In this document: positions 1-64,000 of the stretch, piece after piece
How the letters are laid out: every line of letters begins with the position of its first letter
Position numbering within the stretch: position 1 is the first letter of the stretch
DNA from: Basidiobolus meristosporus CBS 931.73
Taxonomy: Eukaryota > Fungi > Basidiobolomycota
DNA: 64,000 nucleotides
Assembly (NCBI GenBank): GCA_002104905.1
Contig: MCFE01000207.1
Location: 62,001 to 126,000 of the forward strand
Direction: 5' to 3'
Made by a program: the position numbers and the translations under genes
Notes under the pieces: model-generated
Databases searched by the model: none
The model's input: the letters and a program-made list of their open reading frames with translations, nothing else
What the model was told of the DNA's origin: nothing

Positions 1-2267
1 AATGGTCCTAATTTTGACCTAAGATGTTCAAACTTATCTCTAGCTAATGGTTTGGTAAATATGTCTGCAATCATTTCATCTGTAGGAGAGTAAACTAAGC
101 TAACTAAGTTATTCTCTATAGCTTCACATATGAAATGATGTCTAATATCTATGTGCTTGGTTTTAGCATGAAAAGTTGGATTTCTACCTAATTGTATACA
201 TCCTTGATTATCTTGAAATAATGTAATAGGCATTTTTTGACATAGGCCTAAGTCTGTAAAAAGCTTTCTTAACCACATTGCTTATTTTGTAGCTTCACAG
301 GCTGCCATGTACTCTGCCTCTGTGGTAGAAAGTGCTACAGTTGGTTGCTTTCTTGAATTCCATGAAATTGCTCCTTTACAGTTGTTGGCTGACAACTCCC
401 ACTCAAAATGAGATATCTGGACATGTTCCAAGCATGATATACATCAGACTGCTGACCATGGATTGATAAGAAAAGTCAGGGCTTTCAGATGGCACCAAGC
501 TCTCTTGATTTGGTTGAGTTTTGGCCAAGTTGAGGTTTGTCTCCATTGGGGTAGCTGCCGGTTTACAGTCTTCCATTTGGTACTTCTTTAGTATATCTTG
601 AATATACTTGGATTGACTTAGGGTGATAGTCTGAGTACTTCTGTCTATGGAGAACTTAATCCCTAAGTAGTAACTAAGTTCTCCTAGATTGGACATCTTG
701 AACTCCTTAGATAGGCTAGATTTAGTCTCTTCCAATGTTTCTAGGTTATTGGCAGCTATAATAAGATCATCCACATATAGAGCTAATAGAACTGGATTTG
801 CTCTATCTGGCTTATAGTATATACCATATTCAGCATTACTTCTTTTGAAACTCAAAGATTTCAAATAAGAATCTATCTTGCAATTCCAGGCTCTTGGTGA
901 TTGTTTGAGACCAAATAGTGACTTTTTAAGCTTGCAGACCAAATGGGGGCTATCTTGGTCAACAAACCCATCAGGCTGGTCCATATACATGTCCTCATCA
1001 AGTTCTCCATTCAAAAATGCAGTTTTTACATCCATTTGATGAATAAAAAACTTATATTTGGCTGCAATGGCCAATATTAATCTGATGGAATTAAACTTGG
1101 CTACTGGTGCAAAGGTCTCAGTATAGTCAAGTCCTTTTGTTTGAAAGTATCCTTTGGCTACAAGTCTTGCTTTGTATCTTTCAGTTGTACCATCAGCCTT
1201 GTATTTTGTCTTGAAGACCCATCTGCATCCAATTGATTTTTGGTTGATTGGTAATTTGACAAAGTCCCAATTTAATTTTCCATCAGGGCCTGATATTCCT
1301 CAGTCATTCCAGATCTCCAAAACTTTGTCTGAGGGCTATTTAGGGCCTCTTTTACAGTCTGGGGCTCATCAACATGGACTGAATAGGCATAGGCTAAGAT
1401 TGTACCCTCATTGATATAGTAATTTAGGCTATTTCTAGTCCAATTGGATCTCCAGGAATTTGATACTGGAATGATCACTTCTGGGATATTTGTGGGCACT
1501 GATTCTGGCTGATCCACTGTTGTGGAGTCCTCTGGAGTGAAAGAATTTTCCTTTTTTTGCTCTAATTCAATCCCAACAATTGGTGGACTTGAGATCAGAT
1601 TTTTGTCATCATCTGATGTCGTTTTTTGTGAACATTTTGAATTTTATCAAACAACACATCCCTGGACTTGATCAGCTTCTTTGCTTTGGTATTGTATAGT
1701 CTGTATGCCTTACTCTCATTGCAGTAGCCCAAAAATATGCATTTACACTTTTTGGCTCAAATTTTGACTGATTTCCAGCCAGTTTTTTGGCATATGCTGT
1801 ACACCCATATATTCTTAGATGTTCTGCACTTAGTCTGCATCCATACCATGCTTCAAATGGATCAGAATCACAGAGTATTCTGTTATAACTCCTATTTTTA
1901 AGGTATACAGCAGTGGCAACTGATTCTGCCCAAAAATCATAGGATAATTTTTGATCATAGATCATAGATCTTGCCATATCAGTTATTGCTTTGTTAGCTT
2001 GTTCTGCTACTCCATTTTGCTGTGGGGAGTATGGTACAGTAGTCTCTTGCTTTATCCCATGAATTTGGCAGAAGTGGATGAAGAGTTTTGAGGTATATTC
2101 TCCACCATTGTCAGAGCGTATTTTCTTGATTTTTTTACCAGTTTCTCTCTCCACCATGGCTTTAAACTCCCTGAGCTTAAACAGAGCTTCTTCCTTTCTC
2201 TCCATGAAGTAGACCAATGTGTATCTTGTGTAATCATCAATAAAAGTGACTAAATACTTCATCCCGC

Positions 2268-3071
2268 TGTGGTAGGGAAAACATACCTCCCACAGACAAG
2301 TTTATTCATATAGTCATTATGATATACTTATCCATATTTTATCTTATCAGTATTATCCCATTCTTCTTTTGCCCATATTATCATAATTATCACCATATGA
2401 TGTTTACCCTCATTAGTTATTAGCATTAGTTATCCCAGATGTTATTCAGCTTAGTGATCAGTATATGTATCTACATAAGGCAAGTACCCACATCAGTACC
2501 CGTGAGACATGACCTAGGTCTGTGTTACCATCCCTACCATTTCAATACCATATATGGTATTTCTATGCTACACAGGCTTCAGACTTATGATCCCTGATTG
2601 GTTGGATGTGCTGTGCCTTTTAGAACCTCCCAGGGCATTCTTGGTGTATTTTTAGCTCATACTGATCTCATCAAGAATTCCACTGATACCTAGAATCTTG
2701 TAGAACCTTGTCATTAGTAATCACTTGGCAATCAGGAAAAGTATCGAAGGGAAAGCAATCCCTCATCAATAAATCATCCCTTCTATCAGTAACACTTCTC
2801 CCTTATTCATTAGCAGTTGAACACAGCACCTGCCTTCAACAGTACATCTCAGACCTGCCATCAAGGAGCTTTTCAGGGTAGTGCACAAGACACACTGAGG
2901 CCTTTGGAGACACTTAGAGCACCTAGGAAGCTAGAGAAGCAGGAGTTTTTACCAATGTGACATATTGACAAAGACACCAGCAGTTTAGACCCAGAGGTTA
3001 TTGCACCCATCAGACACCTCACACACCTTGAGTTGTGTAGCTTCTCCCAGGAGTACCTCTACACCACCACA
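2268..3071 (+). mobile_element. Solo LTR (family LTR-A, Gypsy-type), 804 bp, inserted in the Copia integrase
   Basis: TGTGGT...ACCACA termini and 4 bp TSD CCGC (2264-2267, 3072-3075). Removing it restores the copia frame SLGG-MKYLVTFIDD. Confidence 0.93.
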
Positions 3072-4563
3072 CCGCCTAAGGATAAGTTTTGCATAGGTCC
3101 ACACAGATCTGAGTGAATTAGATCTAATTTTCTCTTAGTTTTGATTAACCCAGAGCTCTTGAACGGTTGTCTGGCTTGTTTCCCATATATGCAGGCTTCA
3201 CAGTGCTCCCAATTAGCTGGGGGATCAATTTTTACTCCAGAAATTAGCTGATCCTTGATCATTTTGCTCAAATAATCAAAATTGATGTGCCCAAATCTCC
3301 TGAGCCAAAGCATTGGTGTTTCTTCATTTAAGTTACTTATACTGGCTTCCAAATATGATGGAATATAAGTCAACTTGTATAGATTCTGATCTCTGATGCC
3401 CAAAGTAATATGGGCACCATTTTGTCAGTGATCTTGCATCCAGAATTGTCAAAGCTGAAACTGAGTCCTTCTGCTGTGGCCTTGCTTACAGATAGTAGGT
3501 TCTTGGCAATTTCTGGTACATAGAGTACTTCTTTAAAGGTCATTGTATGGCTTCCTTCACTGTTTCTTAGGTTTACTTGGATAGTTCCTTCTCCCACTGC
3601 ATTTAGTATTCTATTGTCACCCATGAAAACCTTCTTCAATTGGAATTTCTTGATATTGGGTGAAAAGTTCTTTTTGGTGTGTAAAGTGTTGAGATGCTCC
3701 AGAGTCAATATACCACATCTGAGAATCCTTGTTTGTGGTGATATTTAGTGCAGATATGAACAGTTTATCTTCAGTTGTTACAGCAATTCCATATTCAGGC
3801 TTCTTTTGCTGATAATCTCTCTTTTTGAGACACTGGTCAGATATGTGCCCTTTCCTTTTGCAGTAGTTGCAAAATAGGTTGCTGTTGCCTTTGTAAGGTC
3901 TCGGGTACCTCCTTTGTTAGTTATCATTGCTTATTAAAGCATTTTCTTCTTCCTTCTTATTGGCACTTGATTTTCATAATTCTTCATCCAGGAGCCTTCC
4001 ATATATGTAATTTAAGGTCAAGTCTTCAGTTCTGGACTCTATGGCTGATACAAGGCCCTGAAACTTGTCTGTCAGGCTATACAGGATGGTAACTATCACA
4101 TCCTCATCAGTAGTTGGTATGCCCACAGATTTCATCTCATCTACCAGCAGGGTAATTCTGTTAATTAGATTTTCATTTCTTCTCCTGGCAGCATCTTTGT
4201 AGTAAAGAATTTTTGTCTGAGATACATTTTCTTAGCAGCTGAACATGACTGGTAGGTGTCTTCTAGTGCTTTCCAGGCATTCTTTGCTGTTTTTGCTCTT
4301 GGCATTGAATTGGCAATTTGTCTTTAACATTAAGGCAAATGCAGTAAAAGGCACCTTGTTCTTTCTTCTGGTACTTCAAGGCTTCCTCTCCCACATTTTT
4401 AGGAGGGCATTCTTCTCCCATAACAGTATACCAAAGGCCTCTTTCTTGTAGCAGCATCTTCATCTTCACCTTCCACACTTGATAGTTAGATCCATCCAAC
4501 TTTTCAGCAGAGGGAAAAATTCCAGTAATAGCAGTAGTAGACATTGCAGAGAATGACAGCTTG

Positions 4564-4850
4564 GGGCTCATAACCTGTTGTAAGAGTCTGGGAGATATTG
4601 GAAGTGGTTGGGAGGACAAGTAGATTATGTGGTTTTTACTTAATGATTTATTGAATGTAAGGTTAGTATTGATATTTTTACCTGGTTTTGGCATTACAAA
4701 CATGTAGAATTGGTTAAGGAAGGTCCCAAGAACATGTGTGCAAAGTTTGGGGCTGTTTGGACAACTTTAAGAATTTTCATATTCTGGGTACCTGGTATTT
4801 TGGTGAAAATATTCCAAGTAAATCCCAACATGGAATTTGGTCAGTATTCT
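4564..4850 (-). repeat. Copia PBS (4564-4575) and truncated 5' LTR (4576-4850)
   Basis: Minus strand reads ...TTACAACA|GGTTATGAGCCC, the copia-type PBS (internal tRNA-iMet priming as in Drosophila copia). The LTR aligns with copies at 51844-52191 and 54632-54963. Confidence 0.85.
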
Positions 4851-5698
4851 ACCTGAGTTCCTTCTTTGCAGCAAAGATACTGCATTCTCTACCTGGGATA
4901 TTGACTTCTCTACATATATTATCTGCTCACCCTGTTGCTGGACTATATCTTGATTTCTCTGAGCTATTGCATATATCCTACCAGCCACAGCACCTAATTG
5001 CCTCATTAGTGCTTTTGTATAAGCTGACAACATACTGGCTTATATGGATGTTGGTGATGTGGTGGTGGCCACTTACTGGTCTTCAACCAAAGGTACTGCA
5101 TTTACTACATTCACATCTGCCTGCACATTGTGTTTAGCATGGGGCTCTGCAGAAGCTCTCATTTATCTATGTGGCTGAGAACCTGAGGAGTCCACATTAT
5201 TACCTTCAGTGAGCACACTGTCAACACGACCTTTTTTGGATGTAGCCCTGGTTGTTATACTATATGTCAAAGAAAGCTGGTATCCAACCATTCTTCTACT
5301 GCAATCAATAATGCAGTTTGGTTGTGAACCTGACTGCTTTGCTTTATTTTTGGGCAGAATATATATAGAAGTTAGTCAAACCAAAGTGGAAATAATGTTG
5401 CATATATATGTATATGTGGTGCCACAGCTTTATTTATAAGGCTTACTATGGGTGGCCATCATTGAATCTTACATTCATGTATTTGTAATGTCCCAATTAC
5501 AAGACTGTCTTGAGCTCATACGAGTATTGACAAAAAAGTGAAATAATAGTGTTATGTTGCTGAGTGTCAAACCCTTTGCCCCATGGAGAAGACTACTTTG
5601 ATCTAATGCCATAATAGAAGAGAAAAACAGCATGTGGCTATTTTAACAAGCCTTTCAGCCATGAAGTATACAGTCAGCAAAGTAAGTATTACAAGTGT
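4851..5698 (+). mobile_element. CACTA-like element fragment A (ORF2 5' half, ORF2 on minus strand)
   Basis: Aligns with 7430-8040 and 24060-24790; ORF 4767-5033 matches the ORF2 coiled-coil segment. Confidence 0.8.
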
Positions 5699-8171
5699 CC
5701 CTATGAAAAGTTATTGTGACAATCCCATCAAAAGACCGTCACAAATTTAATGTCCCATGACTAAGAGGTACTGATCCCATCAGGACTTCATGTAGAGACC
5801 ATTTAAAAATAATTGCAACCCAGATTTCACAAAAATCTTTGTCAAGATTTTCATCAGAATAATATAATAGTGGCTTTTGATTAGTTCCCTCCCAATTTGC
5901 TAACTTTCTGATCCTGGACACTTGATCACCTCCTACATTGGTGTACATCAACTGACTACTGCCCCTTTCTCACACTCCATACTTCCTGACTCAACCATTT
6001 CTCTTACTTTTGATGTATACAACTTGACTTATTTCCATTGAAACTTCAGTTGTACCTCAATTGCCAATTTTTTTGACCTATATTAGTCCCTATACCCTAC
6101 ACTAACATCAGGCTGAGCCCCACAACCAACAAGTAACTCCATTAAAATCCACCACTTGGTAAGTATTTCTGCTGTCATGCTCTGTTTCCATGACTCCAGC
6201 AGGAACCCAACAGTTTTATGCCACTTTCATTCTCTGGTTCCCACATGTCTGGGTCTTCCACTGGCACTACAAGGTCAAGCATCTCATCTGCCAGTCTTTG
6301 CAATAAATCCTTGCAATATTCAAGTGCATTTTCTTGGGCACTGCTCTTGAAGAAGTGCTGCAACCTGTTTGTTTGCCTATTAATTCCAAAATTCCACTGA
6401 AGACATTCTGATAGTCTTTCAAGTTCTTTGCATTATAGCCTTGTCTGTCAGTTGGATCTCCACTCCATCCACAACAGAGGATGTGGAGGCTTTGGTAGAC
6501 AAATTACCATTCTCTGCAAACTCATTGACCTTGCTGGAGTGTAGCTCAACTGCCTGTGCTTCCAACTTTTGTGAAAACAGCTCTTTTGTTGTTGGAATTC
6601 TTCTTGGCTATGATGGTATTTAGTCTGTTCTGGGCTTATGGCGCTAATTGGCAAGAACTGCAGTTTCTTTTGTATGCTTCTCAGTCTCTGGCTTGAGTGG
6701 ATATTTTCTCCCTCACCTATTCCTTTATCACTGCCAGGTCTCTCACTGCTACTGTGTCTGTGTGCTACTTGTAATGAACTACATTTTCTCCTTGATAAAT
6801 TCTGCACTGATGTATCTGTTTTGATCTGCTTGTCCCTTGCTGGCACTCTCATGGCAACTTGATGTTTCTTTACCACTGGCCTTGAGCTCTTGGCGCAGTT
6901 TTGGAAGGCTCCTGAGAAAGCCACTGATTTTATCACTGCAAGGTCCTTCACTGCTGCTTTGAATGGGTTCTTTGTGAGTGGTAGTATGCCTTTTCCTTGA
7001 TAAGTATTATACTGGGGCATCCATGTCTGCCTGCTTGTCCCTTACTGGCAATCTTCCAGCTACCTGACATCTCTTTGTTGCTTGCTTCAAGCTTTTGGCC
7101 CTGCTTGTAACAGGCTCTGAGGAAGCTGCTAGTTTTTAGCCATGGCACCTTTGTTCTTCTGCCTTTGATAGTTTCTGCTATTCTTAAGATACTTTTATAG
7201 CATACCAATGCTAGCCCAAAATCTGTTTGCCCATCACAGATCTTCAATGACTTTTGATTTTGAGACTTTGGTATATACACCACATTGTCTTCCTCCCATG
7301 CTGTGATTGGTTTTTCTGTAAGCTTTATCTTTGGACATTTTTGTGATGCTACAAGGAGTGTATGGTGTTTCCCTGCTGTTACATTTGTAGATGGCTCAAT
7401 TCTTGGCTGTGACATTGCGCTACCTGAGTTCCTTCTTTACAGCAAAGATACTACTCTCTCTACCTGAGATATTGATTGCTCTAGACATATTGTTTACTCA
7501 TCCTGTATCTGGACAATTTTCTGATTTCTCTGGGCCATTGCATCTATCCTATCAGCTACTGCACCTAATTGCCTCATCAATGATTTGGTATGAGCTGACA
7601 ACATACATGCTAATATGGGTGGTAGTGATGTTATGACAGCCACTCAATTGTCTTCAACTGAGGGTACTGCATTTACTACACACTACTCTGCCTGAGCATG
7701 ATGGTTGGCTTGTGGATCCACAGAGGTCCTCAATTGCCTACATGACTGAAAGCTTCAGCAGTTTGCATTTCTACCTTCAGTGGGCACACTGTCAACATGG
7801 CCTTTTTGGATGTGGCCCCTGTTCTTGCACTGGATGTCAAAGCAAGCTGTTGCTCAACTGTTCTACTGCTACCATCAGTAGTGGGGTTGATTGAGAACCA
7901 GACAGCTTTGCATTATTTTTTTGGTGGCATATATATGGAAGTGAGTCAAGCCAAAGAGGAAATACATGGATCACAGCAAGTGTTTTGCCACACAAGTCAT
8001 CTTTGTCCATTCTTCAATCTATACTGTACCATCTTTGCCTTGTGAATATGGCACACAGAGTGATAGCTCTGATAAAGAAGGCTCACTGATGGATTGTGAA
8101 TCTATTTCTCCTAACAACAGTACCACAAATGAGCCCAGTCAAACCCCAATATGCAATCAGAGTGCACCTGT

Positions 8172-11100
8172 TGTGGTGGTTTACAGGTACTCCTAGGAGA
8201 GGCTACCAAACTCAAGGTGTATGAGGTATCTGATGGGTGCAATACCCTTGGGGTCTAAACTGCTAGTGTCATTGTCACTCTGTTACTATAGTAGGAGCTC
8301 CTGCTTATCTAGCTTCCTTGGTGCTCCAAGTGTCTCCAAAGGCCTCTGTGTGTCTTGTGCACTACCCTGTAAAGCTCTTTGATGGCAGGTCTGAGGTGTA
8401 ACTGTTGAAGGCAGGTGCAGTAATCAACTACTAATCAATAAGGGAGATGTGTCACTGATAGAAGGGATAATTTATTAATTAGGGATTGACTTCCCTTGAA
8501 TACTTTTTCAGATTGCAAAGTGATTACTGATAAAAGGTTCTAAAAGGTTCCAAGCATCACAGGAATTCATGATGACATCACTTTGAGCTAAAAGTACTCC
8601 AAGAAGCTCTTGAAAGGTTCTAAAAGGCACAGCACATTCAGTCAATCAGGGATCAGAGGTCTGAAACTTGTGTAGCATAGAGATACCATATGAAGTATTG
8701 AAATGGTAGGGATGGTAGCACAGACTTAGGCCATGTATCACTGGTACTGATGCAGGTACTTGCCTAATGTAAATACATATACTAATAACAAAGCTGAATA
8801 ACATATGGGATAACTGATGCTAGTAACTAATCAGGAGTAACATCATATGGGGATAATACTAATACTATAGGCAAAGATGAAGAGGTTAATACTGATAAGA
8901 CAGAATTTGGATAAGTGCATTATACTAGCTATATGGATAAACCTGTCTGTGGGAGGTAAATTTACCCTACCATATTCACCCCCCACTTCAGCTAAAAGTT
9001 CCCTGAAGCTTTTTAGCCAGCCACTGTAAGTATGGAGAACAAAGTGCTCTCTCAGTCATTGTCATTGAAACCACCTCTCTTTTCCTGGGATAGAAATGTA
9101 TATTATGTCACTGATTGGGTATTTCTAGAGTCCACACCACAAAAAGTAGCTGTTAGTCCTGGACTCTCTGAGTATCTTGTATACCATGCTGAGCCATCTG
9201 GGTAGCTCACTGCTGTTGCTCTTGCTTACACCTCCCATGACCTTCCATGAAGTACGTCACAGTTGGCCTTTGCACAAATGGAGAATTTTGCGGGATATTC
9301 CTTCAATGATGAGAGGGAAGCTGTGAATGATTCCTAAAAGCTTTGATTGCCCTGAGTTGGCATTCTTCATGCTCCACTTGATGTTGGCGTATATGGGCAA
9401 TAGGTCTTTGCATGCTAGTTGTTTCCAAGCCTCCAAAGGCATTGCACATATTTCAGTTCCACTGCCTGTATGACGTCGGATTTCTTGATATGCACAGTTC
9501 CAGTAGCTGTTGCAGTTGCCACTGAGTAGTAGTGTTTTGAGTTCTGATGCAGCTTACTGATATCTTGGCTTCCCTGAACTGTCTTGACCTGGTTGCCTTG
9601 GGTTGCTTCATTTGATGCTCTCTTATTCTGATGTGCTCATCCAGAGTCTTTCCTACAGTAGGCAATACACTGAGTAGCTCTACAGCCTTAATTGATATGT
9701 TCCTACCTAATATATGACTTTTCAGAGCCTCAGGGGTACCTTTTTACATAACTCTGAGCTGCATGTGGTAATTGTTAGCCTTGTCAGACTGTTGCAAAGT
9801 TAAAGAGGGTGATGCTTTCTTCTCAAGCACAACTTCTGGCTCACATCTTGGTACTTTTGTTGATGGGCCTGGATTAGCTAGTTTTTCAGGATGGTGTCTA
9901 TTTGTATCATAAATTAAAGCTATATGATCTTGGGACTCTTTAGGGTCCTCATAATCAAGGTTAAGAGCTTCAGCTGGATCAAAGTAGTGAGGATCTTCAT
10001 CTTCACAGAGGTGCACCTTTCTTGTGTGAGAGGTTACTTGCTTGAAGAAAACCCCCATTCCTCTTTGGCCAAATGCTGTAGATAATTTGTCACCATGCTT
10101 ACCAATTATATATCCCTGAGGACTATATACAATATCACCTGTGGATAGTAATAACTGAAGCTATTGGCAATCTCCCTTAGAATGAATGGCAGAGTTACAC
10201 CATATGCATGCCCTCAGAAAAAAAATTAAGAAAAGGCCTGTAGAATACCATCAAAAAAAAAGCTGGATTCCAATTTCTCAAATCTGACAACTATCATTAT
10301 CTCACGTACTAGCAGTTGGGCTGACAAGCCAACATATTTTCCAAGAGGAGACTAGGTCATCCAGGTTTTATAACAGATTTGGTGATTAGCTGCCCACTAC
10401 TTCCATCAAAAATTGCAACTGGATATTTGAACAAACAATACCGGCTGAATACCAGCTAAATACCATTAGAATACCAGCAGCATACTGGCAGAAAATCAGA
10501 CAAGTTCCAAGTTTGGGATATTTCATAGGGATGTGTATTTGACTTCCTCAGCTACTGGTTTCTGTCCATATGCTTGGCTGGCCAGTAGCAAAGAAGGTGT
10601 CTCTAGTTGCTTTGTCAGCTCCCAGATTTTAGTGTATTGCTTACTGGTGTTAAGTAAGTCTTGACTATCTTGAATTTGTGCTTGGCCTGAAAGAAGTTTT
10701 CTGATTAGTGGGGCCTCTTCAGGGGCAAGCAGAATCTTCTTAGCTAATTGAAATGCAGGTGGTGAACTCATAGCTCTCACAGCAGGATCATCTTCAGTCC
10801 TTCTCACCTTGCCTTCTGATAGTGCTCTGAGAAGATAGGCAGATAAAGTGGAATAGGTAATAACTCCTTGGGCTTTCAGTAGCTTTCCAATTTGCTTAAG
10901 GCCACTCAAGTGTTCATTCAATGGCAGCACCTCAAACTTGCTATAAGCAAAGCTCTTTAAACCTTTAAGTGTGTGGTCAACTTGTCTCTATCCATATTCT
11001 TCAATCAAATAGATCTTCAAGAGGGTCCAATTTGCAAGGGGATCATTCCTTTCATATAATGAGGGCATTATCTCATCAGTACTCTAAGGGAGCATCTCTT

Positions 11101-12097
11101 CTGTTAAATGGCATCTGGTACTTGATGGGCTCTGCAGAAAAGCTCCCAGCTCTTAATGAAAGCTTTAACTTTTGTTCCATCAAAGAAAGGAGTCCCTTGC
11201 ATTCCTGGTAAAGTGGATTCATGGTCTTGGTAATATTTCTTTCTTGAATATTCTAGGGCAGTTCAATTGTACCCCCCATGTTGGGTGCCAAATATTTGGT
11301 GGTGTAGAGGCACTCCTGGGAGAAGCTACACAACTCAGGGTGTGTGAGGTGTCTGATGGGTGCAACAACCTCTGGGTCTAAACTGCTGGTGTCTTTGTAA
11401 TTCTGTTACTTTTGTAAAAGCTCCTGCTTCTCAAGCTTCCTTAGTGCTCCAAGTGTCTCCAAAGGCCTCTGTGTGCCTTGTGCACTACCCTGTAAAGCTC
11501 TTTGATGGCAGGTCTGAGTTGTAACTTTCAAAGGCAGGTGCAGTGATCAACTGCTAATCAATAAGGGAGATGTGTTACTGATAGAAGGGATGATTTATAA
11601 ATTAGGGACTGACTTCCCTTTAATACTTTTCCCAATTGCCAAGTTATTGCCAATGATAAGGTTCTAGAAGATTCCAGCATCAGTAAAATTCTCAATGACA
11701 TCACTATGAGTTAGAAATACTCCAAGAAGGTCATGGAAAGTTCTAAAAGGCACAGCACATCCAACCAATCAGGGATCAGTAGTCTGAAGCCTGTGTAGCA
11801 TAGAGATACCATATGAAGTATTGAAATGGTAAGGATGGTAACACCAACTTAGGTCATGTGTCACAGGTACTGATGTGGGCACTTGCCTAATGTAAGTACA
11901 CATACCGCTCACAAAGCTGAATCCTATTTGCAATAATCAATGCTAATAACTAATCAGGAGTAACATTATTTGGGGATAATACTAACAATATGGGCAAAGA
12001 AGAATGGGATAATACTGATTAGATAAAATATGGAGAAGTGCATTATAACAGCTATATGGATAAACCTGTCTGTGGGAGGTATGGTTACCCTACTAAA
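8172..12097 (-). mobile_element. LTR-A family element with gag + aspartic protease only (no RT/RNase H/integrase), degenerate
   Basis: Two same-orientation ~800 bp LTRs (8172-8974, 11295-12097), PBS at 11274-11290, PPT (GAAGTGGGGGGTGAA on minus) just inside 8975. The ~2.3 kb interior gives GTPFFDGTKV gag start, CIWCNSAIHSKGDC zinc knuckle (~10150-10200) and protease-like SGTEICAMP...DVLHGRSWE (~9230-9470). Confidence 0.85.
11274..11290 (-). promoter_or_regulatory. Primer-binding site, tRNA-Lys(CUU)-type, CpG-decayed
   Basis: TGGCACCCAACATGGGG, 4 nt after the 5' LTR. Differs from the tRNA-Lys1,2 PBS TGGCGCCCAACGTGGGG only at the two CpG sites. Confidence 0.75.
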
Positions 12098-12939
12098 TTG
12101 ATGAAACAAATGCAGATGATACTTTATGGAGCTAAGTAAGCCCAGTAATCCATCTACTGGTGAATGATGTTATCCTGTGGCTAGAGAAGTGGTGTGCTTT
12201 CACCAATAATGGTACTGGGGGCTCTGAGGACTTACTTTTACTGGCAAAAAGCATTCTGAGATACAACTTACGATGTAAATGGTACAAGTGGACAATCCTC
12301 ATGCAGCTGGCAACATACAACCCAAAAGCTGTCCTGATTCCAACATGTGTTAACAGTCTCATGGAACTTTAATCCAAAAATATCACCATTGCTACATTTC
12401 CAAATTACTAAGAATCCACCACTATTGGGGGAAGACATTGTTCACACTCCTGATATATTCCAGTAATAACCTGCTTAAAGAAGCTCATGCAGTGTGACAG
12501 ATATTTCAAAGCTATAGAGTACTGCACTCAGTATCAATCAAGTGCAAATATATGCAATTTATTTGATTGTAAACATTGCAAACACCTAAGAATTAAGGGT
12601 TACTACAAAGGTATGTATCACCATGCCTTTACCTTAGCACTTGATGGATTTTCATTAAAGTAGTACTCTACCAGCAATTACTGCTGGCCACAGTTTCTCA
12701 TCAACCATAATCTGCCACCCATGTCATGGTATCAGGGCAAAAATCTGATGGTAGTCTCATTGGTAGCTGGGCCTATATTACTGTCCATACTGGATAGCTA
12801 CCTGTATCCATTGCTGGATGAGTTTTAGATGCTTTTCAGTGGGATAACAGTAAATAGCCATCATGTCAAAGTGCATGCTATTATCTGCATTGGAAATACC
12901 CCAGCCATCAGCAAGATAGCCTGCTGATTACACTCTTCC

Positions 12940-13838
12940 CTTGGATATAACACTTTTTTTTAGCATTATCACTCTGCATGCTATATTTAGAATGCTGGTG
13001 TGATTCTCACAGTGTCACAAATTCACCAGAATCAGTTTGCCAAAGGTTATAAAGATTGACAGGTACCAATATAGAAGTATTAACTGACCAGCAAGATAAT
13101 ATTGGTACAGTGGTGAATGATAAATGGTCATATCTGTCTTGTGTGGCAAAACACTGGCCATGATCCTAATCATACTTCCTATGCTGTCTGTGTGCTTCAT
13201 GGCTCAGAGGCTACCTACAATAGCCACATGGTTTTTTTTCCCTTTACTTGTGGTGTTGAATCAAAGTAGTCTTATCCATGGGGCAAACAGCTTGACTTTC
13301 AACAATGTAATGCTATTATATCACTTTTTGGTCAATACTCATGTGAGTTTAAGACAGTCTTGTATTTGAGAAATTGTACCTATATGAATGTAGGCTTCAA
13401 TGATAACCTGCCATAGTAAGCACTATTAATAAAGTTGTGGCCTCATATACCATCACATATGCAACACTATTTTTTCTTTGGTTTGACTCGCTTCTATATA
13501 AATGCTTCCAACAAATAAAGCAAAGTTCTCTGGCTCCCAACTAAACCCCACCACAGAGGGCAGCAGAGAATGGTTGGATAACAACTTGCTTTGATATTCT
13601 GTGCACAAGCAGGGCTACATCCAAAAAAGGTCATTTTGACAATGTGCCTACTGAAGGCAATGATGAGGACACCTCAGGCTCTCAGTCAAGTAGGCAATTG
13701 AGAATCTCTGCACAGCTGCAAGCTGTCCATTATGCTCAGGCAGATGAGAGTGAAGTAAACATAGTACCTTCAGTTGAAGACAAGCAAGTGGCTGTCATAA
13801 CATCATCACCACCCATATTATATATGTAGAGCAATCAA
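12940..13838 (-). mobile_element. CACTA-like fragment C (reverse orientation; intergenic region and ORF2 start with internal deletion)
   Basis: Aligns with 43420-44018 and 44195-44870. Confidence 0.78.
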
Positions 13839-16800
13839 GGTTCACTGGCTATAGGTACACCTATAGCAATTGGTCATTTGGTGGCAAGGTCAATTGCTAC
13901 TAAGATCCAACAGTTGCATTTCCTAGTGGTTGGCAGACTTCCAATATAGTTAATTCCCCATCTCTCAAATGGTCCTGCAGGCTCCAAAAGAAAGAATTTG
14001 ACAAATCTTTGTGGCTGACCTTTATTGATTTGGCAGTTTAGGCAGGTTTTCACTGGCCTCTCAATATCCTATTTCATTGTGGCCCACAATGCTCAGGCTT
14101 TCACAAAGCTATAGGTTCCTTCAATCCCAATATGGCCATATCCATTGTGTAGCTTATATATTAAATCTAGGCAAGCAACATAAGGGCAATAGGGAACAGG
14201 GCTTCCATCAACAATCCAGTAGAGTGTTTAATCCTGTACTACAAGCTTGCTGGCTTCATCCTGGATTATCTTCTTGATATCTTCATCCACCTCCTTAGGA
14301 ATTGCTTGGTCCTCCAAGTACTTTGGCAATAAGCTAGGTAAATCTGATCCATGCACTAAGCTGAGTTCTGCCACTTGTTGTAGTCTTAACAAGGCATCAG
14401 CAACCATGTTGTTATTTCCAGGGCAGTAGACAATCTCAAAATCAAATTGCTGAATGTATTCACTCCTTGTCATTCTTCTGAATAGTACATTATGGGTAAG
14501 TATGTACTTGAGGGAGGTGTAATCAGTCATTACAGTACATTTGACTCCTTCAATATAGCATCTCCATATCTTCAGGCAGTGTATTATAGCAAGCATCCCC
14601 TTCTCATGCACTGGATAGTTGTGTTCTGCTATGTTCAGTTCCTTGCATTCAAAGGCTATTAGGTAGTCCTTTCCCTTGTGTTCTTGGCTCAGTACTTCCC
14701 AATTGCATAGTCAGAATCATTGGTGCACATTATTAAACTCTCTCTGCAGTCTGGGATTCTTAAGCTTGGCAGCTTGGCAAAGTCATTCTTGAGTGTCTGA
14801 TAGGCAGTCTCACGGACTATGTCCCACTTGATGGTATTGTCTTTCTTGAGAATATCAATCAAAGGGGCTGCAGTACTTGCAAAGAACTTGACCAATATCT
14901 AATAATAGGGAACCATTCCAAGGAATGGACTGAGCACTGATATGCTATGTGGCTGCTTGAGATTCTCAATGACTTCAACCTTCTTGGGTTCTAAGGTCAC
15001 TCCTGAGCTATTCACTATGTGTCCCAGATAATCAACATGTTCCTTCAAGAATTCACACTTTGCTAGCTTGCCATACAGCTTGTTTCCTCTTAGCTTCTTC
15101 AAGTCCTTTTCAATGTGCTCCAAGTGTTCCACTTCTGTCTTGCTGTATTTCAATATGTCATCTAGGTAGATAACCACAAACTTGTCTAAGCATTTCTGGA
15201 AGACTGTTTGAATCAAGGTCATCAATGTTGCAGGGGCATTGGTGAGGCCAAAACTCATGACTAGATACTTGTAATGTCCATATCTGGTTCTGATTGATGT
15301 CTTGGGGATCTCTTTGTTTACACCTTAATCTTGTTATATCCTGACATGAGGTCAATCTTGCTGAATACAGTGGCTCCATTAAGTTGGTCCAAAAGCTCAT
15401 AAAGGCAAGGTGTGGGGCACTTATTCTTCATGATAACTGAATTGAGGGCTCTGTAATCAATGCACATCCTAAGTATTCCATCCTTCTTTTTCACAAAAAG
15501 TATTAGTGCACCCCAAGGTGACTCACTGGGTCAGATATATCATTGCTCAAATTACTGATCTATTTGTTGCTTCATCTCTTCCAACTTCAATAGACTCATT
15601 CTGTAAGATGTCTTACTCATTGCAGGGCTATCTCCTGTGTCAATGGCATGATCCACATCTCTGACCAGTGGTAGGCTTACAAGTTAATCTGGAAATAGGT
15701 CTGAATATTCTTTCAAAAGAGTCTGGACCTTCTGAGGGGCTTTAGTAGAGGAATCTTCCTGTAATACTGCCATGAGGAACATCTGAATGCCTTTTCTAAG
15801 TGCTCTACAGAACTGTGTCTTGCTAAGTTCACTTATTTCGCACACACTGGAATTGACCAAGTTCCAGTCAGGCAGGTAATAGCTCATAGGTCTTATTGTC
15901 CTTTTGAATCTGAGTAGCATGGGTTCTCCAGTCAATTAATGGATAGCAGCAAAATAGCCAGGTTTTTCAAGTACAAGGTCTAACATACAGTTTCAAATAT
16001 TTAGGCCTGTTGGTCATCTTCATAGTCCTTGATCTTCAACCTTACTGGGTGATTAATATGGTTGATTATGTGAGAGTTCCCATCAGCTGTGGAGACTGAA
16101 GTTGATTTAGTGAGTTCTGAGTTGATTCCAGCTTTCAAAGCAAATTGCCCTGACATGTACTCATGCAATGCTCCTAAGTCAATCATGATCTTGGCAGGTA
16201 CTCAATTGAGTACTTCATTCAAGTATAATGGTTTTCCTGAGTTTGAGGTCATCTGGGATAGTAATTCTTCTATCATATGGAAGGTGAGCTAAGAGTCTTC
16301 TTCAAGTTAGTCCTCCATGTTACCAAGTTCAGGGGCTTCAATATGGTTGAAGGTTCTCAATGGCTGGTGTCCATTTCTTCTCTGAGGGCAGTACAATGCA
16401 ATATGTCCCTGCTGGTGGCAATTAAAACAAAGTCCTTTCTTCTTACATTCTTCTGATGTAGGATTCTTCTGCGTAGCATCTATTTACATTGGCACTGATT
16501 CTGATTATCTACTTTCATAGTGATTATAGCCTCTCCAACTAGTCCTTGTGGGCTTTGCAACTCCTACCATAGCTGAGTCATATTTAATGGCAATCCTGAT
16601 GGCTTCTTCAATAGTCTGAGGTCTTCAATAGGTCACTTCTTTACAAGTTCTTTCTTTCAACACATCACTAAAGTATTCCATATGATCCAGAGGGTCCATT
16701 CTTTGATTTGTCAAAGGAATATCTATATTGATAGATGTACTCTTGGACCAGTTCTTTCTGTCTGAGTGTCTTCAACTTTCTTCATAGTAGTGTATGTTGG

Positions 16801-17620
16801 TGGAGGGGTTTAAAGCATCCTGAATTTCCAACACAAACTCATCCCAGGTAGAGATTGTAGAGCATCCCATCATGGTGGCTAACCTGATCTTATTCTGTTA
16901 CTACTGTAAAGCTGCATCTGCCAGGTAAGAGGCTACATAATGTAACTTGCTTTCTGGAGCAATTCCCTTAGCCTTGAAAGCTCAATCAATCTGGAAGAGC
17001 CAAGTTCCAAAGTTTTCATTAACTTTACCATGGTACTGGTTGGCCTTCACACAGAAGTTGCTCTTGACAGGGTTTTGCTGGCTTTGGGTCATGAAAGTTG
17101 CTCCTGGTTGCTGCTGGCTAAGGATCTGGAGTAATTGTAGCTGTTGGGCCAGGATTTGCTGCATAGCATTCTTCCATTCTTGATTTTCTGACATTTAGAG
17201 GGAGGCTTGTTCTTTCTTCAGAAGGAGGTTTCACATTATTGCTGCTACCAATGTTACAAGTCTTGATATAAGAGTTGTAGAGGAATAGGGAGTTTAGCAA
17301 GTGCTGTATTCATTAAAACTTGAACTAATTATTATTGAGGTTCCAGCAGCTACTTATATACAGCTTGCCAGATCAATTGCTGACTAATTGTACTTCCTAA
17401 TGTAGGCTGCAGCTGATGACTCATTTGATTACATTATCATCACCCAATAAGATCCTACTCAATATATCTATTACTGTCTGATAAGGATCTCCTCATTCAG
17501 TTACTGACTAGTGCTACTGATTTGATAGATAACACTGATATACTGATAGGCTAAACATAAAACCAACTTATTTGACAAAAAGCCAATCTGACTTAAACAC
17601 TAAAGCGGCATATCACAACA
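13839..17620 (-). mobile_element. Ty3/Gypsy family G1, degenerate copy truncated within integrase
   Basis: Reverse complement of 25111-28910. 5' LTR 17252-17620, PBS TGGTAGCAG, gag (16982-17194), protease, RT (VIYLDDIL, 14899-15258), RNase H, integrase N-terminus. Confidence 0.95.
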
Positions 17621-17666
17621 CTACTATGCACAAATACTGGACATAAGTATCACAATGGTAGTAATG

Positions 17667-17740
17667 TGTTATGACCTACCACTTGAATGTTTAAGTTAGA
17701 TCAGTGTTTAGCAAAGTCAATTAGTTTAGTAGGCATCCAT
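17667..17740 (+). repeat. G1 LTR 5' fragment, inverted relative to the adjacent LTR
   Basis: TGTTATGACCTACCACTTGAATGTTTAAGTTAGATCAG matches the G1 LTR start at 25111 and 29680. Confidence 0.8.
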
Positions 17741-17744
17741 TATT

Positions 17745-18420
17745 GTATTTGGCTTGTTCCAAAATTTGTTCTTGTAAGGGTAAAGATACTTTCTGTCTTT
17801 GTCACTTTTGACCAAAGTTGCATGGGTATTGAGTCCCTGCTAGTTGAGCTTACAGCTGCTTTGACAGTGGTGACCAAATCTCTCTCTTGAAGTCATTCAC
17901 CTTTCTAAATTTGGCATGTATCACAAAGGGCTCATGCAAGCTCCTCAGATGCACCAAGACTTACCAGATAATTTTAGCAGTTATCAACCTATTGAAAAGG
18001 GATTATCATTATTATCACTTGCTAGAATTGTAAAATGATCTTCCTACACAAAATGGATCCCATACTATTACCACTCTCACATGTAGCTCCATAGTTTGAT
18101 GGAAGGAATGTGAGGAGCATCATTTACAAATGGGAGAAGCTCTGCAAGATGGGCTCCCTGTCTGCATAAGAAGTGGCTGAATACTTCTCCATCTACTACT
18201 CCAATAATGTTACCACTAAGCTTTTTAGACAAGATATTTTCAGTGACAGGACCTTGAGCAAAGTGTAACTGCAAACCAAGTATGTTAGATCCCAAATACT
18301 CTATGGAATTGTGGAACTGAGATACTTTGGAAGGACAGCATTTGCAAAGCTGCCACTTGAATAATTCATTCAGCAACATGAAGACATGTCCAAGCCACTG
18401 TTACAGTTGTGGGCTGTAAC
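17745..18420. repeat. Unclassified degenerate repeat (second copy ~42330-42770)
   Basis: 17760-17860 aligns with 42360-42470 (TTTGTTCTTGTA..AAAGATACT..CTGTCTTTGT..GTCCCTGCT). No family motif confidently recognised. Confidence 0.5.
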
Positions 18421-19399
18421 TGAGCTTACCCTGATCTAATACCTTAATCAAGGACTTCCCAAGAACTTGGCACAGAAAGCTGACCTACTTACAGCCAAGT
18501 ATAACAAGTCTAGGCTCATGCTTTGCAGAGATGAACTATGAACTTCCAGACACAAAGCATACTGCCAACTTTAAGAAGCTCTGACAGTTTAATCTGGCAG
18601 ACCGGTTGACCAAAGAGGCAAGGGATACTGCTGCTGAGAAGTAAGCATACACCACATACAGCATTAGTCAACTTGCCAAGCAGCTGCAGAAGCTAGCCCT
18701 CAAGATTAGTGATTCAGAGGAGATTGCTAAAGAAGGCCAAAGACCTTTGCCAAGCATTATATCCGGTGTAAATATAGAGTTAAATAGGAAGTTGATTGGA
18801 GAACATTAACATAATACCCACTTGTTGTCTTTTTGGGTTGTAACAGAGTGTTGGTACTATAGCACAACTATGTAAAAGCACCACTTGGTCCTTGTTGGAA
18901 GATACTCAGAAGTATTAGTGCCAAGTTTCTGTTCACTTGGACAAGTTTCAGCGCTTTTTGAATCTCAGCATTTCACTAATTCCTGATGAATAGCAAATAT
19001 CTTGCAAACTAATCTTCAGATAATAACCTGAAATACACTGTCTAACTGAGTGCTAGTGCAACGTATATCAGAAACTAGGTGGACTTACAACTATTCATAC
19101 ATCCCAGCAGCTAGCAAGTTTTTGATGTGTCATTTCATGCTTGACATCAAGCATTTGCATGTACAGACACCCTGACTACTTAAACAAGCAACAATGCCCA
19201 TCAGAAGGAAGGAAGAAAAATTCAGTTTATATAAAAGATGCTACCAGCAAATACTGTAACTATAAGAGGTGCTGTAATACTCCCATTTGATTACAGCTTT
19301 GCACAGAGCTTTAGTGGCTACTCCATCTATGCAACATCTGAGCTTTCCACAAGTTACAAGGATGTCCTCCCGGATGAGACATCAAGACACATATTTACA

Positions 19400-19812
19400 T
19401 TCTAGACACCATTTGACACCATTACAAGATAAAAATACTTGAAGAATGTCCCAAAGGTTTTAAAATGCATAGCACATCCAAACAGTTAGATATTAGTAAT
19501 TTGAAACCTGAGAAACAGACAAATGCCATCAATGGTGCAGAAATGGCATGGACAGTTACACAGACCTAGGCCATGTGTCATGGGAACCAATGAGGGTACT
19601 TGCCTAAACTGATTACATCTGGTGGACACAAAGTTAAGCTAAATCTAGGATAACCATTGCTGATAACTTATGAGAGTATCATGACTCAGGGGTAATACTG
19701 ATAATTTGTGCAAAGAAGAATGGGACAAACTCATAAGAATAAATATGAATAAGTGCATCATTATAGCAATGTTAGTGAACTTGTCAATGGGAAGTATGAC
19801 TTCCCTACTATA
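19400..19812 (-). repeat. Diverged LTR-A-related LTR fragment
   Basis: AGCACATCCA..CAGACCTAGGCCATGTGTCA..GGTACTTGCCTAA blocks match LTR-A. Ends TTCCCTACTATA, compared with CCCTACCACA. Confidence 0.65.
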
Positions 19813-19849
19813 CTATTATATCAAAGCGCATATTATTATCTGAACTGAT

Positions 19850-20848
19850 GATACCCCTGCCATCAGCAAGATAGCTGGCATTTCTGGGCACCCTAGATGG
19901 GTTACTGATGAGTGTATAAGATCCAGGGCATATACTTAATAACTCACACATATTATCATTGTCCAAATACCAGCGCAAAGAACATCATCTTCCCACAGAG
20001 AACATATAAATTTTGGCATGTGATTGCAGCAAAGTTGGCAAGCTATAAGCCATTGGCCAGAATATTTGGTCAATTGGAAACAGGAAATAGTTAAGACAGA
20101 GAATATTTGCTGGAGCAAAAGATATTCCTTGAGGTTATTCTTGAGGTACTCTTGCAAAAGTGGCAGCAACTAAGTATATGTTTGCAAAATGTATATGATA
20201 CCAGCAATAATAGATATATGGCAACTTTGCAAGTATCAAATTAAAAAGCTGTAAAGTTGAAGTCTTATTAATGTATCAACTGCAGGTGAGCAAATAGATA
20301 GAGACTGGTAAGCAGGAGGCCATAGTTTTCTTTGATCTAAATAATATGTGGAATATGCAAGGTAGTACTAGGTAAGCAAATAAAGAGGGGTGCTTCACAA
20401 GTGGAATATTTGACTGTCACAGGGGAAGGAAGAGAGAAAAAACCATTTGGTAAATTAGTGAGGTGGCATAATACAGATTTAGCTGTGGACCACTGTACTG
20501 CATTGTAATCCATGCAAAGCTTTGTGATGAGGTCATCAGTGCACCATCAAGTCTCCAGCTAAATAAGGCAATTAGATGTATTAGCTTGTTAGGTCTGCTG
20601 AAACAAACAAAAAGTGCATTAAGACCATTGGAATGCCATGCAATTTTAGTCCAAAAACTGCTTGAGCACAGCCAAGTTTATTACTTTATTTAGTAGTAAA
20701 ATCAGCAAAATACCATCATGATCCTGTCACAAGATTGTCCAGATAGTCAATAATTTCAAGCTGATAGTATTATGATAGATGCATTGGGTGATCCTGATGG
20801 CTAATCTGGATTGCATCCACCCTGAGGATAAAGCTATTTTTCACCAGG
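19850..20848 (+). mobile_element. CACTA-like fragment D (transposase core piece plus right end, internally deleted)
   Basis: DTPAISKIAGISGH motif, then aligns with 30660-30940 and 31930-32610. Confidence 0.78.
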
Positions 20849-20859
20849 CAGCAATGCAA

Positions 20860-21232
20860 GTCAATTTCAATAGACTTTGTTCCTTACCTCCCAGAATCAA
20901 ACTGATTTAATTCAGTCCTAGTAGTGGCAGGTAAACTCACAAAGATGGCTCACTTCATTCCCTAGTCCAAGAGCATATATGCCAAGGAGACTACCCACTC
21001 AGTAATCTAGAGCATCTTCCAACTCCATGGTATTCCCAGTGACATTGTATTGGATAGAGGACCCCAGTTCAAATCAAATTTGCAGTAACACCTTGTGAAA
21101 TATCTTGGTGTGCTAGTCAAGCTCTCAACTAGTTTCCATCCTCAGCAGATTGCTGGACTAAAAGAATTACCCAGATCCTTGATCAATACCTTTAGTGCTA
21201 TATCAGCTTACAGCAAGACAACAGGAACCTGC
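20860..21232 (+). pseudogene. Chromovirus-type Gypsy integrase core fragment
   Basis: Frameshifted SISIDFV..LTKMAHFIP..HGIPSDIV.DRGPQF..VKLSTSFHPQ; interrupted at 21233 by LTR-A. Confidence 0.8.
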
Positions 21233-21759
21233 TGTGGTGGTGTAGCAGTACTTATGAGAGAAGCTACACAACACCAGGTGTGTGAAGTGTCTGATGGGTG
21301 CAATAGCCCTATGAAAAATTATTGAGATGATAGCATCAAAAGGCCATCACAAAGTTAAAGTCCTGTGAGTAGAGATACTGATCTTGCTGGGACACCATCC
21401 ACAGACTGTTGAAAAATAATTGCACCCCAGATTTCACAAAAAACTTTGTCAAAATTTTTCATCACAACAATGTATAAGTGGCTTCTGATTGGTTCCCTGC
21501 CAATTTGCTCACTTTCTGATCCTGGACACTCTAGTACCTCCTACATTTGTGTGACTTGACTGGCTATTGCCTCTTTTTCACACTGCTTACTTCCTGACTC
21601 AACCGTTTCTCTTACTTTTCTTGGAACAAATTTATTAATTTTGGTAGAAACTTCAGTTGTACCTCAATTGCCAATTGTATTGACATAAACAAGTTTCCAT
21701 ACACTACACTAACATTAAGCTCAACCCAACACTCAACTAGTAACTCCATTAAAATCCAC

Positions 21760-24480
21760 TATTCAATTAGTATTTCTGCGGTAATGTTCTGGTTCCACAA
21801 CTTTGATGGGAACCCAATGGCTTTATGCCACTGTTCATTCACTGGTTCCCACACATCTTGGTCTTCAGCTGGCACTGCAAGGTCTAGCTCCTCATCTGCC
21901 AGCCTTTGCAATAGGTCCTTGCAACATTCCAGTATGTTTTCTTGAGCACTGCTCATGAAGAAGTGCTGCAACCTCTTGGTGTGCCAATTAATGTCCAAAG
22001 CTCCACTAAAGGCATTGTGATAGTTCTTCAAGCTCTTGACATTGTAGCCTTATCTGTTAGTGGGATCTCCAATCTGTCAACAATGAAGGCTGTGGAGGCT
22101 GTGGTAGACAAATTGCCTCTTTCAGCAAACTCATCTACCTTGCTGGAGTGTAGCTCAACTGGCTGCACTTCCAACTCATGTGAAAACAGCTGCTTTCTTG
22201 TTGGTAATTCTTCTTGACTATGATGGGATTCAGACTCTTCCTGGCTTGCAGTGTTAATTGGTGAGAACTGCAGTTTTTTTGCATGCCTACCTGTCTCAGG
22301 CTTGGGTAAATATTTTTCCCTTGACCTTTTCCATTATCTCTGCCAGGTCTTTCACTGCTACTTTGACAGGGTGCTTCTTGAGTGGTACTACACCTTTTCC
22401 TTGATAAATATTGTGTTGTTACATCTGTGTCTGCCTGCTTATCCTTGGTTGGCACTCTTCCAGCTACCTGACATCTCTTTGACGCTTTTCTGGAGCTTTT
22501 AGCTCTGGTTGTAATGGGCTATTGAGGAAGTTGCTGGTTTTTAGCCATGGCACCCTTGTTCTTATGGTTTTAATAGTTTCTGCTATTCTTAAGATACTAG
22601 ACTTGTTCCGTTGGATAGTGCCACATTGAGCCATGAGTGCCATATGATGCCATAGTGTGCCAAAGGGGTAAAGTGAGCTTATACTTGGCCACAGAGTGTG
22701 AAACATAGATCTGCATCTTCATGTAAAGCAGCCCCTGTGTTTCACCCATTGAGCTGGAAAAAGTCCATTTTTTTACCTTTTTTTTTGAATCAATGTCATG
22801 CAGGATGTGTAAGAGCACAAAAAGATATAAGACATGCATTGGGTACTCAATACCCATGGCACTCTGAATCTAGCTCCTGTAGCTTGTATCATGTCACAAA
22901 TATGAATGGCACTATCTTGGTCCACTGGTACTATCTGGCACTATAAGTGCTTTGTACAGATCTTACTTTAGGGCTAGTATTTAAATATAGTGCCTGATAG
23001 TACCGGTGGACCAAGATAGTGCCATTCATTTTTGTGACATGATACAAGCTACAGGAGCTAGATTCAGAGTGCCATGGGTATTGAGTACCAGATGCATATC
23101 TTCAGTCTGCTTGTGCTCTAACATATCCTGCACAACATTGATTCAAAAAAAAAGGTCAAAAAATGGATTTTCTCCAACACAATGGGTGAAACACAGGGGC
23201 TGCTTTGCATGAAGATGCGGAGCTATGTTTCACACCCTGTGGCCAGGTAGAGGCTCAATTGGACTCTCTGGCATACTATGGCATCATTTGGCACTCATGG
23301 CTCAATGTGGCACTATCCAACAGAACAAGTCTACTTTGTTAGCATACCAACGCTGGCACAAAATCTGTTAGCCCATGTGAATCCGGGATAATGCTCATGG
23401 AACAAGTCAAGTGCATTCTACTTGGCCTTGAGTTCCTGATGGTCCCATGGTATGTTGGCCTTATGGTGATGGCATGCTAGACTTCTGATAGCCTCTTGTA
23501 TTTCAGCCTACTCTTCACTATTGCACTCAATGGCTTCACAGAACTTCAATGTCTTTTGAATTTTAGGCTTTAGTATAAACACCACATTGTCTCCCTCCCA
23601 CACTGTGATAAATTTTTCTGTGGGCTCTATATTTGGGCATTGTTATTGTGCTTCAAAGACTGTACAGTGTTCCTCTGCTGTTACATTGCAAAATGGCACA
23701 ATTCTTGGTTGTGACATTGAGCTACTTGAGTTCCTTCTTTGCAGCAAAGATACTGCTTTCTCTACCTGGGATATTGATTGCTCTTCACATATTATCCCCT
23801 CATCTGGTTTCTGGACTATTTCCTGATTTCTCTGGGCCATAGCGGGAAGAGTGCCAATAAGGGACAAGCAGGCAGACATGGATGCACCAGCGCTACATTT
23901 ATCAAGAAAAAAGCATAGTACCACTCAAGTAGCACTCAGTCAAAGTAGCAGTGAAGGACCCGGCAGTGGTAAAGATAAGCGGCTTTCTCAGGAGCCTGCT
24001 TTATCTACTGGGTATATAAATTGCTTTATACATATTATCTGCGCATCCTGTTTCTGGACTATTTCCTGATTTTGTGGGCCATTGCATCTATTCCATCAGC
24101 CACTGCACCTAATTGCCTTATTAATGCTTTGGTATGAGCTGACAATATACTTGCTGATATGGGTGGTGGTAATGTTATTATGGCCACTTGCTGGTCTTCA
24201 ACTTAGAGTACTGTGTTTGCTACATTCTCATCTGCCTGAGCATAACCATCACCTTGTAGCTCCACAGAGATTCTCCATTGCCTACTTGACTGAGAGCCTG
24301 AGGAGTCCACATAATATCCTTCAATGGGCACACTGTCCACAGGGTCTTTTTTGTATATAGCCCCACTTGTTGCACTGAATGTCAAAGCAAGCTGTTGTCC
24401 AACCATTCTTCTGATGCCATCAGTTGTGGTGTTTAGTTGAGAACCAGACAACTTTGCTTTATTTTTTGGTGGCATATATA
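21760..24480 (-). pseudogene. CACTA-associated ORF2 (unknown protein: coiled coil + helical domain), disrupted
   Basis: The same minus-strand peptides recur in at least 6 copies (MPPKNKAK.., RQLGAVADRIDAMAQRNQEIV.., WANIQEA..KYLKNSRNY.., HFFMSSAQEN..WEPVNE). Boundaries approximate. Confidence 0.65.
22599..23332. mobile_element. Foldback (long-TIR MITE-like) element copy 1, 734 bp
   Basis: AGACTTGTTCC...GAACAAGTCT, ~347 bp inverted arms, 40 bp spacer, TSD ACT/ACT. Empty-site homologs at ~7190 and ~40255. Confidence 0.93.
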
Positions 24481-25110
24481 TTAAAGTGAATGAAACTAAA
24501 GGGAAAATACTGTTGTTAATATGTGTGTACGTGGTGCCACAACTATATTTATATTGCTTACTATGGCAGGTCATCATTGAATCTTACATTCATGTAGGTG
24601 CAATGTCTCCAATACAAGACTGTCTTTAGCTCACATGAGTATTGACTAAAAAGCAATATAATGGTGTTACATTGTTGAAGGTCAAACTGTTTGCCCCATG
24701 GACAAGACTACTTTGACTCAACACCTTAAGAGAAGAGAAAAAAGACCATGTGGCTAGAGTGGCAAGCCTCTCAGCCATGAAGTATGCAGCCTTCTGAATA
24801 TGGCATGCAGAGTGACAGCTCTGAAGGAGAAGGTTCACTGATGGATTTTGAGCATACCTCCCCTAATAACAGTACCATGTATGAGTCCCGCCAAGTCCTT
24901 ATATGCAATGAGGAAACACTTGTCAAAACAAATGCCAAGGATACTTTATGGAGCCAAGTGAGCGCAGTAATTCATCTACTTGTGAATGATGTAATGTTGT
25001 GGCTAGAGAAGTGGAGCATTTCCACTAATAACAGTAATGGGGGCTTTGAGGATTTATTATTACTTCCTGCCAAAATCACACCAGGATGCAACTTACCATG
25101 TACATGATAC

Positions 25111-28100
25111 TGTTATGATCTGCTGCTTGAATGTTCAAGTTAGATCAGTTTTTAGTCAAATCAATTAGTATATGTCTAGGTTATCAGTATATCAGTATTA
25201 TCTATGATATCAGTGGCATTAGTCAGCAAATGAATCAGCAGATCCTTATCAGACAGAAATAGATATATTAAGTAGGATCTTACTGGGTGAGGATGATGCA
25301 ATCAAATGAGTCATCAGCCACAACCTATATTAGGAAATACAATTAGTCAGCAATTGATCTGGAAAAATGTATATAAGGTGCTGCTGGAACCTCAATAAAA
25401 ATCAGTTCAAGTTTTAGTGAATACAATACTAGCTAAACTCCCTATTCCTCTACAACTCTTATACCAAGACTTGTAACATTGGTAGCAGCAATAACCAGAA
25501 ACCTCCCTCCTAAAGAAAGAAGAAACCACCCTCAAGATGTTGGACAATCAAGAATGGACGTATGCCATGCAGCAAATCCTGGCCCAACAGCAACAGTTAC
25601 TCCAGATCCTCAGCCAACAGCAACAAGGAAAGACTACCATGGCTCAGAACCAGCAAAGCCCTGTTAAGAGCAACTTTAGTGTGAAGGTCAACCGGTACCG
25701 TAGCAGAGTCAATGAAAACCTGGGAACTTGGCTCTTTCAGATTGAAAAAGCTTTTAAAACTAAAGAAATTGCTCCAGAAAGCAAGTTGCATTATGCAGCT
25801 TCTTACCTGGCAGATGCAGCTTTACAGTGGTACCACAATAAGATCAGGTTGGCCACTATGATGGGATGCTCTACAATCTCTACCTGGGATGAGTTTGTGT
25901 CGGAAATTCAGGATGCTTTTGAACCTCCACACCAGCAGACACTACTAAGAAGGAAGTTAAAGACACTCAGACAGAAAGGAATGGTGCAAGAATACATCTA
26001 TGAGTACAGATATCTACTTGGACAAATTGAAAGAATGGACCCCTTGGATCAAGTTGAATACTTTGTTGATGGGTTGAAAGAAAGAACTTGCAAGGAAGTG
26101 AATTACCAAAGACCTCAGACTATTGAAGAAGCCATCAAGATTGCCATTGACTATGATTCAGCTATGTTTGGAGTTGGGAAGCCTACAGTTTCTAATCAGA
26201 AAGGCTACAATCATTATGAAAGAAGACAATCAGAAGCAGTACCAATGGAAATAGATGCTATGCAGAAGAATCCTACCTCAGAAGAATGTAAGAAGAAAGG
26301 ACTTTGCTTCAATTGCCACCAGCAAGGACATATTGCAAAGTACTGCCCTCAGAGAAGAAATGGACACCAGCTAACAAGAACCTTCAATCATATTGAGTCC
26401 CATGAACACAGTAATGTTGAAGATGTGCTTGAAGAAGACTCAGAACTCACCTTCCATATGACAGAAGAGTACTTGTCCCAAAAGACCTCAAACTCAGGGA
26501 AGTTATTGTACTTGAATGGAGTAATCAATGGAGTACCTGCCAAGATCATGATTGACTCAGGAGCATTGCATGAGTACATGCCAGAGCAATTTGCCTTGAA
26601 AGCTGGAATCAACTTGAAACCTACCAAATCAACTTCAGTCTCCACAGCTGATGGGAACTCTCACATAATCAACTGTATTACCCAGCCAGTAAGAATGAAG
26701 ATCAATGACTATGAAGAAGACCTACAGGCTTATATATTTGGGAACTGCAAGTTTGACCTTGTACTTGGAAAAACCTGGCTATTTTGTTGTAATCCATCAA
26801 TCAACTGAAGAACCCATGCTACTCAGATCCAAAAAGACAACAAGACCTATGAGCTATTACCTGCCAGGCTGGATTTCAACTTGGTCAATTTCAGTAAGTG
26901 TGAGACAAGTGAACTTAGCAAGACCCAGTTCTGTAGAGCACTTAGAAAAGGCAACCAGATATTCCTCATGGCTGATTTACAGGAGGATTCCACTACCCCA
27001 ACACCCCAGCAGGTCCAGACTCTGTTGAAGAAATATTTGGACATGTTTCCAGATGAGCTTGTAAGCCTACCACCAGTCAGAGACGTGGATCATGCCATTG
27101 ACACAGGAGATAGCCCTCCAGTGAGCAAGACACCTTACAGAATAAGTCCATTGGAATTGGAGGAAATGAAGAGACAAATTGATCAGCTATTGGAGCAAGG
27201 ATACATCAGGCCCAGCAAGTCACCCTGGGGAGCACCAGTACTTTTGTGAAAAAGAAGGATGGAACACTTAGGATGTGCATTGACTACAGAGCCCTGAACT
27301 CAGTTACCATCAAGAATAAGTACCCCATACCTTGGATTGATGAGCTTTTGGACCAACTTAATGGAGCCACTATTTTCAGCAAGATTGACCTCATGTCAGG
27401 ATACAACCAGATTAGGGTGAAGCCAGAAGACATCCCTAAGACAGCATTCAGGACCAGATATAGACATTACAAGTACTTAGTCATGAGTTTTGGCCTCACT
27501 AATGCCCCTGCAACTTTCATGACCCTGATGCAGACTGTCTTCCAGGAGTACTTAGACAAGTTTGTCATAATCTACCTAGATGATATACTGATATACATCA
27601 AGACAGAAGAGGATCACTTGGTGCACATTGAAAAGGTCTTGAAGAAGCTAAGAGAGAACAAGCTTTATGGCAAGCTACCCAAGTGTGAATTCTTCAAGGA
27701 ACACATAGAATATCTGGGACACATAGTGACTAGCACAGGAGTAACCTTAGACTTCAAGAAGGTGGAAGTAATCAAGAATTTGAAGCAGCCCCATAGCATA
27801 TCAGAACTCAGATCATTCCTTGGAATGGTTTCCTATTATTGGAGATTTGTCAAGTCTTTTGCAAGTATTGCAGCCCCTTTAACTGATACCCTCAAGAAAG
27901 ACAATGCCTACAAGTGGGACATAGCTTGTGAGACTGCCTTCCAGATGCTCAAGAATGAACTTGCTAAGCTGCCAAGCTTAAGAATACCAGACTTCAGAAA
28001 AGAGTTCACTCTGTGCACAGATGCTTCAGATTATGTACTTGGTGGAGTGCTGAGCCAAGAACACAAGGGAAAGGACTACCTTGTTGCCTTTGAATCCAAG

Positions 28101-30047
28101 AAACTGAACTCAGCAGAACAAAACTATCCAGTCCATGAGAAGGAGATGCTTGCTATAATACACTGTTTGAAGACATGGAGATGCTATATTGAAGGAGTCA
28201 TATGCACTGTGAAGACTGATCATGCCTCTCTCAAGTATATATTTACTCAGAAGGTACTCTCTAGAAGAATGACAAGATGGAGTGAATACATTCAGCAATT
28301 TGACCTGGAGATTTTCTACTGCCCTGGAAAAAACAACACAGTTGCTGATGCCTTATCAAGATTAGATCAAGTTGCACAACTCAACTTGGTGCATGAATCG
28401 GATTGGCCTAGCCTATTACCAAAGTACTTGGAGGACCAAGCCATTCCTAATGAGGTGGATGAAGATATCAAGAAGATAATCTGTGATGAAGCCAGCAAAT
28501 TTGTTGTAGAGGATGAAACACTCTACCAAATTGTTGATGGAAGCCCTATTGCCTATTGTCCTTATGTTGCTCACCTGGATTTAATACATAAACTACACAA
28601 TGGATATGGACATCTTGGGATTGAAGGAACCTATAGCCTTGTGAAAGCCAGAGCATGGTGGCCCAGAATGAAACACAATATTGAGAAGCTAGTGAAAACA
28701 TGCCCAAACTGCCAAATCAATCAAGGCCAGCCACAAAGAATTGCCAAACTCTTCCCTTTGGAGCCTGTAAGACCATTTGAGAGATGGGGAATGGACTTTA
28801 TTGGGAGACTGCCAACTACCAGGAAATGCAACCTTTGAATCCTAGTAGCAATTGACCATGCTACTATATGGCCAGTTGCTAAAGCTGTACCAATAGCCAG
28901 TGAACAAGAAGTTGCAAGTTTCATTTACCATGAGATCTTGATGAAGTTTGGATGCCCTGTGGAGATCTTATCCAATAGAGGTGCAAACTTTATGGCAAAG
29001 ACATTAGAGGCTTACCTGGAAATGCAGCAGATCAGACACTTGAAAACCTTGGCATATCACCCCAGAACTAATGGAGTCACTGAGCGGTTTATTGGATTAT
29101 TTGGAAAAATGCTGACCAAGTATGCAAATGAAGTTGTCAGTAGATGGGATGAGTATATAGACCAAGCGCTCTCTGCATGCAGAGTCAGAGTACACAACAC
29201 TACCCAGCAATCACCATTTTGCTTAGTTTATGGATGTGAACCAAGGATTCCAGGAGATCTCACACAACCAAAACTTACAGACACCTTAGCAGATGAACTC
29301 AGTCAGCCAAGTAGACACCAGCAACTGGAACAAAGACGCCAAGAGGCACAGACCAAAGTATCTCAAAGTGCACAAAAGATGAAGCAGAGATTTGATAAGA
29401 CTATAGCACCAGAAGCATTGACAGTTGGGAACTTTGTATTGCTAAGAAACAACACTTGGAAGAAGTTTGAGCCACAATGGACAGGACCATTCAAGATCAT
29501 CAGAGAATGTCCATTTGCAACTTACCAACTGGTGGACAAACAAGGCAATATCCAGGAAGACTAAGTGCATAGGGACTGACTCAAGCTTGCAAGACTTGCT
29601 GCTAATACTGAACCATCAAGATATTGGTATCACAAGAAAAGAGATTCAGGAGAACCCTCTCAACTTTAGTAGGGGAGAATGTTATAATCTGCCGCTTGAA
29701 TGTTTAAGTTAGATCAGTTTTTAGTCAAATCAATTAGTATATGTTTAGGTTATCAGTATATCAGTATTATCTATGAAATCAGTAGCATTAGTCAGCAAAT
29801 GAATCAGCAGATCCTTATCAGCCAGAAATAGATATATTAAGTAGGATCTTATTGGGTGAGGATGATGCAATCAAATGAGTCATCAGCCACAACCTATATT
29901 AGGAAATACAATTAGTCAGCAATTGATCTGGCAAAATGTAAATAAGGAGCCGCTGGAACCTCAATAAAAATCAGTTCAAGTTTTAGTGAGTACAATATTA
30001 GCTAAACTCCCTATTCCTCTACAACTCTTATACCAAGACTTGTAACA
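25111..30047 (+). mobile_element. Full-length Ty3/Gypsy retrotransposon G1 (non-chromoviral), 4937 bp
   Basis: 368 bp LTRs 25111-25478 and 29680-30047 (TGTTA..TAACA; 14 differences), PBS TGGTAGCAG at 25480, PPT AGGGGAGAA at 29671-29679, 4 bp TSD ATAC. Confidence 0.97.
25537..29670 (+). pseudogene. G1 gag-pol (gag, zinc knuckle, protease, RT, RNase H, integrase) with a few lesions
   Basis: CFNCHQQGHIAKYC, IMIDSGA, IYLDDIL, LCTDASD, GHLG..CPNC, GMDFIG, TERF. Lesions: stops at ~26806, ~28836, ~29562, ~29577; 1 nt frameshift at ~27245; catalytic SDRG reads SNRG. Confidence 0.93.
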
Positions 30048-33000
30048 ATACAAATGCACAAGTATCATGTGGCTGGCAACATATAATCCAAATACTGTCC
30101 TGATTCCAGCATGTGTTAACAGTTTCATGGCATTCACATCTAAAAATGCTACCATTGTAACATGTCCAAATTGTCAGGAATCCACCACCATTGAGGGAAC
30201 GCATTGATCACACTCTGGATACATTCAAGTCATACCCCATCTGAGGAAACTGATGCAGTCTGCCAGATATTGCAAAGCTATATAGTACTACACTCTGTAT
30301 CAATCAAGAGCAAACATATCCAATATATTTGATGGCAAACATTACAAACAGCTAAGAAGCGAGGGCTACTTTGAAGGCATAAATGACCATGCCATTGCTT
30401 CAGCACCTGATAGAATCTCATTAAACAAGTACTCTGCCACCAAATCCTGCTGGCCACTGATTCTCATCAATCTGAATCTGCCACCCATCTTATGGTATCA
30501 GAGCAATAATCTGATGGTGGTATCACTGGTATCTGGGCCTAAATCCCAGTCCAACCAGGAAAGCTACCTGTATCCATTGCTGAATGATTATTGTATGCTT
30601 TCCAGCGGGATAATGGTAAATGGCTGTGATGTAAAAGCACAAATTATTATCTGCATTGGAGATACCTCAGCCATCAGGAAGATAGCAGGCTTTTCCAGGC
30701 ACATAGGACAGCATTGCTGTTGAATGTGTGAGGTCCAGGGGATTTACTCTATAGCTCACACACATTATTATTACCTAAACACCAGCACTAAGAAAATCAT
30801 CTTTGCTCAGAGAGAACCTACAGAACTAAGCATGCAATTGCAGCAAAGTTGGCAAGCTATAAGTCATTGGCCAGAATATAGAATCAATTGGAAACTGGAG
30901 ATACTTAAGATAGAGAGTATCTGTTGGGGCAAAAGCTTTCCACTGGGAGCAATGCATTTGCTTTTCAATAATATCCCTATACTGATGACCTAGTTGTACA
31001 TGGGGCATTTCAAGCTAAATGAGCCTTTTCAGATACCAAAGAAATTTGAAAGAATTGGCAATATATTACAAAGTATTGGCTACCCTAAATACTTCTCACA
31101 GGCTCCAATCAATATTCATATGCATATGCAACAATACAAATGCAAAGACTGTATGAGCTGGATGTGTATTTATTTAAGTGGTGTTCTGAAGCCATTCCTA
31201 CCAAGAGTACATTGGAAACAATGGCAGTCATATGTTGACATTGTAGGAATATTTATCCAGAAGCAGATCATCAATTCTAACTTGAGGCATCTAGAGCGGC
31301 TGTGTGAGGAGTTTGTGACAGGGTTTGAGTGGCCATACTACAAACATACAGCTGAATGTGTAGATATCTACCGCTACTGTATCCATTCTCTACTCCATCT
31401 TGCATGGTGCATGGAGAATATTGGGCCTTGCTTCATCTTTTGGGAGTTTCCTATGGAGTGAATGTGTGGGGAGATTGGAAGACAAGTCTAGTTGCAGGTA
31501 CTACCATATCTTAATCTCATCAGGAATATTACCTTCAAGTCTGTCATGGATGTGATGAGTTAGCACATGGAGGACAGCCAGAAAGAGTTGAAAAATATTG
31601 AGAACAAATGTGCACATGGCGACACCTATGCCTATGGCATTAAGAAGCTAAGCAGCCCCAATGCGTCAGTAGTCAGTTAAGTAATGCAAAGTTGGGCTGG
31701 GTGCAACAAGCAACTAATTTTTATCAGAAAAACTCCACCAAGATATGTTGGATTTCTCATGGTCACAAGCCAACTTCTACACCATTCCATATGGAATTCA
31801 CACCAACAAAAGCCAGAGTACACCTATAAGTGGGACTAGAATCCAGCAGGGAAAGGATTATTGGCTAAATACCAAGAAGTTCTTTGTGGATATTCAAGAG
31901 GTATTCATGGCAGAAGTGGTGGCAACCAAGCATATGTTTGCAGCATGTATATGTTACCAGCAGTATTAGGTATATCAAAACTTTGCAAGTATCACATTAA
32001 ACAGCCGTAAAGTTGAGGTGATAGAAGTATGTCAATTGCAGCAGGTGTGCATAATTGGAGAGGTTGGTAAGCGGGAGGCCATAGTTTTTTTGATTCAAAC
32101 TATATATGGAATACACAAGGTAGTAGTGGGTAAGCAAACAAAGAGGGGTGATTCTACAGTGGAATAAATGAATTGCACAAGGGGAGGTAGAAAAAGAAAA
32201 TACCATTTGGTAAATTGGTATTGTAGCATCATACAGAACCAGTGGTTGACTGTCATACTGCCAATATAATGCCATCAGAGTCTTGCTGTGACACCATCAA
32301 AATACCTTCAAGTTTCTTGCCATATAAGGCTATTGGATGTCCTGACCAGCAGGATCCACTTAAAATAGTTATAGAGTGCTGAAAGACCGCAACAATACCA
32401 TGCAAATATTGTGACAGCACTGATAAAATATTGTCAAGTTTTATCCCTTTTATTGGTTGTAAAACTAGCAAAACACCGTCATGATCCCGCCATAAGATTG
32501 TAGGGAGCGTCACTAATTCCAAGCTGCTGTTATTATGATGGTCTCTAAATGGGATCTTGACGGCTGATTCAGATTGGATCCACCTGTAGGACCAAATTAT
32601 TTTTGTAGGGTAACCTTTGGATCTTAACTGCTTGCATCCTTGTCATTATATCAATATGGTAAAAGCTCCTGCTACTCTAGCTGCCTAGGTGCTCCAAGTG
32701 TCTCCAAATGCCTCTATGTGCCTTGTGCACTACCCAGAAAAGCTCCTTGATGGCAGGTCCTAGGTGTCACTGTTGAAGGTAGGTGCAGTGATCAACTGCT
32801 AATCAATAAGGGAGAAATGTTACTGACAGAAGGGATGATTTACTGATGAGGAATTGGCCTCCCTAAAATACATTTCCTGATTGCCAAGTGACCACCTTTG
32901 ATAAGATTCTAGAGGGTTTCAGGCATCAGTGTGATTTTTGATGACACTACTATGGGCTAAGAATACTCCTAGAAGGTCCCAGAAGGTTCTAAAAGGCACA

Positions 33001-33113
33001 GCACATCCAACCCATCAGAGATCAGTAGTATGAAACCTGTGTGGTGTAGAGATACCATATTTGGCATTTAAACAGTAGGGATGGTAACACAATCTTTGGC
33101 CATAGACTTGTTC

Positions 33114-33837
33114 TGTTGGATAGTGCCACATTGAGCCATGAGTGCCAAATGATGCCATAGTGTGCCAGAGAGGCCAAGTGAGCCTATACTTGGCCACAGA
33201 GGGTGAAACATGGATCTGCATCCTCATGCAAAGTAGCCACTCTGTTTCACCTAAGATGCAGGAGAAAATACATTTTTTGACGTTTTTTTGCAGATCAATG
33301 TTGTACAGGATGTGTAAGAGCACAGAAGAACTGAAGACATGCATCAGGTACTCAATACCCATGGCACTCTGAATCTAGCTCCTGTGGCCTGTAACATGTC
33401 ACAAAAATGAATGACACTATCTTGGTCCACTGGTACTATCTGGCACTATATTTAATTATTAGCCCCAAAGTAAGATCTATACAAAGCACTTATAGTGCCA
33501 GATAGTACCAGTGGACCAAGATAATGCCATGCATTTTTGTGACATGTTACAAGCCACAGGAGCTAGACTCAGAGTGCCATGGGTATTGAGTACCAAATGC
33601 ATATTTTCAATTCTTTTGTGCTCTTACGCATCCTGCACAACATTGACCTAAAAATAAAGGTCAAAAAATGGATTTTCTCCAACGCAATTGGTGAAACACA
33701 GGGGCTGCTTTGCATGAAGATGCAGAGCTATGTTTCACACTCTGTGGCCAGATAGAGGCTCACTTCGCCTCTCTGGCACACTATGGCATCATTTGGCACT
33801 CATGGCTCAATGTGGCACTATCCAATGGAACAAGTCT
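33114..33837. mobile_element. Foldback element copy 2
   Basis: Same arms and spacer; TSD CAT/CAT; inserted in LTR-A sequence that continues on both sides. Confidence 0.92.
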
Positions 33838-33904
33838 CATGAGTGATGGGTACTGACACAGGTATTTGCCCAATGTGGATATATATACTGATTGCAAAGA
33901 TGAT

Positions 33905-34390
33905 AGCCCCTGAGGGTACAAAAGGTTTGCAGCCAGCAAACAGCAGCTTAGTCCCAAGCCTACTGAAGGGGACTTAGTATGACTATTGAAAAAAACATTG
34001 CTACCTGCCATATTTGTGGTAATTTAGACTAAGAGAAACTAAGTCCCTTCAAGATCTAGTGGAAGCTGAGTCCAACCACAATTACCACCAAGTATGAAGA
34101 TCCATGACATGTTACATGTATCCCTCCCAGAACCATTCCATGCTAGTATTCTACCCAGCCAGCACCCAGTAAGTTGCCCAGCCATTTAAGTAGACAGGCA
34201 TCAAGAGTTTGAAGATTGGCATATATTAGATTCAAAGCATTTCAGATCCCAACTTCACTACCTAGTAGACTGGAGTGGTTATAGCACATATGATTGAGCT
34301 TAAAAATCAGTAACGTACCAAACAGATTGCAAAGATCTTGTTGTGCTATTTCACCAAATATATAGCAACCAGCCAAAGCCAAAGGCTTGG
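33905..34390 (+). pseudogene. Chromovirus integrase C-terminus and chromodomain fragment
   Basis: Degenerate LSPFKI..LPPSMKIHD..HVSL.EPFH..EFE..HILDSKHFRSQLHYLVDWSGY. Likely the continuation of 20860-21232. Confidence 0.75.
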
Positions 34391-34562
34391 GCACATGACA
34401 TTCTTTGCCTTCTACAACTGGGCTAAATCAAGTTGGTGAAGAAATTCAATTCCTTCTGGAGAGTTCTATTACATTCTATCAGCCTCTTGAAAGCTCTAAG
34501 TCAACATTGTACAATGAAATATATTATGGAAGCTTTCCATTGTATTTTTGTAGCTCAATACT

Positions 34563-35297
34563 AGACTTGTTCCGTTGGATAGTGCCACATTGAGCCATGA
34601 GTGCCAAATAATGCCATAGTGTGCCAGAGAGGCCAAGTGAGCCTCTACCTGGCCACAGAGTGTGAAACATAGCTCTGCATCTTCATGCAAAGCAGCCCTT
34701 GTGCTTCACCCATTGTGCTAGAGAAAATCCATTTTTTTCCCTTTTTTTTTTGGATCAATTTTGTGCAGGATGTGTTAGAGCACATGCAGATTCAAGGTAT
34801 GCATCTGGTACTCAATACCCATGGCACTCTGAATCTAGCTCCTGTAGCTTGTATCATGTTACAAAAATGAATGGCACTATCTTGGTCCGCTGGTACTATC
34901 TGGCACTATATTTAAATATTAGCACTAGAGTAAGATCTATACAAAGCACGTATAGTGCCAGATAGTACCAGTGGACCAAGATAGTGCCATTCATTTTTGT
35001 AACATGATACAAGCTACAGGAGCTAGATTCAGAGTGCCATGAGTATTGAGTACCAGATGCATATCTTCAGTTCTCCTGTGCTCTTACACATCCTGAGCTA
35101 CATTGATCCACAAAAAAAGGTCAAAAAATGGAAATTCTCCTGCGCAATGGGTGAAACACAGGGGCTGCTTTACATGAAGATGCAGAGCTATGTTTCACAC
35201 TCACTGGCCAAGTGTAGGCTCACTTTACCTCTCTGGCACATGACGGCATCATTTGGCACTCATAGCTCAATGTGGCACTATCCAATGGAATAAGTCT
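34563..35297. mobile_element. Foldback element copy 3
   Basis: Same structure; flanks ACT/AGT (imperfect TSD). Confidence 0.9.
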
Positions 35298-35299
35298 AG

Positions 35300-35636
35300 T
35301 AGCTCCAGGACACATGACATAGTCGGCCAATCAACTGACCCCTGGCATATCCCCATGTGTCAATCCAGTCTGTTCTGTAGTAAATTGGCATCTTGACTCA
35401 CGTACTATGCCTCATCCTAGAATCCCATTAGTATTAGCCAATGTCTCTTTGTATTCATGTTGCCAGGAAGTATATATATTCCTATCTCCCCTGATGCATT
35501 CTTAGTCCAGTAAACACAGGGCTTGAATCAACAGCATTGCTTTGGAATCTGCCTTACATTGCTGATCCATACCTACATTCTTTCCTGGTCTTGCCTTGCC
35601 CAGATTTACTATCCTGCCTTGACTCTATTCATAACA
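35300..35636 (+). repeat. Putative LTR end (family LTR-C); related piece at 44019-~44190 in reverse orientation
   Basis: Ends ..CTTGCCTTGCCCAG..CTCTATTCATAACA, similar to the revcomp of TGTAATGGATAGAACAAG..GGCAAGGTAGGACAAGGAAAGG at 44019. Start not determined. Confidence 0.5.
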
Positions 35637-38560
35637 CCATCAGTGAGCCTTCTTCTTCAGAGTTGACACTTGGGGTGCAATATTCAGAAGGCTGAGGTGA
35701 GCCTAAAGGTGTGACAAACTCACCTAGCTCAGTTTGCCCAAGGTGACAGGCACAGCAAAGTGCTATTACAGAAGCCTCAAGTGGCCAGCCAGATAGTGTT
35801 GGTATACTAGAGACTGACAAATGATCAAATTTGATTTATGTAGCAAAACGCTGTCCATGATCATTATAATACAATGCATGCCCCATTGCTGAGAGGCTTG
35901 CTTCAATAGCCACATGGTCTTTTTTCACTTCTCTTACTGCATTGAAGTGAAGTAATCTTCTCAAACAGGCCAATGGTCTGAAACACAACAGTGTAATGCT
36001 ATTATATTGTGTTTTTGTCAGTACTCATTTGGATGTAAGATAGTCTTATATTTGATACATTACACCAACATTAATGTAAGATTCAATGATGACCTACCAT
36101 AGCAAGCATTATAAGCAGAGTTGTGGCACCACGCACACATGTACTAATAGCAGTATTTTCCCTTTAGTTTGACCCAATTCCATATATAGTCTGCAAAAAA
36201 AATAGCAACATTGTGTGGTTCCCAACTAAACCCCACTACTGACAGCAGCAGAAGAACAGTTTGCAACAGCTTGCTCTGGCAATCAGCTCAACATTCAGAG
36301 CTACATTCAAAAAAGGACATGTTAATAGTGAGTCCACTGAAGCCAATAATGTTGTCTCCTCAGGCTCTTATTCAAGTATACAAATAAGAACTGCTGCAGA
36401 CCGGTAAGCTGACTATAGTGATCAGGCAGATGCAAATGAAGCAAACACCGTACCTTTGGTTGAAGACCAGTAAGTGGCCATCAAAACATCACCATCACCT
36501 GTAATAGAAAGTAAGTTATCAGCTCATACAAAGCATCATTGAGGCAATTAGATGCTGTGGCTGATAGGATAGATGCAAAGACTCAGAGAAATCCAGAAAG
36601 GTCCTAAGATGGGATGAGTTGATAATATGAGTAGATCAATCATTATCCCATACAAAGAACTCAGCATTTTTGTGGTAACAAAGGATCTTAAATATTCCAA
36701 TATTACAGCCAAGAACTGAGCCATTTCCCAATGTAACATCAGAGCAACACCCAACAGTCCTTGAACCACAACAATAGTGCCAATAGATAAAGCCCTCACA
36801 AAAACCTGTTGCAGTTTGATACAGAGAGACAGAGGTGTTCAAACCCAAGTCTAAGAATCAGCTGATATTGAAGATCCATGAAGCTGTTGGGTTCAATGAT
36901 GAAGATTGGGCTAATATTCAAAAGGCCATTGTGAGTATAGCATGACATCAACCCAAGGCCAGCATACTATGGGACCATCAATAGCTCAAGGCCAGGTAGA
37001 ATGAGCTTATCTGACTCTATAAATATTATCCTGGAATTGCAGTCAGCAAACAGATTTTGGACCTACATTGGTGTGCTAGGAAAGTAACTCAAGAATAGCC
37101 AAAAAATTAAAGGCAGAAGAACAAGGGTACCACTGCTAAAAATCAACAGCTTCCTCAATGGTGTGTCACAAGCAAGGCTGAAAGCTCTATACAAGTGGCA
37201 AAGATATGTCAGATTGCCTGAAGAGGACTAGTACTAGAGACAAGCATACAAATCAGAAGCATCAGTGCATCACTAATAAAAGAAGCTAGTTCATTACAAG
37301 CACTTGATGGCATCAGGGGTAAAAGACCTAACTGTTGTTATGTCCACAGCTCTCTCAGGAGCCTGTTACAGGCAAAGGTGCCAAACATGCATCAAAGAAA
37401 TATTAAGTTACTGGTTGAGTACTTGCTGGGGATAAGCTGGCCAGAACTTATGAACCAGTGCAGCATTCATCAAGGAGAAAATTTGGTAGCATACAAGAAA
37501 CACTCAGCAAAAGTAGTAGTGATAGACTTAGCAGTGATAAAGGTAAAGGTAAAGAGAAAATAATGTCCCCAAGCCAGAGATAGGAAGCATGAGAAAAAAG
37601 CTTTTATTCTCACCAATTAGTGCTGTCAGCCTGGAGCAGGCTGATCCCTATAATAGCCAAGAAGAAGTATACACAAGACAAAACTGATCTCAGAAGAGTA
37701 AGATGTGCTGTCATTACAGCTACACACTAGTAAGGTATATAAGCTTGCAGAGATAAGCAACTGATCAACCACTACCACCACATACTTCATTGAACAGAGT
37801 AAAGATTCCATTGATACACAAAGCAACAATCTCAAGATATCAAAAGACTATCACAATGCCTATGGTAGAGCTCAGGAATATTAAGTGGCACATGAAGAAG
37901 TTGCAGCACTTGTTTGAGATTGGTACTCAAGAAAATGTACTTACATATTGCAACAATTTATTGCAATACTGGTAGTTGAGATGCTAGACCTTGTAGTGCC
38001 AGCTGAATACCAGGATCCATGGGAACCAGTGAATGAACAGTTGCATAATGAAGTGTGGTTCTCACTAAATCATAGAAAAAGTGCATCACAGAACAAATAC
38101 CTATTGAATGGTGGATTTTAATGGAGTTACTTGTCAAGTGTGGCATTGAGCCTAAAGTCAGTGTAGCATATAGGGACTTATATAGGTTAGTACAGCTTTC
38201 AATTGATTATATAATTGAAGTTTCAGTAGAGATATACCATTTGTATGCATGAAAAGTAGCAAAATTGATTGATTCATGAAGCAATGAGTATGAAGAAGTG
38301 ACAATAGCCAATCAATTTATATAAATGTAGGAGGTGGTTTTATGTCCAGAATCATAATGTGAGTGAATTGACAGAGAGCCAGCTCAAAGTCACAGATTTA
38401 TTGTTATGACTAAAATTTGATAAGTTTATTGTGAAATTTAGTATACAATAATTTCTTTGATAGTCTTTGCACAATATCCCAATGGGAACAGTACCTCCTA
38501 GTAATAGGATTTAATCTTGTGGAGGCCTTTTGACAGGATCATCACATTTATTCTTAAAGA
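35637..38560 (-). mobile_element. CACTA-like element E (reverse orientation; transposase N-terminus, ORF2, degenerate left end)
   Basis: Reverse complement of 21307-24860, more diverged. Confidence 0.75.
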
Positions 38561-38689
38561 AATATTACAGCAAAGTATAAGTATCTTATTCATCCAATGG
38601 ATGTAAATACTGCATTTCTGAATGGGGGCCTTGATATGATGTGCAAATAAACCGGCCTGATTGGTTTGTAGACCAAGAAACCCCACATG

Positions 38690-40540
38690 GACTGCACTGT
38701 TAGGAAACCTCTATAGAGTTCAAAATACTCACCAAGAGCCTAGTCTTTTGAGTTTTTGACATTGTTGCTTTGTCTATCAGTGGAGTCCCCACTCTGTCTA
38801 CAATGGAGGATGTGGATGGAGTGGTAGACAAGTTGCTGTTCACTGCAAACTCATCTGCCTCACTGGAGTGTAGCTTGACTGACTGAGCTTCCAACTCTTA
38901 GCAAAGCAGCTTTTGTCTTGTTGGTCAATCTTACTGGTTATTATGGGATTCAGCCTATTCTGGACTGGCAACTTTGATTAGTGGGAGCTGCAGCTTTATC
39001 TTACACTTCCCTCTCTCTGGCCAGAAAATAGACTTGTTCCGTTGGATAGTGCCATATTGAGCCATGGGTGCCAAATAGTGCCATTGCATGCCAGAAAGGC
39101 ATAGCCAACCTAAACCTGGCCACTAAGTGTGAAACATGACTCTTCATCTTCATGCAAAGCAGCCCCTGTGCTTCACCCATTGCGCTGGAGAATATCCATT
39201 TTTTGACCTTTTTTTTTGTATCAATGTTGTGCAGGATGTGTAAGAGCACAACAAGATTGAAGACATACATTCAATACTCAATACCCATAGCACTCTGAAT
39301 CTAGCTCCTGTGACTTGTATCATGTCACAAAAATGCACGGCACTATCTTGGTCCGCTGTTACTATCTGGCACTATATTTAAATATTAGCCCTAAAGTAAA
39401 ACCTATATAAAGTACTTATAGTGCCAGATAGTAACAGTGGACCAAGATAGTGCCATTCATTTTTGTGACATGATACAAGCCACAGGAGCTAGATTCAAAG
39501 TGCCATGGGTATTGAGTATTGGATGCATGTCTTCAATTTTGTTGTGCTCTTACACATCCTGCACAACATTGATACAAAAAAAAAGGTCAAAAAATGGATA
39601 TTCTGCAGCACAATGGGTGAAAGACAGGGGCTGCTTTGCATGAAGATGTAGAGCTATGTTTCACACTCTGTGGCCATGTATAGGCTTACTAGGCCTCCTT
39701 GGCACACTATGGCATCATTTGGCACTCATGGCTCAATGTGGCACTATCCAACAGAACAGGTCTAATATCTTCTCACTTTCACATAACCTTTACCATTACC
39801 AAGTCTTCAGAGGTACTGTGACTGAGCGCTTCTTGTACTGAACTACATTTTCCCCTTGATAAATGCTGCACTGATGCATGTGTTTCTACCTGCTGGTCCC
39901 TTGCAGGCACTGACCTGACAACACAACACTTCTTTGCCTCTTGTTCAGAACCTTTACCTGCTTGTGAGAGGCTCCAGAGAAAGCTGTGGGCTTTTATGGC
40001 TGTTTTTTGTTTCACCAAAAGTGTAACTGAGTGCTTCTTGTAATGGACAAGCTTCTTTTTTCAGTAGTGATGAACTGATTCATCAAGTCTTGCATGCTTG
40101 TCTCTTACTGGCACTCTTCTGGCTACCTGACATTTGTATGCTACTTGCACAGAGCCTTCAGTCCTGCTTGTGACAAGCTGTTGAGGAAGCCGCTGGTTTT
40201 TAGTGGCAGCACCCTTGTTCTTCTACCTTTGATACTTTCTGCTATTCTGGAAATACTTTCTTAGCATAACATTGCTGTGCCAAAATAAGTTTGCTTACTT
40301 AAGTCTAGGATTATGCTCATGGAACTGGTCAAGCACATTCTGCTTTGCCCTGAGTTCCTGATAGACCAATGATATGCTGGCCTTGAGGTGATTCCTTGCT
40401 AGATTTCTAACAGCCTCTTGAATATTAGCCCATGCTTCAGCATTACACTCAGCACATTCCCAGGCCTTCAATGCCTTTTGACTTTTAGACTTGGGTATAA
40501 ACTGCTGCAATACTCTGATAACTATTGGAACTGATGTGGA
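38690..40540 (+). mobile_element. CACTA-like fragment F (ORF2 middle, minus strand) carrying foldback copy 4
   Basis: Aligns with 6450-7300; ORF 40295-40510 (WANIQEAVRNLARNHLKAS). Confidence 0.78.
39030..39763. mobile_element. Foldback element copy 4
   Basis: Same structure; TSD AAT/AAT. Confidence 0.92.
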
Positions 40541-40544
40541 GAAC

Positions 40545-42310
40545 TAGTGAATTTACCTGTCATTCACTTTTATACATGTTGGTCAAAAAAAAGCCACCTA
40601 CAATACCACAGCTCAGAGGTACTACTGGGAAAACACGTATTATGATATCCAACACTTTGTTGAGTCATCTGTAGCCTGCCAGAAGAGATCCTCCAAGCAT
40701 TATGAAGAGCCACTGCATCCTACTTACACAATCTGTCTATGGCAAAAGGTTGGTATTGACCTTGTCCACATGCAAACAGCTTAATCAGAAAAGTACCTGA
40801 TTATTGCTAGAGATGACATTAGTGGATGGGCAGAGGCTTGAGCCTTGCGCAACAACAAGAGCCATACCATACGGAGATTTATACTTGAAGACATCATCTG
40901 CAGATTTGGCGGCATCCAACAGTCTGTTGCTGACAGAGGAGAGATGACATCCCAAATGATCTAGGAGTTGTCCTCAAAGTACAAGATACACATTGCTTTT
41001 ACAACAGCGTACCACCCTCAAGCCAATGGAATGATAGAGAGGAGACATGGACCATTGGTGAACTCTCTTGTCAAGACCAGTGAGAATAACACAACACTGT
41101 GGCCACAGCAATTACATCTTGCACTCTGGGCAGATAGAAATACTACCAAGAAAACAACTGGATTATTGACATTCAAGCTACCCTATGGACATGACTGCAT
41201 ACTACCAGTTGAGTTAAACACAGTCACTTGGAACTCATTGAATTGGAGATCCAATATGCAGACTGAAGACCTCCTTGCAACTCGCATATGGCAACTTGAT
41301 CACCATGATTTGAATATCAGCAGAGCTGCTGAACAACTTAAGGATACACAACTGAAGAGCAAGGAGCCCTTTGACAAATAACACCCAACAAGTCCAAAAC
41401 TACTATCACTAGGAGACCCAGTATTACTCTATGATTCCACCTTGGACAAACAATGGAGTTGGAAGTTTGACAACAAATGGACTGGCCCCTACCTCATTTC
41501 CAAAGTGATTGGAAATGGAAGTTATTACATATCCAAGCTTGACAACACCCAGTTGAGAGCACCAGTTGCAGGAAACCAGCTTAAGTTATTCAAGCATAGG
41601 AATTTCACACATCAAGATTAATTTGCTTTGACCTAAGCACAAAGCTGCAACAGGGGTGGATGTAGTGGGGTGACAGTGACACCCACTGACAGATGTGGTC
41701 ATTCCCATATTTTCTACTTCCCTATATCTCTACTACACTTATTCTAGTTTTATCCCATTTGTTGTACCTGATGAGTACTATCCCATAAGCTGGTTGACTA
41801 TCCCACCTGCTTACCTTATTACATAAGTTACCCCTCACTTTATGCAAGATTACTAGCTATAAGTGCTTCTATATTAGGCAAGAACCTGCACCAGTGCCCG
41901 TGACACATGATCAACCCGTGTCACCATCCCTACCATTTCTGTACCATATATGTTATCCCTATATTATACAGGCTTCAGAATACCAATTCCTGATTGGTTG
42001 GATGTGCTGCACCTCTTAGAACCTTCCGGCACCTACTTGGAAGATTCTTAGGTCATTCTGATGTCATAAAGATTGCTATTGATATCTGGAACCTTCTGGA
42101 ACACCATGATTAGTAATCAATTAGCCAGTAAGAAAAGTATTTAAGGGAGGCTATCCCTCAGCAATAAATCATCATCCCTTTTATCAATATACCAACTTGT
42201 TGATTAGTGTGATCACTGCTACCTGCTGCTACCTGAGCTTCCAACCCCAGACCACAGGACACTCCCAGAAAACCGTGCTGACAGCCAACTGACCTTGGAG
42301 GCACCACTTG
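40545..42310 (+). mobile_element. Gypsy 3' fragment: integrase, PPT and an LTR-A-related 3' LTR (from 41661)
   Basis: HVGQK..CQKR, GIDLVH, ARDDISGW, ADRG, AYHPQANGMIERRH, WTGPY motifs. AGGGGTGGA|TGTAGTGGGG; 41870-42030 aligns with LTR-A 2480-2640. LTR end approximate. Confidence 0.85.
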
Positions 42311-42779
42311 TGAGGAATACTCAGAGTAGGTTTCTATTATTATATTTGATTCTTTCCCAAGTTTGTTCTTGTACAGGCAAAGATACTCTTCTGTCTTTGT
42401 AACTATTGACCACAGCTGCATTCTCATCAAGTCCCTGCTGGTGTAGTATACAGTTGTTTTGACTTTGGAAGCTTTAGTACATTGTCATCTCAAAGGAGGC
42501 TGAACCCAGCACATACTTTTGTTAAGACACCAACTAAGTTGGGGATTGTAGCTCAATAGCTTTCCCTTGACAAGCTTGTGGCTTTATTCCCCATCACATT
42601 AGATTAGAGACAGAACCCAAGTATTCCCAACAAGCTTTTGTCAGAGATTATTGCACCCAGCAAACACCCCACACTCAAAAACTTGAGAAGTGTTGGATGT
42701 ATTTCTCCCTTGGACTTATACACCACCACAATGTTGGCACTGGTGATTGGCTTCTGGGAAAATATTCCTCAAATGGCAA

Positions 42780-44018
42780 TATTTGACTTCTAATGCTTCC
42801 AATGTACTCTTGGTTGATATGGCCTCAGAAGTCTACTTTTATACATTCATATCTAGCTCATCCAGTTCTTATACTTGCATTGTTGTATATGCATTTAATA
42901 CTGATTAATGCCTATGAGAAGTACTTTGGGTTGGACTGCATGAGCTTCTTTAGACAGTGTATTAATGGAGTATATCTGTAGTGTGAAAGATGCTTTCCTC
43001 CTATGGTTGTGGATTCCCGACAAGTTGGACACCTTGCAATGGTGGCATTTTCTGATGTGAATTCTATGCAATTGTTAACACATGCTGGTAATAGGTTAAT
43101 CTCCGGGTCATATGTTGTCAACCATCTGATGGCTGTTCTACCATGTATAAAATAATTCTTATCTCTTAATGACTATGATAAGAAGTAGGAGTAAATCCTC
43201 AAAGCCCCCATTACTGCTATTAGTGGAAACACTCCGCTTCTGTAACCAGAACATCACATCATTCACAAGTAGATGAGTTATACGGCTCATTTGGCTCCAT
43301 AAAGTATCCATGACATTTTTCTCTGTGGGTGTTGTGTCATTGCAAATTGGGATTTTGCCAGGCTCATGCAAGGTACTATTTTCAGGAGAGAAAGACTTAC
43401 AACCCACCATTGAGCCTTCTTCCTCAGAGCTATCACTCTGCATGCCATATTCAGAAGGCTGAGATGAGCCTAAAGATGTCATAAACTCACCTGACTCAGT
43501 TTGGGTAAGGTGACAAGCATGACTAGGAGCTGTAATAGAAGTATCAAGTGGCGGACCAGATATTGTTGGTATGGTGATCCCTGAGGAAGGGTCAAATATC
43601 ACTTGTGTGGCAAAACACTAGCCATCATCCTTGCATTACTTACTATGCTGTCTGAATGCTTCATGGCTGAGAGGCTTGTTACAATAGCTACATGCCTTTT
43701 TTCTCTTCTGTCACCACATTAAATCAAGGTAGTTATATCAATGGGGCAAACATATTGACACTCAACAGTGTAATGCCATTATACCACTTTTTTGTGAATT
43801 TGCAGGTAAATAAGACAGTCTTGTATTTGAGACATTGCACCAGCATGGATGTAAGATTCAACAATGACCCCCATGGTAGGCATTGTAAGTAAAGTGGTGG
43901 CACCACATACACACCTATATATAGCACTATTACCCCTTTTGTGTGGCTTACTTCCATATATGTCACCAAAAAACAAAGCAAAGTCATCTGTTACCAACTC
44001 AGCCCCACTGTAGACAGC
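42780..44018 (-). mobile_element. CACTA-like fragment G (transposase N-terminal half on minus strand, intergenic region)
   Basis: ORFs 43159-43602 and 42912-43121 match the transposase N-terminus (PACVNNC..CPTCRES). Confidence 0.82.
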
Positions 44019-44194
44019 TGTAATGGATAGAACAAGTCAGGGGAGTAGAGCTAGGCAAGGTAGGACAAGGAAAGGACTTAAGTGTGGAGCAACAAGGCAA
44101 GGCTGATTATTCAAGACCATTATTTATCAGACTAAGGAATAAATAAGGGGGGGTAGAACTAGTGAATGATGAATGCTCAAATATGACTTGCATG

Positions 44195-47100
44195 GCAAGA
44201 TACTGGCTGTGATCTTTGTGAAACTTCCTATGCTGTCTGTATGCTTCATAGCCAAGAAGCTTGCTACAATAGCCACATAGTCATTTTTCTCTTCTCTTAC
44301 AGCATTGAGTCAAAGAGGTCTTGTCAATGGGGCAAACATTTTGACCTTCATCAATGTATTGCTATTATATTCCTTTTTGGTCAATAGTTGAGACATTGCA
44401 CTTACATGAATGCAAGACGCAATGATGACCTGCCTAAGTAAGCATTATAAGTAAAGTTATGGCACCACATACACATGTATATATCACACTATTTCCCCTT
44501 TGGCTTGACTCACTTCCATATTTATGCTACCAAAAAATGAAGTAAAGTTGTCTGGATCCCAACTAAGCCCTACCGCTGACAGCAGCAGAAGAATGGTTGG
44601 AAAACAGCTTGCTTAGACATTCAGGGCAGTAGGCAGGGCTACATCCAAAAAAGGCTGTGTTGACAGTGTGTTCACTCAAGGTAACAATGTAAGCTCCTCA
44701 GGCTCTCAGTCAGGTACTTGTTTGAGAACCTCTGTGGAGCTTCAAGCTGACCATTATACTCAGGCACAGGAGTGTGTAGCAAATGCAGTACCTTCAGTTA
44801 TAGACCAACAAGTGGCCATCATAACATCATCACCACCCATGTTATGTATGTAGAGCAATCAATATTCCAGGTTGAGTAAATAGTATCTTTACTGCACAGA
44901 AGGAACTCAAGTAGCTCAATGTCACAGCCAAGAATTGGTCCATTTCCCAATGTAACAACAGAGGCACACCATACAGTCCTTGAAGCACAACAACAGTGCC
45001 CAAAGATAAAGCCCACAGCAAAACCAATCACAGCATGGGAGGGAGACAATGTGGTGTTTATACCAAAGCCTAAAAGTCAAAAGACATAGAAGATCTGTGA
45101 AGCCAATGAGTGCAATAATGAAGAGTGGGCCAATATCCAAGAGGCCATCAGAAGTCCAGCACAACATCACCTTACAGCCAGCATGCCCTGGGACCATCAG
45201 AAACTCATGGACAAGCAGAATACACTTGACTTGCTCTATGTGCATTATCCTGGGCTCATACAGGCAAACAGATCTTGGCCCAGCATTGGTATGCCAAGAA
45301 AGTATCTTAAAAATAGCAGAAACTATCAGAGGCAAAAGAATAAGGGTGCCATGGCTGAAAACCAGCAGCTTCCTCAAGAGCCGATTAGAGGCAGGGCCCA
45401 AAGCTCTAAACAAGTGTCAAAGCAACATCAGGTAGTGGGAAGAGTGCCAATAAGGGACAAGTAGGCAGACATGAATGCACCAGCGCAACATTTATCAAGA
45501 AAAAAGCACAGTACCACTCAAGAAGCACTCAGTCAAAGTAGCAGTGAAGGACCCGGCAGTGGTAAAGATAAGCGGCTTTCTCAGGAGCCTGCTTTCTCTG
45601 CTGGGGATATTGATTGCTCTATATATTAGACTTGCTCTGTTGGATAGTGCCACATTGAGCCATGAGTGCCAAATGATGCTGTCGTGTGCCAGAGAGGTAA
45701 AGTGAGCCTACACTTGGCCAGTGAGTGTGAAACATAGCTCTGCATCTTCATGTAAAGAAGCCCCTGTGTTTCACCCATTGCGCAGGAGAAAATCCATTTT
45801 TTGACCTTTTTTTGTGGATCAATGTAGCTCAGGATGTGTAAGAGCACAGGAGAACTGAAGATATGCATCTGGTACTCAATACTCATGGCACTCTGAATCT
45901 AGCTCCTGTAGCTTGTATCATATCACAAAAATGAATGGCACTATCTTGGTCCACTGCTACTATCTGGCACTATATTTAAATATTAGCCCTAAAGTAAGAT
46001 CTATACAAAGCACTTATAGTGCCTGATAGTACCAGTGGACCAAGATAGTGCCATTCATTTTTGTGACATGATACAAGCTACAGGGGCTAGATTCAGAGTG
46101 CCATAGGTATTGAGTACCAGATGCATATCTTCAATCTGCTTGTGCTCTATCACATCCTGCATAACATTGATCCAAAAAAAAAGGTCAAAAAATGGATTTT
46201 CTCTAGCACAATGGGTGAAACACAGGGGCTGCTTTCCATGAAGATGCAGAGCTATGTTTCACACTCTGTGGCCAGGTAGAGGCTCACTTGGCCTCTCTGG
46301 TACACTATGGCATCATTTTGCACTCATGGCTCAATGTGGCACTATCCAATGGAACAAGTCTATTATCTGCCCATCCTGTTTCTGGACTATTTCCTAATTT
46401 TCTGGGCCATTGCATCTATTCTATCAGCCACTGCACCTAATTGCTTCATCAATGCTTTGGTATGAGCTGACAACATACTTGCTATTTTGGGTGGTGGTGA
46501 TGTTATGACTGCCACCTTCTGGTCTTCAACTGAAGGTACTGCATTTGCTACACTGTCATCTGCCTGAGCATAACGGTTGGTTTGAGGCTCTGCAGAGGTT
46601 CTCAATTGCCTACTTGACTAAGAGCTTGCCAAGCCCTCATTATTACCTTCAGTGGGCACACTATCCAAAGAGCCTTTTTTGGTTGTAGCCCCACTTGTGG
46701 TACAGAATGTCAAAGCAAGCTGCTGTCCAACTATTCTTCTACTGCTGTTAGTGGTAGGGTTTGCAAACATATGCAATAGATTCAATGGCAATCATCACAA
46801 ACAACTAAGAAATAAGGGCTACCTTGAAGGTATGTATGTCTATGCCTTTGCCTTGGCACATGATGGACTCTCATTAGCAAGTACTCTACTAGCAAATCTT
46901 GCTGGCCACTAATTCCTGTCAACCTGAATATGCTGCCTATCTTGTGGTATCAGAGCAGAAATCTGTTGGCAGTCTTACTGGTGTCTGGGTCTAAATCACT
47001 GTTCAACCTAGATAGCTACCAGTATTCATTGCTGGATGAATCTTGTATGATTTCCAGCAGGATAACAGTTGTCATGTCAAAATGCATATTATTGTCTGCA

Positions 47101-48570
47101 TTGGAGATACCCCAGCCATCAGCAAGATGGCCAGCTTCTCTGGGCACAATAGATGGTATTGTTGTCAATTGTGTGAGATCCAGCGGATTTACTCCATAAC
47201 TCACACACATTATTATTACCCAAACACCAACACTATGAACATCATCTTCCTGAATAGAGAATGCATAGAAGTAAGCATGTAATTGCAGTAAAGTTGGCAA
47301 GCTGTAAGCCATTGTTTGCAATATAGAATTTACTGGAAGCATGATATATGCAATATATAGGGTATCTGTGGGAGCAAAAGCTTTCCACTGGGAGCAACTC
47401 ATTAGCTTTTCAACTATATTCCTACACTGATGACCAAGTTGTACATGTAGCATTTCAAGCTGAATGTACCCTTCAAGATACTGGAATATTTGAAAGAATT
47501 GGCAAACTATCACAGAGTATCTGCTGCCCTAAGTACTTCTCACTGGCTCCAATCAGCACTCATATGAGTATACAATAATACAAGTGCAAGGACTGGATGA
47601 ACTGGATATGTGTTTATTTGAATGGTCTTCTGAAGCCATTCCTACTACAGTGCATTGGGAGCATTAGGAGCTATATGTTCACATTTTAGGAATATTTATC
47701 CAGAAGCTGATCTTCAATGCCAACTTGACCCATCTACAGCTTGTATGTAAGGAGTTTGTGACAAGATTTGAGCAGTTACACTACATGCATAAAGCTGAAT
47801 GTGCAAATCTCTGCCACTACTGTAATCATTATCCACTCCATATTGCTTGGTGTGTAGAGAATATTGAGCCTTACTTCACCATTAGGCAGTTTTCTATGGA
47901 GTGGATATGTGGGGAGATAGGAAGACAGGTCAAGTTGCAGGGAGTGCCATATCCCAGTCTCACCAGCAATATTGCCATCAAGTCTGTTATTCATGTGATG
48001 AGTTGGCACATGGAGGACAGCCAGGGAGAGTTGGAAAATACTGAGCACAAATGTGCACTTGGAGATACCTATGTTTTTGGCCTTAAGAAGCTAAGCAGCC
48101 CAAAGCAAGGGTAATTAGTTAAGAAATGCAAAGTTGGGCTGGGTGCTACAAGTAGCTTGTTGCTATTAGGACACCTTTACCAAAGTATGCTGGGTTTCTG
48201 TTGGTCACAAGCCAGCTCCTGCACCATTTATTACAGAAATTACATAAACAAAAGCCCAAATGCACCTATAAGAGGCACCAGATTGCAGTAGGGAGAGGGA
48301 ATGTTTTGGTTAAATACCAAGAAGTTTGTTGCAGAAACTCAAGATGCATTCATGGTTAATGTAGGGGCAACCAGGCATATTTTTGCAATATATATATATA
48401 TGTTACCAGTAACACAAAGTACATGGCAACATTGCAAGTATCACTCTAAAGGCCATAAAGTTGAGGTTACAGAAGTGTGTCAATTGGAGCAGGTGTGTGT
48501 ATGTAGAGGTTGGTAAGCAGGAGGCCATAGTTTTTTGCTCCAAACTTTATGTGGAATACTGAAGGTAGTA
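44195..48570. mobile_element. Rearranged CACTA-like element H: ORF2 (+), inversion junction, ORF2 (-), deletion into transposase (+)
   Basis: 44600-44860 is the revcomp of ~46480-46760. The transposase resumes at ~46770 (FNGNHHKQL..IGDTPAISKMA..QFSMEWICGEIG). Confidence 0.82.
45628..46361. mobile_element. Foldback element copy 5
   Basis: Arms 45628-45974 and 46015-46361, spacer 45975-46014, TSD ATT/ATT. Confidence 0.93.
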
Positions 48571-48579
48571 GTGTAACAT

Positions 48580-50222
48580 ACCTTAAAGCACTTCATTCAC
48601 CTCTGCAAAATTTGTGGGATAGAGTAAGAGACTACTGTGCCAAGCTCCTCACAGCAAAATGGTGTAGCAGAATGTGCAAATAGATGAGTAATTAATATGG
48701 TAAGATCTATGATGTGTGATCAAAAATACTCAAATGATTGTTGGGCAGAATCTGTTGTACAGCAGCATATCTTTAGAGTTGGAGTTGAGGCAGAATACTT
48801 TGTGATTCTACTTTGCTTGTTGCATGAAGTGGATACTCCCTAATTGCAGAGTACCTTAGAATAACTGGTTCCATAACATGTGCCAGAAACTGCCTGGAAA
48901 TCAATTAAATATTAGACAAAAGGTGTATGATACCTATTTTGGGTTATTGGAATGAGAGTACAACATAAATACTATATGTGGATAATCTTATTATAGCTGC
49001 TAATAACCAATAAACCTTGGTAGAGATTAAATCCAGCTTATCCAAGGAGTTCAAGATGTCCAACATAGGAGAATTCAGTTACTACTTAAGAATAAAGCAC
49101 TCCACTGACAGAAGAATTCAGACTCTCAACCTAAGCCAGTCTAAGTATACTCAAGATATATATTCAAGAAGTACCAAGTTTAATACTGGAAACTGGCATC
49201 TAACTCAATGGAAGTAAACCTTAACTTGGTCAAAACCCAACCATATCAAGAGATGATGGTGCCAGCTGAAAGCCCAGCATTTCCTTACCAACCTATGGTT
49301 GGCAGTCAGATTTATATCATGCCTGAAACATACCCAGGTATCTAATATTTAGTGGGAGTTGTTAGCCAGCATAATCAGAACTATAGATTTAGTCACATTG
49401 TAGCAGTTAAGCAGATTTTTAGATACCTAGAAGGACCTGCTGCTATCTGTTTAGGGTACTCCCTTAAGGATTCAGAGCTGGATCTTGTGAGGTATTCTGA
49501 TGCTGATTGGAACACACTTACAAGGTAGAAGATGAATCCCAGGATACACCTTTCTTTTCCTCAAAGAAGTGATTTCATGCAATTCAAGAAAGCATCCAAT
49601 TGTAGCACTTCCATCACAGCGGCAAGGTTTATGGCAGCCTGTGAAGCTACAAGTGAAACATTGAGTCTAAGAAAGCTCTCTAACAACTTAGGCTGATGTC
49701 AAAAAGTGTCTATCACCTATTTACATAATAATACAGGATGTATATAATATGTAGAAGTCCAACTTTTCATGCTAGAACTAATTACATAGTGTTAACATCT
49801 TTTCATACATGAAGCCACAGTGAGTCACTGAGTTAACTGGATTTACTGTCCCACAGAAGCAAAGACTGCGGATATATTTACAAATCTATTAGCCCAAGAC
49901 AAATTTGAGTATTTTTATTGTAATTAGGACTGGTCTGTAGGGGCATTTAGTGTCATGGGAGTGTTACAACAATTGAATTTACTTAGAATATTATTACCAA
50001 AATAGCAGGTACCCAGAACATGAAAACTCTCAAGGTTGCCCAAACAGCACCAAGCTTTGTTCACATGCTTTTGGGATCTTGCTAAGCATATTCTTAGAGT
50101 TTACAATGCAAGACTGTGTAAAAGTATAAATACTACTGTTACAGACAAGAAATCATTAAGTGAAAACACATACTCTACTTGCTCTCCCAATCACTTCCAA
50201 TATCTTCTAGACTCTTATAAAA
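48580..50222 (+). mobile_element. Copia 3' half (integrase remnant, RT, RNase H, PPT, 3' LTR 49962-~50222), heavily degenerate
   Basis: QNGVAE, LYVDNLII, YSDADW motifs; ATGGGAG|TGTTACAAC; the LTR is the revcomp of 54632-54963. Confidence 0.85.
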
Positions 50223-51843
50223 GCTTCAAGCCTTCTGATCATGCACCACTGGGATTGCTGTGCATCAACATTTAACAATTTGACTAATTTTACTACACTA
50301 TAAAGTCTAGTGCCCTAACTGATTTCCCCTAACCCAAACATAACTAATCCTGGTTATGGTTTATTTTATTGCACCTCTGAATATACTTTTGGCTGTCACA
50401 CTATTTACACTTCTACATGGTCTTAGCATAACAAACATGTAGAATAGGCTTAGAAAGATCCCACAAACATGTGTACAAAGCTTGGGGCTGTTAGGGCAAC
50501 TTTGGGAGTTCTCACATTGTGGGTACTTGATGTACTTGGTGATAGTTTTTCAAGTGGATCCTAAGAAGGAAACAAGTCAGAGTTCTCTAAGATTTGTAGG
50601 TATTAATATAAGCGACTAAGCTGGGTGAATATATTGGTGAAAATAAAAACCTTTACAACACCCCCACTCAACTCAATGCTCATACTGACTAGTCAAATTT
50701 AGACTTAAGATATTCAAATTTGTCTCTAGTTAGTGGTTTGATATATATATATATGCAATCATTTCATCTGTAGGCAAGTAAACTAAGTTAACTTGGTTAC
50801 ACTTGGTAGCTTCACATATGAAGTTATGTCTAATATCTATATGCCTAGTTCTAGCATGAGAAGTTGGACTTTGATCTAATTGTTTACATCCTTAATTAGT
50901 TTGCAATAGAGTCATAGGCATTTTTGATATAATCCTGAGTCTTGAAGATGCTTCCTGAACCACATTGCTTCTTTAGTAGCTTTACAGGCTGCCATGTACT
51001 CAGCCTCTATGGTGGAAAGTGCTACAGGGGGCTGCTTTCTTGAATTGCATAAAGTTGCGCTAGCTGGCTTATAGTAGATACTACAGACAGCAGTACTTAT
51101 TTGAAAACTCAAAGATTTCAAGCAGGAATCTCTCACTTAAATCCAGACTCTTGGTGATGGTATGAGACCAAATAGAGGCTTTTCAAGCTTGCAAGCCAAA
51201 TGGGGATTGTTTTGGTAAACAGACCCATCAGGCTGCTACAGGTCCATGTCCTCATTAATATCCCTGTTCAAAGATGCAGTTATACATCCATTTGATGTAT
51301 AGTAACTTATATTTGTCTGCAAAAGCCAATAATATTCTGATGGAATTAAGCTTGGCAACTGGTGTAAAGGTTGCAGTATAGACAAGTTCTTTTGTTTGAG
51401 AGTATACTTTGGCCACAGGTCTGGCTTTGTATCTTATATTTACACCATAAGCCTTGTAATTTGTCTTGAAGACACATCTGCATGCAAATGATTTCAAGTT
51501 GACCAGCAATTTGACCAAGTTCCATGTCTGATTTCCATCAGTGCCTGATACTCCTCAGTCATTGTAGATCTCTGAGCTTTGCCTGAGGGCTATTTAGTTA
51601 CAGTTTTACAGCCTGGGGCTCATTAATATGGAATGATTAGGTATAGGCTAACTTTGTACCCACATATATATATTAATATGAGCAATTTCTGATCTGGTTC
51701 AATCTTTTGGTTTGTAACTACAGAATGATTACATCTGAGATATTCTGGGGCACTAATTCAGGATGAGCCATGGTTGTAGAGTCCTTGGAAGTGAGAAAAT
51801 GGCACTGTTTTGCTCTGATTCAATCCTGACTATTGGTGGAATT

Positions 51844-52191
51844 TGTTGTAAGAGTCTTGGAGATATTGGAAGTGATTTGGGAGGACAAGTAGATTATGTG
51901 GTTTTCACTCAATGATTTATTGAATGTAAAGTAGTATTTATACTTTTACCTGGTCTTGGCATTACATACACGTAGAATAGGTTAAAGAAGGTCCCAAGAA
52001 CATGTGTGCAAAATTTGGGTCTGTTTGGACAACTTTGAGAATTTTCATGTTCTGGGCACCCGGTATTTTGGTGAAATATTCCAAGTAAATCCCAACAAGG
52101 AATTTGGTCAGTATTCTCTAGGATTTGAGGGTAATGATCTAAGTGACTAAGTTAGGTGAATATTTAGGTGGAATTATGAATTTTTACAACA
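51844..52191 (-). repeat. Copia solo LTR inserted in a Copia
   Basis: TGTTG..CAACA, 348 bp; flanks GAATT/GACTT, and the uninterrupted homolog at ~1585 reads GGTGGACTTGAGATC. Confidence 0.85.
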
Positions 52192-53320
52192 GACTTAAGA
52201 TCATATTTTTGTCATTATCTGATATCATTGTATGTAAAGAATCGGGATTTACATCAAACAACAGATCCCTGAGCTTGACCAGATTTTTTGCTTTGATACT
52301 ACAGAGTCTATAGGCCTTACTATCATTGCAGTAGCCCAAAAATATCCATTTTGCATTTTGGGGCACAAATTTTGACTGATTTCTAGGCAGTTGCTTGGCA
52401 TATGCTCTACAACCAAGAATTCTCAGGGGTTCAGCCATTGGTTGGTATGCATACCATGCCTCATTTACAATAAAATCCCAATGTGTTCTTCAGTAACTTC
52501 TATTTCTGAGATATATATTTGTAGCAACTAATTACACCCAAAAATCCTGGGTTAATTTTCAATTATCAATTATAGATCTTACCACATTAATCATTGATTT
52601 GTTTGCCTGTTCTGATACCCCATTTTGCTGTGGGGGTATAGTGGTCTCTTTCTTTATACCATAAATACACAGAAGTGGATGAAGAGTCTTGAGGTATATT
52701 CTTCACCATTGTCAGAGCATATTTTATAATTTTTTCATCAGTTTCTCTCTCCACCAGGGCTCTGAGCTCCCTAAACTTAGACAGGGGCTCTTCCTTTCCT
52801 TCCATGAAATAGACCCATATATATCTTGAATCATCATCCATAAAAGTGATCAAATATGTTGTCCCATACAAGGCTAAATTTGCATATGTCTATGCAGTTA
52901 TGAGTGAATTAGATCTAATTTTTCTTAGTTTTGATTAACCCAGAGCTCTTGAATGATAGTCTGGCTTGATTCCCATATTTGCAGGCATCACAGTGCCCCG
53001 AGTTTGCTGGGGGATCAACTTTTACTCTGGAAATTAGCTGATCATTTAGTGCAAATAAACAAATAGATGTGACCAAGTCTCCTATGCCAAAGAATGGGTG
53101 TATCTTTATTTAAGTTACTTATATTGGCTTCCAAGTATCCTTGAATATAGGTCAACTTTTATAGATTCTGATCTCTGATACCCAAAGCAATAAGGAAACC
53201 ATTTTGATTAGTGACCTAGCATCTAGAATTGTCAAAACTGAAACTGAGTGTGTAACTTCATTCACTGCCTTTGGGGTTTGCCTGGATAGTTGCTTCTCCT
53301 ACTGCATCAACTGTTCTATA

Positions 53321-53667
53321 TGTTGTAATTATTAAGTAGGCACCTAAACATTCATGCTAACTTAGTCACATAGATCTTACTCTGTAATTAGCATTCTGAC
53401 CTGACCAAACTTCTTGTAGGGATTTACTTGGAATATTTTCACCAAATAATCTGGTACCCAGGTTATGATCTTTTTCAAAGATGTCCAAAAGCTCCCAAAC
53501 TTTACACATATTTTTGTGACCTTCATTAACAAGCTCTACATGCTTGTTTGCTCTACTTTATTAAAAGTAAGAATACTATACTTTTGATCTATCAGTCTAC
53601 AAGTGAGTAACATGTGTATCCTCTAGCTCTCCACATCACTTTCAATACTCCTGAGAATTTTGCAGCA
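53321..53667 (+). repeat. Diverged Copia solo LTR inserted in a Copia, opposite orientation
   Basis: TGTTG..CAGCA, 347 bp; flanks CTATA/CTATC; host sequence resumes as at ~3610. Confidence 0.75.
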
Positions 53668-55009
53668 CTATCATCACTCATGAAAACCATCTTAATTGGA
53701 ATTCCTGATATTAGGTAAAAAGCTCTTTTTGGTGTGGGAGGTGTTGAGATGCTCCAGAGTCAATACACCACATCTGAGAATCCTTGTTGGTGGTCACAAT
53801 CAGTTGAGATATGAATAGTTTATCTTCAGGTGATGCAGCATTTCTCTATTGATACTTCTTTCACTAATTATCACTCTTTTTGAGGTGCCAGTGTGATGTG
53901 TGTCTTTTTCTTTGGCAGTAGTTGCAAAACAGGCAGCTGCTGCCTTCAAAGTGTATTGGGTACCTCCCTTACTGGTTATTATTGCTTATTATAGCATTGT
54001 CTTCTTCCTTCTTATTGGCACCTGATTTTCATAATTCTTCATCCAGGAGCATTCCATATACGCAATTTAAGGTCAAACCTTCAGTTCTGGACTCTAGGGC
54101 TGATACAAGACCTTAAAGCTTGTCTGTCAGGCTATTCAGGATGGTTACTATCACATCCTCATCAGTAGTTGGTACACCCACAGATTCCATCTCATCCACC
54201 AGCATGGTCATTCTGTTAATAAGATTTTTCATTTCTTCTCCTGGCTGCATCTTTGTAGTAAAGAATATTGTCTATGATACATTTTCTTAGCAGCTGAACA
54301 TGACTGGTAGGTGTCTTCTAATGTCTTCCAAGCATTCTTTGTCACTTTTGCTCTTGGGCATTGAATTAGCCATTTGTCTTTAACATTAAGGCAAATGCAG
54401 TTAAGAGCACTTTGTTCTTTCATTTGATACTTTTGGGCTTCCTCTCTCACATTTTTGAGTGGGCATTCTTTTCCCATGATAATATTCCAAATGCCTCTTT
54501 CTTATAGCAGCATCTTCATCTTCACCTTCCACACTTGGCAGTTAGACCCATCCAACTTTTCAGCAAAGGGAAAAATTCCAGTAATATTAGTAGTAGACAT
54601 TGCAGAGAGTGACAGCTTGGGGTTCATAACCTGTTGTAAGAGTCTTGAAGATATTGGAAGTGATTGGGAGGACAAATAGATTATGTGGTTTTCACTTGTT
54701 GATTTATTGAATGTAAAAGTAGTATTTATACTTTTACATGGCCTTGGCTTAGCAAACATGTAGAATAGGTTAAGGAAGGTCCCAAGAGCATGTGTGCAAG
54801 GTTGGGGGCCATTTGGACAACTTATCTAATTCTCATGTACTGGGTAAATATTTTAAGTAAATCCCAACAAGGAATTTGGTCAGTATTCTCTAGGATTTGA
54901 AGGTAATGACCTGAGTGACTAAGTTAGGTGAATATTCAGGTGGAATTCCAAATTTTTGCAACATATATAGGTGCAATCACAAAATTTACAACACAAATCT
55001 TTGAGTATT

Positions 55010-55264
55010 TTGAGCAAATTTCTTATTGGGATATACTTGGGGCATTTCACCAAAAATATCAGGTATTCATGACATGAAAAACTTATAGGTTGTCCACAGA
55101 CCCCCCCAAAAAAAATTTGTGTACTTGTTCTTGGGACCTTCCCAAGTGTATTCTAGGTGTGTGCATTTGCAAATCCATGTAAAAGTGTAAATACCATTAT
55201 AACATTCAATCAATCATTAAGTGAAAACCATATAATCTACTTGCTCTCCCAAGCTCTTACAGCA
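55010..55264 (+). repeat. Copia LTR (partial), inverted relative to 54632-54963
   Basis: ..AATCATTAAGTGAAAACCATATAATCTACTTGCTCTCCC..CTCTTACAGCA matches the LTR revcomp. Confidence 0.8.
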
Positions 55265-55586
55265 ATATATAGGCCCTTGCAAACACTTTTCTAAGGCAAA
55301 CTATGAAGTTGAGCAACTAGTCTACCAAGTAGTGGGATACCATTGCAGGGCAACATTGAGAAGGCAAGCAAAATGGCCAAGAGAAATTGCATTGAGAAGT
55401 TTCCAATCAAGATGCACAAGCACCACTCGAGTTGTCAAGAGAGGAAAGGTCACTTCAAGGGGATCTTAAATTGGTAGAATGATTTATTCAAAGAAGGGTT
55501 GGAAATAATTAAGGGAAAGGGGTGGTTATTAATACATATTAAAATCAATCCTAGCAATGATGAAACAAGATTCGAAGCCTGCTTGC

Positions 55587-56827
55587 CTACTCTTCCTAAT
55601 TAATAAGGATGAAGCCAAATATTAGCGAATGTGATGTTGATCTCCACACGATCGGCCCTACCTCAATGACAAACGTTTCACTGTCGTTCACCCCTAAATA
55701 TGGCGACGGGGAATCTTCCATCTTCTTGTATTGACCATAGAGGCTGTCATAGGAAAGGTTCCAGAGTGAGTACTTTCTACCGTAAAGCACCAAGGCTAGC
55801 GAGCCTAATACACACACTCCAACGACGACCAACGCTAGGATGGTGGCGTAGAGTGAGGTGGAAAAGGAATATGCGGGGTCTAATCCATCTACTGGCGGGC
55901 GAGTAAGATCGCTAAGGATCCCACTACTGCCCTGTCGGTATTTCAAGCCAAATGACATCTCTGGTGCTGTACTTTGAGGTAACTCTGATGTGCTATAAGG
56001 AGAAGGTGAGGAAGAGTCGTTCGTGGTTTCCGCTGGATAGGTGGACGAGGTCGTGGTGGAAAGACTGACGGCCTCTTCAGAATTCGGCTCTGGCGTAGCG
56101 GTAGGGTTTTCGGTAGAGGTAGGTTCAGCTAAGGAAAGATTTGCCTCAGCCGTGGATGTGGTTGCAGGTAATGGGCGCGTATTGAGCGGCATGGTGGCAT
56201 TTGTATCTATTTGCAGTCCGTTTGGATAGCAATCGGCAGTTGACCGGAAGTAGGTTGCGTTGATGTTCTCGTCAATCACGTTGATGTCAGTAAACGGTTG
56301 AGAGTCGTTGCATACTGAGACTGCACGCTGCCTACGAGGGAATATTAATCGTGAGCACTTCCACGGATGCATCCTCTGAGGACTTTACCGAACTTCCCGA
56401 CAGACAGCGTGAATGTTGAACGTTTCAGGATCGCAGTAATCGTAGTTCATGAAACAGAGCGCCTTCCGAATGGCCAAAAAGCACTCGGCACCAGCACTTT
56501 CATATCCCTCTCTGCTCATTTTATCTAGAGAAGCTGGATTGAAACGAAGTGTGAGTAATGGCATAGTTGCTCATCCACAAGGAGGTGGGAATACTTTTGA
56601 TCTGGGCGTCTGTGACCTCCACATCCTGAATCGTGGTGGCATAGTTCACCTCGGGACATAATTTAGAGGGAATGATTAGGGGTTGGCAGTGCTCGGCTTT
56701 TGGGCCAGCTGGATAAATGAGCTGAGTAAGTGGTTCAGGACGAGCAGGGAAAACAATAGTTACCCGTAGCGAGTCTAATAAATATTGCCAAAGTAAGAAA
56801 TAACCTTGGGCTCGTTAGGGAATGCAT
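55587..56827 (-). CDS. Type I membrane protein: signal peptide, Frizzled-like cysteine-rich domain, Ser/Thr/Pro stalk, TM helix, short tail
   Basis: Hand-spliced exons 56827-56764, 56708-56595, 56533-56389, 56331-55662, 55595-55587 (GT-AG introns of 55, 61, 57, 66 nt). Gives MHSLTSPRLFLTLAIFIRLATAGPKAEHCQPL..LCPEVNY..ECFLAIRKALCFMNYDYCDP..VCREVRQRAVSVC..ADCYP; TM ILALVVVGVCVLGSLALVLY. Last exon tentative. Confidence 0.8.
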
Positions 56828-57311
56828 TCTACGCTGAATATCAAGGATATTCAGCAGTAAAGAACATGAGTTTCAACAAATACTTCATGTGGGAGCTAAT
56901 TAAGTGGCCTATGCCATATTCAGGTGCGCTCATGTGACAGACATGTATATAATTAGTGTGAGATTCCGATTTCGAGTATTTTTGGTACTTTGGCCTAATT
57001 CACTCGATAATAGGAGTATTGAACTATTATCATATGCGCATTGATCTACCGATGATGCTTGCTGTTGGTCGATTGTATTCGGTTGCTCCAGCTATGTGCT
57101 TATTGATGGTCAATTATATTCCTTTGGTTGTGCAGCAAGCACCTCTCTTTTCTGCCGAAGGAGAAAAATGTGGAGCGATGCCATAACTCTTTCCTCTTAG
57201 TAACCTAGCCAGAAATACCGGGCTTGTTTGGACTTGCTGTCCAGCTCCAACCTTTTAACCTCACAAACCCTCTAACCGGAAGCATAACTTGGACAATCCG
57301 AAATTCGAGTT

Positions 57312-58373
57312 ATGCACCAGCACCTTTTGATGATATTTAGCTTTTGCCTTTGTTTGCCAAGTACCGCTTCTACTAAAGCACCTGTCTACCCTAAATTCTT
57401 AATCTATGGAGGGACACCCGTCAAACTATCTAACAGCTATCCCTGGATGGCCTTTACATACCTTCAGAATCCAGCCATTGGAGAAATGCGGTGGTGCGGC
57501 GGTGTTGTTTTGGACTCGACGACGATCTTGTCGGCGGCACACTGTTTCCACGAGAAACCAGTGGGAGAGATTCTGGTTCATTTACTGCGGCATAACCTCA
57601 AGGTAAAAGCGGAAGAGGAGGGGGGTCTGGTGGTTCCGGCGGTGAACATAACCATCCACCCCGATTGGGACAGAAACCGGGCGATCAATGATTGTAAGAA
57701 TATTTTACCATGCTTTGTATAGGGGACGTTCTAGACAACACTAATCCCGCTCCTGTAGTTGCAATATTGAAATTGGCCCACCCACTCCCTTCGCAGATAA
57801 CATTTCTTCCCATCCAGCAAGCAAAGCAACCGATACCCAATCGAGCCCATGTCAAAGCGCTGGGTTGGGGTTTGACTTCAGCCACACAATATCCAGATAT
57901 CCTACAGGAGATTGAGATGAGTGTGCTGGACGAGAAATTATGTATTCAGAAATACAGCTCCCTAAACATTCCATTCAACCCCACGGCTGTATTATGTGTG
58001 GGAACCGAGCAAGGAGTACGAAGTAAGTGAAGCCCACGCGAATTCCCGAGCAACCCTATACTCGTCATATTGACCCGCTTCTGACTGCGTCACAGATGTT
58101 TGTTCCGGCGACTCTGGTGGGCCGCTAGTGTCTTTTGATGGCGCTGGCAATCCGTGGCTAATAGGAATAACGAGTTATAGCGCGGGGTGTGGTATCGATG
58201 TACCAGCAGCATTCGCACGAGTCGCTGCCCAGGCAAACTGGATCAATCGCTATGTCGACCCACCAAAACCCAAAAAACCCCGGTGTACGCGAACGAGAAA
58301 CACCAATTCCACTAGACGCCACAATAGAGGTAGTTTCTCTCAAGTCAACAAACATGAGGTTTATTCGAAATAA
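57312..58373 (+). CDS. Secreted S1A (trypsin-fold) serine protease
   Basis: Signal peptide, IYGG mature N-terminus, LSAAHC, ND(F)AILKL, GWG, CSGDSGGPL, GITSY. Introns 57694-57758 and 58023-58095. Confidence 0.93.
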
Positions 58374-58586
58374 AGCATAGTGGAGGAGTGCAAAAACGAG
58401 TGATTTAAATGGGGGCCCTCATCCCAAAGCGGGGTCATGAAGAACGGTACACGTAGATACTAGCCGCCATATTGTTTAAAAAATCCATTGAAAGTCAACA
58501 AGTGCTCGCGTAGGGGTTTACCGCCATATGGATTCGTTCTGTCTGATAGATGGTTTGCTTGGCGAGCGAAAAACGAACAGCAACCT

Positions 58587-59728
58587 TTAGTTGTCGGAGT
58601 TCAGTTCATTTAGAATTCTTAGAATGGCCAAGAAAAGGTTGATGACGTCAAGATACAGATCGATACTAGCAATGATATACTCATCAGGAGACAACCGATT
58701 GATAATCATGTAAGTATCGTAAACGATGTATCCACAGAACAGAACTGCCACCACGATGGCGATAGCGAACTGAACGCCGTTGCTGAATGGGAAGAATATC
58801 TGGACGAAAGAAGCAATAACGACCAGCCAAAGGACAATCCCAAGCCTACATAGAAAAAGGTTGGGTTAAAGGCTGGACAAGATCGGCATGCTATGCAGGG
58901 TCTATACATACATGGGTCCCATACCACTGAAGTCGTATTTCGATTGCATGGTGAAAAGAGTGAGCCCGATGAAGAGTGCGAAGGTAATGATCAATGCTTG
59001 CAAGACGACTTTGGACGAATAAAATGTAACTAAAAATGCGTTTGATTAGGCACCCGTATGAATGATCGATTAACCAAGATTTGCCACTCACTGACAGTCC
59101 CAACACTATAGGCTTCAAGTAAGGTAAAGGCACCAAGAAGATACAGGTTCAAGGGCGATGAGTGACGCTTCCAGAACAAAGCTAGCATTACTCCAATAGC
59201 ACCAAATAGAGATACAAACATTGCCCAATCACTGCATAAGGGTTAGTAAAGGAGTAAATGCACGGTTAGAGGACCGAGCAAAAACATACTTGGACTGAAC
59301 CCATTGACGGGCCTGTGTGTTGAAGAAGAATACGCTTCCAAGAAGAACAGTGGCACCCAATTGTGTGGTCAGGATTAAATAAACCTTACGGATGAACGCT
59401 TTTGATTCGAGTCAACGGTAGATTGGTTAGGATGGAGGTATAGGCGAATAGAATAAAGTGGATCTACAAACCCATTCTGATTTCAATCTCACACTGCGCC
59501 ACACTGACACCATATTTGAAGTCATCGTCTTCGTTCTCTGCATGGCCGCCTGGCGCACTACTATTACCTCCGAAGGCTTGGTGATAGGTAGGGGGAAGAG
59601 CACCGTATTGAACGCCTGGGTGCTGACCTGTATATACAAACTAGTAAGAGACATGGGTAACAAAGGAAGGATTTGCTGGAAAACTCACCAGAATTAGGTT
59701 GGTGCGGATGGACGTATGGTTGCGACAT
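58587..59728 (-). CDS. BXI1: Bax inhibitor-1 / TMBIM family membrane protein (Bxi1/TMBIM4-like)
   Basis: Spliced product MSQPY..IRMAFIRKVY.IL..Q, PLNLYLLGAFTLLEA, KYDFS, YDTYMI..LSPDEYI.ASIDLYLDVINLFLAILRIL; several short GT-AG introns. Confidence 0.9.
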
Positions 59729-60007
59729 TTGGATTAGACTGCTGTGGGAAGGAGCAAGTGGTAATACAGTGACAACTTTACATATGCCACATATTATATA
59801 ATTGATGATGTTTCCAGACACTTCCGATCGTTTGCCGCAGAAATGATTGATATATTATCGATGTTAGGAATTCCATTGAATCCCCCCCACCCAGTGTCAT
59901 GTGAAACTCAAACATAATGACCGCAATTCATCAGAATTCGGATAAAGCACCAAGCAGAAATGGAGGCTATTCTCTTCTGTACATTTTATTAAAAAAGAAA
60001 TAGTATC

Positions 60008-61135
60008 TTAGGCTAATGGGGTCAAGCGTTTATCGGCATTGGAGGTATATCCACTAAGGACCTTCTCAGCGGTGATTTTGGCAGGAACATTGGAGGAAAT
60101 GGCTCCGAACACGGGGGTTGCTTTCTCATTGGCATCTGACGCGACCTTGAGAAGAGTTTGGAGCTCGCCAACGGTATGATCCCCAGCCCGGAGGGCTGCT
60201 TCAATGGCTTTGTAGGCAGCCAAGGAGCGATCCGATTCATCCTCAGGATAAAGCTCGGCGGCGAGTTTGAACTCTTCGGCAGCCTTGTTGCAGAGCTCCA
60301 GATCATAGGCACCATTGGTCTCGGCTCTCTCACGGTAAACGAAGCCACGAGCCATTCTAGCATGAGCAGCAAGGTATGTGCTGAATGCCAATTTATCTTT
60401 AGGTTCATTGGTTGAGCTGTCGTTCTCGATTGAAGCCAAGATGGCATCAGCTTCGGCAAGGATATCATCCAAAGAGAAGGTTTCTTTGTCGGAAGTAGTG
60501 GCATAGCCTAACATGATGGCGTTCATAAGAGTCTGTCTAAGAGCACGCAAGAAGGATTCCTTCAGGGCGGGGCCACGCTTATCACCGGCAGTGGGCTCAA
60601 GAGCGACGTTAGCAGCAACGATGATATCGACTGCACGACGGAAATGAGCCAAAGCTTCCTTAGCTCTACCGAGGACACCAAAGGTAAGCAAGCCGACCAA
60701 AAAGGAGGCACGAATGCTGACGTCGATGGCAGGTTGAACATCCTCCCAACCGTGGTTTTGAAGGCGTTTTTGGTATTCTTGGATCAATTCAGAAACAGGA
60801 ATGTCAGAAGAAGCGCAATCACGGACTTGTTGTTCGAACATGAGGACTTTCTGGAGGCCTTCCAAATCCTTTTGTCCCTCGAGGTAGAAGCAACGAGGAT
60901 CACGTAACAAAGCATCGGTGATAGCCTCCAAAGCGCCCACAGGTCCGGCAATACTGTTGGCAACGTTCTCATGTTGCTTGTATTGGGACATGATGAATTT
61001 TCCTTGCTCGAAAGATTGGATGGCGTGCATCAACTTCTCAGCTGCTGTCAAAGGTAAAGGATATTCTTCATTGTTCTTTTTCTTCTCAAGGATGACAGCA
61101 TCCAAGCGAAAAACGGGGCATTGCTCTTCAGACAT
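60008..61135 (-). CDS. Uncharacterised 375 aa all-helical (TPR-like) protein, single exon
   Basis: Long intact ORF, normal CpG, coding-like codon use; alanine-rich amphipathic helices (AKEALAHFRRAVDII, AAEEFKLAAELYPED). Confidence 0.85.
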   Translation of the reverse strand: MSEEQCPVFRLDAVILEKKKNNEEYPLPLTAAEKLMHAIQSFEQGKFIMSQYKQHENVANSIAGPVGALEAITDALLRDPRCFYLEGQKDLEGLQKVLMFEQQVRDCASSDIPVSELIQEYQKRLQNHGWEDVQPAIDVSIRASFLVGLLTFGVLGRAKEALAHFRRAVDIIVAANVALEPTAGDKRGPALKESFLRALRQTLMNAIMLGYATTSDKETFSLDDILAEADAILASIENDSSTNEPKDKLAFSTYLAAHARMARGFVYRERAETNGAYDLELCNKAAEEFKLAAELYPEDESDRSLAAYKAIEAALRAGDHTVGELQTLLKVASDANEKATPVFGAISSNVPAKITAEKVLSGYTSNADKRLTPLA

Positions 61136-61480
61136 AGTTTTGGCGTGAGTTTGCTCTATCTACAAAGCAAAAGCACAACCCAAATTATGTTGAAAATTTA
61201 TTTCTTTTTTTCTCTGCCAGAGAGGTACCATGTTTGTGGAATGATTTGATGGTGAATAAACTTTATATCATACTCCCTTGATTGGGTTGTACTGACGGAT
61301 AGTACAGTAACACAGGTTAGGCAAACTTTTATTCATTTGATTTAAAGCCGAGATGGTGGGATCTCCAGTGTGCTCGGATAATCAAACTTCACGGAATTTC
61401 GCATGATGCATTATTTAGCGCGTTCAAGAGGAGAGCATATACTCACCGAGTTTCAGCTAACATAGAAATACTCGTCCTTG

Positions 61481-63939
61481 ATGGAATCCCTAAACATCCC
61501 CAAAACTTCCAACGCCGAGAATGAGCTACGACCTGAACTCTCCTCCTTATCGTCATCTCCGATTTTGACTGGAAAATTCTCTACCGTCAAATCTAAGCCC
61601 TCTATTCATCTTTCTGTAGATAACACTCTCTCATTACGGCCAGCTTCCCCTTCTGTAGCATCAAATCTCAGCAGTTGCTCAACCATTTCCAGATTAAGCG
61701 GGGACATTATGTTAGACGCCTCTAGTTTCCGCTCAAGAGAGAGTGCCGATACAGAATACATGCTAAGGATTGGGCAAATGAGTCCCAGGCCTAAACCTAC
61801 TTTAGGAGCTGAATTGGATAGAGAGTTTGCTAATCCTCAGGAGAGTGAAACCTCTTCTCTGAAAGAGACCATAGACCAAGCTGTGTCAGGTAGCTATCAA
61901 CTAGCCTGACTTTAGATATATGGAATTAACGCTTGGTGCTTGCCAGATAGCCCATTCTATTCTAATGAAACTGAGGAAGGAAAAGTTCAGCCAGACGAGG
62001 AGCTTGAGAGTGAAGCTGAGTTTTTTGCCGAGATGAATGTAGAGACTTTGAGACAGCGCTCAAGACAGAATAGCGAATGCTCTGACGTTTACTCGGAGGA
62101 AGGTTGGCATCCTGTCGCTTCAAGTTAATTGACGTTGGAAATACGCATACTAAGTGCGATTTATTTGAAAGACCCTTATTCGCCCGGCTGGTCGGCCCAT
62201 GACAAGCACTTCTTCATTTTGAGTAGCGCCGGAAAGCCCATCTATTCGCGCTTTGGGGATGAATCAAAACTTTCAAGTTATATGGGAGTGATCCAGGCTA
62301 TTGTGTCCTTCTTCGTTGATACTGGCGACTCCATTCGGTGCGTCTATTTCGCATGAATCACCTAACTCTTTTTAACCAACATTGTAACACCACCCAGGTC
62401 CATAACTGCTGGTGAGCATAAATTTGTGTTCCTACTTAAGAACCCACTTTATCTTTTAGCCGTCACAAAAACTGGAGAACCCGAGAGTCATGTAGGATTG
62501 ACGCCCATCCGTTACAGCAATTCTAAGGATTGTGTACTAATGGCCGCTCTTGTAGATTCAAACTCAACTGATGTATCTATATAACCAAGTTCTAAGCATC
62601 GTAACAGTAACCCAGTTGACTCGGATCTTTGAGCAGAGAGTCAACTTCGACCTACGCCACTTGCTAAGTGGTAAGTATCTGAACGCCTAAAAACAAACCG
62701 TTTACATTACAAATCGAAAATTCCCCCATTATAGGCACCGAGTCATTTCTTGATAGTTTATGTAGAGAAGTGACCTGCGATCCGAGTATTACGTTAGGGG
62801 CGGTCCATGCCATGAAAATGGAGAAGCCTCTGAGAGCCAGATTTAACAAAGCTCTCCAGTTGATAAAATCGAAGGTAGCGTGGGCAAGTGTTCATCATGA
62901 TACATTCAGCACTCCTGAGTAACACCATCCACCAGCATGTACTTTTCGGCATGTTAATTGCCAACGGCAAATTGGTAACTTTGCTACGTCCAAGGAAACA
63001 GAGTCTGCACGTGTCCGGTAAGTCTTTCCTATCGATTTTTCTAAATATATTCGAGGCTAACATAGTGCCTCTTAGATCTGCATCTAATCTGCAACATGGT
63101 CAATGGCTCCACCACATTTCATTCTGGCGAGTCATGGACACCTGTGTGCCTTCCAAGGTTCAATAGTAAAGGGTTCCTTCACGCTTATGTGTGCTTTGTG
63201 GCCAAAGAAACATGTCTGGTTTTGATATCTCCAAGTAAAGACAAGTTCTACGAATGCTCGGCGTCGAAGGATCTTGTCGTAGAGGTAAGTCGCGATGAAT
63301 TTTCGTCGGGTGACTCACATTCATAGATTGACCGGTGAACTTCAATAACCAGCATTTGAATAAAACGGGGGCACTTGTGGAGCTGGCAGAGATCGCAGAG
63401 CGGAAAGAATACACCCTTGGTAAGGCTTCTCTGTGATAGAAAGATATGGAGCACACAATAACTAGGGTACGAAGATGAACTAGGAATCCCCGGGCTCCGA
63501 CATTTTTTGTACAAATCCAAACAACATATTCAGATAACTTCGCCCACTTACTTGCCATATTATGAGAGCATTGACGAGCAACGGCGGTTAGTAACCATGA
63601 CCTACCCTGCCAGAAACAGCTATTTATTCCATTTCAGACTCTTCCGTATGTACCAGCATATTCACGATCGAATGCATGCCAAGACGTTGCCATTGAAAAC
63701 CTTTTATGAAGTGACAAGTACCGAGATTATCATCGGATGGGTAGGAGGCGTTATCTGTTGCTATGTATTGACGACAACTCACCAACAACCTCCATCAGAA
63801 TTCACGATACTTCGAGATGTATGCCGCCTTTGGCCCGCTGGTCACCAAAGCGAGCATCATCGCCTCATTAACCGCGCTTCGAAAATGGATCCACCAGGAG
63901 GAGGAAACGGTGTTTGTAATTAATTCCCCGGTTTACTAG
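61481..63939 (+). CDS. MON1: Vacuolar fusion protein Mon1 (Mon1-Ccz1 Rab7/Ypt7 GEF subunit), multi-exon
   Basis: Disordered acidic N-terminus, [67 protein letters not shown]-terminal [18 protein letters not shown]. Exon boundaries not all resolved. Confidence 0.93.
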
Positions 63940-64000
63940 ACGGCTTTCGGATCTGTTTATCCTGTACATTGTAATCCAATAAAATCCCCTTAGACCTGGT

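Follow-up and report, generated by a model that had tools for sequence, protein, structure and literature searches.

Among the transposons described so far, the group closest to the repeats considered here is Pangu, which corresponds to Harbinger2 of Repbase (Kojima 2025), has two ORFs and includes fungi among its hosts (Han et al. 2015, Mob DNA 6:12, PMC4482050). Its hallmarks are target site duplications (TSDs) of the form 5'-ANT-3', confirmed with empty sites, and terminal inverted repeats (TIRs) that usually start with AG or GG (Han et al. 2015, PMC4482050). For PIF-like elements, the TIR core has been given as G(N)5GTT (PMC2213677), and PIF-Harbinger elements are reported to be hugely expanded in the genomes of Basidiobolus (PMC5751038).

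In the window, that is, the whole stretch of 64,000 nucleotides of Basidiobolus meristosporus DNA that was analysed, five near-palindromes of 734-735 bp, all uninterrupted, were identified by an inverted-repeat scan and by a BLAST search with one copy as query, which matched only these five copies in the window. This confirms the five palindromes with 347 bp arms and a 40 bp spacer described in an earlier sequence-only reading, except that the start of copy 2, placed there at 33114, was off by 10 bp. The copies, together with the parts of copy 5 as an example of arm anatomy, are listed below.

22599..23332, minus strand: copy 1, 734 bp, with the TSD ACT/ACT at 22596-22598 and 23333-23335
33104..33837, plus strand: copy 2, 734 bp, with the TSD CAT/CAT
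34563..35297, plus strand: copy 3, 735 bp, with an extra T within a T-run and the imperfect TSD ACT/AGT
39030..39763, plus strand: copy 4, 734 bp, with the TSD AAT/AAT, the most divergent of the five
45628..46361, plus strand: copy 5, 734 bp, with the TSD ATT/ATT, its closest relative being copy 3
45628..45974, plus strand: left arm of copy 5
45975..46014, no strand assigned: loop of copy 5, 40 nt
46015..46361, minus strand: right arm of copy 5, with 89% complementarity to its left counterpart

In all five copies, the arms span about 347 bp and are 87-90% complementary, separated by a spacer of exactly 40 nt. As a single strand, the element folds into one hairpin with an energy of -346 kcal/mol, which corresponds to z = -41.6 relative to shuffled sequences. 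The copies have no coding capacity and encode no protein, and they sit within other repeats. Their earlier description as a non-autonomous foldback DNA transposon family is correct. Since the copies have mutually unrelated flanks, they represent five independent insertions, and segmental duplication as their origin is ruled out.

The boundaries of the element are sharply marked by its terminus, of which a 26-nt version occurs ten times in the window at up to 3 mismatches, once at each element end, with 0.00 occurrences expected by chance. The element is bounded by AGACTTGTTCC...GGAACAAGTCT, the outer 30-40 bp begin with AGACTTGTTCYRTTGGATAGTGCCA, and the terminus can be written as AGACTTG(C/T)TC(Y)(R)TTGGATAGTGCCA on the basis of the left arm of copy 5. 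AGAC opens every one of the ten ends, read as GTCT at the opposite end, in agreement with the AG or GG start of Pangu TIRs, while in AGACTTGTT a GTT is found at positions 7-9, in the same register as in the PIF-like core, with A rather than G at position 1. Neither CACTA nor CCCTA is present at either end. The earlier distinction of the family from the CCCTA element and from typical Harbinger is upheld, as it is neither CACTA-ended nor a canonical TWA-targeting Harbinger.

The TSDs previously read as ACT, CAT, AAT and ATT, as well as the imperfect ACT/AGT, were all recovered. Their third position is T in every copy and their first is A in four of the five, giving an A-N-T pattern in a sample of only five TSDs, from which CAT of copy 2 is the sole departure. 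The duplications had been called variable; their length of 3 bp stands, but they are not simply variable, since they follow this pattern. Empty sites, which had been credited with fixing the ends and TSDs in general, do so for copies 1 and 2. For copy 1, four paralogous empty sites (45302 on the minus strand, 7192 on the plus strand, 37084 on the minus strand and 40256 on the plus strand) carry a single ACT and all read ...GAT[ACT]TT..., demonstrating an exact 3-bp duplication, and for copy 2, three empty paralogues (at about 11857, 8734 and 2521) are 3 bp shorter than the flanks when these are joined. For copy 3, the window contains no empty paralogue, the comparison for copy 4 is uninformative because its paralogues are only about 70% identical, and that for copy 5 is ambiguous because the host-TE copy has a 2-bp indel in the adjoining AT run.

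A coding partner was sought through both the terminus and the proteins. Beyond the ten element ends, no further terminus was detected in the window at up to 3 mismatches per 26 nt, and a single additional 11-mer at 1 mismatch is no more than chance would give, 1.57 being expected; a long copy with the same ends enclosing a transposase gene was not found within the window. No PHIS ORF (DDE_Tnp_4 or DDE_Tnp_1_6) was recognized there either, the Pfam matches on 20 window ORFs (100-530 aa, all long ones included) being confined to gypsy or copia. Outside the window, in DNA collections that comprise no fungal genome, a metagenome scan of the terminus yielded a single chance match of 21 nt within a bacterial ORF of 1051 aa, and scans of viral and prokaryote genomes gave 0 matches. 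A literature search with the terminus string returned primer noise only, and five spurious ORFs of the arms, looked up by exact match as a proxy for copy number, were absent from the collection. An Rfam scan detected no RNA family in the window.

Because the autonomous partner is absent from the window, membership in Pangu is judged by two characters, the TSD and the terminus, and the combination of A-N-T TSDs with AG-starting ends fits the Pangu/Harbinger2 branch of PIF/Harbinger. The five copies are thus best interpreted, with a probability of roughly 0.8, as a non-autonomous hairpin (foldback) MITE family of the Pangu (Harbinger2) type within the PHIS superfamily, and from these sequence characters we infer the identity of the mobilizing transposase. 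The sequence-only reading had invoked an unidentified transposase lineage; this proposal is unsupported, as both characters are hallmarks of Pangu, a group that it had not considered. This comes near the match to something described that had been named beforehand as a refutation, the match being to a group and not to a family. On this interpretation the foldback is a new family of a known kind, and current knowledge is not overturned.

It is quite improbable that the mobilizer belongs to another PHIS branch, either canonical PIF/Harbinger or a Nuwa-like one with relaxed target choice, rather than to the Pangu clade. In its favour, the terminus has at positions 7-9 a GTT similar to that of PIF-like TIR cores, PIF-Harbinger is reported to be greatly expanded in Basidiobolus (PMC5751038), and groups defined by TSD are not always cleanly mapped onto the tree (Han et al. 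2015, PMC4482050). However, TTA and TAA, the TWA of canonical PIF/Harbinger (Tourist), do not occur among the five TSDs, and none of these fits NuwaI (CWG), NuwaII (TNA between C and G), ISL2EU (AT) or Spy (no TSD), whereas the ANT pattern is a stated hallmark of Pangu (PMC4482050).

Derivation from a superfamily outside PHIS whose TSDs can also measure 3 bp (CMC/EnSpm-CACTA, Zator or Academ), or else from the undescribed lineage initially proposed, is very unlikely. The length of the TSD taken alone is compatible with CMC/EnSpm-CACTA (2-4 bp) and with Zator and Academ (3 bp, or 3-4 bp), CMC-EnSpm is also hugely expanded in Basidiobolus (PMC5751038), and no partner with the same ends was seen in the window. 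Against this, the foldback ends read AGACT, neither CACTA nor the CCCTA of the CMC-type element found here, and an A-N-T-biased target together with AG ends is exactly what has been published for Pangu (PMC4482050).

It is hardly credible that misplaced boundaries account for the 3-bp reading and that the element is in truth TAGAC...GTCTA, duplicating 1 bp, or GAC...GTC, duplicating TA in the manner of Tc1/mariner-Stowaway. Four of the five copies do read T-AGAC...GTCT-A, which would allow an inverted repeat one base longer and places TA beside GAC...GTC. The TA model, however, predicts GATAC-TA-CTTT empty sites whereas all four of copy 1 read GATACTTT and not GATACTACTTT, and copy 2 would have TA/TC, so the TA duplication, which had been named beforehand as contrary to the 3-bp reading, is rejected by the paralogous empty sites of copies 1 and 2. 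The 1-bp model, under which the inserted length is 737 bp just as under the 3-bp model, is disfavoured by parsimony, requiring two later mutations (the end of copy 2 and the TSD of copy 3) against one, and to our knowledge no eukaryotic superfamily makes 1-bp TSDs.

Within the family, the arms display a dispersed motif, and the loop varies in orientation. Each arm of 347 bp contains 6 copies of GTGCCA/TGGCAC, or about 17 per kb, against 0.68 per kb elsewhere in the window, a 25-fold enrichment; in the left arm of copy 5, direct GTGCCA/TGCCA lies at arm positions 20, 39, (50) and 59, and inverted TGGCAC at positions 259, 309 and 338. The 40-nt loop is present in both orientations, flip and flop, relative to the distinguishable arms. 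On the plus strand, the loop of copy 1 is reverse-complemented with respect to the other four copies, copy 1 being the same isomer as copy 3, in which the arms are arranged A..B and the loop is flipped relative to copy 5. When swapped, the arms of copies 3 and 5 are 94-96% identical. Some concerted change between arms is also evident, with 10 derived substitutions of copy 4 common to both of its arms. Copies 3 and 5 each carry at most 1.6% private changes, as compared with 1.9% per LTR in the gypsy element at 25.1-30.0 kb, making it plausible that these two rank among the youngest insertions, as had been suggested for the family as a whole; for copies 2 and 4, this is less certain.

A mechanism consistent with these features can be outlined. 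The transposase, perhaps with a partner protein, would recognize the AG-starting terminus AGACTTGTTCC, and the TIR recognized in this foldback derivative may extend over no more than the outermost 11-25 bp; the GTGCCA motifs, phased in the subterminal region, are probably recognized too. The 734-bp unit would be excised and then reinserted through a 3-nt staggered cut at A-N-T targets, generating the 3-bp duplication. The long arms would be a structural by-product whose inverted-repeat nature lets them recombine with, or serve in the repair of, one another, events that would flip the 40-bp loop and occasionally copy changes from arm to arm.

It is conceivable, albeit unlikely, that the foldback does more than ride along passively, with hairpin or cruciform recombination or repair as a regular part of its life cycle and a hairpin transcript that could supply small RNAs. 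Loop flipping even between the closest copies, together with derived changes shared by the arms of one copy, would then mean hairpin- or cruciform-mediated recombination or repair. By analogy with Mu killer, which acts against MuDR, a 347-bp perfect-register hairpin transcript could continually provide small RNAs directed at the parental Pangu element.

The value of the Pangu-type interpretation lies in placing a repeat that is both abundant and conspicuous in the genome of an early-diverging fungus within a transposon group that has been described but received little study, which would extend Pangu to Zoopagomycota, help repeat annotation and avoid the mislabelling of a foldback family as a new superfamily. 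The family also offers a clean natural example of the effects of long arms, including loop flip-flop, concerted change from arm to arm and strict conservation of length, and its phased GTGCCA motifs are candidates for the sites to which the Pangu transposase, or the protein that accompanies it, binds.

Compared with known systems, the family shares very long inverted arms, a short middle, the ability to form hairpins and repeated motifs inside the arms with Drosophila FB, nematode Tm1 (MuDR/Mutator), Galileo (P) and Tetris. These differ in having TSDs of 7-10 bp and arms of variable length built of tandem sub-repeats, whereas the foldback here has a fixed length of 734-735 bp, a 3-bp TSD and dispersed GTGCCA motifs instead of tandem arrays, and the 8-10 bp TSD and tandem sub-repeat arms of the FB/MuDR type are both lacking. 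Bacterial IS5 uses the same ANT target as Pangu and adjoins it in the transposase tree (Han et al. 2015, PMC4482050), but the system described here is eukaryotic and nuclear, with MITEs. Tourist MITEs (mPing, mPIF and MtPH of Medicago), which are moved in trans by a PHIS transposase and a second protein, are likewise short non-coding derivatives with 3-bp TSDs and GTT at terminus positions 7-9, yet they have TWA (TTA/TAA) targets, TIRs of 14-25 bp starting with G and no whole-length hairpin. The closest likeness is to Pangu (Harbinger2) itself, in the A-N-T 3-bp TSD fixed by paralogous empty sites, the AG-starting termini, the fungal hosts and the outnumbering of coding copies by non-autonomous ones; the published Pangu families, from ascomycetes and basidiomycetes, have TIRs of 11-40 bp, whereas the family described here resides in a zoopagomycete and forms a near-perfect 734-bp palindrome with inverted arms of 347 bp.

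Five hairpin-shaped, non-coding foldback elements are present in the window, each consisting of two inverted arms of about 347 bp and a loop, and the sequence-only reading of five near-complete palindromes with a 40-bp spacer was borne out by an inverted-repeat scan of positions 22000-47000, in which the arms are separated by exactly 40 nt. When one copy was searched by BLAST against all 64 kb, these five copies and none besides were returned, and the start of copy 2, formerly placed at 33114, was off by 10 bp and lies at 33104.

22599-23332, foldback copy 1, 734 bp
33104-33837, foldback copy 2, 734 bp
34563-35297, foldback copy 3, 735 bp
39030-39763, foldback copy 4, 734 bp
45628-46361, foldback copy 5, 734 bp

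Complementarity between arms within a copy is 87-90%, and identity between copies is 84-91%. When up to three mismatches are allowed, the 26-nt terminus occurs ten times in the window, once per copy end (expected 0.00), with no further termini, and all ten ends start with AGAC. Since the flanks of the five copies cannot be aligned with each other, the copies represent separate insertions. Copy 5, taken as a single DNA strand, forms one extended hairpin (-346 kcal/mol, z = -41.6); an Rfam search of the window gave no match. All five copies lie inside 24 kb (22599-46361), with none in the remaining 40 kb of the window, a clustering that may stem from hopping over short distances or from a bias towards repeat-rich DNA.

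The triplets flanking copies 1-5 are ACT/ACT, CAT/CAT, ACT/AGT, AAT/AAT and ATT/ATT, as previously listed. Four of the five copies lie in host sequence with further occurrences in the window, and their joined flanks were aligned to uninterrupted paralogues as an empty-site test. For copy 1, all four empty sites (45302-, 7192+, 37084- and 40256+, with strand) read ...GAT[ACT]TT..., and the insertion amounts to the 734-bp element plus exactly one additional ACT; for copy 2, three empty sites are each exactly 3 bp shorter than the joined flanks, one of them reading GGC[CAT]GT. The earlier claim of empty-site proof thus holds for these two copies and lapses for the other three: copy 3 has no empty paralogue in the window, the paralogues of the copy 4 flanks are only about 70% identical and too divergent to fix the target site duplication (TSD), and in the host repeat of copy 5 an AT run directly adjoining the insertion site contains a 2-bp indel, which makes the TSD length ambiguous. 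The TSD, which had been described merely as variable, follows an A-N-T pattern, with T at position 3 in 5/5 and A at position 1 in 4/5, a two-fold symmetric target. With TAGAC...GTCTA ends and a 1-bp duplication, insertion at A-N-T targets would give an identical filled sequence, but this reading is disfavoured, requiring two later mutations as against one for a 3-bp duplication. A TA duplication with GAC...GTC ends is refuted by the empty sites of copy 1 and by TA/TC in copy 2. Ends of AGAC...GTCT with a 3-bp TSD therefore stand.

A single repeat family, found at the following positions, hosts foldback copies 1, 4 and 5, whereas copy 2 lies in a different multi-copy repeat.

4849-7965, host repeat, with direct terminal repeats at 4849-5694 and 7420-7965
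21307-24789, host repeat
35676-38555, host repeat
38600-40500, host repeat
43400-46762, host repeat

In this family, direct terminal repeats of about 0.8 kb flank a 1.7-kb core, the ORFs of which (155-190 aa) have no Pfam match; the family possibly represents LTR elements of a non-autonomous kind. The window also holds a Ty3/gypsy element with ORFs for gag, protease, RT, RNase H and integrase (25099-30047; LTRs of 368 bp each at 25111-25478 and 29680-30047), a second, inverted Ty3/gypsy copy that is 85% identical, with similar flanks on both sides (13840-17632), and repeated Copia-type fragments of 75-85% identity (RVT_2, rve, gag_pre-integrs and Retrotran_gag_2; 400-4700 and 48500-55000).

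Copies 3 and 5 show 1.6% private substitutions, copy 1 shows 2.4%, and copies 2 and 4 show 3.6%, while the LTRs of the gypsy element at 25.1-30.0 kb are 96.2% identical, equivalent to 1.9% per LTR. Set against this divergence, the sequence-only reading, which ranked the whole family among the youngest insertions, is fair for copies 3 and 5, and perhaps 1; its statement that they are never interrupted applies to the five copies of this window. CpG is heavily depleted, its observed/expected ratio standing at 0.19 across the window (1-64000) and at 0.06-0.15 in the foldback copies, against a GpC ratio of 1.13-1.43. The sole CpG of the consensus arm (CCG, positions 10-12) now reads CTG or CCA in seven of ten ends, a decay to TG/CA that matches expectation for methylation-driven deamination.

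Copies 3 and 5 are mutual closest relatives with their arms swapped: the left arm of each agrees with the right arm of the other at 22 diagnostic sites, with the opposite pattern at 1, and swapped arms match at 661/694 positions versus 617/694 unswapped. The loops, by contrast, match on the same strand (37/40, versus 15/40 for the reverse complement), and the 40-bp loop is thus inverted relative to the arms between the two copies. Copies 1 and 5 display the same discordance, and copies 1, 2, 3 and 5 form the isomer classes {1, 3} and {2, 5}. All diagnostic sites fall within arm positions 54-257, the 90 bp of each arm nearest the loop being identical in type; a crossover between arms there would flip the loop tracelessly. 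Derived states common to both arms (ten in copy 4, six in copy 2) suggest occasional arm-to-arm gene conversion. Length is strictly conserved, with one indel across ten arms compared with roughly 230 substitutions.

In every arm, GTGCCA/TGCCA motifs lie at positions 20, 39, (50) and 59 in direct orientation and inverted ones (TGGCAC) at 259, 309 and 338, a density of about 17 per kb versus 0.68 per kb over the remainder of the window; a longer form, ATAGTGCCA, adjoins the terminus, and its inverted form adjoins the loop. By analogy with the subterminal binding sites of other cut-and-paste elements, we infer that these motifs are candidate sites to which the transposase or its partner protein would bind. 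In the proposed cycle, proteins would bind the AG-starting ends and subterminal motifs, the 734-bp unit would be excised, a 3-nt staggered cut would be made at an A-N-T target, and integration followed by repair would yield the TSD.

Proper group assignment of a MITE depends on a coding element that shares its ends. No such partner is present in the 64-kb window, where 20 ORFs (100-530 aa, all long ones included) have only gypsy/copia domain matches or none. Exact look-ups of ORFs in the foldback arms found no match, nor did a terminus scan of viral and prokaryotic genome sequences; the sole metagenome match to the terminus pattern (L001, 1025-1045), a 21-mer located in a 1051-aa ORF on a contig of bacterial appearance, is an unrelated chance hit. 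A putative two-gene Pangu/Harbinger2 family of about 3.4 kb with ends AGACTTGTTCC may reside in other pieces of the genome.

Pangu, a group of the PHIS (PIF/Harbinger) superfamily corresponding to Repbase Harbinger2 (Kojima 2025, PMC12730594), is defined by 5'-ANT-3' TSDs checked on paralogous empty sites, has TIRs of 11-40 bp mostly beginning with AG or GG, encodes a DDE transposase and a protein without known motif in two ORFs, occurs in plants, fungi and animals, and adjoins bacterial IS5 in the transposase tree, the target being common to both (Han et al. 2015, PMC4482050). In Table S3 of Han et al. 2015, the TSDs of the families seen are listed as ANT or AWT, and their transposases are DDE_Tnp_4 or DDE_Tnp_1_6. 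Huge expansions of PIF-Harbinger and CMC-EnSpm are reported in Basidiobolus (Muszewska et al. 2017, PMC5751038). The foldback family with a 3-bp TSD posited by the sequence-only reading is real, but its transposase lineage, previously called unidentified, can be named: judged by TSD, terminus and the literature definition, the elements probably constitute a new family within the already described Pangu/Harbinger2 group (probability roughly 0.8). Their A-N-T TSD and AG-starting ends match the published Pangu features, and in the terminus AGACTTGTT GTT occupies positions 7-9, matching the register of the G(N)5GTT core by which PIF-like TIRs were defined (Grzebelus et al., PMC2213677), although position 1 is A rather than the G of that core.
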